A program made the position numbers and the translations under genes. Of a stretch of DNA of 64,000 nucleotides, positions 1-64,000 are shown piece after piece (positions within the stretch are counted from its first letter, which is position 1; every line of letters begins with the position of its first letter). Source of the DNA: Candidatus Magasanikbacteria bacterium RIFOXYD1_FULL_40_23 (GTDB lineage Bacteria > Patescibacteriota > Patescibacteriia > Magasanikbacterales > GWA2-37-8). The notes under the pieces are model-generated. The model was not told the DNA's origin. It saw only the letters and a program-made list of their open reading frames with translations, and made no database searches. The DNA is taken from contig MFRA01000005.1 of NCBI GenBank assembly GCA_001783215.1, positions 146,824 to 210,823 of the forward strand, written 5' to 3'.

Positions 1-403
1 CGGTTTTTTTCTGTCATTTCTGTTACTTCTTCCCATTCGCCTTGGTCTATTCGTACAAACACTGCCTGGCCCATACGTTCACCGCGAGCAACTGGTACTT
101 CTTGGTCGGTAAAGTTGTAAACTTGGAGTAGTAGTTCGTCTTTTTCACCACAGTAATCTTGGTCAATTATACCAATCCCATGTGGTACAAGCAAGCCCTT
201 TTTTTTGGGAGTGCTAGAGCGGCTCGCCAGTATAAGCATATATCCTTTTGGTATTTCTACAATAATATTTGTAGGAATAAGCCCCAGAGATTTGGGGGCA
301 ATAGTCATATCTACTCGGCTATATAAATCAAAAGCCACCGCGCCGGATGTTTGATACTCGGGCAAGGGTAGAGAAGTGTCTATGCGTTTGATTTTAACTT
401 TCA
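1..403 (-). CDS. dut: dUTP diphosphatase (dUTPase); the C-terminus runs off the window start
   Basis: Minus-strand ATG at 403. Manual translation gives MKVKIKRIDTSLPLPEYQTSGAVAFDLY...GIIDQDYCGE, which includes the dUTPase GxIDxDYRGE-type motif. The ORF is open to position 1. Confidence 0.75.
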
Positions 404-970
404 TTATGATAGGTTAGAATATTTTTTGAGTATTTCGTCTAAGTTTTTTTCTAAATTATCTGTAGTTCCGTTGTTGTCTATATGCTCGGTTGCGTGGCTA
501 GCAACTTCAGGAATTGAAATTTCTGTAGATCTTTTATGATCTTCCATAAATTGTTCAAACGTTTTAGTTTTATCATCTGATTTTTCTGAACGTTTAGTTA
601 TTCTGTCGTATCTGGTATGTGGGTCGGCAAAAATTTCTATTAAAACAAAATTAGGAAGCTTGGAAAGATATTCTATATCTGCCATTCGTCTTATGCCATC
701 TACAACGATAATATTATTAGTGTCACTCTCTGCGTCTTTGGCCATTACTTTGGCCATAGTGTCTTCGCCAAATGTACTGCGAATAGCCTCGGACATTTTT
801 ATTAGGTTGTCCCTATTGTTTTCTAAATACATTCTTTTAATAAGGTCGGAAAGCATCGTAGAAAAGCGGTAGGTGCTCGCTCCGTATTTTTTTTGAAAGT
901 ATTCTGCCGAAGTACCTTTGCCACTGGCAGGTAAGCCTACAAATCCCAAGATTATTTTGTCTTGTGCCAT
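404..970 (-). CDS. P-loop nucleotide/nucleoside kinase family protein
   Basis: Walker A motif GLPASGKGT near the N-terminus. 188 aa. It sits between dut and the dCMP deaminase gene. The exact substrate is not determinable from sequence. Confidence 0.5.
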   Translation of the reverse strand: MAQDKIILGFVGLPASGKGTSAEYFQKKYGASTYRFSTMLSDLIKRMYLENNRDNLIKMSEAIRSTFGEDTMAKVMAKDAESDTNNIIVVDGIRRMADIEYLSKLPNFVLIEIFADPHTRYDRITKRSEKSDDKTKTFEQFMEDHKRSTEISIPEVASHATEHIDNNGTTDNLEKNLDEILKKYSNLS

Positions 971-983
971 ATTTATTTAATGT

Positions 984-1466
984 TTATTTCGCCAAATCAC
1001 AAATGTATTGGCGGTATTTAATTCCAGCGCCATCTAGCATGCGGCGAGAAGCTTTCCATACATTTGTATCGTGATATTTATCGCTCTCAAAAACTACTTC
1101 TTTTATTCCAGTCTGAATTAAAGTTTTTGTACATTCATTGCAAGGAAAAAGAGTGCAGTAAATTTTGCCATCTTTTACCGAAGTGGTGGAGTTATAGACC
1201 GCGTTTTCTTCGGCGTGACAAACAAAGGCGTATTTGGTATCCAAAAATCCTCCTTCTCTTTCCCAAGGCAATTTATCGTTGTCTATGCCACGAGGAAAAC
1301 CATTGTAACCCATACCAATAACTACATTGTTTTGGGTGGTAATTACAGCCCCGGCTTGGGTGGAAGGGTCTTTGGAGCGTTCGGCAATAACGTGTGCCAT
1401 ACGCATGAAGCATTCGTCCCAAGAAATGTAGTTTTCTCTTGCTGTTTGCATACAAAAAATTAACAA
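984..1466 (-). CDS. dCMP (deoxycytidylate) deaminase, zinc-dependent
   Basis: CHAEENAV and PCNEC motifs (the H/CAE...PCxxC zinc-binding signature of cytidine/dCMP deaminases). 160 aa. Confidence 0.8.
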   Translation of the reverse strand: MLIFCMQTARENYISWDECFMRMAHVIAERSKDPSTQAGAVITTQNNVVIGMGYNGFPRGIDNDKLPWEREGGFLDTKYAFVCHAEENAVYNSTTSVKDGKIYCTLFPCNECTKTLIQTGIKEVVFESDKYHDTNVWKASRRMLDGAGIKYRQYICDLAK

Positions 1467-1509
1467 TAATTACTCTTAGAGTTTAGCAAGAAAGAAGTCC
1501 GTTGGCAAA

Positions 1510-2529
1510 TTAAAGATTATGAGATTTTTTGTACTCTTCGGCTTCCAAAATAATCTTTCTGGCCACCGAAAGAGTGTAGGCCGGGCGAGTGCCCAAGGCT
1601 GTTTCGTTGCAAAGCATGATGCCGTCGGCACCGTCGAGTACAATGTTAGTAAGATCGGAAATATCCGAACGTAATGGAATATAATTATAGATCGTACCTT
1701 CTAAAATCTGAGAAGAAATTATGGCTTGTTTTTTGTATTTTTTAATTATGCTAATACCTTCTTTTTGGAAAATTCCCAATCGTTCAAATGGCATATCCAG
1801 TCCCAGCTTGCCACGGTTTAGGAGCACTAAATTGTAGAAGTCGTCTTGGCAGATGGCTTCTAGATTTTCTTTGGCTATGCGGCTTTCTATACGAGCAATA
1901 ATCTTTGGTTGCCAACTAAAGTCGGATAGTTGTTTTATTTTTTCATTCACCGATGGGCTAATATAGGGTATAGCCACATATTCGGGAGCGATTTCTTCTA
2001 GTTTTGATAATACTTCTCTACAACGGTTTAGATATTCTTCGTTTTCGTTGTTTTGGGCAATGTGAATGCTAAGGGTGGATTGTAACACTCCTTCGTTTAG
2101 AGCGCGTACTTTTACAGTTTCGTTGTTTATAATCTCTGTAATTTGCAAAGCGATTTTGCCGTGGTCTATGGTGGTGATTTGGTTTATATAAACTTGGTTG
2201 CCAAGCTCTGGAATATGCACGTATACATGGTCATCTATCATTGGTTGGTCGTGGGAAGCAGATTTAAAAATAATCTCTTCATTTTCGGATACTTTGCGCG
2301 GTTCGTGTGGGCCGGCAAGACGGGTCTGGTTAGAAGGTAGGTGAACAATAATTTTGGCCGAAGAGTTTAGTTCATCTATTACTTTCATGCCGATTTTGAT
2401 TCTCTCTATGGTGTTTTCAATTGGGCCATAAGAAAAACTATAGCGCAGCGCATCGGCTCCGGCCAGAATAATTTTTCTGATTTTTTCTTCGGAAAAGTTA
2501 TTTATACCAACTGAAGCAATGATGAACAT
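1510..2529 (-). CDS. pyruvate kinase family protein (catalytic barrel only; no C-terminal regulatory domain)
   Basis: The C-terminal segment RGKLGLDMP...ILEGTI...PLRSDISDLTNIVLDGADGIMLCNETALG matches the pyruvate kinase active-site region (MVARGDLG...PTRAE.SDVANAV.DG.D.VMLS.ETA.G). At 339 aa it is shorter than a canonical PK. Confidence 0.5.
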   Translation of the reverse strand: MFIIASVGINNFSEEKIRKIILAGADALRYSFSYGPIENTIERIKIGMKVIDELNSSAKIIVHLPSNQTRLAGPHEPRKVSENEEIIFKSASHDQPMIDDHVYVHIPELGNQVYINQITTIDHGKIALQITEIINNETVKVRALNEGVLQSTLSIHIAQNNENEEYLNRCREVLSKLEEIAPEYVAIPYISPSVNEKIKQLSDFSWQPKIIARIESRIAKENLEAICQDDFYNLVLLNRGKLGLDMPFERLGIFQKEGISIIKKYKKQAIISSQILEGTIYNYIPLRSDISDLTNIVLDGADGIMLCNETALGTRPAYTLSVARKIILEAEEYKKSHNL

Positions 2530-2567
2530 ATATGGCGAAGTAAATAGTAAGTGGTAGAAAACGAAGT

Positions 2568-2598
2568 TTTAAAACCCCGCCTTTATGGGGCGAGGTTT
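2568..2598 (-). terminator. hairpin plus T-run downstream of rplA
   Basis: aaaaccccgcctttatggggcgaggtttt sits between the rplA stop and the upstream gene start. Confidence 0.4.
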
Positions 2599-2603
2599 TA
2601 ATG

Positions 2604-3296
2604 TTAAGCGGCAATTTTTATAGCAGGACCCATAGTAGAGCAGACAGTCACACTCTTTAGGAAGGTTCCTTTGGCAGTAGCCGGTTTGGCTTTGCGCAAG
2701 GTGTCTAGCAACGCATTTATATTTTCTTTTAGTTTTTCTTCGCCAAAGCTTAGTTTGCCTACAGCTTGGTGAACATTGCCGGTGTCGTCATTCTTGAAAG
2801 TTACTTTACCGGTTTTTAGGTCGCCAATCATTTTTTTGAGGTTGGTGCCTACAGTATCACTTTTTGGGTTTGGCATTAAGCCTTTAGGGCCAAGCACTCT
2901 GGCAACAGAGGCTAGTTTAGGCATCATATCTGGAGTAGTGATAGCAACTTCAAATTCAATCTTACCGGTATCTTTGATTTTTTTAATTTCTTCTTCTCCG
3001 TAGATAAAATCTGCGCCTGCTTCTTTGGCTTCTTTTTCTTTTTCTGGAGAAACAAAGGCAGCTACAGTTTTGGTTTTACCAGTTCCGTGCGGCAACACTA
3101 GAGTGGCGCGCACTTGTTGTTCGGTTTTTTTGGTATTAATGCCTAAGTTAGCATGTAATTCCACGGTGGCGTCAAATTTTACGCCGGCTGTTTCTTGTAA
3201 AAGTTTTACGGCTTCGTCTAAAGAGTAGACTTTATTTTTATCTACCTTGGCTCGGTTGGCTGTCATTCTTTTTGACATATTTTTACATAGATACAT
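2604..3296 (-). CDS. rplA: 50S ribosomal protein L1
   Basis: 230 aa showing the L1 fold (MTANRAKVDKNKVYSLDEAVKLL..., KFDATVELHANLGIN). No rplK lies immediately upstream. Confidence 0.9.
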   Translation of the reverse strand: MYLCKNMSKRMTANRAKVDKNKVYSLDEAVKLLQETAGVKFDATVELHANLGINTKKTEQQVRATLVLPHGTGKTKTVAAFVSPEKEKEAKEAGADFIYGEEEIKKIKDTGKIEFEVAITTPDMMPKLASVARVLGPKGLMPNPKSDTVGTNLKKMIGDLKTGKVTFKNDDTGNVHQAVGKLSFGEEKLKENINALLDTLRKAKPATAKGTFLKSVTVCSTMGPAIKIAA

Positions 3297-3504
3297 GATT
3301 CACACATCAAGATGCAATTGAATCGTGATTATTGTGGTGCAAACCCCTGAGTGTTCAAGGTCCCACTTAATGCGGTGATTATATAGGATAAGGCTGGTTT
3401 TGTCAATAATGCCGTTGCTATGTTTGACTATAGGGTCATTTTCCTATATAATAAGCCGTCATTAGTGTTTTGCATGGGCAAAAGAGCGTGAAATTCGTGC
3501 TTTT

Positions 3505-3876
3505 TTGCCCCTAGCAGTACCAGTAAACAGCAAACTTGGGGAATTTGCCAAATATGTGGAGTCTCGGCGCATGAATCGTATCGTGAGTGAAAAAGAATCC
3601 GCAGTAAGTGGCTGTCTGCACAACTTCATTGAAGCAAGTATTCAGCGTGGAGACTGCTCCGTGCAATACGTGATTTGTAGTCGGTGCGGTCGGTGTAAGC
3701 TGTGGATTTGCAATGGCCATAAGAAGTGGCCGGAAGTGGGTGTGAAGACTCTGGATCAAGCGCGGGACGCGCTCATCTCTGCTGGTCAGATTCTCGATAT
3801 TTCAGCCGGGGTTATCCTTGACCTCGACGCCAGGATGGTGGAGTTGTTCCCGGCGCACGTGTCATCCTTGGCCTAG
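3505..3876 (+). CDS. hypothetical protein (GC-rich ORF)
   Basis: 123-aa ORF. GC is clearly higher than in the flanking genes. No recognisable motif. Confidence 0.3.
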   Translation: MPLAVPVNSKLGEFAKYVESRRMNRIVSEKESAVSGCLHNFIEASIQRGDCSVQYVICSRCGRCKLWICNGHKKWPEVGVKTLDQARDALISAGQILDISAGVILDLDARMVELFPAHVSSLA

Positions 3877-4091
3877 CCAACAATGGCAAGCAGGGGTATG
3901 AAATGGCAAAGAAGTTTTTTCGCCGTCTCGTACTCTTTTAGAGACAATAGTTTTGTCTAAAAAAGAGTGGCGGCGAATTTCTTCTCAAAAAATATTTATA
4001 TAAGACACCTTTCGTAAGAAGGGTGTTTTGTTTTTGTTGACTTATGTTTTAAATTAGAATTTAATAGCTATATCAATCTGGGAGGTGCCTC

Positions 4092-4538
4092 GTGAGCGAT
4101 CCTTTGACAAAGAATTGGTATCAATCATTCTTTATTCCCATGACGGTACCTGATTTGGAAAGTGGATTGCAAAGATGGGCGATGTTTACCGTCTTTAGTT
4201 TGAATGAGAAACAACCATACTCGGGGCGGTTGAGGATCTATATTTTGTACTCAGCTGAACAAGTAGGTAAGATGGTTGAGGAGACCAAAAACGATCATTG
4301 CTTGATGGACGGTTTTCTTGAAAAGGCTAGGGAGTCAGCGTTGTCCGGCACATTTCCAGAGCATGATTATGAAGGCTTGCCTGCTGCAGAGATGTCTGAA
4401 AATTTAGTGGCGTTAAAGATGCTTGCAGGGTTTGTCTTTCAATATATGACTGGACAGATTCAAGTAACCCCAAACGCAGAAGGTGGCGCCGAGTCTGAGA
4501 TGATTACTTCTGGTAGCGGAGAAAAAGCCAAAGCATAA
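4092..4538 (+). CDS. hypothetical protein
   Basis: 148-aa ORF with a GTG start. No motif recognised. Confidence 0.35.
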   Translation: MSDPLTKNWYQSFFIPMTVPDLESGLQRWAMFTVFSLNEKQPYSGRLRIYILYSAEQVGKMVEETKNDHCLMDGFLEKARESALSGTFPEHDYEGLPAAEMSENLVALKMLAGFVFQYMTGQIQVTPNAEGGAESEMITSGSGEKAKA

Positions 4539-4613
4539 GGATCTAGTTGTTCATTTTTGAAAGTGGAAAGGGTTGTAAAAAAACAACCACCTACCACTAC
4601 GTTAGTACCTATA

Positions 4614-4700
4614 CTCGAAATGAGTGAGTGAAATATTTAGCTTGCTCAAATATTTTCGAGCGAATGAGAATATATGCGGCGAAGCCCATATTTATTATAG
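4614..4700 (-). promoter_or_regulatory. R2 leader-element copy in reverse orientation (an orphan with no start codon behind it)
   Basis: The reverse complement reads ...tatattctcattcgctcgaaaatatttgagcaagctaaatatttcactcactcatttcgag. This is ~90% identical to the uvrD leader at 25432-25485. Confidence 0.45.
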
Positions 4701-4863
4701 ATATTGACGTGGAGGTTATGGGTGGTTGTTTTTATTATGAGTTATTTTTTAAGAAGGTTTATTTTAAAATTGGTTGGGAGAGCGGCATCGTATTGATACT
4801 CGCTCTCCCCGTCTGATCGAGGTCGCGGCTTTGCCCGCAGAGCAGGCGCGGTCGGCGTAGATC

Positions 4864-5109
4864 TCAATGGGTCTTGTCTCGGAAGTTGCTGGTCGGTTCG
4901 TCGTCGGGCGTCCCGTTGTCGTTCTCCGCATCGTCGCAGTCGGACGTCGGATCCGTTCCGGGCTGGTCGGGCGTCTTGTCGACCGTGGCGTCCTTGTTGG
5001 TGAAAGGCTTCTTGAACTCATGCCTGTCCTTGAGCTCGTCGAAGGACGGATCGGGTTGGTCGGAGAAGGGGAAGCGGGTGTCGTATGCGTGATTCGGCAG
5101 GTGGCTCAT
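4864..5109 (-). CDS. hypothetical small acidic protein (GC-rich)
   Basis: 81-aa ORF with a strong upstream SD (aaggagatacccATG on the minus strand). High GC, D/E/P/T-rich. Confidence 0.45.
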   Translation of the reverse strand: MSHLPNHAYDTRFPFSDQPDPSFDELKDRHEFKKPFTNKDATVDKTPDQPGTDPTSDCDDAENDNGTPDDEPTSNFRDKTH

Positions 5110-5215
5110 GGGTATCTCCTTTTTTCTCTTAACCTAGCAGAATTACGACAAAATGTCACAATTTCACCTAGGTGAAAATGATTATACCTTATTTTGGGTT
5201 TTTTTTCAAGTATCT

Positions 5216-5247
5216 AAAACACCGTCTGGTTAGGCGGTGTTTTTTTC
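5216..5247. terminator. rho-independent terminator hairpin
   Basis: aaaacaccgtctggttaggcggtgttttttt, a perfect stem flanked by A and T runs. Confidence 0.6.
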
Positions 5248-5267
5248 AGGTATAAAAAAATTTTTGC

Positions 5268-5390
5268 TTATCTGCGTTTTTTTGTAGCTCTTTTTTCTAG
5301 CATTGCTCTTTTTGCGGCAAGACGTTTCTTGGTTTTTGGAGAATGTCTTGATTTAGTTCTCTTTTTTAGGCCTGTAGGTCTTTTTGCCAT
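5268..5390 (-). CDS. small highly basic protein (40 aa), possibly ribosomal-like; identity unknown
   Basis: Manual translation gives MAKRPTGLKKRTKSRHSPKTKKRLAAKRAMLEKRATKKRR. It is absent from the ORF track because it is under 60 aa. Confidence 0.35.
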   Translation of the reverse strand: MAKRPTGLKKRTKSRHSPKTKKRLAAKRAMLEKRATKKRR

Positions 5391-5541
5391 ACAAAATTAA
5401 ATTATTTTATTAAGATAAATTAATTATACATTAAATTTCTAAATAACTCAAATGGATTGCATGCTTTATTGTTTTGGTATATTATCTGCCCAAGGCAAGC
5501 TTGGTTGTATATCAGACCAAAACAACAGGAGGGAACCTAAA

Positions 5542-6210
5542 ATGATTCGCACCGCAGACCAGTGGGAAGCGGAATATAAGAACAGGAAAGCTCTTTGGAT
5601 TCACAATGGCAACCCAAGGCAGCCACACCCGATTCTTTCTTCAGGCGACCATTCAAACGGCTTCTTTAATAGTCGTTTGGTAACCAGCGATTCGATGTTG
5701 TTGCACGATGCCACTTCTGATTTGCTTGAATTGTTCGAAGAACATAGAGGGGATTTCTGGCAAGTTGATGGGTGTGTCGGTCCGCAAACCGGCGCCACCA
5801 GATTGGCGCAAGTAGGAAGTGTTTGGGTTAGTGAATATACCCGCCGTCCATGTTTCTTTGCTTCGCCAGCAAAGCACGGAGAAGGCGAAAGTAGGTCTAT
5901 GTTGTTTAGTAAAGAGGAATCAGCCCTTTTGTCTGGTAAAACAGTGCTTCCGTGGGAGGATGTCGTTACCACAGGAGCCAGTGTTGGTTTGATGGTTGAT
6001 GCAGTTGTTAAAAACGGCGGAGTCGTTTTGTCATATATTCTTGCGTTGGTGAACCGATCCAATCTACAAGCAGTAGACGGCAGAAGGATTGTTGCGCTTT
6101 TCAAGCGTCCGAGGTCTATCGAGGCACCCAGCAATTGCAGTCTTTGCAAATTGGGTTCGGAAGCCATTTATCCGAAAGACAATTGGGATCGTTTCAATGA
6201 GTCGTGCTGA
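5542..6210 (+). CDS. phosphoribosyltransferase family protein (orotate-PRTase-like)
   Basis: PRPP-binding motif LPWEDVVTTGASV plus HPILSSGDHSNGFFN. Internal ATG start with an SD (caggagggaacctaaaATG). Moderately GC-rich. Confidence 0.6.
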   Translation: MIRTADQWEAEYKNRKALWIHNGNPRQPHPILSSGDHSNGFFNSRLVTSDSMLLHDATSDLLELFEEHRGDFWQVDGCVGPQTGATRLAQVGSVWVSEYTRRPCFFASPAKHGEGESRSMLFSKEESALLSGKTVLPWEDVVTTGASVGLMVDAVVKNGGVVLSYILALVNRSNLQAVDGRRIVALFKRPRSIEAPSNCSLCKLGSEAIYPKDNWDRFNESC

Positions 6211-6315
6211 GATAAAATGAAGGGGGTTTATACTAAAAGCTCTGTGTACATACTTGTGCATGGAGCTAATTTTTTATTAGGTGATTGTTATGGGGGTAAT
6301 CAATGTAAAGTGTAC

Positions 6316-6344
6316 TTGACATTATATTTTTCCTATTTTATAAT
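6316..6344 (+). promoter_or_regulatory. sigma70-like promoter
   Basis: TTGACA, a 17-nt spacer, then TATAAT, located upstream of the thioredoxin lipoprotein gene. Confidence 0.5.
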
Positions 6345-6433
6345 TAATATCATAATTCAAGTTTAATTTTTTGTTCTAGACAAAGAATTAATATAAATCT
6401 TCCCGATCTGTGTTGGGAGATAATTTTAATAAT

Positions 6434-6997
6434 ATGAAATATAAGTTAGTAGTTGGTATTACTATGTTACTGGGAGCTGTGGCAATTGCCGGAGCTGGTT
6501 GTGTGCCAACTAATCAACCAAGTTCTCCTTCTACCAGTTCTTCCGTAGATTCTACAGAAAAAGAAGTGATGGAAGAAAAGCAAAAGATGGAAGAAGAGAA
6601 GGCCGCAATGTTGGAAAAAGAAAGAATGATGGCTTTGGAAAAAACAGCAACGACAGAAAAAGAGGCAATGATGGATAAAACTGTGGCGGGAATGTATAAA
6701 GATTACTCGCCAGCCGCTCTAGCCGAAGCAACCAAAAATGGTGGTAAAGTTGTATTATTTTTCTGGGCTTCTTGGTGTCCAAATTGTAAAACTGCCAATG
6801 TTGATTTTCTTGCCAACACAAATCAAATCCCAAATAATGTAACAGTGCTTAAAACTAATTATGATACCGAAAAAACATTAAGAACAAAGTATGGAGTTAC
6901 TTACCAGCACACCTTTGTTCAGGTTGATGCACAAGGCAATCAAATTACTAAATGGAACGGTGGCGATACAGAAGAGCTTAAAAACAATCTTAAATAA
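6434..6997 (+). CDS. secreted thioredoxin-like lipoprotein
   Basis: Signal peptide plus lipobox (LLGAVAIAGAGC). Met/Glu/Lys-rich repeats. Thioredoxin motif FFWASWCPNCK (CxxC). Confidence 0.75.
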   Translation: MKYKLVVGITMLLGAVAIAGAGCVPTNQPSSPSTSSSVDSTEKEVMEEKQKMEEEKAAMLEKERMMALEKTATTEKEAMMDKTVAGMYKDYSPAALAEATKNGGKVVLFFWASWCPNCKTANVDFLANTNQIPNNVTVLKTNYDTEKTLRTKYGVTYQHTFVQVDAQGNQITKWNGGDTEELKNNLK

Positions 6998-7014
6998 TTA
7001 GTAAAACATATACC

Positions 7015-8676
7015 ATGTTGCAAGTGATTTTTTCTTTTTTAGCGGGCGTGCTCACTATTGGTGCGCCCTGCATTCTGCCGATGCTCCCAATTATTTTGGG
7101 GGCGTCGGTGGGCCATACCAGCAAAACCAGGCCATTGTTTATTACCCTCGGTTTTGTTGCTACATTTTCTGTAGCCGGACTTACACTGTCGATTATCGTA
7201 CAGAGACTAATGATTGCACCTGATTTGTTGCGTAATATAGCGGTAGCTGGGTTAGCTTTTTTTGGTTTGCTCATGCTGTTTCCTAGAATTTTTGAAGTGT
7301 TGGCCCAGCGCTTATCCGGTCTTTCTACCCAAGCGCAGCAGATTAGTCAAAAAGCAGGTAGTAAAAATTTTGGTGGTTTTGTGTTGGGTATGATTCTTGG
7401 CCTAATCTGGACACCTTGTGCCGGACCGATACTGGGCAGCATCCTTACTCTTATTGCAACCCAATCAAACTTTGGTCAAGCAACCGCTTTGCTTTTGGCT
7501 TATTCGGCAGGTGCAGGTGTACCCATGCTTGCAATCGCATATGGTGGGCAGGCCATTACCACCAGAGTGCGCTCTGTAGCTAAGTATACAAATATTATCC
7601 AAAAACTATTTGGCGGGATTATTTTGCTTTTAGCCGTGGCCATGTATTTTCAATATGATTTAAAACTTCAGGCAAAAATTTTGGAATATTATAGCTTTCC
7701 AACATTAGAAGAAAAGCTTATTAAACCTAAGTTGGATCATTCATCTGCGCCTAGCATAAAAATAAATAGTAATATAACCATTTCAGACCTTCCAAGTTAT
7801 GGACAGGCTCCGGATTTCAAAAGCATTGTTTCTTGGATTAATACCGACAAGAATCTAACTATGAGCGATCTGAAAGGCAAAGTAGTACTTGTCGATTTTT
7901 GGACCTATTCGTGTATTAATTGTATTCGCACATTGCCTTATGTTACTTCTTGGTATGAAAAATACAAAGACAGTGGTTTTGTAGTCATAGGGGTGCATAC
8001 ACCGGAATTTGAATTTGAAAAAGTATTAGACAATGTAAAAACTGCAACAAAAAGATACGGTATTAATTATCCGGTAGTGTTAGATAATAATTTTGGTACT
8101 TGGAATAATTACAAGAATCGCTATTGGCCTGCGCATTACCTTATAGATCGTGACGGAAACATTCGTTATTACCATTTTGGTGAAGGTAAATATGAAGAAA
8201 CAGAGAATGCCATTGCTCAACTATTGGGGATGAAGGCTGAAGTCGCGAAGATTATAGAAGAGCCGGATAAGAATATCCGTACTCCGGAAATTTATTTTGG
8301 TACAGACAGATTGGAATACCTAACAAATTCACAGTCTCCCTCTGCATCTGGTAAACAGTTCTCTTTGCCGGCGCAACAGGAAGAGAATCATTTTGCTTTG
8401 GAAGGAATATGGAAATTTGATAAAGAGTATGTAAAATTGGCAGAAGGCAATGGGTTAATTAAAATGAAGTTTTTTGCCGGCAAGATTCATATGGTGGCAA
8501 AAGCAAGCAAGCCGATAACCATACAGATTATTGTAGATGGTAAAAAACAAAAATCAGTTGTTATTTTTGCTTCAGACCTGTACACTCTCTTTGATTCAAA
8601 TGATTATGCGGCTCATGAAATTATTATAGAAATTCCCGAAGCCGGTCTAGAGGCGTATACGTTTACTTTTGGTTAA
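7015..8676 (+). CDS. DipZ-like thiol:disulfide interchange protein (CcdA/DsbD transmembrane domain, TlpA-like thioredoxin domain and a C-terminal domain)
   Basis: The N-terminal polytopic TM domain carries the CcdA-type motif LAGVLTIGAPCILPMLP. The periplasmic thioredoxin motif is FWTYSCINCIRTLPY. There is an extra ~150-aa C-terminal domain. Confidence 0.75.
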   Translation: MLQVIFSFLAGVLTIGAPCILPMLPIILGASVGHTSKTRPLFITLGFVATFSVAGLTLSIIVQRLMIAPDLLRNIAVAGLAFFGLLMLFPRIFEVLAQRLSGLSTQAQQISQKAGSKNFGGFVLGMILGLIWTPCAGPILGSILTLIATQSNFGQATALLLAYSAGAGVPMLAIAYGGQAITTRVRSVAKYTNIIQKLFGGIILLLAVAMYFQYDLKLQAKILEYYSFPTLEEKLIKPKLDHSSAPSIKINSNITISDLPSYGQAPDFKSIVSWINTDKNLTMSDLKGKVVLVDFWTYSCINCIRTLPYVTSWYEKYKDSGFVVIGVHTPEFEFEKVLDNVKTATKRYGINYPVVLDNNFGTWNNYKNRYWPAHYLIDRDGNIRYYHFGEGKYEETENAIAQLLGMKAEVAKIIEEPDKNIRTPEIYFGTDRLEYLTNSQSPSASGKQFSLPAQQEENHFALEGIWKFDKEYVKLAEGNGLIKMKFFAGKIHMVAKASKPITIQIIVDGKKQKSVVIFASDLYTLFDSNDYAAHEIIIEIPEAGLEAYTFTFG

Positions 8677-8681
8677 ATAGC

Positions 8682-8876
8682 ATGATTAAAAATAAAATTA
8701 AACTTTTGCGAGAAGACAAAGGTGTGACCCAAGAAGATTTTGCGGCTGTCTTGCAGGTTTCTCGCCAAACAGTTATTGCCATGGAAAAAGGAAACTATGA
8801 ACCATCGCTGGGGCTGGCTTTAAAGGTGGCAAAGTTTTTTGGTATGCCGGTAGAAAAAATTTTTACAATTAATTAG
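8682..8876 (+). CDS. XRE-family helix-turn-helix transcriptional regulator
   Basis: 64 aa with a typical Cro/C1 HTH (QEDFAAVLQVSRQTVIAMEKG). Confidence 0.8.
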   Translation: MIKNKIKLLREDKGVTQEDFAAVLQVSRQTVIAMEKGNYEPSLGLALKVAKFFGMPVEKIFTIN

Positions 8877-8893
8877 CTTAATCTGCATATTGT

Positions 8894-9265
8894 ATGCCAC
8901 GTCTCAAAATTTTAATTTACTATATTCTATTGTTTGTCCTGATTGCTTTACTGGCCGCGTATTTGATTTTTGAGCCAATGGACGCCATGTCTATGCCAAC
9001 GCTTATTTCTATTTGTGGTTTTTTAATTTTATATTCTGTGCTTATTTCGCTTGCGGGAGAAGCTAAATGCGAAGATGAACGAGCTGTGTTGCATCGTAAT
9101 CTATCTAACAGAATAGCCACCATTGCGGCCACTGTATTTATTTCCGGAAGCTTAATTTATCAAATTGTGGTGCTGCACCATATAGATTGGTGGCTACTGG
9201 CAGCAATAATCATAATAAACCTTACAAAAATTACTAGTCTTATTTATTTTCATTATAAGAAATAA
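8894..9265 (+). CDS. small integral membrane protein
   Basis: 123 aa with 3-4 predicted TM helices. This is the common XRE-plus-membrane-protein gene pair. Confidence 0.5.
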   Translation: MPRLKILIYYILLFVLIALLAAYLIFEPMDAMSMPTLISICGFLILYSVLISLAGEAKCEDERAVLHRNLSNRIATIAATVFISGSLIYQIVVLHHIDWWLLAAIIIINLTKITSLIYFHYKK

Positions 9266-9290
9266 CTACCGAATATCTTTTAAAATAAAA

Positions 9291-9320
9291 ATGAAGCATT
9301 TTGTATGCTTCATTTTTTGT
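9291..9320 (+). terminator. rho-independent terminator
   Basis: atgaagcattttgtatgcttcatttttt, a perfect 9-bp stem followed by a T-run. Confidence 0.7.
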
Positions 9321-9337
9321 GCTCCCAGGCTTGGACT
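9321..9337. repeat. 17-19 nt direct repeat of the tRNA-Asn 3' end (att-like)
   Basis: gctcccaggcttggact is identical to the 3' acceptor/T-stem of the tRNA-Asn at 9417-9433. The two copies lie ~96 bp apart. Confidence 0.6.
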
Positions 9338-9417
9338 TACCCCTCGGGGCATGAACTTCTCGTCCATTCTATAAAATAAAATAAAAACACCCAGTCGAAC
9401 TGGATGTTTTTATTTTG

Positions 9418-9489
9418 CTCCCAGGCTTGGACTCGAACCAAGGAAATCCACGTTAACAGCGTGGCGTTGTACCACTCAACTACCTGGGA
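9418..9489 (-). tRNA. tRNA-Asn (anticodon GTT)
   Basis: The reverse complement, TCCCAGGTAGTTGAGTGGTACAACGCCACGCTGTTAACGTGGATTTCCTTGGTTCGAGTCCAAGCCTGGGAG, folds as a cloverleaf. The anticodon loop is CTGTTAA and the T-loop is GGTTCGAGTCC. Confidence 0.85.
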
Positions 9490-9727
9490 ATTTAAAAGCC
9501 CGCTTTTGGCGGGCGTAGTTTCTATATAAAACTACACCTGCGTTAGGCGTTATTATTATTCAAATTGTTATTTAGGCTTTTCATAAGAATTATAATAAGT
9601 CTTTTATGGTTTTCTGTCAATGATTGACTTCTCGCTGTGATTATGATATATAAATATGTCTGTTAATTTTGCGGACTTTGACACGTGTGTTGTCGAAGAC
9701 GTGGAAAACAGGCAAAGGAGAGAGCTC

Positions 9728-10294
9728 ATGAGTTTCTGGGGAAAAGCCTGGTATTACATCAAGCGCTTTGGCTATTGGTTTGATGGTCGAGAAGAGCGTC
9801 CGGCCCTCCCGCCAGCAATGCAGACAAACCTTTCTATGTTGGTGGCTTCGGTTTTTGTTCGTGAGCCGAACGGTTCCCGAACTAATATCGAAAACCATCT
9901 GGAGCAGGAGTTGATCCTGCGTCATGCCAAGGTGGTGGTAGCCAATCAAAAAGTAGGTATGGCTATCATTAAAGATGGCACATTTCAGCCTCTGGCTACT
10001 AATGCGAACTGTTCGTTCGTGGGTACTCTGAGAATAGAAAGAGATGTGGTATTTGAGGATCAAACTAGAGGCGGTAAGAAAAAAGAGACCGACGGCGTGA
10101 TGTTTATCCTTAGTTTCCGCCTTTTTGGTATCGATGGGACCGTTCTAATCTCCGGAACGGCTGAAATAGATGGGGAAGCGGGCATGATTTCATACGACGA
10201 AGAGATGCGTTCTTTGGCTGCCGAAGCCATCACTTATCTGGACACCACGGATGTCTGGGCAAATGTGATTGTTTCCACGACATCTACTGACTGA
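9728..10294 (+). CDS. hypothetical protein (moderately GC-rich)
   Basis: Internal ATG with an SD (aaaggagagagctcATG). 188 aa with no recognised motif. Followed by a hairpin plus T-run at ~10300-10335. Confidence 0.4.
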   Translation: MSFWGKAWYYIKRFGYWFDGREERPALPPAMQTNLSMLVASVFVREPNGSRTNIENHLEQELILRHAKVVVANQKVGMAIIKDGTFQPLATNANCSFVGTLRIERDVVFEDQTRGGKKKETDGVMFILSFRLFGIDGTVLISGTAEIDGEAGMISYDEEMRSLAAEAITYLDTTDVWANVIVSTTSTD

Positions 10295-10342
10295 TTGGTT
10301 GGATGGTTCGCAAGAGCCATCCGCTTTTTTATTTAAAAAAGT

Positions 10343-10371
10343 TGCATTGAACAAAAACAAGTGCTAGAATA
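10343..10371 (+). promoter_or_regulatory. sigma70-like promoter upstream of proS
   Basis: TTGCAT, a 17-nt spacer, then TAGAAT. Confidence 0.45.
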
Positions 10372-10395
10372 AGCCGGTATTTAGATAAAAATCCT

Positions 10396-11631
10396 ATGCG
10401 ATATTCCAACCTATTTGGCAAAACTAGCAAAAGTATTCAGGCTGATGCCGACAGCGCCAATGCCAAACTGCTTACCCAGGCTGGCTTTGTGAACAAACAA
10501 ATGGCCGGTGTTTATAATTATCTGCCTTTGGGTTTGCGAGTTCTTACAAAAATTCAAAATATTATTCGTGCAGAAATGAATGCGGTGGGTGGCAACGAAA
10601 TACTTATGCCAACTATGACCCAAGAGTCTAGCTATGTGCAAACTGGCCGAGATAAAATGGATGTTTTGTTTCATCTTAAAGGGAGAGACGATTCGGAGTT
10701 GGTTTTAAATCCTACCCACGAAGAAGTGGTAACGCCTTTGGCGCAAAAGTATACTTTTTCTTATCGTGATTTGCCAGTATCTGTTTATCAGATTCAAAAT
10801 AAGTTTCGCAACGAACCGCGCGCCAAATCCGGATTGCTTCGCGGACGTGAATTTAACATGAAAGATATGTATTCTTTCCATGTTTCGCACGAGGATTTGG
10901 ATAATTATTACGAACAAGTAAAACAAGCTTACTTTAAAATTTACACCAAATTAGGAATTGGCGATATTACAGTTCTAACTTATGCGTCTGGTGGAGTTTT
11001 TAGTAAATATTCGCATGAGTTTCAAACTTTTGCCGAGGTGGGTGAAGATACCATTTATTTTTGTGGTAAGTGCAAAGTGGCGGTAAACAAAGAAATTATA
11101 GATGATCAAAAAGGTGCCTGTCCAGAATGCGGAACTTCGGAATTAGAAGAGCGACAAGCGATAGAGGTAGGAAACATTTTTAAATTGGCAGATAAATTTT
11201 CTAAGCCATTTGATTTTGAATATGCAGACAGCAATGGAAAAAATCAGTTGGTTCAGATGGGATGTTATGGTATTGGCCCATCAAGATTAATGGGTACTTT
11301 GGTAGAAATTTTTCATGATGAAAAAGGAATTATTTGGCCAAAAGAAGTGGCTCCATACGCAGTGCACCTAGTTTCATTGGGCGCAGATGAAAATATAAAA
11401 ACAGAAGCGGAAAAATTATATAATCAGTTGGTAGAAAAAGGTGTAGAAGTTTTGTGGGACGATCGAGATGCTAGCGCCGGAGCCAAACTCGCCGATGCAG
11501 ATTTGATTGGTATTCCAACGAGACTAGTTGTTTCCAAAAAAACTTTAGCCGAAGAGAGTGTAGAATTAAAAGAAAGAAATAAGAGCGAAGCGGAGATGGT
11601 AAAAATGTCCGAACTGTTAAGCAGAATTTAA
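10396..11631 (+). CDS. proS: prolyl-tRNA synthetase, minimal form with no editing (INS) domain
   Basis: The N-terminus MRYSNLFGKTSK...AGFV matches bacterial ProRS. Class II motifs are present (FRNEPRAKSGLLRGREFNMKDMYSFH). Zinc motif CGKC...CPEC. Class IIa anticodon-binding domain at the C-terminus. Only 411 aa. Confidence 0.8.
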   Translation: MRYSNLFGKTSKSIQADADSANAKLLTQAGFVNKQMAGVYNYLPLGLRVLTKIQNIIRAEMNAVGGNEILMPTMTQESSYVQTGRDKMDVLFHLKGRDDSELVLNPTHEEVVTPLAQKYTFSYRDLPVSVYQIQNKFRNEPRAKSGLLRGREFNMKDMYSFHVSHEDLDNYYEQVKQAYFKIYTKLGIGDITVLTYASGGVFSKYSHEFQTFAEVGEDTIYFCGKCKVAVNKEIIDDQKGACPECGTSELEERQAIEVGNIFKLADKFSKPFDFEYADSNGKNQLVQMGCYGIGPSRLMGTLVEIFHDEKGIIWPKEVAPYAVHLVSLGADENIKTEAEKLYNQLVEKGVEVLWDDRDASAGAKLADADLIGIPTRLVVSKKTLAEESVELKERNKSEAEMVKMSELLSRI

Positions 11632-11637
11632 AAACTA

Positions 11638-11668
11638 AACAAAAAAATCCCCGAGTTGGGGATTTTTT
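11638..11668. terminator. bidirectional terminator (extended palindrome)
   Basis: aaactaaacaaaaaaatccccgagttggggatttttttgtttagttt, located between convergent genes. Confidence 0.7.
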
Positions 11669-11681
11669 TGTTTAGTTTTGT

Positions 11682-12092
11682 TTAGAGGTTTTCGTCCTTG
11701 CGGCGAAGAATATTCCAGTGAATAAGGAATAGTGGGATACCAACTACGATCATAGATATGTCGCGTACCACACTATTTTGTTTTTGAGCAATGCGGTTGG
11801 TCTCTTGTTGTTTGGCGCTTATTGCATTTTGTTTCTCACATTCTTCTACAGACATTACTGGTCCTCTGGAAAGATCTTCTTTTATACCAGGTGGTAAAGG
11901 TTGTGGGCCTGTACATACACTTGGCACATAGTACATATCTTTATCGGCAGCAGTAAATACCCAAGTTTTAAGAGCTATATTTATAGCATCGGCGAAAGAG
12001 AAAACGACCATCATTAGAGCTACGAAACAGACTAGGTAGAAGTATATACTTTTTATGATTCTTCCTTTTGACGCTGGGTTTAGATTATCCAT
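11682..12092 (-). CDS. hypothetical membrane protein
   Basis: 136 aa with two hydrophobic helices. No motif recognised. Confidence 0.4.
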   Translation of the reverse strand: MDNLNPASKGRIIKSIYFYLVCFVALMMVVFSFADAINIALKTWVFTAADKDMYYVPSVCTGPQPLPPGIKEDLSRGPVMSVEECEKQNAISAKQQETNRIAQKQNSVVRDISMIVVGIPLFLIHWNILRRKDENL

Positions 12093-12119
12093 ACTGTGAT
12101 ATGATTAGTTAGTTAAAAT

Positions 12120-13094
12120 TTAAATCAATCCCATTTTTGTTTTTACTTCTTCCATTTTTTTCTCTGCCACACCCTTTGCTTTTTTGGCACCATCTTCCAA
12201 AATCTTTTTTACTTTGTCATCGTCTAAGGCATTAAATTTATCTTGAAACTGTGAGATAAATTCTACAACTACCCCGGACAATCCTTTTTTGAAATCTGCA
12301 TAGCCTTTGCCTGTATATTCTTTTTCTATATTTTTTATACCTTGGCCAGAAAGTAGAGAATATATAGTAAGTAGGTTGGCTAGCGCTGGTCTGTCTGCGC
12401 CGGATTCTATGGTAGTACCAGAGTCGGTAACTGCGCGAGATATTTTTTTGGCAACTACTTCTGGGGAATCAAGTAGGGCGATATAGTTGTTGGCGCTAGT
12501 GGCGCTCTTGCTCATTTTTTTGGTTGGGTCGTCTAGTCCCATTATACGAGCGCCCTCTTTATTTATCATTGGCTCAGGCTCAACAAATGTTTTGCCATAT
12601 AGCGAATTAAATCTTGCAGCCAAATCGCGGGTTAATTCTACATGCTGTTTTTGATCTTCGCCAACTGGTACTACTTCTGGGCTATATAATAGGATGTCGG
12701 AAGCCATAAGTACTGGGTAATCGAATAGACCCATATTTATATTTTCTTTGTGATCTTTGGCTTTATCTTTAAACTGCGTCATGCGTTCTAGTTCAGAAAC
12801 TTTGGCAACTGTATTTAAAATCCAAGCCAACTCGGTATGCTGTGGTACGTGTGATTGAACAAAAATTGTAGACTTGTTTGGGTCAACCCCCAAAGCCAAA
12901 TAAGTTTTGGCTACATTTAAAACATTTTGACGAAGTTGTTTAGGGTCTTGTTTTATGGTTATGGCATGCAAATCTACCACGCAATAAAAAGCGTCGTATG
13001 AGTTTTGTAGCTCTACCCAGTTTTTGATTGCGCCCAAGTAATTACCCAAGTGCAGGTTGTTGGTTGGTTGTACGCCGGAGAAAACTCGTTTCAT
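12120..13094 (-). CDS. trpS: tryptophanyl-tRNA synthetase
   Basis: Class I HIGH-type motif (TNNLHLGNYLGA) and KMSKS. 324 aa. Confidence 0.9.
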   Translation of the reverse strand: MKRVFSGVQPTNNLHLGNYLGAIKNWVELQNSYDAFYCVVDLHAITIKQDPKQLRQNVLNVAKTYLALGVDPNKSTIFVQSHVPQHTELAWILNTVAKVSELERMTQFKDKAKDHKENINMGLFDYPVLMASDILLYSPEVVPVGEDQKQHVELTRDLAARFNSLYGKTFVEPEPMINKEGARIMGLDDPTKKMSKSATSANNYIALLDSPEVVAKKISRAVTDSGTTIESGADRPALANLLTIYSLLSGQGIKNIEKEYTGKGYADFKKGLSGVVVEFISQFQDKFNALDDDKVKKILEDGAKKAKGVAEKKMEEVKTKMGLI

Positions 13095-13244
13095 GGTGGT
13101 AAGTTTAAACAGATTAATTGATTACTTGGATAGTTTACCGAATTTGACTGTGATTGTAAACAATCGGCCTAAGGGGTTGATTTTTATCGTTTTATATGGT
13201 ATAGATAAATTTGTATTCTTCCCACACAAACCACAAGAGGATAT

Positions 13245-13598
13245 ATGGAAGTTCCGTGTAGGTACGTCGTAGATCGTGAAGTTAGCCTCTATCTGCTTCT
13301 TTATGTGCTCCTCAAGAGCAAGCTGTCCGAAGAGCAGCAGGAAGTAATTGGCACGATGGACGAGATGGATGCCGAGTTGCACAACTTGGCCAAGCTGGTA
13401 TTGCCTGGCTATGCGAGTCAGTGGCCAAAGATGGCCCGTTTGCAGCTTCCGCATTTGGAGTCAGCTCTGCAGGAGCGGTTTCCGGAGTTGGTTCAGCTCC
13501 CTGTCAAGCACTTGCTTGGAGCAAGTCAGTTCCGAACGTGGTTGACTCATCAGGTCGCTCGCTTCGGTGAGTGGCTAGATATCGATTCGAAGGGGTAG
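13245..13598 (+). CDS. hypothetical protein (GC-rich; start uncertain)
   Basis: 117-aa ORF in a GC-rich patch. Followed by a hairpin plus T-run at ~13625-13660. Confidence 0.25.
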   Translation: MEVPCRYVVDREVSLYLLLYVLLKSKLSEEQQEVIGTMDEMDAELHNLAKLVLPGYASQWPKMARLQLPHLESALQERFPELVQLPVKHLLGASQFRTWLTHQVARFGEWLDIDSKG

Positions 13599-13656
13599 TA
13601 TAGTGGCGGAAGCCAAAATCGGTTGGGGCGCGGACTCTGTGTAGGACCGCCCTTTT

Positions 13657-14130
13657 TTAATAGTGATAATTTCTACTGGAGTTAATCATCATAGCTCGAT
13701 AAATTTGCTCCCACAAAAATACCCGTGCCATTTGGTGAGTAAAAGTCATAGAAGATAAAGAAAGTTTGAGTTTAGCAAGTTTTAAAATAGATTCGTGCAG
13801 GCCAAGTGGTCCGCCGATAATAAATGTGAGGTGATGAAATTGTTCTAGTTCTGTAAAATGCTGAGCAAATTGTTTGGAAGAAAAGTTTTTGCCATGTTCG
13901 TCTAAAACAATTATGTGCGCATCTTTTATTTTTTCTAAAGTACCTATAATTTTTTCTGCTTCTTTTTGTTTTATATTTTCTATATTATCTTTTTCCGAAA
14001 AAGATTCTTCTCGCAGTTCGTGAATGGTAATTTTGGCCCAAGGTTTTAGGCGTTTTAGATATTCACTTTCAGCTTCTTGCCAGAAGGTTTCTTTTAATTT
14101 TCCCAAAATGATTAAATCTATGTGTAACAT
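13657..14130 (-). CDS. rlmH: 23S rRNA (pseudouridine1915-N3)-methyltransferase RlmH
   Basis: SPOUT-family signature: IIVLDEHGK...FIIGGPLGL...LSLSSMTFTHQMARV. 157 aa. Confidence 0.85.
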   Translation of the reverse strand: MLHIDLIILGKLKETFWQEAESEYLKRLKPWAKITIHELREESFSEKDNIENIKQKEAEKIIGTLEKIKDAHIIVLDEHGKNFSSKQFAQHFTELEQFHHLTFIIGGPLGLHESILKLAKLKLSLSSMTFTHQMARVFLWEQIYRAMMINSSRNYHY

Positions 14131-14139
14131 AATGAGTAT

Positions 14140-14500
14140 AAAATTTTTGCCCCGTCCTTTTGTGAAGAACGGGGCTGGTGAGGAAGTGGTATTCCCGAGC
14201 TAGTTTCGGGTTATCGACCACGATTCCTTCTCTTGATGAGGCCGCGAGCCGGCTGTCCAGATTGTTTTCGGTGTCGCCCCCTGGCGCTATTGTTCTTCTG
14301 TTTCCTTCTCGTGTGAAATGGTGGGTAGCGCACCTCTTCGGACGGTCTCCGAAATTCGGTATACTGTAAGCCCAAGACGGAGCAGTAGAGAAAGATGATG
14401 AGTGGCACGGCGCCTCCCTTTGGGTTGTTGGTGTAGCAGTCCGGCGTTGACCGGAAAGATACATTTGCACTCCGGATACTACATGAATAATGTGCAAAAG
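14140..14500 (+). ncRNA. rnpB: candidate RNase P RNA (rnpB); boundaries approximate
   Basis: A ~360-nt GC-rich non-coding stretch whose only ORFs are overlapping junk. GUGUGAAAUGGUGGGUAGCGCACC resembles the bacterial P10-P12 'GUGNAAA...GGUGCGGUAAGAGCGCACC' region. GGUAUACUGUAAGCCCAAGACGGAGCAGUAGAG resembles 'GGUAAACUCCACCCGGAGCAAGGCCAAAUAGG'. A P3-like hairpin (gccccgtccttttgtgaagaacggggc) is followed by GAGGAAGUGG (compare GAGGAAAGUCC). A putative P4 pairing is GUGGUAU / AUACUAC. Confidence 0.5.
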
Positions 14501-14585
14501 TCAATCTTGACAACTATAGATTAATACTTTTACAGGTTAAAATGGATGTGATATATTTTATGTATACTTATTTTATTTTAAACGT

Positions 14586-14837
14586 ATGTCAAATAGACAA
14601 GAGCGTGGAATAGGTGAAGAAAATATAGAAGTTTTTCAAAATCCGGACAAACCGGTTGTGGAAGCTAGTCCGCTGGCTCCGGGGGTGCTAAAAGTAAAAA
14701 GAGGTGATGCGCCACCATCAGTAAATAAGGTAGATAGAGCGACTGCGCAAGCAAGACTCGATTCTTTAAAGGGACCTGGGTCTAAAATTGTAGGTGGTGG
14801 GTCTGCACCTAGTCGAAATGGAAAATTTAGTAGATGA
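14586..14837 (+). CDS. hypothetical small Gly/Pro-rich protein (GC-rich)
   Basis: 83-aa ORF followed by a clean terminator. Confidence 0.4.
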   Translation: MSNRQERGIGEENIEVFQNPDKPVVEASPLAPGVLKVKRGDAPPSVNKVDRATAQARLDSLKGPGSKIVGGGSAPSRNGKFSR

Positions 14838-14842
14838 AATGA

Positions 14843-14876
14843 AAATCCGGTCGCATTGTGCGAGCGGATTTTTTCT
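14843..14876 (+). terminator. rho-independent terminator
   Basis: aaatccggtcgcattgtgcgagcggatttttt. Confidence 0.6.
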
Positions 14877-14923
14877 TTGTGCTACTAGAATAACTACGTT
14901 TCGCTTAAAGCACGAGAGGGTGA

Positions 14924-17725
14924 TTGTTCGTTGACAATACACCGAAACTTGCAACCGATAGGAAGTACCAAATGTCGAAATCTCCAAAGAAAAGGACCCC
15001 AGCAGAGGAGCTGGCTTGGTTATGTGATTTTTCTATTACCGCCTGCGTGGCTCACGTGAGTGAGTTTGCGCCAGGCACTGATTATTTCAAGGCTGCCGAA
15101 GCAGATGCATCGGTGGTCATTGAGAGTCTAAAGCAGACGCCGGATCTCACAGGTGTGATTATCGACGGTATGGCCAGCGTGCGCCGTCCCGGTATTCTTG
15201 ATGACAGCGTGGTGTTCTATAACAGTACCGAAGAAGAGGTGCTCGCACACCTTGAAAAGGTGCCATCGCACGACCACGTTCACTGGATGTTTAACAAACT
15301 TTTAGAGATCCAAGATGTGTGGCTTGGCAAATTCCGTAAGGCGTTGCCGGCAGTCAAGATTGTTTATTCGGCCGACTCGGACGACTTGGCAGCTACGGCC
15401 GAGCGCATGTTGCGGGTGATTGTGCAGTCTGCAACGGTAAAAGCTTCTCAGACTAAGAAGAGTTTGGAAGAGCAGCGTGATGAGCTGCAAGCCAGGCTCG
15501 ATGGTCCGGGCAAGCTGACTAGCTCTGTTCTGCAGGCTAAGTTGCACGAGCTCCAATCTAAGCGCAAAAAGTTGGTTGGAACCTCTGGTAAGAGTGAGCT
15601 CAGGGCAGTTGAGGCTGATTTTGCCGAGGCGAAAGAAGGCCTACATCTTCTCGCTGAGCGTGAGCGGTTGGTAATTAAGCTTCGAGTCAATAAGGCAAAG
15701 AAGAAGCAAAAGTTAATCGAAAAAACCGAAGCCGAGCTGGTTTCGGTTCAAGCCGAGATTAGCGCCAGAGAAGATGGTGTGGTCAAGGCACTGAACAAGG
15801 CTATTGAAGCTAGAGAAAGGTTCAGTGGCGAGGTTGGCAAGAAAGCCGATCGCGATGCCCTTGATTTGGACATTAAAGAGCTTCGAAAGAGCATCGAAGA
15901 TATTAGAGAAAAAATTGCCAAGATCCAAACCAGAATGACCAAGCTGGAAAAGGTCTTTAAGAACTTGCGTGAATCGGAAACTAGCCCGGTATACGGTAAG
16001 CGTATGACCGAGCACGTGCGCAGGTTGTATAAGCGCTTCTATGCTTTGGGTCAAAAGCACAATGTCCAAGTTGTGTTCAAGCCCGAAGTGCTGGTCTTTG
16101 GAAATTTGGTGATTGACTATGCGCACGATCGCGGCCGCACTTGGCAGCCGATGCCTGGGCGTGTGCGTCGATTGGCAGAGTCGTATCATGGAATGATGAC
16201 AAGCTATCGTGAAAACATTGCCGAAGCGCTGGAGGAGCAAAAGGCTGCTACGCGCGAGGTGGATGTTGTTATGGAGAGCGGTCATCACGGTGTCTTCTTT
16301 GCTCGTTGGCAGAAGCAGGAGCTTACGCCGGAAGAAATTCGCATGCAGCACGTGAACACGTACTACACGGGTGCAAGCGATGATGTGAAACACACGGTGT
16401 TTATTGCAGGTATGCCGTTTGAGCCGCAAGATGAGATCGATAAGTACCTCAAGCGACAGAAGCCGGGTCGGACCCGTGCTGGCAAGCCTATTGCCAGTTC
16501 TTCGCACCCCGTGTTTATTCGTAACTCTCAGAAGTCAGTTGCCGGTGTGACGCTTGTGCGTAAACACAACCACGGACTAATTTCCGTGGAAGCGATTATG
16601 TACTTTCTCTACCGGAATAAGCAGGTGTTGGAACAGTTCAAGGGCGTGATGATTCTGCTTGATTCAGATAATCACTTGAACTCGCCCGAAATGGATTGCC
16701 CAGGCACTCTCGGTGAGCTTGCCCTTCTTGATCAGCTGATCAAGAATCCTATGGTGCTCTACAACCAGAAGATCTATGTGGGTGGCAACCTTAACTTGGG
16801 TGATGTATCCGAAGCGAACTCCAAGAAGTGGAAAGAGGCAGTTAAATTCCGTCGCCCGGTGATGGAAATTCTTCAGGAAATCGCTATGCTCGTCGCTGGA
16901 ACTGATACCAGCAACCCCAAGTCTGTGGCCGAGACTGCGCTTCGTTGGGCCAACGACATGATGGGTGGAGCAAACGAGAGTATGAAGTTGAATATGCGGG
17001 TAACGAAGTGGTTCCTCAAGGAGAAATTCATGAGGATCTATAATCAGAGCCCGACTCGTTTGCGCGACATTATGGCCGTGTTGGAGGGCAATCACTTTGC
17101 CGATGCGGTGCGTGATGTTGGTATTCAGGAGTTTACTTTGTTTGAGGAGTGGTTAATTGCTATGCGGGATGCGCACATTGATTTTCCGGAGAAGGGGCGC
17201 AAGCCTTTCCCTGTGAGAATCGAGGCCGGTGGCGAACCGCAATACTTCCAGCCGGATAATGGCAAGGCCGAAGTAGTGGTGCACTTAGGAGGTTATAGCA
17301 GTGCTCGACAAGGAATTATTGAGAAGTTTGGTGTGGGCCATGATGGCAAGTTGCTAGTGCAAGCTCCTTGTAGGGTTGGGCTCACTCACGAGCCGAACGC
17401 CATCTTGAATAAGGCTCGTAACCAGAACGCTGACGTGACCTATGCGGGGCATACGCATGAGTTTTACGTCATGGCAGATAAGAGTGGCACTAACAAGGTG
17501 CGTTTCATCCATCAGCTGGGTGCAACGCAGCGAGTGTCTGCTACAGAGCTAATGTATGGTGGATTGCCTCGTACGTCTGGAGTAGCGCTGGCTGTTATTC
17601 CGCGTCCAGGGCGATATTGGACTATGATGATCCCTATGAACCACATGCGTCGCATTGGTGAGGCGCAGCGAATGGTTGATGCAGAAGCAGAGGTGGCCAA
17701 GAAGAATGGTAAAAAGAAAGAGTAA
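14924..17725 (+). CDS. large hypothetical protein (933 aa). It has an N-terminal domain, a long coiled-coil region and a C-terminal region with weak metallophosphatase-like motifs. An alternative start at 14972 is possible.
   Basis: Long GC-rich ORF (~52% GC). Heptad-like charged segment around aa 180-360. DYAHDRG and GHTHEFYV resemble calcineurin-like phosphoesterase motifs II and VI; this is tentative. The alternative start MSKSPKK has an SD (ggaagtaccaaATG). Confidence 0.55.
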   Translation: MFVDNTPKLATDRKYQMSKSPKKRTPAEELAWLCDFSITACVAHVSEFAPGTDYFKAAEADASVVIESLKQTPDLTGVIIDGMASVRRPGILDDSVVFYNSTEEEVLAHLEKVPSHDHVHWMFNKLLEIQDVWLGKFRKALPAVKIVYSADSDDLAATAERMLRVIVQSATVKASQTKKSLEEQRDELQARLDGPGKLTSSVLQAKLHELQSKRKKLVGTSGKSELRAVEADFAEAKEGLHLLAERERLVIKLRVNKAKKKQKLIEKTEAELVSVQAEISAREDGVVKALNKAIEARERFSGEVGKKADRDALDLDIKELRKSIEDIREKIAKIQTRMTKLEKVFKNLRESETSPVYGKRMTEHVRRLYKRFYALGQKHNVQVVFKPEVLVFGNLVIDYAHDRGRTWQPMPGRVRRLAESYHGMMTSYRENIAEALEEQKAATREVDVVMESGHHGVFFARWQKQELTPEEIRMQHVNTYYTGASDDVKHTVFIAGMPFEPQDEIDKYLKRQKPGRTRAGKPIASSSHPVFIRNSQKSVAGVTLVRKHNHGLISVEAIMYFLYRNKQVLEQFKGVMILLDSDNHLNSPEMDCPGTLGELALLDQLIKNPMVLYNQKIYVGGNLNLGDVSEANSKKWKEAVKFRRPVMEILQEIAMLVAGTDTSNPKSVAETALRWANDMMGGANESMKLNMRVTKWFLKEKFMRIYNQSPTRLRDIMAVLEGNHFADAVRDVGIQEFTLFEEWLIAMRDAHIDFPEKGRKPFPVRIEAGGEPQYFQPDNGKAEVVVHLGGYSSARQGIIEKFGVGHDGKLLVQAPCRVGLTHEPNAILNKARNQNADVTYAGHTHEFYVMADKSGTNKVRFIHQLGATQRVSATELMYGGLPRTSGVALAVIPRPGRYWTMMIPMNHMRRIGEAQRMVDAEAEVAKKNGKKKE

Positions 17726-17746
17726 GAATTTTTTTAAACTAGGTTG

Positions 17747-17783
17747 TTGGGGTGTTCGGAATGTCCGAGCACCCCTTTTTTTG
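17747..17783 (+). terminator. rho-independent terminator
   Basis: ggggtgttcggaatgtccgagcaccccttttttt. Confidence 0.7.
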
Positions 17784-17898
17784 TTGTCAGCGACGAGATG
17801 AGCTTGCGAATCCGTCTGGCTGACAATCCGCCGCGTTTGCGGGTGCCACAGAGCCGAATGGGTGTGCGGTGGAGGGAGAGGCGGATACAATGAAGTAA

Positions 17899-19236
17899 TT
17901 AAATCCACTTTTTAAGTAACTCACCAAACTTATTTTGTTCAATTGCAGTTCGTGCTTGGTTCATTAGATCAAGCATAAAATATAAATTGTGAATGCTGGC
18001 CAAACGCATGCCGGAAAGTTCGCCAGCATTAAAAAGATGGTGCACGTACGCACGAGAATAATTTATGCAAGTATGGCATTTGCAATCTGGATCTATGGCG
18101 CCAGTATCTTTTGCATATTTTTTATTTGTAATATTGATTCGTAACTTTTCGTCTATATTTCTGTTTACAAATACCATGCCATGTCTGGCCAGTCTGGTAG
18201 GAGCCACACAATCAAACATATCTACGCCGTGCTCTATTGCAATAAGTAAATCTGTAGGGGACAAGCCGATACCCATAGCATAGTGCGGTTTGTTTTCTGG
18301 AATAAGAGGAAATACCCAGTCTAAAATATCGGCCGTTGCTTTCATATTATATCCCACAGATTCGCCGCCAATGGCGATACCGTCAAAATCTAAAGATGAA
18401 ATATATTTGGCAGATTCTTCGCGTAGATTTTTGTAAACAGATCCTTGGATAATACCAAAAAGAAATTGTTTATAATCACGAGTATTTTTTGTAGATAATT
18501 CTTTGTGCGCATCTAGGGATCGTTTGGCCCAGCGGTGGGTGCGTTCCATTGCTTCGCGCGCATATTTTTCTTCTACATTGTCCGGAGTGCATTCATCAAA
18601 TGCCATTATAATATCGGCGCCAATTTTGTGTTGGATCTCTACGGCTATTTCTGGAGTAAAGCGATGTGAGCTCCCATCTATATGTGAGCGAAAAGTAACA
18701 CCTTCTTCATCTATAGAAACAAGTTGGCCTTGTTCTCGTTTGTCATTCTGAGGCGTAGACGAAGAATCCCTTTTGTCCGAACGAGAGGGATCCTTCACTC
18801 CGTTCAGAGCCTGTCCTGAGTTTGTCGAAGGGATGACAGACTGCTGTCGGTCATCTTTTTGTTTGCCCAAACTAAATACTTGAAAACCACCACTATCGGT
18901 AAGGATTGGCTTGTTCCAGTTCATGAATTTGTGAAGTCCGCCAAAATCGTTTATTAAATCTTCGCCCGGGCGTAAATGCAAATGGTAAGTATTACCCAAG
19001 ATAATCTGAGCTGGTAAATTTTGCAGGTCAGTTTGGTCTAGAGTTTTGACTGTGGCTTGTGTGCCGACAGGCATAAAAATAGGTGTTTGAATATCACCAT
19101 GATCTGTATGGATTATGCCAGTTCTGGCACGGGAATTTGTGTCTTTGTGTTGTAGTTCAAAAAATGACATATTTTGGGGAAAGCTTAGCATGATTTTTGC
19201 TTTGTAGCAATGATATATAAATAAGCCCCAGGACAT
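17899..19236 (-). CDS. tgt: queuine tRNA-ribosyltransferase carrying an in-frame ~40-aa low-complexity insertion
   Basis: Tgt hallmarks are present (TPIFMPVGTQATVK, FSLG...EEGVTFRSHIDGS, DECTP). An extra hydrophilic segment, KQKDDRQQSVIPSTNSGQALNGVKDPSRSDKRDSSSTPQNDKREQ, is encoded by the R3 repeat at 18741-18840. Confidence 0.85.
   Translation of the reverse strand: MSWGLFIYHCYKAKIMLSFPQNMSFFELQHKDTNSRARTGIIHTDHGDIQTPIFMPVGTQATVKTLDQTDLQNLPAQIILGNTYHLHLRPGEDLINDFGGLHKFMNWNKPILTDSGGFQVFSLGKQKDDRQQSVIPSTNSGQALNGVKDPSRSDKRDSSSTPQNDKREQGQLVSIDEEGVTFRSHIDGSSHRFTPEIAVEIQHKIGADIIMAFDECTPDNVEEKYAREAMERTHRWAKRSLDAHKELSTKNTRDYKQFLFGIIQGSVYKNLREESAKYISSLDFDGIAIGGESVGYNMKATADILDWVFPLIPENKPHYAMGIGLSPTDLLIAIEHGVDMFDCVAPTRLARHGMVFVNRNIDEKLRINITNKKYAKDTGAIDPDCKCHTCINYSRAYVHHLFNAGELSGMRLASIHNLYFMLDLMNQARTAIEQNKFGELLKKWI
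18741..18840. repeat. R3 palindromic (MITE/RPE-like) element, copy A, inserted in-frame within tgt
   Basis: tgtcattctgaggcgtagacgaagaatcccttttgtccgaacgagagggatccttcactccgttcagagcctgtcctgagtttgtcgaagggatgacag shares the X/Y/Z modules with the copies at 21709-21738 and 22035-22168. Confidence 0.65.
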
Positions 19237-19257
19237 CTAGTCCTAGGGCGGTCATCC

Positions 19258-19878
19258 TTACTGCGCAAGCAGTGCAGCCTGTCCATCTGCAACTCGCCTG
19301 ATCTCGTCTCGCAACCACGTAGTGCGTGGTTGGTATTGTGGCGGAGTGAGCTGGACCATTCGGTCAAAAAGATGGTAGTAGTGGTCGCGAGTTTCTGCTA
19401 CCTGCTTTTTACGGAACGCTTCATCGGTCTGTGCAAGGTCTCGAAGATTGAAAAGTCTATCGCAACCTTTGATGGCAAGCATTTCCCAATCAATGGATAG
19501 CATTAGACGTTCCAAGTATCCCTCTTCCGGGATCTTGCTTAGACCCTTTACCTTGGTAACCACATTGCTTCCAAATGCATGCTCAATCATTTCAGGTGTT
19601 AGGTCTTCCGTGTCTTCCAGACTATCGTGCAGCAGAGCAGTGATAATCATCTCGGCATCAACGATTTTCACTTCGTCGATCAAGATTAGTGCCGCTCCGC
19701 GCAGGTGTTCGAAATACCGGATTGGTTTCCCTTCATCATCCACGCTCTTGCGAACTTGGGCGCGATGCCCAAACTTTGCCATCATGTAAGCGAATCGAAT
19801 GTCGCACAGTATGCTGGGAGCGAAGAACGGGTTGATACGGCTAAAGAACAGCTCTTTGTTTTCGACGGGCTTCGTCAC
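19258..19878 (-). CDS. HD-domain protein; RelA/SpoT-type (p)ppGpp hydrolase domain (small alarmone hydrolase-like)
   Basis: HRAQVRKSVDDEGKPIRYFEHLRGAALIL...ALLHDSLEDTEDLTPEMIEHAFGSNVVTKVKGLSKI matches the SpoT HD hydrolase motif pattern (HxGQxRK...LLHDxxEDT...FG..V..lV.gvtK). Confidence 0.7.
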   Translation of the reverse strand: MTKPVENKELFFSRINPFFAPSILCDIRFAYMMAKFGHRAQVRKSVDDEGKPIRYFEHLRGAALILIDEVKIVDAEMIITALLHDSLEDTEDLTPEMIEHAFGSNVVTKVKGLSKIPEEGYLERLMLSIDWEMLAIKGCDRLFNLRDLAQTDEAFRKKQVAETRDHYYHLFDRMVQLTPPQYQPRTTWLRDEIRRVADGQAALLAQ

Positions 19879-20101
19879 TAGTTTCCTCCTACTTGGATTG
19901 TGAAAGAATGGGTGATTATATGTAAATTTTTTATAACTGTCAATAGTAGTATTATAAATATGAATTTATTAAAAATAATCCCCAAGTAGGTAGTGTTTGT
20001 TGCTCTGGTGTCGATGGTAAAGATGTGGTAGTATTTACTTGGTTAAATTTTAAGTGTATTGTATGCCAGGAGAAAAACCAGGCGGTAATCCAGGAGAAAA
20101 A

Positions 20102-20626
20102 ATGAGAGATGAATTCGATTTGAATACTGAGCCTACTCCAGAAGAAGAAGCGAGACAAAAAGAATTGGCTCAAGCAAGAATGGATCGGCTGGCTCAAAGA
20201 AGTGAAGAAAGGAAATCTGTAAAAGCAAAGCCTGCAGTAGTGGGGGAAGTGGATTCTCCTTTTGAAAATCCTGTTAAAGCTCCTAAATTAGGAAAGATAA
20301 AAGACAATGTATCAAAATTAAGTTTGGGAACAAGCAGTACTAGGAGGGCACAAGAAGCCAAACAGTCTGGATTTATGAGTGGTAGATCCGAAGAAGGCCA
20401 AGAAACAGACCGTAATAGAGACATAAAAGATATATTAAAGAAATTTGTTTTTGCTGGTAGTTTTAAATTACGCACATCACAAGAAAAAGGAAAATTTGTT
20501 TTGAGAGTTCTCTCTGGAATAGAAGGGCATAAAGATACCAGGGTGATATTGAAAGTTGAAGGTACAATGGAAGATATTAAAGCCAAGTTAGAAAAACATT
20601 TGAATCATAACTTTACAAGAAAATAA
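20102..20626 (+). CDS. hypothetical Lys/Glu-rich protein
   Basis: Internal ATG with an SD (aatccaggagaaaaaATG). No motif recognised. Confidence 0.4.
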   Translation: MRDEFDLNTEPTPEEEARQKELAQARMDRLAQRSEERKSVKAKPAVVGEVDSPFENPVKAPKLGKIKDNVSKLSLGTSSTRRAQEAKQSGFMSGRSEEGQETDRNRDIKDILKKFVFAGSFKLRTSQEKGKFVLRVLSGIEGHKDTRVILKVEGTMEDIKAKLEKHLNHNFTRK

Positions 20627-20648
20627 TATATTAAAACCATAACGGTCT

Positions 20649-21707
20649 ATGCCTGGTGCAAAGTTGGTGCTAAAAGATGGTTCGGAATTTGAGGGGTTTT
20701 CTTTTGGTTCAGAGACTAGCATGGCAGGAGAAGTGGTATTTAACACAGGTATGGTCGGCTATCCCGAAACCATGACCGATCCTTCGTACAGAGGGCAAAT
20801 TTTGGTACTTACTTATCCGTTGGTAGGAAATTATGGTGTGCCGGGCGACGCAAACCCAGAAGAACTTTTTAAAAATTTTGAATCAGACAAAATCCAAATT
20901 CAAGGATTAATTGTAAGTGAGCAGTGTGAAGGATTTTCTCATTGGAGCGCCAAGCAATCTTTGTCTGATTGGATGAAAAAAAATAATATTCCAGGAATAT
21001 TTGGTGTAGACACGCGCGAGCTTACCAAAAAATTACGCTCTAGTGGTACTATGCTGGGTAAGATTGTAGTAGAAAATACTACGATAGATTTTGAAGATCC
21101 TAATTTACGTAATTTGGCAGCTGAAGTAAGTGTGAAAGAGCCTGTGCGATATGGCGCAGGAGAAAAAACAGTAATAGTGGTAGATTGTGGTGTAAAAAAT
21201 AATATCATTCGTTCGTTTGTAAATAGAGGCATTTCGGTTTTACGAGTGCCTTGGAATTATAATTTCTTAGAAGAAAAAGCTGACGGCATACTTATTTCTA
21301 ATGGTCCGGGTGATCCAAAAATGTGTACAGACACAATTGCCAATGTAAGATCTGCTTTGGCAGGCAATAGGTCAATACTTGGTATATGTTTGGGTTCGCA
21401 AATTTTGTCGCTCGCTGCCGGAGCCAACACTTATAAATTAAAATATGGGCATAGGGGCCAGAATCAGCCATGCGTAGAAATGGGAACAAAAAAATGTTTT
21501 ATCACTTCACAAAATCATGGTTTTGCAGTGGACACAAAAACCCTGCCACAAGATTGGCGCGAGTGGTTTACCAATGATAACGACGGCACAAACGAAGGTA
21601 TTATTCATATTTCTAAACCATTTTTTGGCGCACAGTTTCACCCGGAAGGCGCGCCCGGCCCAGACGACAGCGAGTTTATTTTTGATATGTTTATACGAAC
21701 ATTGTAG
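20649..21707 (+). CDS. carA: carbamoyl-phosphate synthase small (glutaminase) subunit
   Basis: The CarA N-domain (GEVVFNTGMVGYPETMTDPSYRGQILVLTYPLVGNYGVP) plus a class I GATase domain (ICLGSQ...HGF). Confidence 0.9.
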   Translation: MPGAKLVLKDGSEFEGFSFGSETSMAGEVVFNTGMVGYPETMTDPSYRGQILVLTYPLVGNYGVPGDANPEELFKNFESDKIQIQGLIVSEQCEGFSHWSAKQSLSDWMKKNNIPGIFGVDTRELTKKLRSSGTMLGKIVVENTTIDFEDPNLRNLAAEVSVKEPVRYGAGEKTVIVVDCGVKNNIIRSFVNRGISVLRVPWNYNFLEEKADGILISNGPGDPKMCTDTIANVRSALAGNRSILGICLGSQILSLAAGANTYKLKYGHRGQNQPCVEMGTKKCFITSQNHGFAVDTKTLPQDWREWFTNDNDGTNEGIIHISKPFFGAQFHPEGAPGPDDSEFIFDMFIRTL

Positions 21708-21708
21708 C

Positions 21709-21738
21709 TGTCATTCTGAGCAAAGCGAAGAATCCCTT
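21709..21738. repeat. R3 element copy B (X module only), immediately after the carA stop codon
   Basis: gtcattctgagcaaagcgaagaatccctt. Confidence 0.6.
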
Positions 21739-21773
21739 AACCTACGAATAATAAAGATTACTATGTCTACATT

Positions 21774-22034
21774 ATGGCCAGTGAAAGTGGAACATTGTAT
21801 GTCGGCGTAACAAACGATTTAACCCGCAGAATTTCAGAGCACAAACAAAATTTAATTGAAGGTTTTACTAAAAAATATAAATGTCATAAATTAGTATATT
21901 ACGAAAACTATTCAGATATAAAACAGGCTATTGCGAGAGAAAAGGAGATAAAAGGATGGTTAAGAAAAAAGAAAGAACAGTTAATTAAAAATATAAATCC
22001 TGGTTGGAAGGATTTAAGTGTAGAGTGGGTGTAA
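21774..22034 (+). CDS. GIY-YIG nuclease family protein (small UPF0213/YhbQ-like); possibly N-terminally disrupted
   Basis: GTLYVGVTNDLTRRISEHKQ...KLVYYE...AIAREKEIKGW. The in-frame upstream codons encode the conserved YYVYI strand, but there is no start codon between it and an upstream TAA. The R3 repeat abuts the gene. Confidence 0.6.
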   Translation: MASESGTLYVGVTNDLTRRISEHKQNLIEGFTKKYKCHKLVYYENYSDIKQAIAREKEIKGWLRKKKEQLIKNINPGWKDLSVEWV

Positions 22035-22168
22035 AGGGATCCTTCATTTCATTCAGAGCCTGCACTGAGCCGTAGCGAATGTGATGACAACGCCTGTCAT
22101 TCTGAGCAAAGCGAAGAATCCCTCTTGTCCGAACGAAAGGGATCCTTCACTCCGTTCAGGATGACAAA
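22035..22168. repeat. R3 element copy C (compound Y'-Z-X-Y-end modules), immediately after the GIY-YIG stop codon
   Basis: agggatccttcatttcattcagagcctgcactgagccgtagcgaatgtgatgacaacgcctgtcattctgagcaaagcgaagaatccctcttgtccgaacgaaagggatccttcactccgttcaggatgacaa. The imperfect terminal inverted repeats are TGTCATTCTGAGC and GTTCAGGATGACA. Confidence 0.65.
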
Positions 22169-22207
22169 ACGGATCGATTAGCTATAAATCCGCGTAATCC
22201 GTGTTTT

Positions 22208-25200
22208 ATGATCAGAAATATCAAACCAAAGAAAATTTTAATCCTAGGCTCCGGCGCTCTGCAGATTGGGCAGGCTGGCGAGTTTGATTATTCTGGAAGT
22301 CAGGCAATCAAAGCCTTAAAAGAAGATGGAATTTTTACAGTATTGGTCAATCCAAATATCGCTACTATCCAAACTTCAGATCATTTAGCAGATAAAGTAT
22401 ATTTTTTGCCGCTTAATATTTTTTTCGTAGAACAAGTAATTGCCAAAGAAAAACCGGATGGTATTTTGCTTGGCTTTGGTGGTCAGACTGCACTAAATGT
22501 TGGCGTGCAACTCTACGAAAAAGGTATTTTAGAAAAGTACAATGTAAAAGTTTTGGGTACACAGGTAGAAGTAATAAAAGACACAGAAGATAGGCAATTA
22601 TTTTCTAACAGAGTGGCAGAGGTTGGGTTAAAAGTCGCTAGAAGTGTAACTGCCGGCACTGTTCAAGAAGCACTGGACGCTGCAGACAAAATTGGCTATC
22701 CGGTAATGTGTCGCGTGGCTTATGCTTTGGGCGGATTAGGGTCGGGAATTGTGCAAAACAAAGCCGAGTTGGAAGAAAAAACAAACAGAGCTTTTGCTTT
22801 TACAAATCAAGTTTTAATTGAAGAATGTTTGTATGGTTGGAAAGAAGTAGAATACGAAATTGTACGCGATGTCCACGATAATTGTATTACGATTTGTTCC
22901 ATGGAAAATTTTGATCCAATGGGTATCCATACTGGAGATAGTATCGTGGTAGCACCTGTGCAAACTCTTACTGCCAAAGAAAATTTTAATTTGCGTGCTA
23001 TTGGTATAAAGCTAATTAGGCATCTAGGAATTATTGGTGAGTGCAATATTCAATATGCGCTGGATCCAAACTCTGGTGATTATCGTATTATAGAAGTAAA
23101 TGCTCGTCTTAGCCGCAGTTCGGCTCTAGCTTCCAAAGCTACCGGCTATCCGCTGGCGTTTGTGGCTACCAAATTGGCTTTGGGTTATGCGCTTAACGAA
23201 GTAGAAAATATTATAACCAAAGAAACCTCGGCCTGTTTTGAGCCAGCACTTGATTATATTACGCTTAAATTTCCTCGTTGGGATTTGCAGAAATTTGAAC
23301 ATGTAAACAAAGTGCTTGGTACAGAAATGAAATCTGTGGGGGAAGTAATGGCAATTGGCCGTAGTTTTGAAGAAGTTCTGCAAAAAGCGATTCGCATGTT
23401 GGACGTTGGTATGAATGGTTTGGTAGGTAATGACATTGATTTTGCAGAATTAGATAAAGAAATTACTCAGCCAACAGACAAAAGGATTTTTGCGATTGTC
23501 CAGGCTATAAAATCCGGATATTCTATAGAAAAAGTTCACGAACTTTCCAAAGTTGATAATTGGTTTTTGCATAAACTAAAAAATATAATTGATTTGGAAA
23601 GTAAATTAAAAAATTATAATTTAGAAACTCTGCCTATAGAAGTTTTGCGACCAGCCAAACAAGCCGGATTTTCGGACAAACAAATAGCTGGGGTAATAGG
23701 TTCTGTGGCCGAAGCGGTACGCGCCAAGCGAAAATCATTGGGAGTGTTGCCGGTTGTAAAGCAGATAGATACTCTAGCCGCCGAGTACCCCGCTAAAACA
23801 AATTATTTATATCTTACATACAATGGCCGCGAAAACGATATTGTTCGCTCTACAGAAAAACAAGTTATAGTGCTTGGCAGTGGTCCGTATCGCATTGGTT
23901 CGTCGGTAGAGTTTGATTGGTGTTGTGTAAATTCTCTCATGAGTCTGCAAAAAGCTGGTTACAAAACTATTATGATAAATTGTAATCCAGAAACTGTTAG
24001 TACTGACTACGATGTTTCCGACCAATTATATTTTGAAGAATTAAGCCTAGAAAAGATTTTGGATATTTATGAATTTCAACAGCCGTTGGGCGTGGTAGTT
24101 TCTATGGGTGGCCAAACACCAAATAATTTGGCTCTAAAGTTGCACAATGCGGGTGTAAAAATTTTGGGTACAACGCCGGAACAAATAGATAATGCCGAAA
24201 GCAGGCATAAATTTTCTCAGATTTTGGATAGTCTAGAAATAGACCAGCCGGAATGGAAAGAACTTACCGATATAGATTCGGCCAAAGAGTTTGCGCAGCG
24301 AGTGGGATATCCGGTTTTGGTGCGCCCCAGCTATGTTCTTAGTGGTGCTGCGATGAGCATATCTTATAGTGAAGATGATTTGGAATTATTTTTGAAAAAA
24401 GCAGTTGATTTAAACAAAGAATATCCGGTGGTGATAAGCAAATTTATTACCAAGGCTAGAGAGATAGAGATGGATGCGGTAGCCAACAATGGCGAGTTAT
24501 TTTGCTATGCCATTTCCGAACATTTAGAAAACGCGGGCGTGCATTCTGGAGATGCTACGCTTGTATTTCCTCCACAAAAAACATATTTGGAAACAACTCG
24601 CAGATTAAAAGTAATTGCCAAAGAAGTGGCCAAGGCTTTGCAAATTACTGGTCCGTTTAATATGCAGCTCATTGCCAAAGATAATGATATTAAAGTAATT
24701 GAATGCAATTTGCGCGCATCTCGCAGTTTTCCATTTGTATCCAAAGTTTTAAAAATAAATTTTATAGATATTGCTACCAGATTAATGATGGGGGAGTCTG
24801 TACCGAAATTAAGTCGATCGTCTTTCGATTTGGATTATGTGGGTGTAAAAGCGTCGCAATTTTCTTTTACCAGATTAAAGGGTTCTGATCCAGTGACGCG
24901 CGTAGAGATGAGTTCTACTGGAGAGGTGGCGTGTCTAGGAGATAATTTGAATGAAGCGTTTTTGAAAAGCGTAATTTCTACTGGTTTTAATGTGGAGCCA
25001 AAATCAGTTTTGTTATCTATTGGTTCGCTGGATAAAAAAACCGCCTTTTTGGAAGAAGCTAAAATTTTGCAGACTATGGGAGTAAAAATTTATGCTACCA
25101 CCGGCACAGGCGCATTTTTGAAAGAAAATAATATTGAAGCAGAAGTTTTGGAATGGAATTTGGAAAATGGCCAACCAAATGTGATGTCGCACTTGTCCGA

Positions 25201-25402
25201 TAAAAAAATTGATTTGGTGATTGGTATTCCTAGTAACACCGAGAAGGCCGGGTTAAGTAATGGCTATTTGGCTAGAAGAAAAGCCATAGATCAGAACATT
25301 TCTCTTATTACTAATTTGGAATTTGCCAGACGTTATGTAAAAGCTATTAGTAAATTTAAAATGAGTGATCTGAAAATAAAAAGCTGGGATGAGTATTTAT
25401 AA
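22208..25402 (+). CDS. carB: carbamoyl-phosphate synthase large subunit
   Basis: 1064 aa. Two ATP-grasp halves (KILILGSGALQIGQAGEFDYSGSQA... and VIVLGSGPYRIGSSVEFDWC...) plus an MGS-like C-terminus. Confidence 0.92.
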   Translation: MIRNIKPKKILILGSGALQIGQAGEFDYSGSQAIKALKEDGIFTVLVNPNIATIQTSDHLADKVYFLPLNIFFVEQVIAKEKPDGILLGFGGQTALNVGVQLYEKGILEKYNVKVLGTQVEVIKDTEDRQLFSNRVAEVGLKVARSVTAGTVQEALDAADKIGYPVMCRVAYALGGLGSGIVQNKAELEEKTNRAFAFTNQVLIEECLYGWKEVEYEIVRDVHDNCITICSMENFDPMGIHTGDSIVVAPVQTLTAKENFNLRAIGIKLIRHLGIIGECNIQYALDPNSGDYRIIEVNARLSRSSALASKATGYPLAFVATKLALGYALNEVENIITKETSACFEPALDYITLKFPRWDLQKFEHVNKVLGTEMKSVGEVMAIGRSFEEVLQKAIRMLDVGMNGLVGNDIDFAELDKEITQPTDKRIFAIVQAIKSGYSIEKVHELSKVDNWFLHKLKNIIDLESKLKNYNLETLPIEVLRPAKQAGFSDKQIAGVIGSVAEAVRAKRKSLGVLPVVKQIDTLAAEYPAKTNYLYLTYNGRENDIVRSTEKQVIVLGSGPYRIGSSVEFDWCCVNSLMSLQKAGYKTIMINCNPETVSTDYDVSDQLYFEELSLEKILDIYEFQQPLGVVVSMGGQTPNNLALKLHNAGVKILGTTPEQIDNAESRHKFSQILDSLEIDQPEWKELTDIDSAKEFAQRVGYPVLVRPSYVLSGAAMSISYSEDDLELFLKKAVDLNKEYPVVISKFITKAREIEMDAVANNGELFCYAISEHLENAGVHSGDATLVFPPQKTYLETTRRLKVIAKEVAKALQITGPFNMQLIAKDNDIKVIECNLRASRSFPFVSKVLKINFIDIATRLMMGESVPKLSRSSFDLDYVGVKASQFSFTRLKGSDPVTRVEMSSTGEVACLGDNLNEAFLKSVISTGFNVEPKSVLLSIGSLDKKTAFLEEAKILQTMGVKIYATTGTGAFLKENNIEAEVLEWNLENGQPNVMSHLSDKKIDLVIGIPSNTEKAGLSNGYLARRKAIDQNISLITNLEFARRYVKAISKFKMSDLKIKSWDEYL

Positions 25403-25408
25403 AATTAT

Positions 25409-25485
25409 AGGGGCTAAAGCCCATATAATCTCATTCGTTCGAAAATATTTAAGCAAGCTAAATATCTTACTCACTCATTTCGATT
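25409..25485 (+). promoter_or_regulatory. R2 leader element (hairpin, TATAAT, CTCATTCG(C/T)TCG(G/A)AAA, AT-rich hairpin, CTCACTCATTTCGA) abutting the uvrD start codon
   Basis: aggggctaaagcccatataatctcattcgttcgaaaatatttaagcaagctaaatatcttactcactcatttcgattATG. Confidence 0.5.
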
Positions 25486-27522
25486 ATGATTGATTTTGTA
25501 AAAGAGCTGAATCAAGAACAGCTAGAAGTAGTTTTACACGGCGATGGGCCGTGTTTAGTTTTGGCTGGCGCCGGGAGCGGCAAAACCAGAGTAATTACTT
25601 ATCGGGTAGCATATCTGTTGGAGCAAGGCGTAGATCCAGAAAATATATTGCTCGTCACCTTTACCAATAAAGCGGCCGACGAAATGATTCGTCGTGTACA
25701 GAGCTTAACCAATTCTCCAAAACGCTTGCCTTGGGCCGGCACGTTCCATCATATTGCCTATAGGATTCTCAAAATTTATGCAGCTATTTTGGGTTACAAA
25801 AGTAATTTTTCGGTATTAGACAGCGATGATAGCGAAACAATTTTAAAGTTATGTGCCAAACCATTTAAATCCGATACGGGTCGAACTAAATTTCCTTCGG
25901 CACGCGTGCTTCAATCTATAATTAGTTTTGCTCGTAATTCCGAAACTACAGTAGAAGATGTATTGGATTTAAAATATCCGCAATGGATGGTTTTTGCCGA
26001 TCAGATAAAAAGCGTGGCACATGAATATGAAGTGAAAAAGAAAGAAGCCAATGCTATGGACTTTGATGATTTGTTGGTAAATTTTTGTAATTTATTAAAT
26101 CACGAACAGGCATTAAAAAAGTATTCGCAGCAGTTTAAATATATTTTGGTAGACGAATACCAAGATACAAATAAAATTCAATCTTCTATAATCAAAAAAT
26201 TGGCTAGTGCGCACGGCAATATGCTTGTGGTGGGCGATGACGCACAAAGTATTTATTCTTTTCGCGCCGCTGACATTGCCAATATTTTGCAATTCGAAAA
26301 AGAATTTCCAAATGCCAAAGTATTTAAATTAGAAACCAATTATCGTTCCACGGCCGAAATTTTAGATGTGGCCAACGACGTTATAGTTAATAATACAAAG
26401 CAATACAAAAAACAATTAAAAACTGTATTAGAAAATGGAGAAAAACCTACGCTTCACCCGCAGATGGACCAATCCAATGAAGCTGAATTTGTAACCGGTA
26501 AAATTTTGGAGCTACTAGACAAAGGCACGCCGGCCAACGAAATTGCAGTTTTGTTTCGCGCGGCGCACCATTCACAGCTTTTGGAAATGGAGTTAGTAAA
26601 AGCCGGGATTATTTATGATTACCGCGGAGGGCTTAGATTTTTTGAACGCGCTCACGTAAAAGATGTTTTGGCATATTTACGAATACTAAATAATTTGACC
26701 GATACAGCCGCGTGGATGCGTGTGCTTATGCACGAAGAGGGAATTGGCGCGGTGGCAGCTAGTAAAATTACTGAAGCATTAAAAAAAGCAACCAACGTGG
26801 AAGATGTGAAAATAATCGGTCAAGAAATTTTGGGAGAGAAAGCCAAAAATGGTTGGAATAATTTTGTGCGCATCTGGGAAAGTATGTTGGGCAAAAGCCG
26901 CACCGATACTTCTGGGCTTATACAATCTGTAATTAATTCTCCGTACAAAGACTATTTAGAAGGAGAATATATAGATAGTAGAGATAGATTAGAAGACATT
27001 GCCCAGTTGCAAGTTTTTGCCGAAAAATATAATGAATTAGAGCAATTTTTGGCCGAAGCTACGCTGCAAGAGGGTTTTGGTGGTGGCAAAGGTGGAAATC
27101 AAAACAGAGAAAGTTCTGGTCCAAAAGTGGTATTGTCTACAATTCATCAAGCCAAAGGGTTAGAATGGGCGGCTGTGTTTATTATCAATTTGGCCTCAGG
27201 TGCTTTCCCAAACGATAGAGCGCTGCACGAAAATAATGGATTAGAAGAAGAACGCCGGTTGCTGTATGTGGCCATAACTCGTGCCAAAAAACATTTGCAC
27301 CTTACGTATCCTATGTCGGGGGGTGGGTTTGGAGATTCACTTGCCGGTCCAAGTATGTTTTTAGGAGAGATTAGTTCGGATTTATTAGAGGATCATTCGC
27401 TTCTTTCTTATGGTAATGGTTTAGTGCTCAACGACGAAGCAGCTGGTGTGACATATATAAATGAAGACAAACCATTGCGTATAAAACCGGGCAGTTTTTT
27501 GCGTGGTTTGGACGATCTTTAG
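25486..27522 (+). CDS. pcrA: ATP-dependent DNA helicase, UvrD/PcrA/Rep family
   Basis: Helicase motif I AGAGSGKTRVITYRVAYLL. The TFTNKAADEM, LVDEYQDTN and NYRST motifs are also present. 678 aa. Confidence 0.85.
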   Translation: MIDFVKELNQEQLEVVLHGDGPCLVLAGAGSGKTRVITYRVAYLLEQGVDPENILLVTFTNKAADEMIRRVQSLTNSPKRLPWAGTFHHIAYRILKIYAAILGYKSNFSVLDSDDSETILKLCAKPFKSDTGRTKFPSARVLQSIISFARNSETTVEDVLDLKYPQWMVFADQIKSVAHEYEVKKKEANAMDFDDLLVNFCNLLNHEQALKKYSQQFKYILVDEYQDTNKIQSSIIKKLASAHGNMLVVGDDAQSIYSFRAADIANILQFEKEFPNAKVFKLETNYRSTAEILDVANDVIVNNTKQYKKQLKTVLENGEKPTLHPQMDQSNEAEFVTGKILELLDKGTPANEIAVLFRAAHHSQLLEMELVKAGIIYDYRGGLRFFERAHVKDVLAYLRILNNLTDTAAWMRVLMHEEGIGAVAASKITEALKKATNVEDVKIIGQEILGEKAKNGWNNFVRIWESMLGKSRTDTSGLIQSVINSPYKDYLEGEYIDSRDRLEDIAQLQVFAEKYNELEQFLAEATLQEGFGGGKGGNQNRESSGPKVVLSTIHQAKGLEWAAVFIINLASGAFPNDRALHENNGLEEERRLLYVAITRAKKHLHLTYPMSGGGFGDSLAGPSMFLGEISSDLLEDHSLLSYGNGLVLNDEAAGVTYINEDKPLRIKPGSFLRGLDDL

Positions 27523-27603
27523 AGCTTTTTTAGCAAAAAATCAGATTGACTTTTTGTCGATTTTTTGATATAATACTTACATTATACAATGTAATTTATA
27601 TTT

Positions 27604-28101
27604 ATGGACCAACTATCTAGGGTGCCTGATTCTGTAAAGTCAAAAGAACCAATTCCGATGTTACGAATTCCAATAGAATCGGATGTGCATGCAGAAGTTG
27701 GTGGAGAAATAGATCAATCAAAAGCAGAGGATGTAGAAGGTAAAAGAGAATCTACTTTGGACAACAAAGTAGAAAGCACGGTTAATTCATTTTCTGCGTA
27801 TATTGCCAGAATGGCCAAAGAGCGCGGCGGGCAAATGCCCGTAGCCGAGGCTTCCTCTATTTACTCCAATGATTTATTACCAGGTCTTCGTGGAAAAAGT
27901 TTTTCTGAAGGAGAGGAACACGACTTAGAACAAAAAATGGGTGGAACTGGATTTTATGACACAGGAAAAACTATTACAATTCCAACTAATGAAGGTGAAG
28001 CAACCTTTAATTTAGTGGCAGTTTCCAAGGCAGGAAAATCAAAACTTACGTTAGAGCCAGGTGCGTATAGTGACATTGCGCAAAGAATAGCCGGCAATTA
28101 A
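27604..28101 (+). CDS. hypothetical protein
   Basis: 165-aa ORF with no motif. Tightly followed by the next ORF. Confidence 0.4.
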   Translation: MDQLSRVPDSVKSKEPIPMLRIPIESDVHAEVGGEIDQSKAEDVEGKRESTLDNKVESTVNSFSAYIARMAKERGGQMPVAEASSIYSNDLLPGLRGKSFSEGEEHDLEQKMGGTGFYDTGKTITIPTNEGEATFNLVAVSKAGKSKLTLEPGAYSDIAQRIAGN

Positions 28102-28115
28102 TTTTTTATATTTAT

Positions 28116-28709
28116 ATGGGCGTAGATCATAGAGGTGGAGGGCCAGAACGAAGAAATCAACAAAATTATTTTGATAGCGCAAATACATTTAATGAAATTA
28201 TTAATTTAATTTCAAAAGCACCAGAAGGATCTTTGAAAGATAGTAAAGGCAATGAAATAGACGCCACAATAATAGTTGGCGTTAAAAGAGTTTTTGAAAA
28301 TAAAGATTTGGTAGGAAGTGATTTGATAAACTATATTACTAGAAATAATGGGCTTCGAGAAGCGGTGGTGCGAGCGATGGCGCCAAATTTTGATATGGAA
28401 AATAATTTAAATAATGTGTGGGTAGGGCTAAAAGCTGCCGAGCACCAAAACAATGAACTAAAAGGAGTAAATGGTTCAGGCGGGAAGCAGCTGTGCCTAA
28501 TGACAGACAGTAGTGGTAACCCTGTAGATATAGGGATCTACATTCAAGTTTTGGAGCAAATAATGGATTTCTTGAAAAAGAACCCTACAGATAAGATTCC
28601 AAATGAAAATCAATACTTTGCCCATTTTACAAGCAAATATGGCTTGCGCGGGGCGATACAAAGAGGTGTGGCTACCCTAACTGGTGATACTGGCCGTTTT
28701 ACGTACTAG
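28116..28709 (+). CDS. hypothetical protein
   Basis: 197-aa ORF with no motif. Confidence 0.4.
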   Translation: MGVDHRGGGPERRNQQNYFDSANTFNEIINLISKAPEGSLKDSKGNEIDATIIVGVKRVFENKDLVGSDLINYITRNNGLREAVVRAMAPNFDMENNLNNVWVGLKAAEHQNNELKGVNGSGGKQLCLMTDSSGNPVDIGIYIQVLEQIMDFLKKNPTDKIPNENQYFAHFTSKYGLRGAIQRGVATLTGDTGRFTY

Positions 28710-28745
28710 AAGACTTAAGTTAAGGATTTTAATTGTTCGTTAGGG

Positions 28746-28774
28746 TTGACAAAACCCTTATTTTGTGGTATATA
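28746..28774 (+). promoter_or_regulatory. consensus sigma70 promoter
   Basis: TTGACA, spacer aaacccttattttgtgg (17 nt), then TATATA. Confidence 0.55.
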
Positions 28775-28816
28775 GTTGTACGCACAAGCTGTTCAACCAG
28801 GGAGCAAAGAACTGAC

Positions 28817-28990
28817 ATGTGTCCTCCTCCAGATCGTAAAGAGCCTAGAGAGCTAAGCACCGGGGAAGTTATCCAAGAGATCGGTAAGATGTTCTTGGGG
28901 ATCGGCGAATTTGCGATGTGGGCAGCCAAGAAAAAGGCGGCCAAAGTCTTGCGCAAGAGGGCTGTGAAGCCCATTTCCTTCTACTTCTGA
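28817..28990 (+). CDS. hypothetical small basic protein (57 aa), GC-rich
   Basis: First ATG downstream of the promoter. SD gggagcaaagaactgacATG. Followed by a terminator. Confidence 0.3.
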   Translation: MCPPPDRKEPRELSTGEVIQEIGKMFLGIGEFAMWAAKKKAAKVLRKRAVKPISFYF

Positions 28991-29036
28991 TTCTGATTTC
29001 GACAGAACAGAGGTGAAGCCAATATCCTCGTTCTAA

Positions 29037-29080
29037 CCCGCAATCATAGCGGGGCTGGGGCGGGGTCTTTTTGTTCCCTT
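29037..29080 (+). terminator. hairpin(s) plus T-run
   Basis: cccgcaatcatagcggggctggggcggggtcttttt. Confidence 0.5.
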
Positions 29081-29088
29081 GACATTTT

Positions 29089-29200
29089 CTCTCTGTTTGT
29101 ATATACTCATACCCAGAACGTCCCCCATGTGGGGGTTCTCCAAAAAGCTGGAGAAAAAGACTCGTGGCTGAGCACATTTTCGTTCAGTTTTTTTGTTTAA
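29089..29200 (+). ncRNA. promoter-to-terminator unit; candidate ~80-nt sRNA
   Basis: TTGACA, a 17-nt spacer, TATACT, then the hairpin cccccatgtggggg, then ctgagcacattttcgttcag followed by a T7 run. No ORF. Confidence 0.35.
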
Positions 29201-29347
29201 TTTAAAAAATAAAATTGGTAATTTGTCCATCCGGACAGAGATCCCTGCTCCACCGCTAAAGCTATGGCGGCACGCGGTCGTCGGCCCAAAGGGGCCTCGC
29301 TCGGGATGACAAACCAATCCAGAACTCAAATAATTAATAAATAAATT

Positions 29348-29776
29348 ATGCCAACAATTAACCAACTTATCCGCAAAGGCAGAACTAGTAAAGTAAAGAA
29401 AAGCAAAGTTCCTGCTTTGCAGTTTACCGTAGACAATTTACACAGACGCAAAACTATTTTTGCAAAGGGATCCTCTTTTAAGAGAGGTGTTTGTACCAAG
29501 GTATATACAACCACTCCAAAAAAACCAAACTCCGCTTTGCGCAAAGTAGCCAAAGTACGTTTGAGTAATGGTATGGAAGTAATTGCTTATATCCCAGGTG
29601 AAGGACACAATTTGCAAGAACACTCAATCGTGTTGCTTCGCGGTGGTCGTGTAAAAGACTTGCCAGGTGTACGTTACCACATTGTACGCGGTGTTTATGA
29701 TGCTCAAGGCGTAGAAGGAAGACGCAAAGGCCGCAGTTTGTATGGAGCAAAAAGACCAAAGGCAGCGAAAAAATAG
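29348..29776 (+). CDS. rpsL: 30S ribosomal protein S12
   Basis: [12 protein letters not shown]...; 142 aa. Confidence 0.95.
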
Positions 29777-29813
29777 ACCCCCCCTTTAATCAAAAATTTT
29801 AAACTAACTTAAT

Positions 29814-30290
29814 ATGCGCGGTGGAAAAAAAGATTATCAACGAGTTATTGCTCCAGATCCAAAATACGGCAGTGTGTCACTAGCCAAATTTATCAACCAT
29901 ATAATGATGGGTGGTAAAAAAACAACTGCACAAACAATTGTTTACGATGCTTTTGATAAAATTGCTGAAGCTAAAAAAGACCCGATGAAAACTTTTGAAG
30001 AGGCTTTAAAAACTGTTCAACCTCAAGTAGAAGTAAGATCTCGTAGAGTAGGTGGTGCCAATTACCAGGTACCTATGCCAGTAAGTGCAAGCAGACAAAA
30101 TGCTCTTACTTTCCGCTGGATTGTAGAGGCTGCTCGCAACAAAAAAGGTTCAGCTATGGCCGACAGATTGGCCACAGTTCTTCTTGATAGTGCTCAAGGC
30201 GTTGGTGATGCGATCAAAAAACGCGATGACGTACACAGAATGGCAGAAGCCAACAAGGCCTTTGCTCACTTTGCTAGATTTGCGAAATAG
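29814..30290 (+). CDS. rpsG: 30S ribosomal protein S7
   Basis: 158 aa with the S7 family sequence ([12 protein letters not shown]...). Confidence 0.95.
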
Positions 30291-30362
30291 AGGCTCCGCC
30301 TATATTTACTCATTCGCTCGGAAAAACAAAACAATTTGTTTTTCTCTCACTTATTTCGTAAA
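30291..30362 (+). promoter_or_regulatory. R2 leader element upstream of fusA
   Basis: aggctccgcctatatttactcattcgctcggaaaaacaaaacaatttgtttttctctcacttatttcg. Confidence 0.5.
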
Positions 30363-30400
30363 TAGTTTTTTTCAATCAACATATTAAATAAAATAATTTT

Positions 30401-32476
30401 ATGCCTCGAGAATTCCCCATAGAAAAAACTCGTAATATCGGTATCATGGCTCACATTGATGCTGGTAAAACTACAACTTCCGAACGCGTACTTTTTTATA
30501 CCGGTAAAAAACATAAAATCGGTGAAGTGCACGAAGGTGAAGCAACTATGGACTGGATGGAACAAGAAAAAGAACGCGGTATTACTATTACTTCCGCTGC
30601 TACCACTTGTTTTTGGAAAGGACATCGTATAAACCTTATCGACACTCCTGGTCACGTAGACTTTACTGTAGAAGTAGAGCGTTCTTTGCGTGTTCTAGAC
30701 GGAGCCGTAGCTGTGTTTGACGCTTCTCAGGGTGTAGAACCTCAATCCGAAACTGTATGGCACCAAGCTGACAAATATAACGTACCTCGCGTTGCTTTTG
30801 TAAATAAAATGGACAAACTCGGAGCAGATTTCTATATGAGTCTTGCTTCTGTTCAAGAAAGATTATCTGTAAATGCAGTAGCTGTTCAATTGCCAATCGG
30901 ACAAGACAGCTCTTTTTCTGGTTTAGTAGATATTATTCAAGAAAAAGCTTTCAAATTTGAAGGTGCAAAAGGAGAAAATATTATTGAGATGCCAGTTCCA
31001 GAAGATATGAAAGAATTGGTAGCTACTCATCGTGCAAAATTAATGGAAAAAGTTGCCGAAGCCAATGACACTTTAATGGAAAAATATTTGGCCGGACAAT
31101 CTTTTAGTATTGATGAATTAAAAACTGGTATTCGCAGCATGGTAATCAAGGGTCAAATTTACCCAGTATTGTGCGGTTCCGCTTTGGCTAACATTGGTGT
31201 TCAGCTTATGCTTGATGCTGTTGTTGACTACTTACCATCCCCAAGTGATTTGCCTCCAATCGCTGGTTTAAATCCAGATACCAATGCCGAAGAAACACGT
31301 CTTGCTTTGGACAAAGAACCTTTCTGTGCTTTGGCCTTCAAGATTGCTACCGATCCATTTGTAGGTAAGCTTATCTTTTTCCGCGTTTACTCTGGTACAG
31401 TTTCTGCAGGTACTTATGTTTATAACTCTAGTAATGGTGAAAAAGAACGCCTTGGTCGTATCGTGCGTTTGCATGCTAACCAACGCGAAGATGTATCCGA
31501 AGTTTATGCTGGAGAAATTGCAGCTGCTATAGGTCTTAAAGATGTAAAAACAGGTGATACTCTTTGTGATGAAGATAAGCCGATGGTTATGTATCGCCCA
31601 ACTTTTGCTGAGCCTGTAATCTCTATGGCGATTGAGCCAAAGACCAAAGCTGACCAAGAAAAAATTGGTATGGCTTTGCAGAAATTGGCTGAAGAAGATC
31701 CAACTTTCCGCGTTCATACCGATGAAGAAACTTTGCAAACAATTATTGCCGGTATGGGTGAGTTGCATTTGGATATTCTGGTAGATCGCATGCGCCGTGA
31801 ATTTAAAGTAGAAGCCAATGTTGGTAAACCTCAGGTAGCTTACAAAGAAACTATCAAAATTTCTGCCGAAGCTGAAGGTAAATATATCAAACAGTCTGGT
31901 GGTAAGGGTCAGTACGGCCATTGTTGGATAAAAGTAGAGCCAAGAGAGCAAGGCGCAGGTTATGAATTTGAAGATGACACCAAAGGTGGCTCTATTCCAA
32001 AAGAATTTATTCCAGCTGTAGAAAAAGGTGTAAAAGCCTCTCTTACTCGTGGTATCCAGGCTGGTTACCCAGTGGTAGACGTAAAGGTTACTGTTTACGA
32101 TGGTTCTTACCACGAAGTAGACTCTTCCGAAATGTCTTTCAAAATGGCCGGATCTATGGCCTTCCAAGCTGCTTGTAAAAAAGCCAATCCAATAATCATG
32201 GAACCTATCATGAAGGTAGAAGTGACTACTCCGGAAGCTTATATGGGTGATGTGATCGGTGATTTGAATTCAAAGCGCGGACAAATTCAAGAAATGTTTG
32301 ATCGCGGTCAAGTAAAAGTTATCAAAGCAATCGTGCCTCTAGCTAGCATGTTTGGCTACGCTACTACTCTACGCAGTGTTAGTCAGGGACGTGCCAACTA
32401 CTCTATGGAATTTGGCCACTATGCCGAGGTGCCTCGCAATGTAGCCGAAACTATTATTGCTGGAACACAGAAGTAG
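30401..32476 (+). CDS. fusA: elongation factor G
   Basis: G-domain motifs AHIDAGKTT and DTPGHVDF. 691 aa. Confidence 0.95.
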
Positions 32477-32488
32477 TTTTACACTATT

Positions 32489-32534
32489 AAAACAAATACA
32501 CCATCTTCATATGAAGGTGGTGTATTTGTTTTAA
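32489..32534 (+). terminator. strong rho-independent terminator after fusA
   Basis: aaacaaatacaccatcttcatatgaaggtggtgtatttgtttt; the stem is about 14 bp. Confidence 0.8.
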
Positions 32535-32563
32535 TTATCCACATAGGCTCAATAGTGAATTTA

Positions 32564-32572
32564 TGGTATAAT
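32564..32572 (+). promoter_or_regulatory. extended -10 promoter (TGgTATAAT)
   Basis: ttatggtataat, ~30 nt upstream of the MKREKFF start of the giant ORF. Confidence 0.35.
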
Positions 32573-32602
32573 TCTTTCGTAAAGAAACCCTCTTTTATTC
32601 TT

Positions 32603-35600
32603 ATGAAAAGGGAAAAATTTTTTAGTTTGTATCCTGCTCTTATCAAAAAAAGATTAAAGAATTTGTTTTTGTTACTTAATTTCAAACATCGCTCCCTCCA
32701 CTTATTTAAAAAAAGACAATTTCACGCTACGGTGGCCGGTCTTTTGCTTGTAGTTATTTTGGTAAATGTATTTCAGCCTTGGTCAGACGAAATTGCTCAA
32801 GGTGCAACTTATACTTTTGTACAAAGCAGTTGGAGTGGGGGAGTTAGCGCTTCGGTTCCTCTACATCCTACCAACCAAACTAGCTGGACAAATTTTTCTA
32901 CTAGCACAAACACCTTCACTACAGGTACTACCACAGTTACCATAGCCAGTACCACCTATAGCTCTACTGATGACGGTACCTTTACCTCTACCGGTAGTGC
33001 AACCGGGGGTGGTTTTAGCAATGGTGTTACCTCTACTGTGGCTGTCTCTGGTAGTGGCGCATCCGCTGTAATTAAATTATCAGGTGGTGTAACTACGATA
33101 AATCGGGTTACTGCCACTTCTTCAAATACTGGTACGAGCGCTAACTTTCACGGTGCTTCTCAGATGATTGGTGCTTCAGGGTCAGACTACTTATATTTTG
33201 TAGAAGCTGCCAATGAGGGGAGAGCGTTACGCCGCTATTCCATTTCCGGAAATTCGTGGACAGATTTAGCGGCTTATACATACGCTTATTTTGGTGCTCA
33301 ATTACTTTGGAATGGTACCGACGATTATATGTATCTAGCAGAAGGTCAAAGTAATGCCTTTACTCGTTACTCTATCTCCGGAAATTCGTGGTCATCTATG
33401 GCGAATATACCAGCTGCCTTGCCTACAAGCATTACTCAAACTGCGGCCCTGCGCTATGGAACAGAAGATTATATATATCTTTGGAGAGGTGCCGGACAGA
33501 CAGCATTTTATCGTTATTCAATTAGTGGCGATAGTTGGAGTACCCTCGATGCATTACCAGCTGCGGCTGGCGTTGGTATTCAAGCTATCAGAGATGCAGA
33601 TAGCAATTTTATTTATGTTGCTAGCGGGGTCAGTACAAATTTTTATCGTTACAATATATCTGCAAATACAACTTCTGCGATGACAGCTATTCCAGCATCC
33701 CTTACCGGTATACAGTCTTACGCTCTCCATGATGAAGGTAGTGATTATATTTATCTTTTAGCAAATGATGGTTTTTATAGATATTCTATTTCCGGTAATT
33801 CATGGTCGACTATGGCTAGCGCCGCGTCGGTTAATCCAGATTTTGGTTCAACATTAATCCATAGCGCAGGAGAAGATGTTATATATGTAGCAGGTGATTG
33901 GGACTGTTGTTCAATTGTAAAATTATGGGGATATTCTATCGCAGGTGATTCTTGGACATCATATCATACAATTACAGCTCATTCGGGTGGTTATGGTTCT
34001 CCAAATAAAACAGCTTACCGAAGAGCGGGTGATGACTATTTTTACTTTTTCACTGCCAACCAAGATAATGAGTTGTTTAAATTTACAATAAGCCAAACCG
34101 TTTATAACTCTTCTGGTAATTTTACCTCTGCTGCTATGGATTTGGGTGTTGCCAAAATGAATTCTTTTTCATGGAGCAGTACCACGCCTTCGGGGGTAGG
34201 TAGCAATTCCATCCAATTCCAGCTTGCGGCCAATAATGATAATAGTACATGGAGTTTTGTGGGGCCGGACGGTACTAGCGGAACATATTTTACAACCAAT
34301 GGCACGACGGTTTTTCCATCTTCATTGCAACAAAATCTTCGCTATTGGAAATACAAAGCGTATTTGAGTACAGCCGACACTAGTGTAACCCCAGTGTTAA
34401 ACAGTGTTACTTTTGGTTACTCTTCTTATGCTGCCACAAGCTCGCTTATTTCTTCTATATATGATACAGCCGATCCAACCAATGTAGTGGCCAGTATTGC
34501 TTGGACTGAATATGAGCCAACTAGCACCACAGTCAAATTTCAATTACGAACAGGCGCTAGTTCGTCTAGTGTGGCTTCTGCTACCTGGATGGGTCCGGAC
34601 GGTACAAATTCTTCATACTTTACCACTTTTGGTGGCGAGACAACTACTTCCACCATGCGTGATGGCTCAAGCGATCAGTATTTCCAGTACAAAGTATTTT
34701 TAGAAACAACAAACTCTTCATACACTCCAACACTTTCGAGTGTTACAGTTACCTATGTAGTTAATGCTGCTCCAGAGATTCAAAATGTTTTGGCTAGCCA
34801 GAGCGCTACTGGCACAGTCTCTATTAGCTATCAGGCACGAGACTCAGACACAGATACAGGTACAGTAAACCCTGGCTATGTTAGTTCCACCTTTGAATAT
34901 TTAGATGCAAACGGTGCTTATCAAACTATCCCTGCAGGCCAACTTTCGGCTGGAGCAAATAGTGGTATAGCGGTAGATGATGTAAATTGGACTACAAATA
35001 CTGTTACTTGGACACCGGCATCAGGTTTAAGTGTGGCTGCTAGTAGAATTAGAGTAACAATAAATGATAACGAAGCAGCTAATAACACCACTTCTACTAT
35101 TTCAGATACTTTCCAAATAGATAGCGTTTCACCAGCTTCGGGTGCGATAGTTGTAGATGGATCTCAAGTGCCGGCTGTTGTTACCCTTACAGCCACCGAT
35201 AGTTCTTCTTTGTACATGAAAGTTTCGGAGAATAGCACTTTGTCGGATGTTTCTAGTTGGTCCGCTCTTACTGCTACCACCTCTATTACACTTACTGCCA
35301 ACCCAGCAACAGTTTATGTACAATTTAAAGACGCTTTTAACAATACGTCTAGTATTTTTAGTGCTACTACTCCTAACACGCCAAGCAGTACGATAGTTCA
35401 AGATATTTCTAACGTTTTAAACGGGGCTACTGACTACCGTTTGTTTGTGGCTTGGAGAGTAATTACTACTCCAGTGCCAGGTTTTGCAAATTATAGAATT
35501 TATAGATCTTTAGATCAATCTGATTGGACTCCGATTGCTACCAACACTTCTATAAACGACAATTATACTGCCGACAGCTCTATATCTTCTAACACACTTT

Positions 35601-38600
35601 ATTACTATAAAGTAAAATCCACTGACTCTTCCGGTAATGTTTCTGTATTTTCTTCTATCGTAAATGCTCGCGCTAACGGGGATCAAGATGCGGGTGAAGG
35701 TGGTGGTGGTACGGGAATAGAAAGCGCGCCCGTTATTACATCTGTGGCAACATCATCTGTTTCGCCAACTTCAATTACCATCACTTGGAATACGGATGTT
35801 TTATCAAATTCCGTAGTTGGTTTTTCAACTATTCTTGGTAATTTTACCGACAATGTATTATCCGTAGGTGGTATGTTTGATAACCCTAGTTCTGTAGGCG
35901 CGCATACTGTAGTTTTAGGTGGTCTCACTCCAAATACTACTTATTATTTTAATGTAAAATCCACTGCTGCTGGTGGCGCGTCTGCCTCTTCTTCGGATGG
36001 TGGTAATGGTTTTATTGTTAGAACCTTAAATGGTCCTGTTATTTCCGGTGTTTCGGCTCCAGAAGTTTATAATACTTTTGCCAGAGTAGTTTGGACCACT
36101 TCGGAAAACGCAAATAGTTATGTAATTTATTCTACTTCCACCGATTTATCTAACCCTATAGTTACTAGTACTATTGTAACGTTTGGGACTTCGCACGACC
36201 TAACCCTAACCGGTTTAACGGCTGGTACAAATTATTATTATTATGTTCAGTCGGCGAATGTTGGGATGATTACGACAACCGATAAAAACATAGTAAATGG
36301 TATTCCAGAATACTTTAGTTTGGCGACTACTTTAGATGTTACCGCTCCTACAATTTCTTCTATTGCCACCACTAGCGTCGGTAATAATTCTGCCAACGTT
36401 ACTTGGGTTACAAACGAAAATGCAGATTCGCAGATAGCTTATGGTACTACGACTAATTATGGCACCACCACTACTTTAGATTCTACTTTTACGGCCCAAC
36501 ACTTGGTTACGCTTTCTGGTTTAGCTTCTTCCACTGTCTATCATTTTAAAATTTTATCACGAGATAGAAATGATAATTTAGCAGAATCCTCCGATCAAAT
36601 TTTCGAAACAGCTGCAGCTGCCGATACAATCGCTCCGACAATATCTTCGGTTGCCACTTCAAGTGTTACTCTTACTAGCTTTACAGTTACTTGGTCTACC
36701 AACGAAGTCGGTTCTTCTATCGTGGAGTATGGCACAAACACGTCTTCTTACAATAGTTTAGCTGGTTCAAATACAGATTCAGTTACGTCTCATTCGGTGA
36801 CTGTAAGCAGTCTAAGTGGTAATGCTACTTATTATTTTCGAGTTAGATCAGCAGATTCGGCTGGTAATTCTGCCACAGATAGCAACGGCGGTGCTGGCTG
36901 GGAAGTTAGAACAGTTGCCGACACTACCGCTCCAACCATTTCCAATATTAGTACGCTGGTAAACAATACAACTACCCAAATCACTTGGACCACCAACGAA
37001 GCGGCTAATTCCGAAATTAATTATGGTTCAACTTCAAGCTCTCTTAACACAACTGCTTCCAGCTCAACTTTGCAGACTAACCACGCCATTACCATTACCG
37101 GTTTAACAGCCGACACTACTTATTATTTCCGAGTTAGATCTACAGACGCTTCAAGCAATGTTGCGACCGACGATAATGGCGGCGCTGCTTATAGCTTTAC
37201 CACATTGCTTACTCCGGGTGGTACAACTATTATTATTACCGGTGGTTCTAGCGCTCAGCGTGGAGATAGAGAGCCCCCTATAATTAGCAATATTGAAATA
37301 GTAAATGTTACAGCCAATTCGGCTAGCGTGACTTGGAGAACCAGCGAAGACGGAAATTCTTTGGTTAGATTTGGTGTCAGCGAAACTTATGGTACTTTAG
37401 TGGGTAATGATTTGGAATTATTAACTTCAAATCACACTGTTAAGATGTCTAATTTAAGAGCTGCTCAAACCTATCATTTGAGAGCTATTACCTATGATGA
37501 AGCAGGTAATAGAACCGAATCAAATGATCAAGCGTTTACCACTTTAAATATTGATGGAACAGAAGCTCCGCCTAGTACTAGTACAGCAGAGGAGATTATA
37601 GAGGAAGAAAAAGAAATACAATCTCCACAAACAGAACAATTTATATCGGATGCTTTAAAAAAAGCTTCTAGTGAGTCCTTAGAAAAATTCTTGAGGGATA
37701 TAGCTGCCAATCCATTGCTCAAAGATATTCCTGAAGATAAATTTATCCAGGCACTGCTTGAAATGACAAGTCGTGTAATTGAACCTCCAACTATTGTGGG
37801 TATTAAACCAACAGTAGATGTTCAAGGAACTACTGCAATTATCAAATGGTCTACAGACAAGAAATCTTCTTCAGAAATAAATTATGCTAAAGAAAGTGAA
37901 TACAAACCTAACGACTCTACCCCATACACCAACGCAGCTGTTAGCCCGGATGAATTTAGTGTAAATCACAGCGTAAAATTAACTGGTCTTGATCCGGGTG
38001 TTCTTTATCACTTCAAAGTTATATCCAAAGGCCTTATTGGTGCACCAGCTATGAGTGGTGATTATACATTCCAAACCACCGGTGATTTACCAGTTATTTC
38101 CGACATAAGAGTTACCAGACCAAAAGATTTACAATCATCTATCGTTGTAAATTGGAAGACAAATGTTTCTACTGCTGGTAGCGTAGAATATAGAAACGCT
38201 AAATCTGGTCAATCTCTAACTCAAGGTGATTCAGCGCTGCTCATAAATCACGAAGTCACGTTGAAGGGTCTTGAGGGCGGTGTAAATTATACTTTGGTAC
38301 TTAAAGGTAAAGATGAGTTTAGTAATGAAGTATCCAGTCTTCCTATAACTTTCTCTACTACTTTAGATAAGGCCGAACCAACCATATCCAAACTTTCATC
38401 AGAATCCACATTGTATCCAGGCAAGGATTCCAAAGTTCAAACTATTATTTCTTGGGAAACAGACGAACCAGCAACCTCTCAGGTTTTCTACCAAGAAGGT
38501 GCGGCTACAGACAAAGTTACAGCCCTTCCATTAGACAGTTCCTTAAACACTCGTCATATTGTGGTAGTAACCAAGTTTAAACCAGGCACAGTTTATAAGT

Positions 38601-38749
38601 ATTGGGTAGAATCCAAAGATTTGGCCGGTAATGCTGGCAAATCGGAAGTGTTCTCCATCCTGACGCCTCAAGAAAAAGAAACCATTGTTGATATAATTAT
38701 TAACAATTTCCAATCAGTATTTGGTTGGACCAAGAATATAGGCATCTAG
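32603..38749 (+). CDS. giant membrane-anchored cell-surface protein (~2050 aa). It has an N-terminal TM anchor, six YRYSISGNSW beta-propeller-like repeats and many fibronectin-III / purple-acid-phosphatase-N-like repeats.
   Basis: TM segment ATVAGLLLVVILVNVF. Repeats include YRYSISGNSWTDL, TRYSISGNSWSSM, YRYSISGDSWSTL, YRYSISGNSWSTM and WGYSIAGDSWTSY. At least 12 repeats of the type 'TAPTISS.ATTSV...AN.TW.TNE.A.S...YGTT..Y' are present. The protein is Thr/Ser-rich. Confidence 0.7.
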   Translation: MKREKFFSLYPALIKKRLKNLFLLLNFKHRSLHLFKKRQFHATVAGLLLVVILVNVFQPWSDEIAQGATYTFVQSSWSGGVSASVPLHPTNQTSWTNFSTSTNTFTTGTTTVTIASTTYSSTDDGTFTSTGSATGGGFSNGVTSTVAVSGSGASAVIKLSGGVTTINRVTATSSNTGTSANFHGASQMIGASGSDYLYFVEAANEGRALRRYSISGNSWTDLAAYTYAYFGAQLLWNGTDDYMYLAEGQSNAFTRYSISGNSWSSMANIPAALPTSITQTAALRYGTEDYIYLWRGAGQTAFYRYSISGDSWSTLDALPAAAGVGIQAIRDADSNFIYVASGVSTNFYRYNISANTTSAMTAIPASLTGIQSYALHDEGSDYIYLLANDGFYRYSISGNSWSTMASAASVNPDFGSTLIHSAGEDVIYVAGDWDCCSIVKLWGYSIAGDSWTSYHTITAHSGGYGSPNKTAYRRAGDDYFYFFTANQDNELFKFTISQTVYNSSGNFTSAAMDLGVAKMNSFSWSSTTPSGVGSNSIQFQLAANNDNSTWSFVGPDGTSGTYFTTNGTTVFPSSLQQNLRYWKYKAYLSTADTSVTPVLNSVTFGYSSYAATSSLISSIYDTADPTNVVASIAWTEYEPTSTTVKFQLRTGASSSSVASATWMGPDGTNSSYFTTFGGETTTSTMRDGSSDQYFQYKVFLETTNSSYTPTLSSVTVTYVVNAAPEIQNVLASQSATGTVSISYQARDSDTDTGTVNPGYVSSTFEYLDANGAYQTIPAGQLSAGANSGIAVDDVNWTTNTVTWTPASGLSVAASRIRVTINDNEAANNTTSTISDTFQIDSVSPASGAIVVDGSQVPAVVTLTATDSSSLYMKVSENSTLSDVSSWSALTATTSITLTANPATVYVQFKDAFNNTSSIFSATTPNTPSSTIVQDISNVLNGATDYRLFVAWRVITTPVPGFANYRIYRSLDQSDWTPIATNTSINDNYTADSSISSNTLYYYKVKSTDSSGNVSVFSSIVNARANGDQDAGEGGGGTGIESAPVITSVATSSVSPTSITITWNTDVLSNSVVGFSTILGNFTDNVLSVGGMFDNPSSVGAHTVVLGGLTPNTTYYFNVKSTAAGGASASSSDGGNGFIVRTLNGPVISGVSAPEVYNTFARVVWTTSENANSYVIYSTSTDLSNPIVTSTIVTFGTSHDLTLTGLTAGTNYYYYVQSANVGMITTTDKNIVNGIPEYFSLATTLDVTAPTISSIATTSVGNNSANVTWVTNENADSQIAYGTTTNYGTTTTLDSTFTAQHLVTLSGLASSTVYHFKILSRDRNDNLAESSDQIFETAAAADTIAPTISSVATSSVTLTSFTVTWSTNEVGSSIVEYGTNTSSYNSLAGSNTDSVTSHSVTVSSLSGNATYYFRVRSADSAGNSATDSNGGAGWEVRTVADTTAPTISNISTLVNNTTTQITWTTNEAANSEINYGSTSSSLNTTASSSTLQTNHAITITGLTADTTYYFRVRSTDASSNVATDDNGGAAYSFTTLLTPGGTTIIITGGSSAQRGDREPPIISNIEIVNVTANSASVTWRTSEDGNSLVRFGVSETYGTLVGNDLELLTSNHTVKMSNLRAAQTYHLRAITYDEAGNRTESNDQAFTTLNIDGTEAPPSTSTAEEIIEEEKEIQSPQTEQFISDALKKASSESLEKFLRDIAANPLLKDIPEDKFIQALLEMTSRVIEPPTIVGIKPTVDVQGTTAIIKWSTDKKSSSEINYAKESEYKPNDSTPYTNAAVSPDEFSVNHSVKLTGLDPGVLYHFKVISKGLIGAPAMSGDYTFQTTGDLPVISDIRVTRPKDLQSSIVVNWKTNVSTAGSVEYRNAKSGQSLTQGDSALLINHEVTLKGLEGGVNYTLVLKGKDEFSNEVSSLPITFSTTLDKAEPTISKLSSESTLYPGKDSKVQTIISWETDEPATSQVFYQEGAATDKVTALPLDSSLNTRHIVVVTKFKPGTVYKYWVESKDLAGNAGKSEVFSILTPQEKETIVDIIINNFQSVFGWTKNIGI

Positions 38750-38790
38750 GATATATATATGGCTTACCTATATATAAGCACTGTCCCAGT

Positions 38791-38860
38791 GCTTGAAATT
38801 CCGTCGCTCGCCCCAGATGAACACAAGCTTTCGCCTGGGGGCTCGCTAGGAATTATAAAA
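38791..38860 (+). promoter_or_regulatory. R1 leader element (variant) upstream of the ABC ATPase
   Basis: gcttgaaattccgtcgctcgccccagatgaacacaagctttcgcctgggggctcgctaggaattataaaa. Confidence 0.5.
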
Positions 38861-38868
38861 TCTTTACC

Positions 38869-40218
38869 ATGGAGCCAATTATTAAGACAGAAAATATCAA
38901 AGTTATATATAATAAGGGGCAAGATAATGAATATATCGCTCTTAATGATATTAGTATAGAGGTGTTTCCGGAAGAGTATTCGATTTTTTTCGGTCCTTCC
39001 GGATGCGGAAAATCAACTCTCCTCTATACGATTCTAGGACTTCAAAAAATAAGTGAAGGGAAATTATATATAAAAGGCCGAGAAAGTTCTTCTTTTTCGG
39101 AAGCAGACAAGAGCAACCTTGATTCCCAGTTCTTTGGTATCGTGTTCCAGAACTTCAATCTCATTTACTCTCTCAACGTTATAGACAACATCGCCCTACC
39201 ACAGGTGTTTTTGGAATCAAAAAAAGAAGTACGTTTGGCAAAATCCAAAACATTATTAGCACGTTTTGGTATAGAAACCAGAGCTCACAATTTGCCGGCA
39301 TCTCTCTCTGGTGGGCAGCAGCAAAGAGTAGCTATTTGTCGTGCGCTTGTAAACGATCCGCTTGTGTTGCTCGCCGATGAGCCGGTAGGTAACTTGGATA
39401 GTGAATCAGCCAGAGTGGTAATGGAATCAATTTATGATATCAACAAGAAAGATAAAAAAACTGTAATTTTGGTTACGCACGATCATACGTTTCTTCCCTA
39501 TGCCGATCGTATTTACTACTTCAAGGATGCTAAGTTAGAAAAAGTTGTGCAAAATACTCATCCTAAAAAGATGATTGCCGGCGCAAAAAATTTACAACAA
39601 GAAGAAGCCAGTGAAACCACCGGGTCCGGCACAGGTGACTTTACGCCTTTTGGAGAATTGGAAAAAATGGCGCGCGCGCATCATTTTATGACAGTGCCGC
39701 AGCTTAAAGCTTGGAGCATTACCAACTATCTAACAGATGAGTTTACTGTTAATCAGATAGAAAGACTGGAAAAGTTCATGGAAGAAATGTTGGCGGGCAA
39801 ACTTAGCGAACACGCATTTTTTGAGAAGTTAAATGCGCCGTTTAGTGAAGGTGGTGTGGGTTTGTATCAGGGCACAGCTATTAGGTTCACCCAAAAAATT
39901 TCTTCTATCCTGCGAGAAGTTGGTGCTTTTTTGCAAAATTTAAAAAATATTAAAGACCCACAAGAAAGTCTAAAAATGGTAGATATCTTAAGAAAATTTT
40001 TGTTGGAAGAATACCATGGTAGTTTAAGCCAAGAACAAATTCAGCGTTTGGAAAAGGGGATAGGTGAACGTTTGGCCGGAAGCATGAATGATCTTCAGTT
40101 TAGTGAACTATTAGACAAATCTGTTTCGGAAGGAGGCATAGGTTTAAATACATTAACAGCCGAGCATTTGTCCGAAAGGCTAGAAATAATTCTCGCTCAA
40201 GCCTATGAAAGCAACTGA
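38869..40218 (+). CDS. ABC transporter ATP-binding protein (MacB/FtsE-like) with a C-terminal tandem ~62-aa repeat domain
   Basis: Walker [10 protein letters not shown], signature [15 protein letters not shown] and Walker B LLADEP. The C-terminal repeats are ...[38 protein letters not shown]... and ...[39 protein letters not shown]... Confidence 0.8.
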
Positions 40219-41401
40219 TCTATTTTCATTATCAACCAGAATGTTTCGCACCAATCCATCCCGTACGTGGCTTACTATTTTGGGTATTAGCGTGGGGGTA
40301 GGGGCAGTGCTATTTTTGGTTTCTCTTGGGTATGGTTTACAAAATGTTATTTTGCAAAAAATAGTTTTTAATCAAGCACTTCTTAGTCTGCTTATTACTC
40401 CAAGTACAGACCTGATTGTGTTAGACGACAAGACCATAGCGGAAATTTCTCAGATTCAAAATGTTACCGACGTGACTGCTATGGCTAGATTTACGGGTCA
40501 GCTATCTATGGGTGGGGTAAATGGTACTGTAGATATTAGAACCGCTAACCCTTCATATTTTGCATATTCTGGTACAGAGGCCAAATACGGCAAGTTGTAC
40601 GAAGATGCAGATCAAAACCAGATATTGGTATCTGAAGCAGTGTTAAAGCTGTTTGGGCTTGAAGACCCAAATGAAATTCTGGGTAAACAGATTAACGTGA
40701 AAATTTTTACGCATAACGGCGCTGCCGACTCCGAGCTAGAAATTACAGAGATCCCAGTAGCCTATACAGTAAAGGGTATAATAGATGACAGCCAAGAGAG
40801 CTACGCTTTTCTTTCTCTCAAAGAAGCTCTAAATTATGTAAAAATCAATCAGTATGAGCAGGCGCGGGTAAAAGTAAATGATAGTAAAGATTTGGATTTA
40901 GTAAAAGAAGAAGTTATAGCCAGGGGATTTCAGACCCAATCACTATCGGAAACAATCGAACAGGCCAATAAGATCTTTAATGTTATCCAGATAGTTTTGG
41001 GTGCATTCGGTGCAGTCGCGCTTGCAGTTTCGGCCATCGGCATGTTTAACACCATGACGGTTACCCTGCTGGAACGTACAAATGAAATTGGTATTATGCG
41101 TGCTTTGGGCGCAGACAAGAGTAATTTACGCAATTTATTTTTAACGGAATCTGTAATAATCGGATTTTTCGGTGGGTTGGTAGGTACGGCTATTGGTATT
41201 GTGGGTGGTCAAATTTTTAATCTGGTTATAAATCAGTTGGCTGCCAAGTTTGGTGGTGCAAAGACAAGCTTGTTTGTATATCCAGCTTCATTTTTATTTA
41301 CAATTATTGGGCTTTCTGTATTTATTGGTTTTTTATCTGGCATATTTCCGGCCCGTCGCGCTGCGGCCATGGATCCGCTTGAAGCGTTGAGATACAAATA
41401 G
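40205..41401 (+). CDS. ABC transporter permease, FtsX/MacB family
   Basis: An N-terminal TM helix, a large extracytoplasmic domain and three C-terminal TM helices (FtsX-like). It overlaps the upstream ATPase gene. Confidence 0.75.
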   Translation: MKATDLFSLSTRMFRTNPSRTWLTILGISVGVGAVLFLVSLGYGLQNVILQKIVFNQALLSLLITPSTDLIVLDDKTIAEISQIQNVTDVTAMARFTGQLSMGGVNGTVDIRTANPSYFAYSGTEAKYGKLYEDADQNQILVSEAVLKLFGLEDPNEILGKQINVKIFTHNGAADSELEITEIPVAYTVKGIIDDSQESYAFLSLKEALNYVKINQYEQARVKVNDSKDLDLVKEEVIARGFQTQSLSETIEQANKIFNVIQIVLGAFGAVALAVSAIGMFNTMTVTLLERTNEIGIMRALGADKSNLRNLFLTESVIIGFFGGLVGTAIGIVGGQIFNLVINQLAAKFGGAKTSLFVYPASFLFTIIGLSVFIGFLSGIFPARRAAAMDPLEALRYK

Positions 41402-41404
41402 CCC

Positions 41405-41512
41405 TTGACAAATAATATAGTTGTGATATAATGTATTCAGCTTAGGAAGTGGTGAGCAATCATTCGCTTTCAGCAATACAGGGCTCTCAATGCGAGAGCC
41501 TTTTTGCTTTTT
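41405..41512 (+). ncRNA. promoter-to-terminator unit; candidate ~75-nt sRNA
   Basis: TTGACA, a 16-nt spacer and TATAAT at 41405-41432. Terminator gggctctcaatgcgagagcctttttgcttttt at 41481-41512. No ORF. The transcript contains CATTCGCT, as the R2 family does. Confidence 0.4.
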
Positions 41513-41518
41513 ACAGGG

Positions 41519-41546
41519 TTGACTTAAATTTTTTTAATGGTAAAAT
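41519..41546 (+). promoter_or_regulatory. sigma70-like promoter for the 41578 ORF
   Basis: TTGACT, a 16-nt spacer, then TAAAAT. Confidence 0.45.
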
Positions 41547-41577
41547 ACGTTCAACCTTTTTCATTTTATGATTTTAT

Positions 41578-42033
41578 ATGCAAAATTCTCAGATAAACAG
41601 AGTGGTTAGATTGGTAAGGAGAACTGGAGACAAAGCAATTATAATGGATAACGAATCGGACGCTATCATGATGCTCATGGATTTGGGAGCATACGAAAAA
41701 ATATTAGACCGTTCCCAAGGAGTAGAAAATTTAACAGAAGAAGAGTTGATGGAAAAGATAAATCGAGATGTGGCTGTATGGCGTGCCTATAACGACAAAG
41801 AACGCATAGAGACCTTTGATAAGGTATTAGAAAAACCGGTAGCTAATCAACCCGTTGAGTCAGCTAGAGCTACGGAGCAAAGTAGAGTAGAGCCAGAAAT
41901 GGCTAAAACTACAGTAAAAGAAGCAGTTCAGCCGACCCCAGAATATAGTAGATATGCCGGCACCGAAGAATCCGCAAGCGATATAATTGCCGAAGAAGGA
42001 GAAGAAAAGTTCTATTTAGAGCCGGTTGAGTAG
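41578..42033 (+). CDS. hypothetical acidic protein
   Basis: 151 aa with an E/D-rich C-terminus. No motif recognised. Confidence 0.45.
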   Translation: MQNSQINRVVRLVRRTGDKAIIMDNESDAIMMLMDLGAYEKILDRSQGVENLTEEELMEKINRDVAVWRAYNDKERIETFDKVLEKPVANQPVESARATEQSRVEPEMAKTTVKEAVQPTPEYSRYAGTEESASDIIAEEGEEKFYLEPVE

Positions 42034-42107
42034 GGTACGAATTAGTATAAAAAAGTGAAAAAAGAGGGGTGTTTTTTGTTCTAAATAGCTGTCCACAATT
42101 TACCCCC

Positions 42108-42136
42108 TTGCATTTTTTTTAATTGTCTGCTACAAT
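42108..42136 (+). promoter_or_regulatory. sigma70-like promoter of the tuf leader
   Basis: TTGCAT, a 17-nt spacer, then TACAAT. Confidence 0.5.
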
Positions 42137-42201
42137 GCTCACGCTATCTAGATTTAGTGTTTAGTTAGCGAAAATTTGTCAAAATTAGTAATTTTTAAAA
42201 T

Positions 42202-42248
42202 AAGCCCGACCATGTGTTGGTAACACATGGCATCTGGGCGGGCTTTTT
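42202..42248 (+). terminator. R4 element copy 1: a terminator- or attenuator-like compound hairpin in the tuf leader
   Basis: aagcccgaccatgtgttggtaacacatggcatctgggcgggcttttt. Three more hairpins follow before the tuf ATG. Confidence 0.45.
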
Positions 42249-42376
42249 AGACAAGGTATCGGCTCCGCCGATAACATAATAAATTATCCCGCTTTGCGGG
42301 TTTCTAATAAACATAAACGGCTGGAGAAAAATCTATCACCGACCACTCGGTGTAGTGCCGTCTAAGTATTAAGCTT

Positions 42377-43564
42377 ATGGCTGAGTTTGTACGAAACAAG
42401 CCACACGTAAACATTGGTACTATTGGTCACGTTGACCATGGTAAAACGACTTTAACAGCCGCTATTTTGTCGGTTTTAAGAAGTCGTGGTGGAGCTGCCT
42501 CCAATAAAGGCGTAGATGATTTGGATAAATCCCCAGAGTCCAAAGCTCGTGGTATTACCATCTCTACTGCTCACGTAGAATACGAAACAGACAACAGACA
42601 CTACGCTCACGTAGACTGTCCTGGCCACGCTGACTATGTTAAAAACATGATCACTGGTGCCGCTCAAATGGATGGTGCTATTTTAGTTGTTTCTGCTGCC
42701 GATGGTCCGATGCCTCAAACTAGAGAACACATCTTGCTTGCTCGTCAGGTAGGTGTGCCTTATATCGTAGTTTTCTTAAACAAAGTAGACCAAGTTACTG
42801 ATCCAGAATTGATCGACTTGGTAGAAGCTGAAGTTCGTGATTTATTGAAGAAATATGGTTTCCCTGGTGACACTACTACAATAATCCGAGGTTCTGCTTT
42901 GCAAGCTTTGCAAAACCCTACCGATGAAGCTGCAGCAAAACCAATTATGGATTTGATGGCTGCCTGTGACGCAATTCCTCAACCTGCACGTGATGTTGAT
43001 AAGCCTTTCTTAATGCCTATCGAAGATGTATTCTCTATTGAAGGACGCGGTACAGTAGTTACCGGTCGTTTGGAGAGAGGTGTTATTCACTTGAATGACG
43101 AAGCTTCTATCGTAGGTATGAGTGATGCTACTGGCAAGACAATTATTACTGGTATTGAAATGTTTAATAAGCAGTTAAAAGAAGGTCAAGCTGGTGACAA
43201 CGTAGGTTTGTTGCTTCGCGGTACCAAAAAAGAAGAAGTAGAACGCGGTATGGTTATTGCCAAACCGGGCAGTATTACTCCTCACACCGAATTTGAAGCT
43301 CAGGTATATATCTTGACCAAAGAAGAAGGTGGCAGACACAAGCCATTCTTCAAAGGCTATAAGCCACAATTCTATATCCGCACTACTGATGTAACTGGAG
43401 AAGTAGAATTACCAGCAGCCACTGAAATGGTTATGCCTGGAGACACTATTGGATTTAATGTTAAATTGATTTCTCCTGTAGCCATGGAAGAAAAGATGAA
43501 TTTTGCTATCCGCGAGGGTGGTAAAACCGTAGGTTCTGGTGTAGTAACTAAAATTATAAAATAA
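42377..43564 (+). CDS. tuf: elongation factor Tu
   Basis: [13 protein letters not shown] and DCPGHADY motifs. 395 aa. Confidence 0.95.
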
Positions 43565-43574
43565 CCTTGATTAA

Positions 43575-43605
43575 ACCCCCCTCCGATGTCATGTCGGAGG
43601 GGGGT
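43575..43605 (+). terminator. GC-rich hairpin after tuf (weak T-tract)
   Basis: cccccctccgatgtcatgtcggagggggg. Confidence 0.35.
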
Positions 43606-43619
43606 TATCCTTGCTCCTT

Positions 43620-43976
43620 ATGAAAGATACTAAAGACCACAAAAAAACAGCAGCCACAACCGTAGAAGAAACCATTAGCCGAATTAGAATTAAGATTCGT
43701 GCTTATGATAACAAGATTATAGATCAGGCTACAAAGAATATTATAGAGACAGCCGAACGAAGTGGGGCTACAATTGTTGGTCCAATACCACTACCTACAG
43801 AAAAGACTAAGTTTACAGTAAATCGCTCTACTTTTGTGCACAAAGACGCTCGTGAACAATACGAAATGCGCGTTCACAAACGTTTGATTGATATCGTAAA
43901 CCCAACTGCCAAAACTGTAGATGCTTTGATGAGTTTGCAAGTTCCAGCCGGTGTAGATATTGAAATAAAGATGTAA
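43620..43976 (+). CDS. rpsJ: 30S ribosomal protein S10, with a ~15-aa N-terminal extension
   Basis: [17 protein letters not shown]...[25 protein letters not shown]. Confidence 0.9.
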
Positions 43977-43988
43977 GGCAAAAAACCC

Positions 43989-44017
43989 TTGACATATATT
44001 AAAAATTGTAGTAGAAT
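43989..44017 (+). promoter_or_regulatory. consensus sigma70 promoter between rpsJ and rplC
   Basis: TTGACA, spacer tatattaaaaattgtag (17 nt), then TAGAAT. Confidence 0.5.
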
Positions 44018-44149
44018 CGTAGTAATAAAAAAGTTGATTCAGACTAAGTAAATAAGATGCATTGCAAAACATTTACAAAGTCGGAATAAACTAGGAGAAT
44101 AAATTATTTTAAAATTTTAAATTAAGCCAATCTAAGTTACTCAACCAGT

Positions 44150-44262
44150 GTCCAACTAGGGCTTTGGTGGGGCGAAGAAGGCTAGAAACGAGAACATGTT
44201 TTTATGGCCACCTAAAAGTGGTCGCTAAAAGCGGGTTGTTGTTTCTAGTTTTTATTTAGGAG
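44150..44262 (+). promoter_or_regulatory. structured 5' leader of rplC (candidate ribosomal-protein autoregulatory or attenuator element)
   Basis: A long-range stem, ggctagaaac...gtttctag, encloses the hairpins ggccacctaaaagtggtc and cgctaaaagcg. The SD GGAG lies just downstream. Confidence 0.35.
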
Positions 44263-44276
44263 AAAAGCGGGATATT

Positions 44277-44999
44277 ATGAAATTCATTTTAGGTAAAAAA
44301 ATAGGAATGACTCAGGTGTTCTTGCCAAATGGAACGGTAGTGCCTGTTACAAAAGTGCAAGCTGGCCCATGCCAAATTGCCGAAGTCAGAGCCGACAATA
44401 AGAATGGGGTAAAAGCCGTTCAGATTGGTTTTGGTGAAACAAAAGAAACAAGATTGGCTCAACCACAAGTAGGCCACTTAAAAGATCTAGACAAAGTACG
44501 CAACCTAAGAGATTTTAAAGTTGATAGTAATGCCGAAGTAAAAAGAGGCGATACTATAACTGTAGAAACATTTATTGTTGGAGATAAAGTACTTGTAGTA
44601 GGAGAATCCAAAGGTAAAGGTTTTGCCGGTGTAGTAAAACGCCATCACTTCCGCGGTGGACCTGCTTCTCATGGTCATAAAGACAACTTGCGCATGCCTG
44701 GTTCCATTGGTGCCGGTGGTGTACAAAGAGTTTTCAAGGGTATGAGAATGGGTGGTCGCATGGGTGGAGACAGAGTAACAATCAAAAATCTAGAAATTGT
44801 TGAAGTTCACCCAGAAACTAATGAATTATATATCAAAGGTGCCGTACCGGGCGGACGCAACGCTTTGTTGCTTATTAGCGCTGACGGTGAATTGAAGCTA
44901 AAGGCTGTTCAAGCTGCTCCTGTTGTAGAAGAGGTAATTCCAGAAGTAGTAGCTGAACCAGTAGTAGAACAAGTAGCTAGCAAAAATCAATCCGCATAA
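44277..44999 (+). CDS. rplC: 50S ribosomal protein L3
   Basis: MKFILGKKIGMTQVF...; 240 aa. The C-terminal ~35 aa are extended. Confidence 0.92.
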   Translation: MKFILGKKIGMTQVFLPNGTVVPVTKVQAGPCQIAEVRADNKNGVKAVQIGFGETKETRLAQPQVGHLKDLDKVRNLRDFKVDSNAEVKRGDTITVETFIVGDKVLVVGESKGKGFAGVVKRHHFRGGPASHGHKDNLRMPGSIGAGGVQRVFKGMRMGGRMGGDRVTIKNLEIVEVHPETNELYIKGAVPGGRNALLLISADGELKLKAVQAAPVVEEVIPEVVAEPVVEQVASKNQSA

Positions 45000-45007
45000 A
45001 AAATATT

Positions 45008-45640
45008 ATGAAAGTAAAAGTTTACAATCTAGAAGGTAAAGAAACTGGTGAGATGAATCTGCTCGACAGCGTGTTTGGAGTAAAAATCAAACCAGAAGTT
45101 GTACACGAAGTTTTTGTAGCTTTACAAAACAATCAAAGAGAACCTTGGGCTGACACCAAAAGTAAAGGTGAAGTACGAGGTGGTGGCAAGAAACCTTGGC
45201 AACAAAAAGGTACTGGCCGCGCTCGCCATGGTTCTATCCGTTCTCCAATTTGGAAAGGCGGCGGTGTAACCTTTGGTCCTTTATCAATCCGCAATTACAA
45301 GACCAAAATTAACAAAAAAACCAAACAGTTAGCCCTAAAGATGTGCTTGAGCGATCGCGCTAGTAGCAACGCTTTGTGGGTATTTGAAGATTTTAATTTT
45401 TCCGAACCAAAAACAAAATTGTTTGTAAAATTTCTTACAGCTTTGCCAGCAAAAGCAAAATCATTTTTATTGCTTACACCAGGCAAAAATGATAATGTAA
45501 TCCGCATGACAAGAAATTTAAAATCAGTAAAAACTGCTAGAGTTGAAGATATAAATGTAATGGATGTATTATCAAAATCAGTTGTACTTACCAACAAAGC
45601 AGGTGCAGAAAAGTTAGAAGCAGCTTTAAGTAAAGTTTAA
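45008..45640 (+). CDS. rplD: 50S ribosomal protein L4
   Basis: L4 family sequence (KPWQQKGTGRARHGSIRSPIWKGGGVTFGP). Confidence 0.92.
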   Translation: MKVKVYNLEGKETGEMNLLDSVFGVKIKPEVVHEVFVALQNNQREPWADTKSKGEVRGGGKKPWQQKGTGRARHGSIRSPIWKGGGVTFGPLSIRNYKTKINKKTKQLALKMCLSDRASSNALWVFEDFNFSEPKTKLFVKFLTALPAKAKSFLLLTPGKNDNVIRMTRNLKSVKTARVEDINVMDVLSKSVVLTNKAGAEKLEAALSKV

Positions 45641-45647
45641 TAATCAA

Positions 45648-45723
45648 TATATGCGAAGCATATATTCTAATTCGCTCGGAAATAATTAAATAAATTTAAT
45701 AATTCCACTCACTTAATTACGAA
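45648..45723 (+). promoter_or_regulatory. R2 leader element upstream of rplW
   Basis: atatatgcgaagcatatattctaattcgctcggaaataattaaataaatttaataattccactcacttaattacgaatATG. Confidence 0.5.
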
Positions 45724-45724
45724 T

Positions 45725-46222
45725 ATGGGTTTGATAAATAATTGGTTAAACAAGAAAGATAAAGAACAGTTGAGCAAGACTGGCGAGAAAAAATCTCCAG
45801 CTACTGCTGCTGTGGCCAAAACTAAAACCAAATCCACCGCTCGTGTTTCCGAAAAAGAAAAAACAGAGAAGAAAGAACACGATCACAAAGAGCACGAACC
45901 AAAACAAGTTAAATCCACTGTAAAGGTTTCTACACACAGTACATCCTTTAGAGTTTTAATAAAACCACTTGTTACCGAAAAGAGTGCGATTGCAGAAAGC
46001 AAGAATAAATACAGTTTCTTGGTAGCTAAAGCTGCAAATAAGAATCAAGTAAAAACAGCTGTTGCTGAAATTTACGGAGTACAACCTACACAAGTAAACA
46101 TTGCTAATGTAGAAGGACGCGCAGTGCGTTTCGGAAGATCTGCCGGTCGTCGCGGAGATTATAAAAAAGCAATTGTTACTTTGCCAGCAGGTAAAACAAT
46201 AGATATTCACACTGGAGTTTAA
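45725..46222 (+). CDS. rplW: 50S ribosomal protein L23 with a ~70-aa Lys-rich N-terminal extension
   Basis: The L23 core is FRVLIKPLVTEKS...AVAEIYGVQPTQVNIANV. No alternative in-frame start codon lies between the annotated ATG and the core. Confidence 0.85.
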   Translation: MGLINNWLNKKDKEQLSKTGEKKSPATAAVAKTKTKSTARVSEKEKTEKKEHDHKEHEPKQVKSTVKVSTHSTSFRVLIKPLVTEKSAIAESKNKYSFLVAKAANKNQVKTAVAEIYGVQPTQVNIANVEGRAVRFGRSAGRRGDYKKAIVTLPAGKTIDIHTGV

Positions 46223-46230
46223 TATTATAT

Positions 46231-47076
46231 ATGCCGATTAAGATTTATAAACCAACAAGCGATGGACGACGCCACTCAAGTGTGCAGTCTTTTTCTGATA
46301 TTACAAAAAAGAAACCGGAGAAGTCTCTAGTTGTATTTTTACCTCCAAGTTCTGGCCGCAACAACCAAGGTGTTCTTACTGTTAGACATCAAGGTGGCGG
46401 CGTTAAACAATTTTATCGCTTAGTTGATTTTAAATTGACCAAATTTGATATGGAAGCCACTGTATTGGCTATTGAATACGATCCAAATCGTGGACCTCGT
46501 ATTGCTTTAGTTCAATACACAGATGGTGTAAAAGCTTACGTTTTGGCACCGGAAGGCTTAAAAGTAGGAGACAAGATTATGTCTTCTCAAAAAGCCATCG
46601 AAGCCAATGTTGGTAGCCGTATGCCTTTGGAATTTATTCCAGTTGGTATGTTTATCCATAATTTAGAGCTTACTCCTGGCAAAGGCGGACAATTGGTTCG
46701 TGGTGCAGGAAATGCTGCTCAATTACTAGATAAAGAAGAAACTCATGTTTTGGTAAAATTACCATCTGGAGAAGTAAGAAAGATTTTGAAAGAATGCGCT
46801 GCAACTGTAGGTTCAATGGGAAATGCTGATTACGCTTTGATTCGTTGGGGTAAAGCTGGAAGAAACCGCATGCGCGGTATTCGTCCTCGTGTAAACGGTA
46901 AGAACATGAACCCTGTAGACCATCCACACGGTGGTGGTGAGGGTCACAACCCAATCGGTCAAAAGAGAGGTCCACAAACCATTTATGGTAAGCCAGCTAG
47001 AGGTGTTAAGACCCGCAAGCCAGGCAAGTGGAGTGATAAATTCGTAGTTAAGTCTAGAAAAGTTAAATCCCAATAA
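46231..47076 (+). CDS. rplB: 50S ribosomal protein L2
   Basis: ...[16 protein letters not shown]...HPHGGGEG. Confidence 0.95.
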
Positions 47077-47081
47077 TCTAT

Positions 47082-47426
47082 ATGTCTAGAAGTTTAAAAA
47101 AAGGCCCTTACGTTGATCCGAGAGTTCTGAACAAAGTAGAAAAGATGAAGGCCGCTGGAAAAAGACAACCAATAAAGACTTGGTCAAGAGCATGTGTAAT
47201 TTCTCCGGAAATGGTAGCTCAAACTTTTTTGGTTCACAATGGTAAAGATTTCTTAACTGTTTTGGTTGATGAAAATATGGTAGGCCACCGCTTGGGTGAG
47301 TTTGCTCCTACCAAGAAATTTGTTCGCCATGGTGGTAAGATGGCTAAAGATCAAGAAGGGGCAGCTGCCGCAGCTGCAGCCGCTGATTCCAAACCAGCCG
47401 CTAAAGCAGGAGAAAAAAAGAAATAA
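47082..47426 (+). CDS. rpsS: 30S ribosomal protein S19 with an Ala/Lys-rich C-terminal tail
   Basis: [12 protein letters not shown]...VHNGKDF; tail [22 protein letters not shown]. Confidence 0.92.
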
Positions 47427-47431
47427 GCAAA

Positions 47432-47500
47432 GCTTGAAATTACGTCGGGGTTCGTAAATAAGAAAGCATTCTTATTTAGCTCACCCCTAGCAATTATAAT
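47432..47500 (+). promoter_or_regulatory. R1 leader element upstream of rplV
   Basis: gcttgaaattacgtcggggttcgtaaataagaaagcattcttatttagctcacccctagcaattataat. Confidence 0.55.
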
Positions 47501-47507
47501 TAATTTT

Positions 47508-47894
47508 ATGACAACACAAGTAACAGCAAAATTAAGATTCTTAAGAATGGGGCCACGCAAGGTTCGTCTTGTGGTAGATATGATTCGTGGTAAAAAAGTT
47601 TTAAGAGCCCTAGATATTTTGTCTGTGTTGCCAAAAAGAGCAGCTCATCCAGTTTTGAAACTGCTAAATTCAGCTGTTGCAAACGCTAAGCATAATCATT
47701 CATTAGCTGTAGAAGACCTAAAGATCTCCGAAGTTTATGTAGATGGCGGTCCGGTACTAAAAAGATCAATGCCAAAAGCGCATGGTAGAGCTACTCCAAT
47801 CCGAGAGCGCACCAGTCATATCAATTTGGTTTTATCAACATTTGATAAGCGCGTTAAATCAGAAAAAGATAAAGAGTTAAAATCTAAATCCTAA
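47508..47894 (+). CDS. rplV: 50S ribosomal protein L22
   Basis: AKLRFLRMGPRKVRLVVDMIRGKKV. Confidence 0.92.
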   Translation: MTTQVTAKLRFLRMGPRKVRLVVDMIRGKKVLRALDILSVLPKRAAHPVLKLLNSAVANAKHNHSLAVEDLKISEVYVDGGPVLKRSMPKAHGRATPIRERTSHINLVLSTFDKRVKSEKDKELKSKS

Positions 47895-47896
47895 AT

Positions 47897-48598
47897 ATGG
47901 GACATAAAGTTCACCCTAAAATTCACAGAATTCCGACTATATATTCTTGGGATTCAAAATGGTTTGCCAAAAATGCTCAAATGCCTTTGTTTTTGAAGCA
48001 GGAAGTTCAAATCAGAGACTTTTTAACAAAGAAACTAAAAGAATCTTTAATTGACAGTATTAGCATTGAAAGAAATCCAAAAGAGCTAACTGTTTATATT
48101 TTAGCAGGCAAGCCGGGTACTATCATTGGCCGTGGTGGTCAGGGTATGGCAGATTTGTCCAAACACATTGAAAGAAAAATTTTACAACAAAAATTAAAAG
48201 CTAAGATTAATGTTTTAGAAGTTCGTCAGCCAGCACTATCTGCACAGATTGTGGCAACAAATGCTGCTACCGATATCGAAAAACGTTTTCCTTTCCGCAG
48301 AGTAATGAAGCAAATGATAGAAAGAGTAATGAGTGCTGGCGGACAAGGAGTTAAAGTAAGAATGAGTGGACGTTTAAACGGTGTAGAAATTGCCAGAACC
48401 GAAAAATTGGCAGCCGGAAAAATGTCGCTTATTACTTTGCGCAGCGATGTAGATTACGCTCAAGCTGAAGCCCAAACATTGTATGGAAAAATTGGTATCC
48501 AGGTTTGGATATACAAGGGTGAAGCTTTTAGCCGCAGAGATAAATTTGCCAAAAAAGAAGAAGATTCAAAAGAAGAAAAACCTAAAGCAAAGAAATAA
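47897..48598 (+). CDS. rpsC: 30S ribosomal protein S3
   Basis: [12 protein letters not shown]...; KH and S3-C domains. Confidence 0.95.
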
Positions 48599-48606
48599 GA
48601 AGTAGT

Positions 48607-49020
48607 ATGTTGTTACCAAAAAAAGTATTACATAGAAAATGGCACAAAGGCCGCCGCAGACACTTGGGAGTTGCTACTCGCAATAATTTTGTAGCCTTTG
48701 GAGAATACGGAATCAAAAGCCAAGAACATGGATGGGTAAATAGCCGTCAGATTGAAGCAATCCGCCGTGTGCTTACTCGCTATGTAAAAAAGGGTGGAAA
48801 GATTTGGATCCGCATATTCCCAGATAAGCCAATTACCAAAAAAGGAAATGAAACCCCTATGGGTGGTGGTAAAGGTGCTCCAGACCACTATGTGGCTGTA
48901 GTAAAACCAGGGACTGTAATGTTTGAAATGGGTGGTTTGCCAGAAGCAACTGCAAGAGAGGCTATTAAAAACGCAGCCTTTAAGATCAGTGTAAAAACAA
49001 AGTTTGTTACTAAACACTAA
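48607..49020 (+). CDS. rplP: 50S ribosomal protein L16
   Basis: [18 protein letters not shown]... Confidence 0.95.
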
Positions 49021-49050
49021 GAATAAAGATTATACAAATAATTTAAACGT

Positions 49051-49248
49051 ATGCAATGGGAAGATTTAAAAAATAAAGGCAAAAAAGAGCTAGAAGAATT
49101 GCTTTCTGAGAACAGAAATGAGCTTAGAAGTTTGCTTTTCCAAACCCATGGCCGACAATTAAAGCAAGTTCACAAAATCGACTTGATCAAAAAAACAATT
49201 GCTAGAATCACTATGGCTTTAAAAGATTTGTCTAGAAAAGTTATATAA
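49051..49248 (+). CDS. rpmC: 50S ribosomal protein L29
   Basis: 65 aa, KELEELLSENRNELRSLLFQ. Confidence 0.85.
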   Translation: MQWEDLKNKGKKELEELLSENRNELRSLLFQTHGRQLKQVHKIDLIKKTIARITMALKDLSRKVI

Positions 49249-49252
49249 ATAT

Positions 49253-49537
49253 ATGTCAACTGAAAATACACAATCCACTCACAATAGAAACTTTGAAGGA
49301 ACTGTTGTTTCTGCAGCTATGAACAAGACTGTTGTTGTTAGAGTTGACGCTATGGCGATGCACGCCAAGTATAACAAGAGCTACAAAGTTAGCAACAAAT
49401 ACCATGTTCATGACGAAAAGAGTGAAGCCAAAGTGGGTGACAAGGTAAAATTTGTAGAATGCCGACCATTATCCAAAACAAAAAAATGGAGATTAGTAGA
49501 GGTTTTGGGAGTTAAATCTAAAAAAGCCAAAGCTTAA
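49253..49537 (+). CDS. rpsQ: 30S ribosomal protein S17
   Basis: FEGTVVSAAMNKTVVVRVD...KYHVHDE. Confidence 0.92.
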   Translation: MSTENTQSTHNRNFEGTVVSAAMNKTVVVRVDAMAMHAKYNKSYKVSNKYHVHDEKSEAKVGDKVKFVECRPLSKTKKWRLVEVLGVKSKKAKA

Positions 49538-49549
49538 AGAATCAAGTAT

Positions 49550-49921
49550 ATGATACAACATCGCTCAATGTTAAAAGTAGCCGATAATACTGGTGCAAAG
49601 AAGTTACAATGCATCCGTGTTTTGGGTGGTTACAAAAAAAGATACGCTATCATTGGCGATATTGTTACCTGTTCCGTAAAAGAAGCCGCTCCGCACGGTT
49701 TGGTTAAAAAAGGTGAAGTTGTACATGTAGTTATTGCTAGACTTCGCAAACATACTCGCAGAGCAGATGGTACCTATATTCGTTTTGATGAAAACGCTGC
49801 TATAATTATTGATAGAAAATCCAAAGAGCCAAAAGGTACACGTATTTTGGGTCCGGTTGCCAGAGAATTGCGCTCCAAAGGTTTTCAAAAAATTATTTCT
49901 TTAGCTCCGGAAGTATTGTAA
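49550..49921 (+). CDS. rplN: 50S ribosomal protein L14
   Basis: [27 protein letters not shown]. Confidence 0.95.
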
Positions 49922-49928
49922 TTTCTAT

Positions 49929-50237
49929 ATGAAAATAAAAACAAACGACAATGTAAAAGTATTAAGTGGAAAAGATGCTGGTAAAACCGGCAAAGTTATT
50001 CAGGTTTTTCCTAGAGAAGAGAAAGTAGTGGTAGAAGGTGTAAATATCATGAAGAAAAACATGAAAGCAAACAAAAAAGGTGAGAAGGGCCAAAAGATAG
50101 AGCTCGCTGGTCCAATGCATATGAGTAAAGTAGCGCTTGTTTGTCCTAAATGTAATCTGGATACCAGAGTTGGATATAAAGTAGAAGGAACTGACAAAAA
50201 ACGCATTTGTAGAAAATGTAAAGAACTAATAGACTAG
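49929..50237 (+). CDS. rplX: 50S ribosomal protein L24 with a C-terminal C4 zinc-ribbon extension
   Basis: KOW core KTNDNVKVLSGKDAGKTGKV. Tail CPKC...CRKC. Confidence 0.9.
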   Translation: MKIKTNDNVKVLSGKDAGKTGKVIQVFPREEKVVVEGVNIMKKNMKANKKGEKGQKIELAGPMHMSKVALVCPKCNLDTRVGYKVEGTDKKRICRKCKELID

Positions 50238-50241
50238 TATT

Positions 50242-50784
50242 ATGAAAGTGAATTTATACGAAAAATATAAAAAAGAAATCGTACCTGCTTTGCAGAAAGA
50301 GTTTGGTTTCAAGAACGTAATGCAAGTTCCTAAATTAAAAAAGGTAGTTCTTAATGCTGGTATCGGACGTTTTGTAAAAGAGCCTCGCTTTATAGATAAC
50401 GTAGAAGCTAACTTGACCAAGATCAGTGGTCAAAAGCCTATGCGCACCAAAGCCAAGAAATCCATTTCTAACTTCAAAACTCGTGAAGGTATGGAAATCG
50501 GTGTGGCAGTTACTTTGCGCGGAGCAAAAATGTATCAATTTTTAGAAAAATTAGTTTCAATCACTTTGCCACGCGTAAGAGACTTTAGAGGTTTATCTGA
50601 CAAGAGTTTTGATAAGAACGGAAATTACGCAATTGGTTTCAAAGAGAACTTGGCTTTCCCAGAAATTAAGACTGAAGAATTGGAAAAAATGCATGGTTTA
50701 CAAATTATTATAAATATTAGCGCAAAAAATAAAGCGGAAGGCAAAGCTTTGTTAACTCACTTGGGCTTTCCCTTTGTAAAATAA
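50242..50784 (+). CDS. rplE: 50S ribosomal protein L5
   Basis: L5 family sequence (NVMQVPKLKKVVLNAGIG). Confidence 0.95.
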   Translation: MKVNLYEKYKKEIVPALQKEFGFKNVMQVPKLKKVVLNAGIGRFVKEPRFIDNVEANLTKISGQKPMRTKAKKSISNFKTREGMEIGVAVTLRGAKMYQFLEKLVSITLPRVRDFRGLSDKSFDKNGNYAIGFKENLAFPEIKTEELEKMHGLQIIINISAKNKAEGKALLTHLGFPFVK

Positions 50785-50789
50785 GCGGA

Positions 50790-50857
50790 GCTTGAAATTC
50801 CGTCGGGCCTCGCAAATAAAACACATTTTATTTGACTCAGCCCTAGAAATTATAAAA
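50790..50857 (+). promoter_or_regulatory. R1 leader element upstream of rpsN
   Basis: gcttgaaattccgtcgggcctcgcaaataaaacacattttatttgactcagccctagaaattataaaa. Confidence 0.55.
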
Positions 50858-50859
50858 AT

Positions 50860-51045
50860 ATGGCTACCCAATCACAAATTGCAAAATCAAATAGAAAACC
50901 TAAATTTACCACTAGAATCGTAAGACGCTGTTGGAAATGCGGCCGTGTCCACGGTTATATGGGAGAATTTGGGTTGTGCCGTATTTGTTTTAGAGAATTA
51001 GCCAACCAGGGTAAGATTCCTGGTGTGCGTAAATCAAGCTGGTAA
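50860..51045 (+). CDS. rpsN: 30S ribosomal protein S14, zinc-binding type Z
   Basis: 61 aa, CWKCGRVHGYMGEFGLCRIC. Confidence 0.92.
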   Translation: MATQSQIAKSNRKPKFTTRIVRRCWKCGRVHGYMGEFGLCRICFRELANQGKIPGVRKSSW

Positions 51046-51060
51046 ATTAATTTAAATACT

Positions 51061-51450
51061 ATGATGACGGATCCTATCGCTGACATGTTAACCCGCATAC
51101 GTAATGCCTCTCTAGTGAATAAGAAAGAGGTTATGTTGCCATATTCCAAAATCAAATTTGGCATTGCTAATATTCTGGTTAAAGAAGGATATTTAAAAAA
51201 AGTAGAAGAGAAAAAGGATGTTCACCCTTATCTTTTAGTTACTTTGCAATATCACAGCAATGTTCCAGCTATTACTCACATCAAAAGAATTAGTAAACCA
51301 GGCCACAGGCGCTATATAAAGAGAGATGATATTGAGAAAGTTTTGAGTGGTTTTGGCGTGGCTATCCTATCAACACCAAAAGGCTTGCTTACAAATACAG
51401 AGGCCAGAAAAGAGCAAGTAGGTGGCGAATTAATTTGTGAAGTCTATTAA
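51061..51450 (+). CDS. rpsH: 30S ribosomal protein S8
   Basis: MTDPIADMLTRIRNA. Confidence 0.95.
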   Translation: MMTDPIADMLTRIRNASLVNKKEVMLPYSKIKFGIANILVKEGYLKKVEEKKDVHPYLLVTLQYHSNVPAITHIKRISKPGHRRYIKRDDIEKVLSGFGVAILSTPKGLLTNTEARKEQVGGELICEVY

Positions 51451-51465
51451 AGTAATTGATATAGT

Positions 51466-52017
51466 ATGTCTAGAATAGGCAAAAAAGTTATCACTATCCC
51501 TGCAGGCGTTACTGTTAGTATTGAAAAAGATCAAGTTGCAGTAAAAGGGCCAAAAGGTGAATTAAAGCTAAAGTTGCACCCAAGAGTGGTGGTAGTTTGT
51601 GATAAAAACGAAGTAACTACTCAAGTTGTAAACGAAAACAACAAGCAAGACAGAGCTTTGTGGGGAACTTTTTCTAGCCTAGTAATCAACATGGTAAAAG
51701 GTGTAACCGAAGGATTTAAGAAAGAATTGGAAATAAATGGTGTAGGTTACAAAGCTGCTATGAAGGGAACAAATCTAATGCTAGAAGTTGGTTTTTCTCA
51801 TCCTGTAGAAATCAAACCAGCCGCAGGTGTAAAGTTCGCTGTAGATAAAAATCTTATCACTATAGAAGGTGTAGATAAGCAAATGATTGGTGAAATGGCT
51901 GCTCAGATTAGAAGTATTAGAAAACCAGAACCATATAAAGGAAAAGGCATTAAGTATGTTACTGAAGTTATCCGACGCAAGGCTGGTAAGACAGCCGCCA
52001 AAGGAGCTGCAGCCTAA
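51466..52017 (+). CDS. rplF: 50S ribosomal protein L6
   Basis: MSRIGKKVITIPAGV. Confidence 0.95.
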   Translation: MSRIGKKVITIPAGVTVSIEKDQVAVKGPKGELKLKLHPRVVVVCDKNEVTTQVVNENNKQDRALWGTFSSLVINMVKGVTEGFKKELEINGVGYKAAMKGTNLMLEVGFSHPVEIKPAAGVKFAVDKNLITIEGVDKQMIGEMAAQIRSIRKPEPYKGKGIKYVTEVIRRKAGKTAAKGAAA

Positions 52018-52043
52018 AAATTGGTTTATTATAAAAATGTAGT

Positions 52044-52418
52044 ATGAAGCGATTATTTGTTAAAAACAAAAGCAAACTAAGAGAAGTTAGACACGCTAGA
52101 ATCCGCAAAGCTTTGGGCGGAACTGCAGACGTGCCTCGCTTGTCTGTTTTTCGTAGCTTAAAAGGAATGACTGTGCAGATTATAGATGACGTATCGCGCA
52201 AAACTTTATGCTATGCTAGTATTAAAGAAGTAAAAGAAAAGAAAGCAGAAAACAGAAACGGAAAAGTAGCAACTAGCTATTTGCTAGGCAAGGTTTTGGC
52301 AGAAAAAGCAAAAGCAAAAGGTGTTACTAAGGTAAAATTTGATCGCGGTGGTTATAAATACCATGGACGCGTACAAGCTTTGGCCGAAGGCGCTAGAGAA
52401 GGCGGTTTAGTTTTTTAA
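52044..52418 (+). CDS. rplR: 50S ribosomal protein L18
   Basis: RLSVFRSLKGMTVQIIDD. Confidence 0.92.
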   Translation: MKRLFVKNKSKLREVRHARIRKALGGTADVPRLSVFRSLKGMTVQIIDDVSRKTLCYASIKEVKEKKAENRNGKVATSYLLGKVLAEKAKAKGVTKVKFDRGGYKYHGRVQALAEGAREGGLVF

Positions 52419-52440
52419 AGTATAATAAGAAATTTATAGT

Positions 52441-52965
52441 ATGAGTAAACCAATGGGACGCAGAGGAGACAAACCAAGAGAAAAGCCTGAATTTGATCAG
52501 TATGTTTTGGATTTGGCTCGTGTTACTCGCGTAACAAAAGGTGGAAAACATATGAGTTTCCGCGCCGCTGTTATTTTGGGTGATCGCCATGGCCGTGTAG
52601 GTTTTGGACTTGCCAAAGGTAAGGACGTTCAATTGGGGGTAGAAAAAGCTGTTCACCAAGCCAAGAAAAACATGATTACAGTACCTATTATAAACGAAAC
52701 TGTTCCTCATGCTGTAGTTTGCAAGTTCAAGGCGGCCACTATTTTCCTTAAGCCAGCTCCAAAAGGTTCCGGTATTATTGCTGGGGGAGCCACTCGCGCA
52801 ATGTTAGAATTGGCTGGTATTCCAAATATCTCTTCCAAAATTTTAGGTAAAACAAAAAACAAAGTAACTATTGTAAAAGCTACATTCAACGCTTTGCAAT
52901 TATTTAAAAAATCACACAAGAAATCGGAAGAAGCAAAAGAAGTTGTGGCAGTTAAGGCAGAGTAA
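52441..52965 (+). CDS. rpsE: 30S ribosomal protein S5
   Basis: VTKGGKHMSFRAAVILGD...; immediately followed by rplO with no rpmD (L30). Confidence 0.95.
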   Translation: MSKPMGRRGDKPREKPEFDQYVLDLARVTRVTKGGKHMSFRAAVILGDRHGRVGFGLAKGKDVQLGVEKAVHQAKKNMITVPIINETVPHAVVCKFKAATIFLKPAPKGSGIIAGGATRAMLELAGIPNISSKILGKTKNKVTIVKATFNALQLFKKSHKKSEEAKEVVAVKAE

Positions 52966-52984
52966 TTTAGGTTAATTTTCAAAT

Positions 52985-53425
52985 ATGTCTTTACATATAC
53001 ATACAATCGGCCCAGCCAAAGGATCTAAGTTCGCTAAAAAAGTAGTGGGCAGAGGTAGTGCGTCTGGTCTTGGTACTACTGCCGGTCGTGGTGGTAAGGG
53101 TCAAACAGCTAGATCAGGTGGAAGCAGTGGAAATGTCCGCCGTGGTTTTAAGTTTCAATTGCAATCTACTCCAAAACTTCGTGGTTTTACTGGTATAAAC
53201 AAGAAACCATCCGAAGTTTATTTGTCTGATTTAGAAAATAAATTTAAAGACGGAGAAGTTGTAAACCTTGCTTCCTTAAAAGAAAAAGACCTCATTAATT
53301 CTTCTGCTAAATCCGCTAAAGTTTTATCTACTGGCGAGATTACCAAGAAATTATCTGTAGAAGGAGTAGCTTGCACTGCAGGCGCAGCCACCAAGATCAA
53401 AGCAGTAGGCGGAGAAGTCAAATAA
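52985..53425 (+). CDS. rplO: 50S ribosomal protein L15
   Basis: Gly/Arg-rich N-terminus GRGSASGLGTTAGRGGKGQ. Confidence 0.92.
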   Translation: MSLHIHTIGPAKGSKFAKKVVGRGSASGLGTTAGRGGKGQTARSGGSSGNVRRGFKFQLQSTPKLRGFTGINKKPSEVYLSDLENKFKDGEVVNLASLKEKDLINSSAKSAKVLSTGEITKKLSVEGVACTAGAATKIKAVGGEVK

Positions 53426-53499
53426 TGATAAAATGGTAAAGCTGATTGTGTTGGTCAAGTGGAATGGTTTACCAGTTTAATCACCTTCATCAATTATTT

Positions 53500-54774
53500 A
53501 TGTGGGAAAAAATACAACAAGTTTGGAAAATTAAAGATATTAGAAATAAAATTTTATTTGTTGTAGGCGCGCTCGTAATCTTCAGACTAGTGGCCCACAT
53601 TCCAATTCCAGGTGTAAATTTAGCAAACTTACGCCAATTTTTGGCAGGTAATCAAATCTTTGGCTTGTTAGATGTATTCTCCGGCGGTACAATGAGTAAT
53701 TTCTCTATCGTAATGTTGGGTGTTGGTCCATATATCACTTCTTCCATTATCTTCCAGCTACTTGCTATGATTGTGCCGAAATTAGAGGAGCTGTCCAAAG
53801 AAGGTGAATCAGGCCAGCAAAGAATAAATAGTTATACTAGATTATTGGCTGTGCCGCTTGCTTTTGTACAATCCTACGCCATGATCAAGATTTTAAATAG
53901 ACCAGGGCTTCCAATAATTACCGATTTAACCTTCTTCCGTTTGGTTACCATCATGATGACCATTACCGCCGGTACTATGTTTTTGATGTGGATTGGTGAA
54001 TTAATCTCTGAAAAGAAAGTTGGCAACGGCATATCACTGCTTATTTTTGCCGGTATCGTATCTAGTTTCCCTGGCGCTATTCGTAATTTTTTCCTCAACT
54101 ATAATTCTGCTGATTTTTATATCTTTGTATTATTTGCAGTTTTGGCAGTGCTTACAGTGGTAGGTGTTGTATTTATAAACGAAGGACAAAGAAACATTCC
54201 TGTAAATTATGCTAAGCAAATGCGCGGCACTCATATGTATGGTGGTAACTCTACCCACTTGCCATTACGCGTAAACATGTCTGGTGTTATCCCAATCATC
54301 TTTGCTATTTCACTTATGGTTTTTCCATCGCTTATTGCCCAATTCTTTATTCAAGCACAAACCGCTTGGATAGCTAGTGCGGCAGCAGGCACTATCGCTT
54401 TGTTCCAAAACCAATTATTCTACGGCGTAGTTTATTTCTTGTTAGTATTTGGATTTACCTATTTCTACACATCTGTAATTTTCCACCCTCAAAAAATGGC
54501 GGAAAACTTGCAGAAACAAGGTGGTTTTATTCCTGGTATTCGCCCAGGGCTAGAAACCGAAAAGTATCTTGGTCAAACTATGAACCGTATAAATCTGACC
54601 GGCGCCTTATTCTTGGGTGTAATCGCTATCCTGCCACTGCTTGTACAATATTTTATGGGCACAACCAACTTGGCTATTGGTGGTACTAGTTTGCTTATCG
54701 TAGTTTCTGTAGCAATTGAAATATCTAAACAAATTAGTTCTCAACTAACCATGCACGCTTACGACAATGTTTAG
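53500..54774 (+). CDS. secY: preprotein translocase subunit SecY
   Basis: 10 TM helices; NIPVNYAKQ and PLRVNMSGVIP motifs. The start is taken as MWEKIQQ. Confidence 0.9.
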   Translation: MWEKIQQVWKIKDIRNKILFVVGALVIFRLVAHIPIPGVNLANLRQFLAGNQIFGLLDVFSGGTMSNFSIVMLGVGPYITSSIIFQLLAMIVPKLEELSKEGESGQQRINSYTRLLAVPLAFVQSYAMIKILNRPGLPIITDLTFFRLVTIMMTITAGTMFLMWIGELISEKKVGNGISLLIFAGIVSSFPGAIRNFFLNYNSADFYIFVLFAVLAVLTVVGVVFINEGQRNIPVNYAKQMRGTHMYGGNSTHLPLRVNMSGVIPIIFAISLMVFPSLIAQFFIQAQTAWIASAAAGTIALFQNQLFYGVVYFLLVFGFTYFYTSVIFHPQKMAENLQKQGGFIPGIRPGLETEKYLGQTMNRINLTGALFLGVIAILPLLVQYFMGTTNLAIGGTSLLIVVSVAIEISKQISSQLTMHAYDNV

Positions 54775-54819
54775 TCTGAGGCCAAGATTGAAGAAACCTT
54801 TTTGAAATGATAAACTAAG

Positions 54820-54842
54820 AGGGCTGGAAAGCCCTTTTTAGT
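54820..54842 (+). terminator. rho-independent terminator after secY
   Basis: agggctggaaagcccttttt. Confidence 0.6.
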
Positions 54843-54873
54843 TTAAATTAACTTAAAATAGTAAATAGTAGGA

Positions 54874-54984
54874 TAGGGGCTAAAGCCACATATATACTCA
54901 TTCACTCGGAAATATCCAGATTAAATATTTATAACTCGCAAGCGATTATAAATATTTCATTGTCTATTTCCCTCATTCATCTCG
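54874..54984 (+). promoter_or_regulatory. R2 leader element upstream of adk
   Basis: ggataggggctaaagccacatatatactcattcactcggaaatatccagattaaatattt...ccctcattcatctcgtatATG. Confidence 0.5.
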
Positions 54985-54987
54985 TAT

Positions 54988-55644
54988 ATGAAAAAAATCA
55001 TTATAATGATGGGGCCGCCTGGATCTGGTAAAGGTACTCAGGCCAAAAAAATCGCTACCAAATATAATTATGCTCATATTTCTAGCGGTGATTTGTTGCG
55101 AGCATTATCTTTGCAGTCCGAATTAAATGCGGTAGAAAAAGAAGCTTTGGAACAGATGAAAGCCGGTAATTTGGTTTCAGATGATCTTATTTACAAATTA
55201 GTTTTTGATAAAATAGAGAGTGAGCTTGCTTCTGGTAAAGGAGTAGTGCTAGATGGTGCTATTCGCAATTTGGACCAAGTAAAAGGTTTTGAAAGTTTTT
55301 TTGAGAAAAAAAACTTGGTGGAAGAAGTTTTGGTAATAGAAGTTGTTTTGAGTGATGAAGAATCTTTTAATAGACTTGCTTCTCGCAGAGTTTGTGACAA
55401 TTGCGGAGAGATTATTCCAGCCAAAGACAGTGCTTTAACAGAGTGTCCAAAATGTTCTGGTAAGCTGGTGGTGCGAGCAGATGACAATTCAGAAATAGTA
55501 AGGCAACGTATAGAAAAACAGGGGAACAAGGCAATGGCACCAATAATAGATTTTTATAAAAACTTGGGCGTGCTTGTAGCTGTAGATGGTAGTGCCTCAA
55601 TAGAAAATGTAGAAAAAAATATCGATAATATTTTAACAGCCTAG
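54988..55644 (+). CDS. adk: adenylate kinase (zinc-finger lid type)
   Basis: GPPGSGKGTQA, plus lid motif CDNCG...CPKCSG. Confidence 0.92.
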   Translation: MKKIIIMMGPPGSGKGTQAKKIATKYNYAHISSGDLLRALSLQSELNAVEKEALEQMKAGNLVSDDLIYKLVFDKIESELASGKGVVLDGAIRNLDQVKGFESFFEKKNLVEEVLVIEVVLSDEESFNRLASRRVCDNCGEIIPAKDSALTECPKCSGKLVVRADDNSEIVRQRIEKQGNKAMAPIIDFYKNLGVLVAVDGSASIENVEKNIDNILTA

Positions 55645-55647
55645 TGT

Positions 55648-56454
55648 ATGTTAATCAAAACTCCCGAAGAAATAAAATTAATTAAACAAGGTGGCAAGCT
55701 GATGGGTGAAATTTTAGAGCACTTGGCCAAAATGTGCAAACCAGGCACTGCTGTTTTGGATATAGATAAAATGGCGGAAGAAATGATTTTAGAAGCAGGT
55801 GGAATACCGGCCTTCAAGGGTTATAAAACACGGCTTACCGACACACCGTTTCCAGCCACTATTTGCGCATCTATAAACGAAGAGCTGGTGCACGGTATAC
55901 CCAAAAAAGGTGTAGTCTTAAAAGATGGAGATATCTTTACTATAGACATAGGTATGGAGTGGCCATACAAAGGCAAAGGCGCCGGCCAAGGATATTTTAC
56001 CGATACTGCCGTCACTATTCCAATTGGTAAAATTTCTCCAAAAAACAGAGAGTTGCTGCGTGTTACCCAAGAATCTTTGGAAGAGGGTATAAGAGCAGTT
56101 AAGCCTGGCAATACGGTAGCCGATATTGGCAAAGCTATAGAAGATTATATTAAGTCCCAGGGTAAATATGGAATTATTCGTGATTTGGTTGGCCACGGTG
56201 TGGGGCATGAAGTGCACGAAGATCCAAGAATACCAAATTATTACGATCGTAATTTAGACTATATTATCCTAAAAGAAGGTATGGTAATTGCCGTTGAGCC
56301 TATGGTTTCTTTGGGTGGCTGGAGAGTAAAAACTGCCAATGATGGATGGACAATACTTACATCTGACGGATCGTTAAGCGCTCACTTTGAACATACAATG
56401 GTTATTACAAAAAGTGGATGTACAGTGGTAACCAGAAGACCTGGTGAGAAATAA
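55648..56454 (+). CDS. map: type I methionine aminopeptidase
   Basis: Metal-ligand pattern D..D..H..E..E (FTIDIGME..., GHGVGHEVHE). Confidence 0.9.
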   Translation: MLIKTPEEIKLIKQGGKLMGEILEHLAKMCKPGTAVLDIDKMAEEMILEAGGIPAFKGYKTRLTDTPFPATICASINEELVHGIPKKGVVLKDGDIFTIDIGMEWPYKGKGAGQGYFTDTAVTIPIGKISPKNRELLRVTQESLEEGIRAVKPGNTVADIGKAIEDYIKSQGKYGIIRDLVGHGVGHEVHEDPRIPNYYDRNLDYIILKEGMVIAVEPMVSLGGWRVKTANDGWTILTSDGSLSAHFEHTMVITKSGCTVVTRRPGEK

Positions 56455-56464
56455 GCGCCAAGGC

Positions 56465-56533
56465 GCTTGAAATTACGTCGGGCTTCAAAAAAGAAAATTC
56501 ATTTTCTTTTTATTCAGCCCTAGTAATTATAGA
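56465..56533 (+). promoter_or_regulatory. R1 leader element upstream of ruvX
   Basis: gcttgaaattacgtcgggcttcaaaaaagaaaattcattttctttttattcagccctagtaattataga. Confidence 0.55.
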
Positions 56534-56540
56534 CTTCTTT

Positions 56541-56939
56541 ATGATTTTACTTGCAATAGATTTTGGCACAAAGAATATTGGTTTAGCCAAAGCCTCTACA
56601 GAGGTAGATGTGGTCTTGCCTTTTGGTGTTATAAGCAATGTTGATAAAAACCAGGCAGAGCAAGAGTTGGTAAAACTTATCAAAGATCAGCGTGTAGATA
56701 AAATTATAGTTGGTTTGCCGTTTGGTTTAGATGGAAAAGAAAACAATAATACAATTAGAATAAGAGAATTTGTTGAAAGACTAAAAAAAGAAGTTGATGT
56801 TTCTTTTGAATTTATAACCGAAGTGTTTTCTTCTCAGGCCGGTGATCGAATGGGTGTAGGTGTAAGCCGGGATGAAAAATCTGCCATGGTAATTTTACAA
56901 AGCTATTTGGAGAAAACCGCCTTGGGCGGGAAACAATAA
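56541..56939 (+). CDS. ruvX: Holliday-junction resolvase-like protein YqgF/RuvX
   Basis: ILLAIDFGTKNIGLA ... VGLPFGLDG ... SAMVILQSYL. Confidence 0.8.
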   Translation: MILLAIDFGTKNIGLAKASTEVDVVLPFGVISNVDKNQAEQELVKLIKDQRVDKIIVGLPFGLDGKENNNTIRIREFVERLKKEVDVSFEFITEVFSSQAGDRMGVGVSRDEKSAMVILQSYLEKTALGGKQ

Positions 56940-56948
56940 ATTCAAACT

Positions 56949-57554
56949 ATGTTTGCAATAGTATTGTCCAGGAACAATACACGTGAGTTTGATCAGATGG
57001 TATCTTTGTATACGCGTGAGCAGGGCAAAGTAGAAGTGCTGGCCAAAGGGATTAAGAAAATTGTCAGCAAGAATTCTGCCAACTTAAAAGTTTTTTCTTT
57101 GGTGGATGTAGAAGTTGCTAAAGGAAAAGGCGTAGACCATTTGACCAAGGTGCAATCAATAAATATCTTTAGAAATATTTATAATGATTTTGATAAAATT
57201 TTTGTAGCTGGTTATATTATAAAAATAGCGGACAATAGTATTTTGGTAGGGGAGAAAGATGAAAGAATTTTTGATTTGTTACTTAGTTTTTTGGAGTTTT
57301 TAAACTCTGCCGTATCGGTTAATTCTTTTGTTCTGGTAACAGGCTTTGTCTTCAAACTATGGCACTGTCTGGGTTTTGGCGATTCGGAAAATAAATACAG
57401 TGTGTGGCTAGAGAGTAGTTGGGCAGATATAAATAATTTAAAATTAACAAAACAGGAAGCGTTAAACGCCTACGAAGCTGCCAGAAATTTTGCTCAACAT
57501 CATGCCGGTGTAAAACTTGCGGAATTCATAGAAAGTGATAGGATTATGGTATAA
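56949..57554 (+). CDS. recO: DNA repair protein RecO (short form)
   Basis: N-terminal OB-fold pattern AIVLSRNNTREFDQMVSLYTREQGKVEVLAKGIKK. 201 aa. Confidence 0.6.
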   Translation: MFAIVLSRNNTREFDQMVSLYTREQGKVEVLAKGIKKIVSKNSANLKVFSLVDVEVAKGKGVDHLTKVQSINIFRNIYNDFDKIFVAGYIIKIADNSILVGEKDERIFDLLLSFLEFLNSAVSVNSFVLVTGFVFKLWHCLGFGDSENKYSVWLESSWADINNLKLTKQEALNAYEAARNFAQHHAGVKLAEFIESDRIMV

Positions 57555-57566
57555 ATTGATTATTAT

Positions 57567-58859
57567 ATGCAAACTTTTATCAAAAATTTAGCATCTCTGG
57601 TAGATCAGGAAGTAGAGATTAAAGCTTGGTTATATAACAAACGTTCCTCTGGGCCGATTGCCTTTTTGGAATTGCGAGACGGTACCGGTTGGGTGCAAGC
57701 TGTGGCAGCAAAGTCCGATTTGAGCGCTACTGTGTGGGAAGACGTAGAAAAAGCTACTCAAGAATCATCTGTGGTAATTTTGGGTAAAGTAGCTAAACAC
57801 CCAAAAAAAGAAAATGTTTTTGAGTTGCAAGTTAAAGATTTTAAAATTATTCAATTGGCTCAAGAGTACCCAATTGCTCACAAAGAACATGGCCCAGATT
57901 TTCTAATGGAGAATCGGCACTTGTGGTTGCGTAGTAAAAAGCAATGGGCGATATTGCGTGTACGTGATTCTATTATTACTGCTATCGGTGAATATCTACA
58001 CAAAGAACTTTTTATAAAAGTAGATTCACCAGTATTTACGCCAAATGCCTGTGAAGGTACAACCACGCTTTTCCCAGTGCCATATTTTGATTTGGGCACA
58101 GCGTACTTATCTCAATCTGGTCAGCTGTATATAGAAGCAGCCATCGCTTCCGTTGGTCGTTGTTATGATTTTGGGCCAGTGTTTCGTGCCGAAAAAAGTA
58201 AAACAAAAAGACATCTAACAGAGTTTTGGATGATGGATGCCGAAGCTGCTTTTGTAGAGCATGAAGAAAATTTAAAAATCCAAGAAGGATTGGTGCGATA
58301 TATAATTCGCTACTGTTTAAATAACTGCCAAGAAGAATTGAGAATTTTGGAACGCAATACGGAGCCATTAGAAAAAGCCGACAATCCATTTACTCGTTAT
58401 ACTTATGATGAAGCAATAAAGAAATTAAACGAGCTTGGGTCAGACATAAAATATGGTGAAGATTTAGGAAATGATGATGAGGGAATACTAACCAAAGATT
58501 CTGAAGTGCCAGTATTTATAGAAAAATGGCCAAAAAGCATAAAGCCGTTTTATATGAAACGAGATTCTGTTAATCCGGATTTGGTTTTAAATGATGATTT
58601 AATTGCGATAGAAGGTGCGGGAGAGATAATCGGTGGGAGTCAGCGTGAAGATGATTATGATTTGCTACTATCTAGAATAAAAGCGGAAGGTTTAAATATA
58701 GAAGATTACCAATGGTATTTAGATTTGCGAAAATATGGAAGTGTGCCCCATGCTGGATTTGGTATTGGTTTAGAACGTATGGTTCGTTGGGTTACTGGTG
58801 TAGAGCATATTCGTGAATGTATTCCATTTCCTAGGACGATTGGAAGATTAAAGCCATAA
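57567..58859 (+). CDS. asnS: asparaginyl-tRNA synthetase (class IIb)
   Basis: FRAEKSKTKRHLTEFWMMDAE (AsnRS-type EFWM motif), GGSQRE, and the class II motif 3 GFGIGLERMV. Confidence 0.75.
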   Translation: MQTFIKNLASLVDQEVEIKAWLYNKRSSGPIAFLELRDGTGWVQAVAAKSDLSATVWEDVEKATQESSVVILGKVAKHPKKENVFELQVKDFKIIQLAQEYPIAHKEHGPDFLMENRHLWLRSKKQWAILRVRDSIITAIGEYLHKELFIKVDSPVFTPNACEGTTTLFPVPYFDLGTAYLSQSGQLYIEAAIASVGRCYDFGPVFRAEKSKTKRHLTEFWMMDAEAAFVEHEENLKIQEGLVRYIIRYCLNNCQEELRILERNTEPLEKADNPFTRYTYDEAIKKLNELGSDIKYGEDLGNDDEGILTKDSEVPVFIEKWPKSIKPFYMKRDSVNPDLVLNDDLIAIEGAGEIIGGSQREDDYDLLLSRIKAEGLNIEDYQWYLDLRKYGSVPHAGFGIGLERMVRWVTGVEHIRECIPFPRTIGRLKP

Positions 58860-58877
58860 ACAAAATAAACACAGGTT

Positions 58878-58903
58878 AAAAACCGCCAACTGGCGGTTTT
58901 TTG
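58878..58903 (+). terminator. rho-independent terminator
   Basis: aaaaccgccaactggcggttttttg. Confidence 0.75.
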
Positions 58904-59056
58904 TTTATTCTTAGCCAAATTTTGACTTGTAAACATTGACAAAATGGCAAAAATATGATAATAATATGCGCAGATAACCCTCCGCTTTGGAGGGCTCTTT
59001 GACAATGTGTGGCGGTTAGATTCGCTACACATAAGACACAGTCGGGGGAAACGTCA

Positions 59057-60331
59057 ATGGCTTTCGAACAGAAACAGGCAACAGGAAGTGGTGCTTTGGA
59101 TAATAGCGCGGAAGGTGCCAGCTATCGGGCTGGTGCTGGTGGGCAGAAAGGCAATGGTGCTGCTGCCGGGAAGGTTCCGGCGACCTCCAAGCTTAGGGTC
59201 AAGCCTAAGCAGGCTGCTGAACCCGAAGAGATCGTTATGACCGGCCACCCCTTGCTCGACAAGGGGCTTGCCTGTGATGATCGAGAGGGCAAGGCGCCTG
59301 AATGTCCGCTTGATGAGCGGGACGCCAAACGTCTTGAAGATATGGTTGAGCGTGCGGGCACGGCCTATTGTATGGCCATGATCATGGCGCTCGGCAATCT
59401 CTATCTCGAGTTCAAGACCAAGCATCACAAGACTTGGGGTCCGTGGCATGAGATTTTCTTTCTCGTTGTAACCACAGCGGCCTTCGGTCCGCTTGGTGCG
59501 CTTGGTGCCTCGGTAGGAGCTCGTGCAGCTGTGGGGCTCGCGATGCGTGGTGCCACAAGGGCAGCATGGACAGCAGCCAGCATTGATGCATCGAAGCTCA
59601 TTGGCGTTTTCACTACGATGTCGAAGGGTGTGCGTAGCTCCCTTGCCCATCGTAGCGTTGATATGCCGACCGACGAGATTGAGTTCATCAAGTACATGCA
59701 GGACCAGGTGCCGGGCTTCGTCGAGAATCTCATGCAAGGCATTGCTGAGCATGAACTTGATCAGCTCGAGATGCTCGAAGTGGTCGCCCGGCTACAAGAT
59801 CCGGACATTTCCGGACGGGCTGCTATTGAGCACCGTGGCCGTACGTTGTTGGCACAGTTCGGCGAGAACCGCATCGGTTCGATTGGGAATGTTATGGACC
59901 TTGGTGGAGGTTACGAAGTAGCTACTCCAGTACGCGTTCGTCTTCGCAAGAAGGAATTAATGGTTCTATGTGAAAGCCTTGGTGTTCACCATTCGGCCCT
60001 TGCGCTTAATGGTGCCAACCTGGACCTGGAACCAGGTGTTTCTAAGATGACGATGGAGAGCCTAGTCTACGTCAAGATGATTGAACCGGCTTTTCATGAG
60101 CTGGTTACCGCTGAGTACAGTGGTAAGCGGAAAGAGGAAGTTCCGTTCATCAACTTCGATGATTGCGCCGAGCGAAAGAAACATCGTTGGTTCAAAGATA
60201 TGTACCACGATATGAAGCGGCGCGAACGGCTTGAAAAATATATCGACGATATGCACAACATTGGCGGGCTGCCTGCCAATGACATGGACGACGAAAACAA
60301 TGGTGACATGGTCGCCGAAGCGGGAGAGTGA
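59057..60331 (+). CDS. hypothetical protein (GC-rich, ~55% GC; internal Gly/Ala-rich hydrophobic segment)
   Basis: 425-aa ORF. SD gggggaaacgtcaATG. Preceded by a TTGACA...TAATAAT promoter (~58938-58966) and the hairpin ccctccgctttggaggg. Confidence 0.5.
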   Translation: MAFEQKQATGSGALDNSAEGASYRAGAGGQKGNGAAAGKVPATSKLRVKPKQAAEPEEIVMTGHPLLDKGLACDDREGKAPECPLDERDAKRLEDMVERAGTAYCMAMIMALGNLYLEFKTKHHKTWGPWHEIFFLVVTTAAFGPLGALGASVGARAAVGLAMRGATRAAWTAASIDASKLIGVFTTMSKGVRSSLAHRSVDMPTDEIEFIKYMQDQVPGFVENLMQGIAEHELDQLEMLEVVARLQDPDISGRAAIEHRGRTLLAQFGENRIGSIGNVMDLGGGYEVATPVRVRLRKKELMVLCESLGVHHSALALNGANLDLEPGVSKMTMESLVYVKMIEPAFHELVTAEYSGKRKEEVPFINFDDCAERKKHRWFKDMYHDMKRRERLEKYIDDMHNIGGLPANDMDDENNGDMVAEAGE

Positions 60332-60756
60332 ATACAGTGAGGAATGCAATTTTCGTCATCATCTTTACTGGTCTGATCGGCTTTCTGGGGCTCACTTCCA
60401 AGAGGCAGTACGATAAGATTAACACACTTACTTCACAGGTCTCCAAACACAAGGAGGTTCGCGAGAAGATGTGCAATCGCATCCTGTCTATTTCTGAAGA
60501 AATGGCTCAGGTGACCCTTCAGACGCCGCTCAACATCGAGGATAGTCAACGGCTGCGCACAGACTTGCTAGCAGTTGGGGCCTATGCCGAAGGATGTGTT
60601 GATCTGCCTAGTATCACCAAGAAAGCAATGGAGGGTTGTCAGAACGGAAGTGTTGACGACAGTCTTCTCAAAGAAGGTGTTTGGGCGCTCGACGAAGAGT
60701 TGAGCGTTGCCAAGAAGAATGGGTGGAAACTATATGAGCAGAAGCCCAAGTTGTAG
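60328..60756 (+). CDS. hypothetical membrane-anchored protein (GC-rich), translationally coupled to the upstream ORF
   Basis: The GTG start overlaps the upstream TGA (GTGA). N-terminal TM helix AIFVIIFTGLIGFLGL. 142 aa. Confidence 0.45.
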   Translation: MNTVRNAIFVIIFTGLIGFLGLTSKRQYDKINTLTSQVSKHKEVREKMCNRILSISEEMAQVTLQTPLNIEDSQRLRTDLLAVGAYAEGCVDLPSITKKAMEGCQNGSVDDSLLKEGVWALDEELSVAKKNGWKLYEQKPKL

Positions 60757-60814
60757 CTGAAAGTAGTAAGAGTCATCTAAACGGAGAAGTCCGTGCAGAT
60801 GCTATAAGCAGTTC

Positions 60815-60848
60815 ACCAGGCACACCGTGCCTGGTTATTTGTTTTTAT
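60815..60848 (+). terminator. rho-independent terminator
   Basis: ccaggcacaccgtgcctggttatttgttttt. Confidence 0.7.
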
Positions 60849-60917
60849 AGGTAAGATTGACCTTGCTAGATAATTTGCTATAAACAAAATTGCCACAAAG
60901 AGTAGCATTTAACAGGG

Positions 60918-60946
60918 TTGACAAAGTGTCTTATCTAAAATATACT
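60918..60946 (+). promoter_or_regulatory. consensus sigma70 promoter of the tRNA-Leu gene
   Basis: TTGACA, a 17-nt spacer, then TATACT. The tRNA 5' end lies ~14 nt downstream. Confidence 0.6.
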
Positions 60947-60959
60947 GTTTTACAGATAG

Positions 60960-61041
60960 GCCGAAGTGGCGGAATTGGTAGACGCACACGACTCAAAATC
61001 GTGCGGAGAAATCCATGAGAGTTCGATTCTCTCCTTCGGCA
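60960..61041 (+). tRNA. tRNA-Leu (anticodon CAA), type II with a long variable arm
   Basis: GCCGAAGTGGCGGAATTGGTAGACGCACACGACTCAAAATCGTGCGGAGAAATCCATGAGAGTTCGATTCTCTCCTTCGGCA. Anticodon loop ACTCAAAAT. Confidence 0.85.
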
Positions 61042-61050
61042 CAATATTAT

Positions 61051-61105
61051 TATTTCATGGCAATATTAACAAGAGAATGCCTTTCTTTTTAATATTGCCA
61101 TGAAA
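61051..61105. repeat. perfect 17-bp inverted repeat (large hairpin) between the tRNA-Leu gene and the next ORF
   Basis: atttcatggcaatattaa...(19 nt)...ttaatattgccatgaaat. Confidence 0.6.
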
Positions 61106-61127
61106 TTGAAAACAGGAGGCAAGTCAA

Positions 61128-61385
61128 ATGATGAGAATCAGGGTTAGAGGAGAAGTCTATAATGGGAGAACGGCTGTAGAGCTGGTTTCCCATATGCGTT
61201 CCGACTTTAATGCGTTTGCGAGAAAGCCAGCAAGCTCCAATGCGGCTTATATGGATCGTAGGATTCAGTGGTTTAAGGCTCATTCTAACGTAGAAGTGGT
61301 GCGTGACGGAACGACAGAAGAAGATCAGTGTCTTTCGTTTATTCGTTCTATGGTCAACGGCGGGTTGGCAGAGGAGATCACGTGA
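61128..61385 (+). CDS. hypothetical protein
   Basis: 85-aa ORF with a strong SD (acaggaggcaagtcaaATG). Confidence 0.45.
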   Translation: MMRIRVRGEVYNGRTAVELVSHMRSDFNAFARKPASSNAAYMDRRIQWFKAHSNVEVVRDGTTEEDQCLSFIRSMVNGGLAEEIT

Positions 61386-61445
61386 CTAAGATTGGCGGCG
61401 AGATAACATCAAGCCGTTTTTTTATTAGTGTCCGTAATGAAATAG

Positions 61446-61495
61446 AGGCCCGCCCAGGCACCTTTTGTTATAAACAGAAGGTCGGGCTTATTTTT
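61446..61495 (-). terminator. R4 element copy 2, in reverse orientation relative to copy 1
   Basis: The reverse complement, aagcccgaccttctgtttataacaaaaggtgcctgggcgggcct, shares its flanks (aagcccgacc ... ctgggcgggc) with 42202-42248. Confidence 0.4.
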
Positions 61496-61513
61496 AATTT
61501 ATGTGTTATAATA

Positions 61514-61550
61514 TTCTAAGATTTAGAATTTCTAAATATTTAGAAGCAAA
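61514..61550. promoter_or_regulatory. two adjacent inverted repeats upstream of parA (candidate operator)
   Basis: attctaaGATttagaat and tttctaaaTAtttagaa. Confidence 0.35.
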
Positions 61551-61621
61551 GCTTTGCAATTCCGTCAGGTCTCACAAATAAGAAAAATACATTTTTCTTA
61601 TTTGATTTAACCTTAGCAATT
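61551..61621 (+). promoter_or_regulatory. R1 leader element (divergent copy) upstream of parA
   Basis: gctttgcaattccgtcaggtctcacaaataagaaaaatacatttttcttatttgatttaaccttagcaattGTG. The paired boxes covary (AGGT/ACCT). Confidence 0.5.
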
Positions 61622-62395
61622 GTGGCCGAAATAATCGCAGTAGTGAACCAAAAAGGCGGGGTAGGCAAAACCACCACCGCTGTAAATTTAGCCGCTGCAT
61701 TGGCAGAGAGCGGTAAGTTTGTGTTGCTGGTAGATCTGGACCCTCAGGGTAATGCTACTTCTGGGTTGGGTATAAAATACCAAGAATTAGAAAGTGGCTT
61801 ATATCACAGTCTTTCCGGTCAAGCACGTTTGCACGATGTAGTTCACAATACTGCCCATGCTGGTTTGCGTGTAGCGCCAGCCACTCCAGATTTGGCAGGT
61901 GCAAATGTAGAGTTAGTAAATGTAGAGGGGAGAGAAACAAAATTAGCCGAGGTTTTATCCGAAGTATCTCATGCCTATGATTATATTATCATTGATTGCC
62001 CGCCTTCACTTGGGATACTTACAATAAATGGTCTAATTGCCGCCGATCATATTTTGATTCCGGTTCAAGCAGAATATTATGCTTTAGAAGGGTTGGGGCA
62101 ATTGCTAAAAACTATAGAACTTATACGTAGTAATCTAAAACCGGAATTAAAAGTTTTGGGCGCCGTGCTTACTATGTACGATTCGCGCAACAGTCTATCC
62201 GAAGAAGTGATGAATGATCTTTATAAATTTTTTCCAGACAATATTTTTCGTTCTGTTATTCCTCGCACTGTGCGATTGGCCGAAGCTCCTAGTTTTGGAC
62301 AGAGTATTTTTCATTACGACCCAAGTGGTAAAGCTGCCAAGGCTTATGAAAGATTGGGCAGAGAGTTTTTGGAGAGATTTGAAGAAAAATCATAA
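61622..62395 (+). CDS. parA: chromosome partitioning ATPase ParA/Soj (GTG start)
   Basis: Deviant Walker A NQKGGVGKTTTAVNLAAALA. Confidence 0.9.
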   Translation: MAEIIAVVNQKGGVGKTTTAVNLAAALAESGKFVLLVDLDPQGNATSGLGIKYQELESGLYHSLSGQARLHDVVHNTAHAGLRVAPATPDLAGANVELVNVEGRETKLAEVLSEVSHAYDYIIIDCPPSLGILTINGLIAADHILIPVQAEYYALEGLGQLLKTIELIRSNLKPELKVLGAVLTMYDSRNSLSEEVMNDLYKFFPDNIFRSVIPRTVRLAEAPSFGQSIFHYDPSGKAAKAYERLGREFLERFEEKS

Positions 62396-62459
62396 TTCAC
62401 AATACACGCAACATGATTCATAAGTGGATTGTGCTGTGTGCATCATGTATCATGTTAGT

Positions 62460-63305
62460 ATGGCTTTAGGTAAAGGATTAAGCGCTCTAATATCCGGCGC
62501 GCCAAAACAAAAAATAGATTCTGTCCCTGGTGTAGATAATCAGGATAGAGTTTGGCATATTCCTGTGACTGCTATTACTCCGGGTGCAAATCAACCTCGT
62601 AAAAATTTTAACCAAGCCGAATTAGATGATTTGGCTTCTTCTATAAAAGAGCATGGTGTTTTGCAGCCAATAATTGTGACCGAACGGGTAGATGGTGGTT
62701 ACGAACTAATTGCTGGAGAAAGGCGTTGGCGCGCTGCACAACAGGTTGGTTTGGCTACTGTGCCAGCCTTAATTAAAAAATTAGTTGACCGACAAAAATT
62801 AGAAGTAGCGGTGATTGAAAACATTCAAAGAGAAAATTTAACACCAATAGAAGAGGCTTTTGCTTACCAAAGGTTAATGGAAGATTTTTCTCTTACTCAG
62901 CAAGAAGTAGCCGATAAAGTTGGAAAAAGCAGGCCGGCAGTAGCCAATTTTATTCGCCTCCTTGGTTTGCCAGAAGAAGTAAAAGCAGCTCTAAATGACA
63001 AGAGAATAAATATGAGTCAGGCGCGAGCGTTGCTATCTTTGGAAGATAAAGCCAAACAGCTAGACATGCTTTCGTCTATGCTTGGGCAGCGTATTACGGT
63101 GCGAGAACTAGAAAGAAATGTGGGGAAGCAGACAAATAAAAAAAGTCATCGCGATCCAAATTTAGCTTATTTGGAAGATAAGCTTCGTACGGCTTTGGGC
63201 ACCAAAGTAACTATGACAAAGAAAGGAGAGAGAGGTACTGTAGTAATAGATTTCTATTCTCAAGAAGAATTAACTCGTATAATCAAAAAAATAGTTCCTA
63301 ATTAG
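62460..63305 (+). CDS. parB: chromosome partitioning protein ParB/Spo0J
   Basis: MALGKGLSALI... and the ParB box GERRWRAAQQVGLATVPALI. Confidence 0.88.
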   Translation: MALGKGLSALISGAPKQKIDSVPGVDNQDRVWHIPVTAITPGANQPRKNFNQAELDDLASSIKEHGVLQPIIVTERVDGGYELIAGERRWRAAQQVGLATVPALIKKLVDRQKLEVAVIENIQRENLTPIEEAFAYQRLMEDFSLTQQEVADKVGKSRPAVANFIRLLGLPEEVKAALNDKRINMSQARALLSLEDKAKQLDMLSSMLGQRITVRELERNVGKQTNKKSHRDPNLAYLEDKLRTALGTKVTMTKKGERGTVVIDFYSQEELTRIIKKIVPN

Positions 63306-63380
63306 GAACTATTTTTTTGATTCAGCGGAATATGTGATTTACCGAAATCATGCAGGGTAACGTCCATTGAAACGCGGCGC

Positions 63381-64000
63381 TTATTTTTTTGGAAGAATAA
63401 TTTTTAGCCACTTACTTTTTTCGGTTTTAAGTTTTTCTTTTATTTTTGATTTGGCTTGATGAGTTTTTACGTGCTTTAGCCAATCTACACTAGGGCCTTT
63501 GCGGTTTTTGTCGGTAAATACTTCTATCACATCTCCGCTTTTTAAAGGAGTGTCCAAGCTTACCAGTTGGTCATTTATTTTGGCGCCGTTGCATTGGTTG
63601 CCGATGTCGGTGTGAATGCTGTATGCAAAATCAATTGGGGTGGCGTCTTCCGGCAGGTCTATCACGTCTCCTTTGGGAGTAAAGACAAAAATTCGGTTTT
63701 TGAAAAAGTCCACCTTTAGTTCGTCTATATCGGATAATTTTTCCAAAATATTTTTTTGGATGTCGGCTAGTTCTTTGGCCCAGAAAATATCTTTGGATGG
63801 TAGGCGAGAGCCTTTTTCGTCGTAGTGCCAATGAGCGGCGATGCCGTATTCGGCTTCATCGTGCATAGAACGATCGCGGATTTGGAATTCTACAATTTGT
63901 CCATCAATACAAAAAACTGTGGTATGCAATGATTGGTAACCGTTTGGTTTTGGTTGGGAAATATAGTCTTTGATTCTTCCTTTGAGCGGGCGCCAAAGTT
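63381..64000 (-). CDS. RelA/SpoT-family (p)ppGpp synthetase (partial: synthetase C-end plus TGS domain). The ORF continues past the window end.
   Basis: The reading frame stays open to position 64000 and encodes ...KDYISQPKPNGYQSLHTTVF (RelA synthetase motif). The TGS domain is VFTPKGDVIDLPEDATPIDFAYSIHTDIGNQCNGAKINDQLVSL. Confidence 0.75.
   Translation of the reverse strand, partial: LWRPLKGRIKDYISQPKPNGYQSLHTTVFCIDGQIVEFQIRDRSMHDEAEYGIAAHWHYDEKGSRLPSKDIFWAKELADIQKNILEKLSDIDELKVDFFKNRIFVFTPKGDVIDLPEDATPIDFAYSIHTDIGNQCNGAKINDQLVSLDTPLKSGDVIEVFTDKNRKGPSVDWLKHVKTHQAKSKIKEKLKTEKSKWLKIILPKK

Follow-up and report, generated by a model that had tools for sequence, protein, structure and literature searches.

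R2, a family of hairpin repeats first flagged as five leader copies in a 64-kb window (the whole stretch of DNA that was analysed), is best read, with a probability of roughly 55%, as a short, putatively mobile, non-autonomous interspersed repeat specific to Ca. Magasanikbacteria (of groundwater) and closely related Patescibacteria, which forms hairpins in the manner of MITEs and REPINs, is co-transcribed and tolerated, and does not act as a promoter. Genomes of the Candidate Phyla Radiation are approximately 1 Mb in size and are thought to be streamlined; to our knowledge, interspersed hairpin repeats have not been described for these bacteria, and no description was found in the searched literature.

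In the window, there are five occurrences of the core CTCATTCGCTCGGAAA with no more than two mismatches, at 4653–4668 on the reverse strand and from 25430, 30309, 45667, and 54897 on the forward strand, compared with 0.49 occurrences by chance, and a count of five was reached in none of 100 shuffles. A covariance model trained on R2 copies from other genomes and then run on the window recovers the same five loci at E ≤ 5e-10 and no sixth copy of comparable score. Both searches agree with the five positions given in a preliminary description, and the four-part order given there (GC hairpin, TATAWW, conserved box, and AT-rich hairpin with a second box) is present in all five copies. Taken alone, the 3' box is weakly enriched in the window, with 13 matches versus 6.8 expected. 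The genes located 3' of the copies encode UvrD, EF-G, L23, and adenylate kinase.

The uvrD copy (25399–25491, forward strand; 87.3 bits, E = 8e-20) is bordered by the carB stop codon (25400–25402) and the uvrD ATG (25486–25488). Its small upstream hairpin, H1, occupies 25405–25427 (TTATA-GGGGC-TAAA-GCCC-ATATA), and its outer helix, P1, pairs 25424–25430 with 25482–25488, the start codon being situated inside the latter strand. The inner parts are the 5' box (25430–25445), the apical hairpin hp2 (approximately 25442–25469), and the 3' box (25470–25482). In the fusA copy (30278–30367, forward strand; 71.5 bits), the rpsG stop codon TAG (30288–30290) touches H1 (AGGC-TCC-GCCT), the core and the 3' box are located at 30309–30324 and 30346–30358, and P1 takes the variant form ATTTAC/GTAAAT. 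The rplW copy (45636–45730, forward strand; 64.5 bits) is bordered by the rplD stop codon (45638–45640) and the rplW ATG (45725), and contains an H1 of ATATGC-GAA-GCATAT and a core (45667–45682) of the CTAATTCG variant with a correlated ...ATTACG 3' box. The adk copy (54874–54990, forward strand; 50.2 bits, with the covariance-model match at 54884–54993) ends in the adk ATG (54988) and possesses a core at 54897–54912, a 3' box at 54972–54984, and a long hp2 of 59 nt. The earlier statement that the element abuts the ATG holds for the uvrD, rplW, and adk copies, but the fusA copy is not fused to the start codon and ends approximately 37 nt upstream of the fusA ATG at 30401.

The fifth copy is an orphan on the reverse strand (4607–4699; 85 bits; 3' box at 4616–4628), with approximately 91% identity to the uvrD leader over approximately 66 nt by alignment, in line with the resemblance reported before. 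As also reported, no start codon follows its ...CGAGTATA end, nor does any credible ORF. The orphan is situated 77 nt past the stop of the convergent ORF 4092–4538; in a transcript of that ORF, the copy would be present as its strongly folding strand. The ORFs adjoining the orphan have no Pfam match.

R2 measures approximately 70–130 bp and consists of H1 followed by one long irregular hairpin, in which P1, a central helix, and the variable hp2 are stacked. P1 has the form TAWWWC/GWWWTA, including the A and T of the start codon, and is 95% paired and covarying; WWW and XXX are fully complementary in 84 of 108 copies. The central helix is formed by two conserved CT-rich boxes facing each other, with four Watson–Crick positions and three invariant tandem mismatches between them. 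Both boxes are nearly invariant across the 34 assemblies among the matches listed. Pairing over P1 and P2 reaches 92.4% versus 76.3% in shuffled sequences (none of 500 as high), and at most 49% with the partners slid. The pair 41–79 is G–C in 96 copies, A–T in 20, A·C in 7, and G·T in none, with a Fisher p of 1e-14 for covariation in the 108-copy set. For H1, a fixed-column test is weak, and since its length and register vary, per-sequence folding was used. The start codon is at a fixed register inside P1 in 81 of 108 copies; with such a register in about three-quarters of more than 100 copies, the view of R2 as a real multi-copy family in leader position is upheld. An exact ATG register in about 76% of copies would be hard to obtain by random insertion and tolerance alone and sits uneasily with the repeat reading. 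In orthologous copies upstream of ssb (L068 and L087), the boxes are invariant and hp2 is changed with full compensation, which points to selection on individual copies or to gene conversion; such a compensated change also runs counter to the repeat reading. A supposed separate long-range helix, CGGAAA/TTTCG, proved to be the base of hp2.

The strand for which the fold of R2 is optimised is the one complementary to the mRNA. In the central helix, 108 wobble-type cells are found on the complementary strand versus 5 on the mRNA strand, on which the count is 108 A·C or C·A cells versus 5 G·T cells. Position 42–78 is canonical in 121 of 123 copies on the complementary strand and in 42 of 123 on the mRNA strand, where it is C·A in 79. 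The complementary strand is the more stable one in 106 of 108 copies (mean −17.4 versus −12.0 kcal/mol) and likewise in the R2 copies of the window. Its mismatches are tandem purine–purine mismatches of the G·A type, and its variable positions are G·U, A–U, or G–C; the mRNA strand carries pyrimidine–pyrimidine and C·A mismatches and folds weakly, with P1 formed in only 12 of 107 minimum-energy folds when H1 is included. The counts of G·U versus A·C in P1 and hp2 are uninformative on the strand, P1 containing only A/T and hp2 being balanced. On the complementary strand, the long hairpin is followed by a GC hairpin with triloops of the C(GNA)G type and then by a T-rich stretch. By GC skew, this strand would be the leading-strand template in the window; no natural source of it in single-stranded form came to light, which counts against the repeat reading.

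This asymmetry weighs against the reading of R2 as a host cis-regulatory mRNA leader, a three-strand switch before approximately 8% of genes in an SD-less organism, in which the upstream TATAT (strand a) and the region of the start codon (strand c) would take turns in pairing with ATATAWW (strand b) and so free or hide the AUG, and the CU-rich boxes would bind a global factor (30S subunit, S1, RNase, or repressor), controlling translation or processing. Such a switch is suggested by the fixed AUG register, by the conservation of both the a:b and the b:c complementarity, and by the pairing of the ATATA strand in two different H1 architectures. The near-invariance of the boxes, the compensated changes in hp2, the transcription of R2 from upstream promoters, and codons 2–6, which are rich in A and poor in G like those of genuine well-expressed starts, are further points in its favour. 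However, the covariation expected of an mRNA-strand leader failed in the central helix, where the opposite strand is canonical, and P1 rarely forms in the mRNA. Furthermore, the downstream genes belong to 91 Pfam families without a common function, and hence do not form a regulon, approximately 10% of copies are orphans that no gene follows, and close relatives possess the same genes with the same ATG and no element. The leader reading is considered unlikely.

From its sequence, R2 does not appear to be a promoter. TATAWW had been taken as a −10 element; because its variable positions covary with those just before the ATG, as a pure −10 would not, it is better explained as a helix strand. A portable promoter cassette, with TATAWW as the −10, a start in the first box, and hp2 and the second box as the 5' UTR, is very improbable, even though TATAAT, TATATT, and similar forms are good −10 hexamers and −10-only promoters are conceivable in an AT-rich genome. 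No −35 signal at the right spacing to TATAWW is seen in the position-specific composition, and H1 fills that space; when TATAWW is scored as the −10 with a −35 hexamer 16–18 bp upstream, only 2 of 106 copies attain 10/12, with a −35-like hexamer at 17 nt. Against the cassette, 13 canonical TTGACA-17-TATAAT promoters are located 27–80 nt upstream of R2 where one is needed, namely after a long upstream spacer or a divergent upstream gene. Also against it, most copies immediately follow the stop codon of a gene in the same direction, within ribosomal-protein operons. R2 copies are located downstream of ordinary promoters and are thus co-transcribed. In the L052/L074 pair, filled and empty alleles have the same upstream promoter, and a promoter-like site, TTGAAG-17-TGaTAAACT (54788–54816), is preserved in the adk spacer, with a hairpin at 54821–54834. 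This site is an 8/12 match only and rests on its conservation in relatives, a promoter scan of the spacer having returned nothing at its threshold.

The place near 29089–29117 where the R2 motif had been said to follow a −35 is an ordinary TTGACA-17-TATACT promoter at 29079–29107, whose 11-nt overlap in sequence with R2 is a chance one and in which none of the other R2 parts is present. The proposal that the orphan is an antisense promoter into ORF 4092–4538 likewise finds no support, as the copy has the same promoter-less anatomy and faces the 3' end of the ORF. No ncRNA genes were found 3' of the ATG-less copies, where they were sought as a test of promoter function, and the downstream coding region gave no signal of a conserved antisense promoter.

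The strongly folding strand could also serve the host itself, R2 acting through the complementary strand or the duplex as a unidirectional barrier to, or terminator of, antisense or convergent transcripts running into gene starts, or as a protein-bound structured DNA site (cruciform or hairpin, with a nucleoid, replication, or recombination protein as the proposed binder). The strong fold, the GC hairpin with its triloops, and the T-rich stretch after it are consistent with such a role. Orphans of several other genomes also face convergent genes; L065, L074, L105, and L076, together with the window orphan, abut the convergent stop codons, with that strand transcribed. However, more than 80% of copies have neither a convergent gene nor a known antisense transcript, the T-tract after H1 is weak on that strand, R2 is dispensable in relatives, and we know of no R2-binding protein; the role is considered improbable.

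A wide motif search, suggested in the preliminary description, was carried out on GTDB species genomes, its counts referring to the matches listed and being lower bounds. More than 106 R2 loci matched, adding over 100 copies to the five of the window, in at least 34 Patescibacteria MAGs, mostly of Ca. Magasanikbacteria, and among the matches listed the full architecture is present in 105 of 107, from 34 assemblies. The covariance model gave 121 hits in 735 kb of scan loci; across the ribosomal-protein loci of relatives and outgroups, 611 kb in all, it gave only 2. The nearest neighbour of a copy comes from the same assembly in 28 of 111 cases, compared with 4.8 expected, and nested and tandem copies are present. 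In viruses, no real R2 copy was found; a viral origin was rejected, the sole match being a chance one that lacks the remaining parts of the element. Rfam searches of the window and 18 loci in gathering and E-value modes returned only tRNAs, the best match to the element having an E of about 1, and a likeness to TIGR-Tas arrays or C/D boxes came down to weak Rfam noise, with no C/D boxes and no arrays. The 16S gene, sought for pairing between the boxes and rRNA, was absent from the retrieved loci.

Presence/absence differences at orthologous junctions are seen for the rplW, adk, and fusA copies as well as for nine more pairs. The fusA copy is absent at the same junction in L036, the rplW copy in L113, L114, and L118, where the same MGL(I/L).N start is kept, and the adk copy in L113, L116, and L118, with a diverged copy in L114. 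Relatives without R2 start at the same codons after plain AT-rich spacers of 5–15 nt. The ssb, trx, and rpsC junctions are filled in several genomes, but R2 is not generally conserved before the same genes, close relatives being empty at the same junctions. L104 differs from L063 by a clean 69-nt insertion with a 4-nt TATA junction ambiguity, and the filled and empty flanks of L089 and L056 are 98.8% identical; the other filled and empty pairs have no common duplication or target at their junctions. A target-site duplication of ATR and a guide–target reading of the upstream TATAT were rejected on inspection, the upstream strand being constant and not tracking the 3' strand. L041 keeps an H1 remnant, and in L075 the stop codon of the upstream gene is located inside the H1 loop. 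Judged from these alignments, R2 copies are insertions or deletions, gained or lost precisely where the intergenic spacer meets the ATG, and R2 can evidently supply a new stop codon (in H1) upstream and a new ATG downstream. The genome is mostly without SD sequences, as proposed before, but the accompanying idea that modular structured leaders replace them is contradicted by the close relatives without R2 at the same rplD–rplW, secY–adk, and rpsG–fusA junctions.

Regarding the features by which MITEs are recognised, R2 has many dispersed, short, non-coding copies, presence/absence polymorphism at orthologous sites, and terminal inverted repeats, though these are short and variable with H1 outside. 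Correia elements (CREE/NEMIS) of Neisseria are non-autonomous repeats of approximately 100–150 bp with terminal inverted repeats starting TATAG, which insert at TA-rich sites and usually stand immediately 5' of genes; they are co-transcribed, form hairpins, and vary in presence from strain to strain. R2 is similarly a short non-autonomous hairpin repeat before genes, co-transcribed and varying in presence. However, Correia inverted repeats are 26 bp long and constant, and the Correia elements contain an IHF site and are able to generate promoters, whereas R2 has a covarying outer helix of 6–7 bp, invariant tandem mismatches, a start codon in the helix, and no promoter evidence. REP/REPIN sequences, mobilised by RAYT transposases, are short extragenic palindromes with tens to hundreds of copies per genome, presumed to act as single-stranded hairpins; R2 shares with them genome-specific sequence flavours and a hairpin preserved by compensatory change. 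Compared with REPs, which are mostly located after gene 3' ends, R2 is situated at start codons with a strong orientation bias, its mismatches are invariant and not accidental, and it has no GTAG-type 5' tetranucleotide on either strand of its consensus. MIRUs (mycobacterial interspersed repetitive units) are tandem direct repeats of 46–101 bp encoding small ORFs; like R2, they are intercistronic in operons and overlap the upstream stop and downstream start, operon expression thereby being preserved, but they are not hairpins and have no strand-asymmetric fold. The intercistronic RNase III processing hairpins of phage T7 early mRNA are likewise irregular; they have a conserved internal part and closely precede the starts of cistrons in polycistronic RNA. 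However, they are few and immobile and take their fold on the mRNA strand, whereas the helix of R2 is canonical on the opposite strand.

Under the preferred reading of R2 as an interspersed repeat, spread or homogenisation within genomes would proceed via a single-stranded (DNA or RNA) purine-rich strand, recognised as such by a putative trans-acting enzyme. Copies would persist almost only with the weakly folding, G-poor, CU-rich strand in the host mRNA, an orientation in which R2 would be harmless and would provide an SD-less gene with its translation-initiation region; copies in the reverse orientation would survive mainly behind convergent genes, as with the window orphan. A host role in translation may exist. 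A more specific form, held tentatively and judged rather unlikely, makes R2 a start-codon-seeking portable leader: the putative enzyme would read the purine-rich strand with its three tandem G·A motifs and integrate the element precisely 5' of the AUG, TAT pairing with ATG, so delivering a stop codon, a spacer, and an SD-independent initiation region to approximately 8% of genes of an SD-less CPR bacterium, perhaps also as a global translational switch through alternative H1/P1 pairing.

R2 stands directly before the start codon of approximately one in twelve genes in the window, ribosomal-protein operons included, and varies between close relatives. The asymmetry between its strands suggests a model of how operons can tolerate a selfish repeat: one strand folds strongly, with invariant tandem purine mismatches, and the mRNA receives the other, which is weak in its fold and poor in G. 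For genome annotation, R2 is a cautionary case, its TATA-like box being a helix strand and not a promoter. R2 also creates new stop and start contexts and, if it additionally tunes translation, would bear on initiation in SD-less Parcubacteria.

R2 is a leader-element family with copies in the window before uvrD, fusA, rplW and adk and a reverse orphan at 4607-4699(-), and direct reading of all five sites bears out the four-part leader structure given in the preliminary description. The R2 core CTCATTCGCTCGGAAA occurs at five window sites with at most two mismatches, against a chance expectation of 0.49, and none of 100 shuffles reaches five. A covariance model built from the copies of other genomes, run on the window with filters off, recovers exactly these five (E 8e-20 to 5e-10), the next matches lying at E ≥ 0.007. 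The genes downstream encode UvrD, EF-G, L23 and adenylate kinase. The fusA copy had been thought to abut its ATG; the gap is 37 nt. The orphan faces ORF 4092-4538, which has no Pfam match, and lies 77 nt behind it. The region 4700-5200 beside the orphan is GC-rich, lacks a credible ORF and may be foreign DNA. Foreign DNA is likewise possible at the few ORFs with a clear GGAGG-type Shine-Dalgarno (SD) sequence (4092-4538, 19258-19878(-) and 61128-61385); most genes have none, and such SD-less starts agree with the absence of the anti-SD motif from about half of Parcubacteria (PMC9297842).

Across genomes, R2 is a structured element that occurs in many copies within a restricted lineage. A motif scan with ATATWWWCTMATTCRYTCGRAAA against one genome per GTDB species, for which about 2 matches are expected by chance, returned at least 106 stretches. 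The complete architecture is present in 105 of the 107 matches listed, the exceptions being one Acinetobacter and one Sulfurimonas contig, and among the matches listed the element is carried by 34 assemblies, from Ca. Magasanikbacteria and Patescibacteria. The covariance model finds 121 copies in the 735 kb of loci listed by the scan; run on the ribosomal-protein loci of 46 relatives and outgroups (611 kb in total), it finds just two. The viral contigs searched contain no genuine copy, R2 matches no Rfam family in the window or in 18 loci, and a literature search found no description of it. Many R2-carrying MAGs (loci L007-L112; L-numbers denote loci from other genomes) bear the record title "uncultured Gammaproteobacteria" or "Candidatus Udaeobacter" and are probably mislabelled, since they have the element and gene content in common with Magasanikbacteria. 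GCA_001783315.1 (MFRD01000036, Rifle aquifer) and several groundwater assemblies encode a UvrD protein identical to that of the window.

More than 100 copies resolve the four parts into two structures. The variable WWW of ATATAWWW-C covaries with the trinucleotide that separates ...CATTTCG from the ATG (ATT/AAT 40, AAT/ATT 19, ATA/TAT 17, AAA/TTT 7; perfect complement in 84 of 108). This covariation defines an outer helix, P1, in which TAWWWC pairs with GWWWTA and which extends over the first two bases (A and T) of the start codon. The variable apical hairpin, hp2, is rooted in GAAA/TTTC and carries many compensated changes. In a 64-sequence alignment, P1 and hp2 are paired at 92.4%, against 76.3% in column shuffles (0/500 reach the observed value) and at most 49% with slid partners. 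Given two single-base bulges, the conserved CT-rich 5′ and 3′ boxes face each other as a central helix and do not form an open internal loop. Pair 41-79 covaries (among 123 copies, G-C 96, A-T 20, A·C 7 and G·T 0; Fisher p = 1e-14 in the 108-copy set), pairs 37-83, 38-82 and 45-75 are Watson-Crick throughout, and a correlated double change of CTAATTCG with ...CATTACG yields two extra central-helix pairs. The small upstream hairpin, H1, adopts one of two architectures, TATAT-GGGC-loop-GCCC-ATATA or TTATATC-nnnn-GATATAA; in both, the 3′ strand is the ATATA that also belongs to P1, and H1 and P1 therefore compete. In minimum-energy folds of the mRNA strand, which reads toward the downstream ATG, H1 wins in 77 of 107 copies and P1 in 12.

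Canonical pairing of the helix is found on the strand opposite the mRNA. At its remaining positions, the central helix has invariant pyrimidine-pyrimidine mismatches when the mRNA strand is read; on the complementary, purine-rich strand these become three tandem purine-purine, G·A-type mismatches. On the mRNA strand, 79 copies have C·A at position 42-78, 35 have T-A and 7 have C-G, corresponding to G·U, A-U and G-C on the complementary strand; at position 34-87, C·A occurs in 14 copies and T·G never. Over twelve central positions, the mRNA strand holds 108 A·C-type cells versus 5 of G·T type, and still 29 versus 5 when 42-78 is left out. Folding energy is lower on the complementary strand in 106 of 108 copies (means -17.4 vs -12.0 kcal/mol), and the window copies concur, uvrD R2 giving -22.6 (z -4.0) on the complementary and -15.4 (z -2.6) on the mRNA strand; P1 and hp2 are uninformative as to strand. 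A host function exerted through this complementary strand or through the duplex seems improbable. A conserved antisense promoter was sought in the downstream coding region and none was found, the sole signal there being A-rich, G-poor codons 2-6, typical of real starts.

R2 has no promoter anatomy, and it sits within transcribed leaders or intercistronic spacers. The TATAWW box had been proposed as a -10 element, but a passable -35 accompanies it in just 2 of 106 copies, and the upstream composition profile of the copies contains no -35 signal. The shared-motif site cited in its favour (29079-29107) is a normal TTGACA-17-TATACT promoter without all other parts of R2. Strong canonical promoters do lie 27-80 nt upstream of 13 copies, mostly where the spacer before R2 is long or the gene upstream is divergent, and the same TTGACA-17-TAGAAT promoter is found at a junction with R2 (L052) and at one without (L074). 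That R2 is itself the promoter is accordingly the least probable of the readings considered. In the secY-adk spacer (54788-54840), a promoter-like TTGAAG-17-TGaTAAACT stands immediately before the hairpin GGGCTGGAAAGCCC and T5. Four relatives (L113, L114, L116 and L118) keep this arrangement, whether or not R2 is present; it could be a secY terminator overlapping an adk promoter, or an attenuator, the promoter-like site matching at 8/12, below the scanning tool's promoter threshold.

In 81 of 108 copies, the fixed-register ATG is the first codon of an ORF that is 50 codons or longer, and orthologous N-termini (SSB, S3, L24 and thioredoxin) confirm these ATGs as true starts. The 76 downstream proteins scanned match 91 Pfam families, including SSB, thioredoxin, L18, L24, RecA, enolase and tRNA synthetases, and there is therefore no regulon. 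The upstream gene is co-directional for 82 copies; its stop codon lies inside H1 in 16 of these and within 10 nt of H1 in many others. About 10% of copies are orphans, several of which (L065, L074, L105 and L076) directly adjoin the stop codon of a gene convergent with them, and tandem and nested copies also occur.

Comparison of R2-bearing flanks with other loci, and with relatives fetched via ribosomal protein L5 (86-91% protein identity), identifies R2 as an indel at gene junctions. The rplW copy is absent in L113, L114 and L118, where the junctions read TAG-TTTATTAT-ATG, TAA..TTCTGT-ATG and TAA-ATTAT-ATG, respectively, and the same MGL... start is kept. L23 (45725-46222) has a 76-residue N-terminal extension, MGLINNWLNKK..., whose conservation in close relatives shows that it is genuine rather than produced by the ATG of R2. 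The adk copy is absent in L113, L116 and L118 and diverged in L114, and the fusA copy is absent in L036. Between L104 and L063 (flanks 88% identical), the difference is a clean 69-nt insertion whose junction is ambiguous over 4 nt (TATA); L089 and L056 (98.8%) differ by R2 plus the start codon and codon 2. In L075, the upstream gene now terminates at a TAA in the H1 loop; in L041, an H1 remnant, AAGCCAT, is still there and points to deletion. The ssb, trx, rpsC and rpsT junctions are filled in several genomes, with invariant boxes and a different but compensated hp2. The main rival reading, R2 as a host translational leader or switch, draws on the exact register of the AUG, the a:b/b:c alternative pairing and this conservation of individual copies; the strand asymmetry of the fold and the dispensability of R2 in relatives argue against it, and we regard it as unlikely. 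It is nonetheless compatible with a repeat, as a tolerated repeat may have been co-opted.

Copies of one assembly are more alike than expected, the nearest neighbour coming from the same assembly for 28 of 111 copies versus 4.8 expected. A recurrent 59-nt version of hp2 (tatccag...ctcgcaagcg...ctggcta) is present in L007, L013, L029, L037, L044, L049, L056, L075, L089, L102 and the window (54913-54971) and predominates in some assemblies (CAZUFD01); it looks like a second small palindrome that has been inserted into the hp2 loop. In addition, the 3′ half of R2 (GTTCGTAAAT-hairpin-ATTTAGCTCACCCCTAGCAATTATA) recurs in R1, the other leader-element family of the window (47413-47498 and, approximately, 56480-56540 and 61560-61621). 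R1 matches the covariance model of R2 weakly (E 0.013), and in L103 (3539-3632) the hp2 of one R2 copy has an R1-like unit nested within it; the two families may be diverged relatives. Elsewhere in the window, a 2064-residue ORF (32555-38749) with faint fn3/Ig-like matches stands between fusA and the tuf-S10 cluster, an unusual break in str-S10 gene order, and an 86-residue GIY-YIG domain ORF (21774-22034) between carA and carB may be a small homing-endonuclease-like gene.

We favour, at a probability of roughly 0.55, a MITE/REPIN-like repeat whose key form is the purine-rich single strand. Copying or homogenisation would act on this strand as single-stranded DNA or RNA, and R2 would persist where the weak strand falls in host mRNA and stop/start signals are restored. 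The nearest known kinds are Correia elements, REP/REPINs and MIRUs and, for RNA architecture, T7 RNase III sites; the defining GTAG feature of REP is missing from R2, which shows at least three of the five MITE features, a list that also includes target-site duplication and a transposase. R2 is best classed as a variant among bacterial interspersed hairpin repeats, a class undescribed for its phylum in the literature searched, and its unusual traits are a position at the start codon whose register is fixed, three invariant tandem purine mismatches and a strand-asymmetric fold.

Follow-up and report, generated by a model that had tools for sequence, protein, structure and literature searches.

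The interval 14586-17895 of the window (the whole 64,000-nt stretch of DNA that was analysed, to which all coordinates refer) contains a small ORF and a large gene on the same strand, each followed by an intrinsic terminator, and ends in a GC-rich spacer. The features of the locus are as follows.

14529..14557, + strand: promoter-like site of the small ORF, TTTACA-17-TATATT with TG (consensus scan)
14586..14837, + strand: small ORF of 83 aa, basic (pI 10.1), 12% Gly, GC3 0.23
14841..14879, + strand: intrinsic terminator of the small ORF, beginning 3 nt after its stop codon
14928..14938, + strand: boxA-like leader element TCGTTGACAAT (family consensus GCTCTTTGACAATTTAA), the block most conserved in an alignment of 11 leaders
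14960..14965, + strand: Shine-Dalgarno sequence AGGAAG, identical in the window and in its relatives L013, L014 and L003, with 6 nt between it and the ATG
14972..17725, + strand: large gene, predicted 917-aa multidomain metallophosphoesterase (33 full-length homologue clusters; AF2 model)
17749..17782, + strand: intrinsic terminator of the large gene, 12-bp stem with 8 GC pairs, T7
17783..17895, no strand: GC-rich (60%) spacer from the large-gene terminator to the TGT stop codon

The large ORF is a genuine gene and is monocistronic. An earlier sequence-only reading gave its product 933 aa, the length of the mechanical ORF from TTG 14924; we place the start codon at ATG 14972, giving 917 aa, because the homologues and the Shine-Dalgarno sequence support it and the leader element lies inside the TTG-ATG extension. 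Residue numbers used here count from the TTG. That each gene has its own terminator was correctly seen: the hairpin at 14841-14873 with its T-run folds at -19 kcal/mol (z = -3.9), with base changes on both arms that keep the pairing in L013, L014 and L003, and the hairpin at 17749-17775 with its T7 has a folding z of -5.1.

The small ORF and the large gene had been taken together as a two-gene system, and this finds no support. The small ORF is found in the closest relatives only, with two relatives at 76–81% identity (synonymous to non-synonymous codon differences of 24:20 and 24:15); L003 has a shortened version of 51 aa, and in L001 and L002 none is detectable. Its exact match is a hypothetical protein of Candidatus Magasanikbacteria bacterium RIFOXYD1_FULL_40, and its promoter-like block is conserved in L003, L013 and L014. 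Gly accounts for just 10 of its 83 residues, too few for the Gly-rich protein described before, and its host-like GC3 means that it has no share in the compositional anomaly discussed below. It is a young gene in its own right, of genus level, and its codons are host-like. The spacer at the 3′ end is GC-rich as reported, but folded alone it shows no significant structure (z = -1.8 on the + strand and -2.4 on the - strand), and the corresponding intergenic gap in relatives is just 58–62 nt and lacks it. It has no Rfam match and no copy elsewhere in the window or the related loci, and is probably incidental and non-functional.

The GC content of the interval is 49.9% against 39.9% in the remaining window, close to the earlier estimate of ∼52% and ∼40%. 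Within it, the large gene has a GC content of 50.6% and a GC3 of 0.57, compared to 0.23–0.36 for recognisable housekeeping genes; the difference, 0.57 against about 0.32, is of the kind by which genomic islands are recognised from atypical composition. Lys is encoded by AAG in 77% of cases versus 18% in core genes, the GAG share is 61% versus 19%, and overall codon usage differs from that of the core genes with a chi-square p of about 1e-49; the gene retains G/C-ending codons that the host genome uses rarely. As the protein shows neither housekeeping homology nor core-like codon usage, the anomaly stands; its explanation, however, changes. GC and GC3 of the large gene exceed those of the flanks in 11 of 11 related loci, and the excess is thus a family trait and no sign of recent import.

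The family is rare, and lineage-specific as had been proposed. No curated family matches the protein, and to that extent its lack of recognisable homology was rightly noted, but there are 33 full-length homologue clusters at 52–78% identity, and the wider family numbers 46 representatives among 1.84 billion proteins (32 with E ≤ 1e-30). These are distributed in Magasanikbacteria and related Patescibacteria, with distant relatives of ∼800 aa in other environmental contigs, one of them labelled as a DPANN (Nanoarchaeia) archaeon. Among GTDB species representatives only Patescibacteria are found, one bearing a Gammaproteobacteria label, and IMG/VR, GenBank phages and PLSDB plasmids contain no relatives. 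Wherever a related locus offers sufficient flanking sequence for a judgement, the gene keeps its synteny, in one of two conserved contexts. The first is TrpRS/RlmH > gene < TGT - UvrD - S12/S7/EF-G, which is the same in relatives at 57–60% protein identity; the second, NusA-YidC-[gene]-Wzy-GroES/EL, holds even for an orthologue that is 31% identical. The large gene evolves faster than its neighbours, with 57–60% sequence identity against 68–98% for TrpRS, RlmH, TGT, UvrD, EF-G and S12 when the same pairs of genomes are compared. Neither a conserved operon partner nor a consistently adjacent DNA-repair or RNA-processing gene was found in the neighbourhoods examined.

These distributions bear directly on the horizontal acquisition suggested by the sequence-only reading. 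Strongly atypical GC3 and codon usage and the absence of curated family matches are what might be expected of a foreign island or mobile element acquired recently, but such an origin is highly improbable: syntenic orthologues at 31–78% identity each carry the same GC excess, no integrase, transposase, flanking repeats or tRNA target was found around the gene, and viral, phage and plasmid relatives are missing from the databases searched. Conserved housekeeping synteny leaves recent horizontal acquisition unsupported and largely refuted; the gene appears instead to be vertically inherited in Magasanikbacteria, a group of ultra-small bacteria, and in related Patescibacteria.

The AF2 model of the protein (pLDDT 79.6, pTM 0.75) shows an N-terminal domain, a coiled coil of ∼195 aa (residues 152-346) and a further ∼580 aa, in good agreement with the ∼180 aa and ∼570 aa previously proposed. 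The parts of the protein are as follows.

14999..15376, + strand: N-terminal alpha/beta domain, residues 26-151 (AF2 secondary structure)
15377..15961, + strand: predicted coiled-coil arm, residues 152-346 (AF2 helices)
15962..16627, + strand: basic middle domain, residues 347-568, pI 9.7
16115-16135, + strand: DYAHDRG in the middle domain, residues 398-404
16274-16291, + strand: ESGHHG in the middle domain
16451-16489, + strand: disordered basic loop KRQKPGRTRAGKP in the middle domain
16628..17638, + strand: predicted calcineurin-like metallophosphoesterase domain, residues 569-905 (motifs, Foldseek)
16661-16675, + strand: motif I, DSDNH, residues 580-584
16799-16804, + strand: motif II, GD, residues 626-627
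17087-17095, + strand: motif III, GNH, residues 722-724
17384-17398, + strand: motif IV, THEPN, containing H822
17447-17461, + strand: motif V, GHTHE, residues 842-846
17639..17722, + strand: C-terminal helix and Lys-rich tail, residues 906-933 (AF2 helix 905-927)

The N-terminal domain is conserved in the wider family, with G82, P89 and P142 nearly invariant, and matched no families or structures in our searches. The arm is modelled as an outward helix (152-258) and a returning one (262-346), which would form an antiparallel hairpin with a short Lys-rich turn at its apex, variable in length among homologues. Its matches to LmuB (PADLOC E of 1.7e-7 to the coiled-coil models), Rad50 and SMC arms are of coiled-coil type only and far below cut-offs. 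No P-loop and no CxxC were found in the protein, which has four Cys in total; it has no ATPase, and differs from the Rad50, SMC and LmuB ATPases in lacking both a Walker A/B head and a zinc hook (CxxC) or hinge domain. The middle domain, which like the arm has a pI of 9.7, gave no Pfam signal, and the C-termini of homologues are K/R-rich tails of variable length. The 917-aa product would be a soluble enzyme; neither a signal peptide nor a membrane segment is apparent.

The sequence-only reading recognised a calcineurin-like kinship in DYAHDRG and GHTHEFYV (residues 842-849) but took the motifs to be degenerate and the others not to be evident. The kinship is upheld by both motifs and fold. Of the two motifs named, GHTHE is part of the predicted catalytic set whereas DYAHDRG lies outside the catalytic domain, and the set itself is complete: all five motifs (DxH, GD, GNH, H, GHxH) are present in canonical order in the alignment, including DSDNH, GD, GNH and H822, and their key residues are invariant among 33 sequences reaching down to 17% identity. 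D582, H584, D627, N723, H822, H843 and H845 are candidate metal ligands and H724 a candidate general acid. Since the motif set is complete, the C-terminal 340 residues presumably constitute an active binuclear metallophosphoesterase.

Structure searches point to the same fold. In a Foldseek search of the PDB with the 582-aa C-terminal AF2 model (residues 352-933), 22 of the 23 top matches have a metallophosphoesterase fold, albeit with E-values of 3e-4 to 0.25, TM-scores of only 0.25–0.55 and large rmsd. They include the YydB model 9a6c_B (2.9e-4), Vps29, purple acid phosphatase, LpxH, SbcD and the Pol delta B subunit, with Lmo2642 and the YfcE/Vps29-like group also among the fold neighbours. 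Searching BFVD returned phage metallophosphatases and 'DNA polymerase II small subunit' proteins (E of 2e-6 to 5e-3; TM up to 0.54 on target). In profile searches, Metallophos_2 (PF12850) scores 14.0 bits against a threshold of 27, its signal lying on the GHTH motif, Metallophos (PF00149) matches four of 33 members, and one remote relative, P0059, alone reaches the PF00149 gathering score (21.6 versus 21.5). Searches of the PDB with phmmer and hmmsearch gave no link to any solved structure or characterised enzyme. The protein would thus be a real but very divergent calcineurin-like metal-dependent phosphoesterase; given the modest E-values, low TM-scores and mixed neighbours (phosphatases such as PAP, the lipid pyrophosphatase LpxH and the inactive scaffold Vps29, as well as nucleases), its subfamily, and hence its substrate, is not readable from the fold.

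Compared to known systems, the protein shares with the calcineurin-like superfamily (PF00149 Metallophos, PF12850 Metallophos_2) the five-motif signature and the predicted beta-sandwich, but motif II reads GDxxE(A)NS in place of GDxxDRG, a helical insertion of ∼70 residues separates motifs II and III, and the domain makes up the C-terminal part of a 917-aa chain that has three further modules. Like Mre11/SbcD with Rad50/SbcC, it combines a metallophosphoesterase with a long Rad50/SMC-like arm, and SbcD is a weak fold neighbour (Foldseek E 0.04). Here, however, both are in one chain, the phosphoesterase domain is C-terminal and not N-terminal, and no Mre11-type capping domain is recognised; Pfam, NCBIfam and PHROG gave no Mre11/SbcD profile match, and no gene for a Rad50/SbcC ATPase partner is present in any neighbourhood examined. 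The best Foldseek match for both models is Bacillus subtilis YydB, a predicted phosphoesterase modelled with YydD (E of 1.4e-3 and 2.9e-4, probability 0.99), although the TM-score is only 0.25 and the identity 10%, and PDB 9a6c is an integrative model and not an experimental structure; we found no statement in the literature on the function of YydB. The small subunit of PolD (DP1) and its phage counterparts provide the best BFVD matches, with the Pol delta B subunit among those in the PDB, but Pfam DNA_pol_E_B gave no signal for the protein, the vicinity has no polymerase gene and the flanking domains are different.

The leader of the large gene contains a conserved element. Eleven aligned leaders share a block, G(C/T)TCTTTGACAAT, 30–110 nt upstream of the start codon, which resembles rrn-type boxA and occurs in nearly all orthologue leaders. 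The block, GCTCTTTGACAAT, has zero to two mismatches to the gamma-proteobacterial consensus GYTCTTTAANA (PMC5725501); the L008 copy is an exact match and the window copy, GTTCGTTGACA, has two mismatches and is the most degenerate of the set. The exact family-consensus 16-mer also lies ∼100–210 nt upstream of 16S rRNA genes in three metagenome contigs to which no taxonomy is assigned (L050, L101 and L127), although most of its 120 matches in metagenomes are not next to rRNA. BoxA elements are known in mRNA leaders such as that of E. coli suhB (Baniulyte et al. 2017, PMC5725501), and Nus-factor regulation beyond rRNA has so far been established mainly in gamma-proteobacteria (PMC5725501). The family's block resembles rrn-type boxA/Nus sites in its position in the 5′ UTR (with the transcription start placed solely from promoter-like hexamers), its closeness to consensus and, perhaps, the presence of the identical 16-mer before 16S genes in three contigs, but it stands upstream of a phosphoesterase gene, and in Patescibacteria.

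The explanation that we favour, and hold to be probable, is that the gene encodes a vertically inherited nucleic-acid phosphodiesterase in which the arm is a scaffold and whose expression is under boxA control. Nucleic-acid phosphodiesterase activity is our best guess, to which the basic middle domain and arm, the disordered basic loop and the K/R-rich tails of homologues all point, although a basic pI is common in AT-rich genomes. The enzyme would cleave nucleic-acid phosphodiesters, at DNA or RNA ends, with the coiled-coil arm and basic domains serving to hold the substrate or to dimerise. In function it would be a counterpart of Mre11/SbcD-type nucleases made of one chain and lacking the ATPase. 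The boxA leader may recruit NusB/NusE-type factors that would act on the termination or translation of a rare-codon mRNA that is translated slowly, and so keep expression of the phosphoesterase low and controlled; we infer this combination of rare codons and antitermination, and no more than infer it. A far more specific proposal, which we think distinctly unlikely, is that the protein is an ATPase-less single-chain Mre11-Rad50 analogue not described before, in which an active nuclease is fused to a degenerate second phosphoesterase-like module with a Rad50-like arm inserted between the remnants. DSDD(F)H, DYAHDRG and SGHHG would then be remnants collinear with motifs I-III, only ultra-small symbionts (CPR and DPANN) would have the family, boxA would tie expression to the ribosomal-RNA antitermination machinery, and the rare G-ending codons would be deliberate.

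Other substrates and roles must be weighed against a nucleic-acid phosphodiesterase. Activity on a small molecule or phosphoprotein (for example nucleotides, cyclic or linear, alarmones, or the pyrophosphate of a lipid or sugar), with the coiled coil used only for oligomerisation or localisation, is an unlikely alternative. Purple acid phosphatase, LpxH, Lmo2642 and the YfcE/Vps29-like group are fold neighbours, the sole Pfam signal is to a YfcE/MJ0936-type family, a GC-rich gene for an HD_4 (SpoT-type) hydrolase lies 1.5 kb away, and a YfbR-like HD nucleotidase adjoins the gene in L004 and L005. Nonetheless, neighbour identity differs between the two synteny groups, an arm of the 15-nm class and two extra basic domains are unusual for such a hydrolase, and motif III is GNH, unlike the GNCD that is typical of the YfcE-type group. 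It is improbable that the gene acts alone in anti-phage defence or conflict, its product being an effector similar to those of Lamassu, SbcCD or ABC-3C and bearing an arm of SMC type; an arms race would then explain both fast evolution and atypical composition. The LmuB similarity, the modelled YydB–YydD complex behind the top structural match, a rate of change above that of all neighbours and the patchy occurrence of the family with a DPANN relative are consistent with this, but the PADLOC matches are limited to the coiled coil and lack ATPase heads, partner genes and a defence-island context are missing, and fixation in housekeeping synteny across deep divergence is atypical for defence genes. 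We find it scarcely credible that the protein has lost catalysis and keeps the fold in a structural or scaffold role, as in Vps29 and polymerase B subunits, even with Vps29 and the Pol delta B subunit among its fold neighbours: such dead members (Vps29, eukaryotic B subunits) have lost the metal-ligand and general-acid residues, all of which are invariant across this family.

Patescibacteria genomes are minimal, and each conserved 2.7-kb gene is costly. For a conserved CPR 'hypothetical' with no annotation, Pfam family or solved relative, the combination of a presumably intact metallophosphoesterase and an SMC-like arm provides a concrete biochemical hypothesis. The gene also illustrates that a compositional anomaly (GC3 0.57 versus 0.32) can be stable and inherited within one gene family, in genomes of 33–49% GC, and it cautions that atypical composition need not signal horizontal transfer. 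Finally, if a protein-coding gene has kept an rrn-type boxA in its leader throughout a CPR lineage, the reach of Nus-factor regulation would go beyond rRNA.

Within this Patescibacteria genome of 40% GC, two plus-strand ORFs lie between rlmH and tgt, both on the minus strand, and the larger of them encodes a putative calcineurin-like metallophosphoesterase with a coiled-coil arm.

13657-14130, minus strand: rlmH, left neighbour of the two ORFs
14586-14837, plus strand: small ORF, 83 aa
14924-17725, plus strand: large ORF, 933 aa
17899-19236, minus strand: tgt, right neighbour of the two ORFs

All 33 homologues of the large protein begin at the position of an internal Met (MSKSPKK...), encoded by ATG 14972; an invariant AGGAAG lies upstream of this codon at 14960-14965, and the TTG-based extension runs over conserved leader sequence that is non-coding. 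This gives a product of 917 aa, although residues are numbered here from TTG 14924. As the sequence-only reading had described, the small ORF and the large gene each have a strong terminator of their own, and in the first of these, changes on both arms keep the stem paired among close relatives.

The atypical composition noted from the sequence is borne out. The interval 14586-17895 has 49.9% GC against 39.9% in the remaining window, and the large gene has 50.6% GC, with GC1/GC2/GC3 of 0.58/0.37/0.57 compared with a GC3 of 0.23-0.36 in the window's recognisable housekeeping genes. AAG makes up 77% of its Lys codons (18% in core genes), the GAG share is 61% (19%), and 69% of its Val codons end in G or C (21%), so that codon usage differs sharply from that of the core genes (chi-square p ~1e-49). 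Amino-acid frequencies are near core-gene values, and the GC excess is thus attributable to synonymous codon choice rather than to amino-acid composition.

The large protein matches no family above threshold in Pfam, PHROG, NCBIfam or PADLOC; sub-threshold matches are of coiled-coil type (the only type in PHROGs, PADLOC and NCBIfam), together with Metallophos_2 at 14 bits on GHTHE. Searching 5.8 billion clustered proteins recovered 33 full-length relatives of ~910-940 aa at 52-78% identity, all without annotation, and the family profile drew only 46 proteins at E <= 1e-3 from 1.84 billion representatives, most of them ~800 aa long and matching from where the coiled coil ends to the C-terminus. 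The predicted architecture comes from an AF2 model that we regard as confident (pLDDT 79.6, pTM 0.75).

Residues 26-151: N-terminal alpha/beta domain
Residues 152-258 and 262-346: helices
Residues 347-568: beta-rich middle domain with a disordered basic loop, KRQKPGRTRAGKP
Residues 569-905: C-terminal alpha/beta domain, with DSDNH (580-584), GD (626-627), GNH (722-724), THEPN (H822) and GHTHE (842-846)
Beyond residue 905: terminal helix and Lys-rich tail

The C-terminal domain contains the full calcineurin-like motif set in canonical order. Of the two motifs singled out previously, GHTHE does belong to the catalytic domain while DYAHDRG (398-404) lies outside it, in the separate middle domain; the remaining motifs, thought not to be evident, are all present. 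When the alignment takes in relatives at 17-30% identity, its invariant columns coincide almost completely with D582, H584, G626, D627, N723, H724, H822, G842, H843 and H845. The remote-homology check proposed earlier yields the same fold. Foldseek matches of the full model other than coiled coils are phosphoesterases (the YydB model 9a6c_B, the Pol delta B subunit and Lmo2642), and when residues 352-933 are modelled on their own (pTM 0.79), a metallophosphoesterase fold is found in 22 of the 23 top PDB matches, among them YydB (2.9e-4), Vps29, purple acid phosphatase, LpxH, SbcD and the Pol delta B subunit. Matches in the viral library are phage metallophosphatases and 'DNA polymerase II small subunit' proteins (2e-6 to 5e-3).

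Sequence comparison gives far less. Pfam Metallophos touches four of the 33 family members and reaches its gathering score in one, the remote relative P0059. No phosphoesterase came up in PDB sequence searches, whether the query was the whole protein, just its C-terminal domain, the family profile or a remote relative; the top matches of the profile are designed Kelch proteins sharing a common 'GHTH', and coiled coils. The catalytic domain is extremely divergent within the metallophosphoesterases: neither single sequences nor the family profile detect any PDB sequence, and with TM-scores of only 0.25-0.55, homology alone assigns neither subfamily nor substrate. A literature search turned up no functional information on YydB/YydD.

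Judging from their lengths, the two helices would fold back on each other as an antiparallel coiled coil some 14-15 nm long. This arm resembles those of SMC, Rad50 and LmuB in composition only, and the protein has no P-loop, CxxC hook or membrane segment. A degenerate second phosphoesterase module in the N-terminal and middle part is a lead only. DSDD(F)H (151-156), DYAHDRG and ESGHHG (451-456) follow the same order as motifs I-III, and a forced hhalign of this part against the catalytic domain pairs DSDD with DSDNH, DYAHDRG with GD, and SGHHG with GNH, placing the coiled coil between 'I' and 'II'. The probability of that alignment is below 1%, however, leaving an internal duplication without statistical support; these residues are not invariant in the family, and isolated middle domains of seven members gave no Pfam Metallophos signal.

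The sequence-only reading had proposed the locus as a candidate for horizontal acquisition, but recent transfer is not supported by its synteny, by its composition in relatives, or by searches for mobile elements. Relatives at 57-60% identity, and the closest relatives too, occupy the same place, in the order TrpRS(-), [RlmH(-)], gene(+), TGT(-), UvrD, S12/S7/EF-G. A second group lies in the context NusA-YidC-PRC-[gene]...Wzy-GroES/EL, as does an 810-aa orthologue with an identity of only 31%. In all 11 related loci, gene GC exceeds that of the flanks by 2 to 11 points over flanking DNA of 33% to 49% GC, which makes the unusual composition a trait that the family inherits. GC3 is above the flanking median in all six loci where it was computed, and in four of them no flanking ORF of 200 aa or more reaches it. 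Searches of IMG/VR, GenBank phages and PLSDB plasmids gave no relatives of the gene. Signatures of a mobile element are lacking: the flanks have no meaningful direct or inverted repeats and no mobility genes, and the 3' spacer and upstream region have no second copies elsewhere. The large gene is vertically inherited, with a persistent codon anomaly and a conserved boxA-like leader. At 57-60% identity, compared with 80-83% for TrpRS, 78-81% for UvrD, 76-83% for EF-G, 68-73% for TGT and 95-98% for S12, it evolves faster than its neighbours by this measure. The anomaly might stem from selection for rare codons that are decoded slowly, or from recombination-associated biased gene conversion acting on a gene that evolves fast.

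A pattern search of 185,579 GTDB species representatives found the gene only in Patescibacteria (two Magasanikbacteria, one Parcubacteria-group and one Patescibacteria-group genome), apart from one MAG labelled Gammaproteobacteria. Contig L008 (CAZMYO010000007.1), labelled 'uncultured Gammaproteobacteria bacterium', carries a 60%-identical orthologue, and its bin is probably mislabelled. One cluster of relatives has a single named member, from a Candidatus Nanoarchaeia (DPANN) archaeon. To this cluster belongs a 1139-aa protein (contig L135, 8001-11420) with an extra ~500-aa N-terminal region without Pfam domain and with unrelated neighbours (MTHFR, NYN, Fic, LAGLIDADG); this suggests a past crossing of the family between CPR and DPANN.

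Upstream alignment reveals a single conserved block in both synteny groups, G(C/T)TCTTTGACAAT(TTAA), located 30-110 nt before the start codon and often with a C/A-rich tract after it. The boxA-like element of the family leaders reads GCTCTTTGACAA, and the copy in the window and its closest relatives is GTTCGTTGACAAT (14926-14938). The block nearly matches the gamma-proteobacterial boxA consensus GYTCTTTAANA, and in L008 the match is exact. The study behind that consensus showed that mRNAs such as suhB are under boxA control too (PMC5725501). A metagenome scan with the family 16-mer found 120 places, most of which have nothing to do with rRNA. Three contigs have it about 100-210 nt ahead of a 16S rRNA gene and in the sense direction, so the very same sequence is present in what would be the rrn leaders of these contigs. 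A TTGACA within the box could be taken for a -35 hexamer, but no -10 is conserved 16-18 nt downstream at any locus and, in our reading, the box is therefore not a promoter. We infer a putative Nus-factor (NusB/S10) site, which would either shield a slowly translated transcript from termination or repress translation. A relaxed boxA pattern, defined post hoc, occurs three times in the window, each time in the leader of a GC-rich ORF. A boxA regulon of GC-rich genes is not supported, as enrichment is not significant: across loci, with the phosphoesterase genes left out, sites lie upstream of 1/16 high-GC3 ORFs versus 2/165 (p = 0.24). In metagenome contig L120 (291-4457), the 16-mer directly precedes an array of ~14 tRNAs that includes a GOLLD RNA (Rfam RF02032, 198 bits).

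The small ORF is a young gene, separate from the large one. Its exact sequence is publicly named as a hypothetical protein of Candidatus Magasanikbacteria bacterium RIFOXYD1_FULL_40. Two relatives share 76-81% identity, with synonymous to non-synonymous codon differences of 24:20 and 24:15, as would be expected of a translated protein; the version in the compared locus L003 has only 51 aa, and none is detectable in more distant relatives. Its GC3 is host-like (0.23). The stop codon falls 3 nt before the terminator stem; speculatively, translation of the ORF might thus affect how often transcription continues into the large gene. The 3' spacer (17783-17895) is GC-rich as described (60%) but not significantly structured, as folding is shuffle-like except for one hairpin (z = -1.8 and -2.4), and it is missing in relatives. 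Rfam scans (gathering threshold, then E <= 1; window and 13000-19500) found nothing in the GC-rich flanks or the spacer, and elsewhere in the window only two tRNAs and one chance lncRNA match.

Between rlmH and the small ORF, 14131-14520 (50% GC, ~79% identical in locus L013, no Rfam match) opens with a hairpin (about 14143-14168); its minus strand has a possible ~63-aa Arg-rich ORF (...PLIIFLYCSVLGLQ...RPSEEVRYPPFHTRR...KRRNRGR), open in L013 too, and the L003 counterpart has a different, similarly basic ORF. The region may encode a protein or an RNA. To the right, the window TGT has 445 aa versus 385 aa in relatives, the surplus consisting of extra N-terminal sequence and an inserted low-complexity stretch rich in Ser, Asp and Lys (...SVIPSTNSGQALNGVKDPSRSDKRDSSSTPQNDKREQGQ...).

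Codon usage in the window is bimodal, with ~12 orphan ORFs (e.g. 3505-3876, 4092-4538, 4867-5175, 5452-6210, 9656-10294, 13245-13598) at GC3 0.44-0.64, above every recognisable housekeeping gene; those scanned had no Pfam match, and some may not be real genes. A GC-rich gene at 19258-19960 (minus strand, GC3 0.53) encodes a 206-aa HD_4/SpoT-RelA-hydrolase-like protein, a candidate small alarmone hydrolase; its consensus promoter (TTGACA-17-TATAAT) is followed within ~10 nt by TTCTTTCACAAT, boxA-like with two mismatches (19907-19897). A second GC-rich locus, 58940-60756, comprises ORFs 59009-60331 and 60328-60756 (GC3 0.56-0.58; no Pfam, NCBIfam or PADLOC matches, and no RNA gene by Rfam) and is followed by tRNA-Leu at 60960. 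Upstream are a near-consensus promoter (TTGACA-17-TAATAAT) and the hairpin CCCTCCgctttGGAGGG, which GCTCTTTGACAAT follows immediately; rRNA leaders have boxB and boxA in this order.

The large gene encodes a conserved multidomain protein with a predicted long coiled coil and, as read from its sequence, an intact binuclear phosphoesterase active site. With modest confidence we propose a nucleic-acid substrate, because the arm and middle domain are basic (pI 9.7), as is the loop, homologues have K/R-rich tails, and the fold neighbours include nucleases and polymerase accessory subunits. Given such a substrate, the protein would act as an ATPase-less, single-chain counterpart of Mre11/SbcD plus arm. 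It falls outside both Mre11/SbcD and Rad50/SMC, and we class it only as a new, highly divergent architecture inside the metallophosphoesterase superfamily.

Follow-up and report, generated by a model that had tools for sequence, protein, structure and literature searches.

The palindromic repeats in a 64,000-nucleotide stretch of DNA (the window) from a Magasanikbacteria genome of the CPR are very probably CGTC/TGTC-tagged REP (SRM) doublets paired with an ssnA-type nuclease gene. Hairpins and nuclease together would behave as a selfish or domesticated IS-like module, one copy of which lies in frame within tgt. The window holds four loci in its 64 kb, three of them within 3.5 kb.

Tagged hairpin doublets and their structure

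The three clustered loci, here copies A, B and C, are present at the coordinates first assigned to them, and their repeats are far beyond chance. The initial annotation had proposed a palindromic repeat family, which is borne out by its repeated X and Y modules and by matches to an arm covariance model. Module X occurs exactly twice, at 21709-21737 and 22095-22123, where shuffles expect 0.00, and the core of module Y three times, at 18786, 22035 and 22138. The repeat unit is a ~26-nt tagged hairpin, (T/C)GTCAT–stem–loop–stem–ATC, arranged as inverted (head-to-head) doublets, and copies A, B and C are all such doublets. In the 64 kb the arm model finds four full arms at E<2e-6, all at copies A-C; two further matches are partial and lie inside the long right arms of copies A and B.

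Copy A (18741-18838, 98 nt, no strand assigned) lies in the tgt coding sequence and is covered by repeat families D1, D2 and D4. Its short arm (18741-18768, + strand) scores 37.8 bits and is followed, after a spacer, by a minus-strand arm of the long form (18786-18838) with a partial model match at 18793-18807(-). The left arm of copy B (21709-21734, + strand; 40.2 bits, E=2.6e-7) begins 1 nt past the carA stop codon and reads TGTCAT-TCTGAGC-AAA-GCGAAGA-ATC, a forward SRM hairpin identical to the left arm of copy C. The long-form right arm of copy B (22035-22089, - strand) belongs to repeat family D1 at 86% identity, contains a partial model match at 22042-22056(-), directly follows the ssnA stop codon and ends in GATGACA. 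Copy C, at 22095-22166, is a complete 72-nt short/short doublet, separated by 5 nt from copy B ahead of it and by 41 nt from carB behind it; its arms, 22095-22120 (+) and 22141-22166 (-), score 40.2 and 36.6 bits. It folds as a single hairpin with a DNA fold of -14 to -16 kcal/mol and z about -2.7. Its arms differ by paired changes (T-A to C-G; G-C to A-T) that keep each local hairpin.

The fourth locus, copy D, is a ~92-nt GC-rich palindromic insert in the rpsL leader (29222-29313, no strand assigned), bounded by TTTGTC...GATGACAAA, which folds as a long imperfect hairpin. A degenerate relative of the repeats had been placed at ~29225-29325; a palindromic insert does stand there, absent from the orthologous rpsL leader of the relative L201, but the arm model gives no match to it at E<=10. 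It is probably a decayed copy of the repeat, and a decayed doublet.

The hairpins fold with DNA parameters and also with RNA parameters. In the window arms the stem spans 8 positions and includes two G.A pairs, the loop is CAAAG and the tail CCC. Positions G2, T3, C4, A5 and C26 are invariant, GTCAT is preceded by T or C in 67 of 69 elements, the stem pairs 5-71 A-U and 6-70 U-A dominate, and the tandem G.A/A.G is kept in 111/111 sequences. Covariation amounts to 105 doubly changed cells as compared with 26 in shuffles, none of 500 reaching 105, although these pairing counts are inflated because the arm-model alignment is fitted to the structure. The unit would comprise a (T/C)GTC tag, a stem started by A-T and T-A with tandem G.A/A.G, a GNA-type loop and a C past the stem. 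The hairpins would form whenever the DNA exists as a single strand, as it does while being replicated, repaired or taken up in transformation. The string GUC...CUGA...GAA can be read as hammerhead-like, a reading that was dropped since helix I is missing and only part of the core is present.

The nuclease gene and its linkage to the hairpins

A small gene at 21741-22034 (+ strand) matches Pfam GIY-YIG at E=8.7e-15, with no other Pfam domain in its product. The initial annotation had this gene bracketed by copies B and C. The linkage holds, while the bracketing is done by the two arms of copy B alone, the gene lying between the inverted hairpins at 21709-21734 and 22035-22089; copy C is a separate complete doublet that abuts copy B. 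The same gene-in-the-loop layout is found in loci L004, L074, L019 and L060. In an alignment of GIY-YIG relatives (A3), Y6, Y16, R26 and E63 are invariant; the product is a single-domain GIY-YIG protein with the catalytic Tyr, Tyr and Glu. Its nearest solved structures are the UPF0213 entries 1zg2 and 1ywl, and it is 59-66% identical to proteins flanked by the canonical NTS motif. For those beside the strict NTS consensus the identity is 61-66%, which serves as a proxy for membership of the cd10448 clade. The gene is very probably an ssnA-type nuclease gene. We infer the activity of this homolog and the way in which the copies spread; single-strand-specific DNA binding and cleavage would follow by analogy with the Ssn nucleases (PMC11893778).

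The start of the gene is unusual. The frame is open from 21741 and its first ATG, at 21774, gives 86 aa, the length called in other assemblies, within a range of 86–93 aa for the product. The GIY motif (DYYVYI), with Y6, lies upstream of that ATG. No ATG, GTG or TTG precedes the GIY tyrosine in the window gene, the codon at the homologs' ATG position (21744-21746) is ACG, and the 64 kb hold no second ssnA copy. Because no canonical start codon stands ahead of the catalytic tyrosine, the local ssnA may be decaying and may be inactive.

The pairing of hairpins and nuclease extends to other genomes. A search with the motif GTCATTCTGAG-N4-8-CGAAGAATC returned at least 120 stretches; among the matches listed, about 20 bacterial phyla are represented and the motif occurs mostly in doublets with variable spacers. 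On the upstream side of the GIY-YIG relatives, a forward arm precedes the matched start by 3-121 nt, mostly by 20-35 nt, and the stop is followed within 0-20 nt by a reverse arm. A crude regex arm detector, with 0.6 false positives per kb in shuffled sequence, was used only for distances, and arm counts rest on the covariance model, which finds 212 matches in the 246 kb surrounding GIY-YIG genes. A flank-to-flank inverted repeat is present in 31/70 metagenome GIY-YIG loci as compared with 2/70 shuffled controls.

The copy in tgt, repeat turnover and alternative readings

The tgt gene (queuine tRNA-ribosyltransferase; 17899-19191, - strand) matches Pfam TGT at E=7.6e-147 in two stretches, and its product matches protein P0001 (430 aa) at 100%. 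Copy A had been described as in frame and free of stop codons between the FSLG and EEGVTF segments. Indeed, tgt reads it in its one fully open frame, and it forms part of an extra loop of 48 residues (104-151 of the 424-aa reading) where the Zymomonas Tgt has 2. The alignment to PDB chains is split at 103|152, opposite 112|115 of the solved chain. AlphaFold gives residues 96-149 a pLDDT<50 and models the other parts of the fold with confidence; the copy A loop is predicted to be disordered and on the Tgt surface. Copy A would have landed in, or been kept at, this disordered surface loop, and its position in the one open frame there suggests that the enzyme tolerates it. The RPE-like behaviour that had been proposed is thereby upheld, as an in-frame, stop-free insertion into a housekeeping gene at a fold-compatible site. 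Insertion of the element recurs at two Tgt loops among orthologs. The length of the Tgt loop varies in many orthologs even where there are no repeats. In the annotation of CPR proteins, repeat-derived loops and spurious N- or C-terminal extensions are to be expected.

The nearest Tgt ortholog (P0002, 95% core identity) has the site-2 element and no site-1 element, and a Fitch minimum over 120 relatives gives 10 changes (gains or losses) at site 1 and 6 at site 2. The carA-carB spacer is empty and 15 nt long in L201, whereas in L203 it is occupied by a short doublet. Extra indels in the flanks kept a comparison of the window with L201 and L203 from yielding a clean empty/filled junction at tgt or carA-carB. 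Presence and absence among relatives, from which alone we infer mobility, point to recent repeat turnover, in which short doublets would come, go or replace one another and leave no target-site duplication. Since near-identical relatives have sites that are empty, short-filled or gene-filled, they provide a natural experiment for asking if the Ssn/hairpin unit moves, and in what way. Then, what moves the repeats? It is conceivable, and we propose it only tentatively, that the Ssn nuclease is the mobilising or homing enzyme of a currently mobile CPR unit of SRM doublets and ssnA, a duplication-free class of GIY-YIG transposable element in which doublets would repeatedly enter, or overwrite one another at, the same two Tgt loops. 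If so, this would be the first comparative evidence for a mobility only hypothesised in PMC11893778, and the Ssn system would take in a hairpin of the G.A type, which escapes the published motif.

A rather less probable reading, though compatible with the SRM/ssnA identification since it concerns function, is that the module is domesticated and not selfish, nuclease and hairpins restricting or shaping incoming single-stranded transforming DNA by analogy with Neisseria. This was proposed by the authors of PMC11893778, who found that in N. meningitidis SsnA makes transformation with NTS-bearing DNA about 5-fold less efficient, and it would be relevant to CPR bacteria, which are thought to depend on DNA uptake. 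On the other hand, the start codon of the local ssnA has apparently been lost, and selfish spread is the better fit to insertions into coding loops and to a turnover that is rapid among near-identical lineages.

It is improbable that the elements act mainly as RNA (stabilisers, attenuators or terminators) between carA, ssnA and carB, with the tgt copy as a by-product. Copies B and C do lie in the carA-carB operon spacer, they fold with RNA parameters, and REPs are often transcribed and sited downstream of ORFs (PMC3733652). However, SsnA does not bind RNA (PMC11893778), and both orientations occur. Rfam returned chance-level matches only, at gathering and at permissive thresholds, and scans for promoters and terminators around copies B and C were negative, with no terminator-like site at 21500-22400. 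None of 111 distinct arms shows a one-sided change, of the G.U type, in the 8-pair main helix, a pattern unusual in an RNA helix under selection, and GCGNAGC/GNA loops such as those at the apex typify highly stable DNA mini-hairpins.

Of the MITE/RPE-like label first given to the family, the RPE half stands and the MITE half does not. A deletion derivative of a DDE-type IS, mobilised in trans via terminal inverted repeats, would account for the termini TGTCAT...ATGACA, the small size and the one longer copy that carries a gene. Yet direct repeats in the flanks of 69 complete elements are at or below chance for k=2-8, and because no target-site duplication was found among them, these are not classical MITEs. 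In addition, length (57-237 nt) and spacer are highly variable, the enclosed gene encodes a ~90-aa nuclease domain and not a transposase, and what is conserved is not a linear terminal repeat but a hairpin in which changes compensate each other, all of which makes a MITE very improbable. The reading of the additional Tgt residues as an ancient loop of this lineage that merely resembles the repeats, as length variation in repeat-free orthologs might suggest, or as an assembly artefact at 18741-18840, is refuted. The DNA of the segment contains a full arm-model match with the spacer of copy C, the nearest ortholog lacks it, and ENA and JGI assemblies made independently match the region at 100% identity, three independent assemblies agreeing.

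Relation to known repeat families and nucleases

As tagged doublets paired with an ssnA-type gene, the repeats resemble most closely the Ssn/SRM system (Chenal et al., Nat Commun 2025, PMC11893778), in which GIY-YIG nucleases bind and cut such hairpins as single-stranded DNA; four Ssn homologs bind the forward strand of the hairpin only when it is single-stranded and nick a few nt 5' of the tag. Both have a ~90-aa single-domain GIY-YIG protein and dispersed doublets of hairpins with a 5' (C/T)GTC tag and a C past the stem, and ssnA between the arms of copy B repeats the published NTS–ssnA–NTS layout. Window residues 6 and 16 (Tyr) and 63 (Glu) stand close to Y6, Y17 and E64, which were mutated in that study, and the invariant G2, T3, C4, A5 and C26 are positions critical there for cleavage and binding. 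The differences are a CTGAG...CGAAG stem with tandem G.A, a CPR host (CPR are unmentioned in the paper), a gene without a canonical start, and one intragenic doublet, while 2% of NTS are intragenic in N. meningitidis. No arm in the window matches the published SRM pattern HGTCWYN(0-2)YYVSBRHN(0-5)WNVSBRGN(0-2)RNCYNB; in the 246 kb around GIY-YIG genes it has 6 matches as compared with the 212 of the arm model, in NTS-type arms only (L181 matches). Together with its own nuclease, the G.A-type arm might offer tools that cut single-stranded DNA a new specificity, for which it is a candidate.

The window arms also have the features of CGTC-tagged REPs, which a survey found in 5 phyla with no dedicated enzyme reported (Di Nocera et al., BMC Genomics 2013, PMC3733652): an unpaired CGTC/TGTC tag, a stem of 8-9 bp starting A-T then T-A, a loop of 4-5 nt, a 3-nt tail that opens with CC, a preponderance of head-to-head dimers, heterodimers among them, and in-frame intragenic copies. 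They differ in the link to ssnA, in stems with two non-canonical pairs and in the long form (~50 nt) of some arms. In the same study RPE-6 and RPE-4 of R. conorii are equated with CGTC-1 and CGTC-4, and the intragenic CGTC-1 peptides in its supplement include VIPAKAGI and DSRFRGND. The first is also present in the CPR Tgt ortholog P0032, and the second has a near match, DSRFHGND, in P0108. The initial annotation had held the sequence unrelated to RPE, which is wrong at the superfamily level; judged from that equation and from the encoded peptides, above all the VIPAKAGI shared by CGTC-1 (RPE-6) and the CPR ortholog, the link is probably one of kinship and not only analogy. Like RPE, the window repeats are palindromic, and copy A stands in frame in a housekeeping gene and adds a hydrophilic loop. 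Further RPE families, for example RPE-1, have a greater length and no relation to these repeats, and the arm variant in the window encodes other peptides (VIPST...TPQNDK).

With REPIN-RAYT and IS200/IS605 the repeats share tagged hairpins of single-stranded DNA, inverted doublets, the lack of target-site duplication and an enzyme gene between its own repeats. Membership in REPIN-RAYT was rejected, as the tag is TGTC/CGTC and not GTAG and the flanked gene encodes a GIY-YIG hydrolytic nuclease, whereas RAYT is an HUH Y1 tyrosine transposase. We know of no strand-transfer activity in GIY-YIG hydrolytic nucleases. This kind of repeat with its nuclease is already known; the novelty lies in the CPR host, in an arm of the G·A type and in the evidence that turnover has been recent. 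One 3.5-kb stretch of CPR DNA joins RPE, the CGTC-tagged REPs 'without an enzyme' and the Ssn nucleases of single-stranded DNA.

Paired hairpin arms and the insert in Tgt

The initial annotation had described three repeat loci sharing modules named X, Y and Z. In the window, the 29-nt X module is found at two places, 21709 and 22095, each time as a perfect match, and the Y core at three, 18786, 22035 and 22138; neither occurs in shuffled sequence, and the three loci stand as described. The element anatomy, though, is simpler than the X/Y/Z scheme: two inverted arms make up each element, an arm being a tagged hairpin of about 26 nt. Copy C (22095-22166) consists of an arm, a 14-nt spacer and an arm, and is predicted to fold as a single 72-nt hairpin. 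Copy A (18741-18838), inside tgt, shares the left arm and spacer of copy C, but its right arm is longer. In copy B the GIY-YIG ORF separates the left arm (21709-21734) from a long right arm (22035-22089), so that the gene lies in the 'loop' of an element. Copies B and C had been thought to bracket this gene; repeats do flank it, but both belong to copy B, and copy C, 5 nt further downstream, is an element of its own. Paired changes distinguish the two arms of copy C; they keep the hairpin of each arm and weaken the arm-to-arm pairing, indicating that the arm is the selected unit. In the 64-kb window, a covariance model built on the arm (27 positions) matched only the arms of copies A, B and C. 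The Z module (CAGAGCCTGyCCTGAGnnTGTCGAAGGGA; 18808-18838 and 22057-22089) appears from its sequence to be a conserved 'long-form' arm with a second CTGAG...CGAAG core; it recurs near-verbatim in unrelated metagenome contigs, and in two of them (L169 and L131) it lies downstream of their GIY-YIG genes.

The ORF carrying copy A is Tgt, encoded on the minus strand (Pfam E=7.6e-147). Its alignment to solved Tgt structures stops at residue 103 and restarts at residue 152, while the solved chain moves two residues. Copy A is read in the sole fully open frame, as VIPSTNSGQALNGVKDPSRSDKRDSSSTPQND, which agrees with the earlier description of an in-frame, stop-free insert. Independent assemblies from ENA and JGI agree at 100% identity over the 11 kb around copies A-C, so an assembly error, which had been considered for copy A, is excluded. 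In an AlphaFold model built with 35 orthologs the Tgt barrel is confident (mean pLDDT 82, pTM 0.80), and residues 96-149 have a pLDDT below 50 and no secondary structure; the copy A segment is modelled as a floppy surface loop. Copy A is tolerated in a disordered loop of Tgt.

Two further ORFs of the window differ in composition. A 933-aa ORF at 14924-17725 (+) has about 50% GC, compared with 40% for the genome, and no Pfam match; at the equivalent place beside tgt, relatives have an unannotated ORF of 552, 778 or 800 aa. A 440-aa ORF at 59009-60331 (+) looks foreign and lies in a 55% GC island between an AsnRS-like gene (57567-58859) and tRNA-Leu (60960-61042).

Compensatory constraint on the arms and physical linkage to ssnA-type genes

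A motif scan of one genome per species with the pattern GTCATTCTGAG-N4-8-CGAAGAATC returned at least 120 matching stretches. Those listed come from about 20 phyla, CPR, Bacteroidota, Helicobacter, Clostridia and Planctomycetes among them, and the majority are doublets of a forward arm, a variable spacer of 10-60 nt and a reverse arm. The 69 complete elements are 57-237 nt long and have the ends T|GTCAT...ATGAC|A; direct repeats flanking them are at or below chance, hence there is no target-site duplication. The arm covariance model gave 15 matches in two related Magasanikbacteria contigs (42 kb) and 212 matches across 246 kb surrounding GIY-YIG genes (loci L121-L200).

The arm-model alignment holds stem pairs altered on both sides (U-A to C-G, C-G to U-A and G-C to A-U), with 105 doubly changed cells against 26 in shuffles. 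One-sided changes of the G·U type are absent from the eight main-helix pairs, and all 111 distinct sequences have G·A and A·G at the two central stem positions. Although the alignment was fitted to the model and pairing is therefore favoured, the missing wobble pairs and the invariant G·A tandem argue for a DNA hairpin over an RNA helix. The apical GCGAAGC/GCGNAGC of the arm is what we take to be the classic ultra-stable DNA mini-hairpin. The stem exists in many variants (TCTGAG, TCCGAG, TCCCGC, TTCGAC, CCTGAG), with the GTCA tag and the post-stem C invariant throughout. The tagged hairpins are under compensatory constraint.

A relative of the window GIY-YIG protein is encoded at 4 of the 120 genome loci listed, directly beside the motif match in three. 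At all four, one arm lies a short distance before the start and another, inverted, at the stop; one of the four (L060) uses a different stem variant. A metagenome scan that used an alignment of these proteins gave at least 587 confirmed relatives; the protein family comprises 16,103 clusters at 50% identity and E≤1e-3, and 5,209 at E≤1e-10. When the 150 nt upstream were compared with the 150 nt downstream at the 70 loci having both flanks, 31 showed a strong inverted repeat, as opposed to 2 in shuffled controls, and nearly all of these repeats start with TGTCAT. The repeats are thus physically linked to ssnA-type genes. Many of the relatives P0121-P0270 are 110-170 aa long for a domain of about 90 aa, with the match often beginning at residue 20-60; these over-long proteins are probably annotation artefacts caused by the repeats, the genes having been called through stop-free arms.

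The local gene has its own peculiarity. The reading frame, open from 21741, includes the GIY motif, DYYVYI; not until 21774, downstream of that motif, is there an ATG, GTG or TTG, and an ACG (21744-21746) occupies the position of the homologs' ATG. Gene callers give the same length of 86 aa in other assemblies as well. Mutating the tyrosine of the GIY motif abolishes cleavage by SsnA (PMC11893778). By its sequence, the local ssnA copy may be inactive, binding-only or started at a rare codon.

Presence and absence among close relatives

The window comes from a Candidatus Magasanikbacteria relative. Insert-free Tgt orthologs are about 385 aa long. Among 120 Tgt cluster representatives, peptides of the type encoded by Ssn-related motifs (SRM) occupy the window's loop (site 1) in 15 and a second loop (site 2) in 6 under a strict signature, or about 11 by eye. 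On a neighbour-joining tree, parsimony puts the minimum at 10 changes for site 1 and 6 for site 2. The window Tgt and representative P0002 are 95% identical with the inserts masked, and P0002 lacks the site-1 element and carries one at site 2, which is empty in the window; the comparison with orthologs thus upholds copy A as an insertion. A second, unrelated type of repeat-derived peptide (SPLPRGSAEGV...NPSLERRGDN or PPLKKGG...NPPLFKDG) is found at site 1 in 4 of the 120 (P0017, P0028, P0032 and P0055) and at site 2 in P0009 and P0055; other CPR repeat families therefore use these permissive sites.

In the related contigs L201 and L202, carA and carB are separated by a spacer of 15 nt; in L203 this spacer contains a short doublet with another stem variant, and in the window it contains the ssnA-bearing unit together with copy C, the right flank being homologous. 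Exact insertion junctions could not be derived from the relatives' flanks because these differ by further small indels. A degenerate relative had also been placed in the rpsL leader. The 92-nt GC-rich palindrome there (copy D, 29222-29313) is absent from the rpsL leader of L201, which supports reading copy D as a putative decayed insertion, but it is not scored by the arm model. Close relatives thus differ in the presence of elements.

Between tgt and carA (19258-20626) the window has an HD_4-domain gene (19258-19878, -) and a lysine/glutamate-rich ORF of 190 aa (20054-20626, +); both are also in L203 and absent in L201 and L202, where tgt adjoins carA. L201 carries doublets at 14801-14928 and 16011-16083 whose arms almost equal the consensus of the Neisseria NTS, the repeat flanking ssnA (TTGTCATTCCCGCCAAAGCGGGAATCCAG), so one CPR lineage hosts several arm subfamilies.

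Proposed mechanism and relation to known repeat systems

We know of no strand-transfer chemistry for GIY-YIG enzymes. The hairpins would form on transiently single-stranded DNA, where the nuclease would act; recognition of ssDNA only and nicking 5' of the tag are taken from the literature, and repair or template switching may create new copies or overwrite old ones. By analogy with Neisseria, the system may also serve the host by shaping incoming ssDNA, which would be compatible with this mechanism.

SsnA is a 94-aa single-domain GIY-YIG protein (cd10448) that binds the hairpin CGTCATTCCCGCGMAVGCGGGAATCYRG (Chenal et al. 2025, PMC11893778). It binds ssDNA only, not the reverse strand, dsDNA or RNA, and cuts a few nucleotides upstream; binding depends critically on the C that follows the palindrome, and cutting on the three bases that precede it (PMC11893778). 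Such motifs occur in 71% of Ssn-homolog neighbourhoods and on both sides in 42%, and the NTS–ssnA–NTS layout was termed IS-like (PMC11893778). CGTC-tagged REPs, defined by Di Nocera et al. 2013, carry a CGTC or TGTC tag, stems of 8-9 bp beginning A-T, T-A, loops of 4-5 nt and a short tail; head-to-head dimers predominate, some units are intragenic, and the family was concluded to 'lack a dedicated transposase' (PMC3733652). Strict NTS matches adjoin proteins 61-66% identical to the window GIY-YIG protein, and NTS-type doublets are present in L201. Given these features, the window repeats are classed as REP doublets of the SRM/CGTC type and the gene is taken as an ssnA homolog, assigned to cd10448 by proxy only.

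Neisseria dRS3 and R. conorii RPE-6/RPE-4 were equated with CGTC-tagged REPs, and intragenic R. conorii units encode the peptides VIPAKAGI, SFPRKRES, DSRFRGND and WIPWSNHGMT (PMC3733652 and its supplement). The same or near-identical strings recur in CPR Tgt orthologs, namely VVIPAKAGIQ...GFPLAGMT in P0032 and DSRFHGND in P0108. The initial annotation held the sequence to be unrelated to RPEs, which these strings contradict; judged from them, the likeness would be common ancestry of the repeat type, beyond similar behaviour. RC0283 of R. conorii is presumably QueA, hence a second queuosine-pathway enzyme beside Tgt. A CGTC-4 unit is inserted in this gene, listed as 'tRNA ribosyltransferase-isomerase' (PMC3733652, supplementary file 4). 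Repeat inserts in two enzymes of this pathway are probably a coincidence.

The initial observation is confirmed, and its interpretation is partly supported. The G·A-type arms of the window are unmatched by the published degenerate SRM pattern, which systematically misses such arms; in the 246 kb of L121-L200 that pattern (PMC11893778 Methods) finds 6 sites and the arm covariance model 212. This kind of system is already described (PMC3733652, PMC11893778), and what is modestly new beside it is the CPR host, a G·A type of arm that the published motif does not cover, and recent turnover, of which the compared sequences give clear signs, at protein loops that are used repeatedly.
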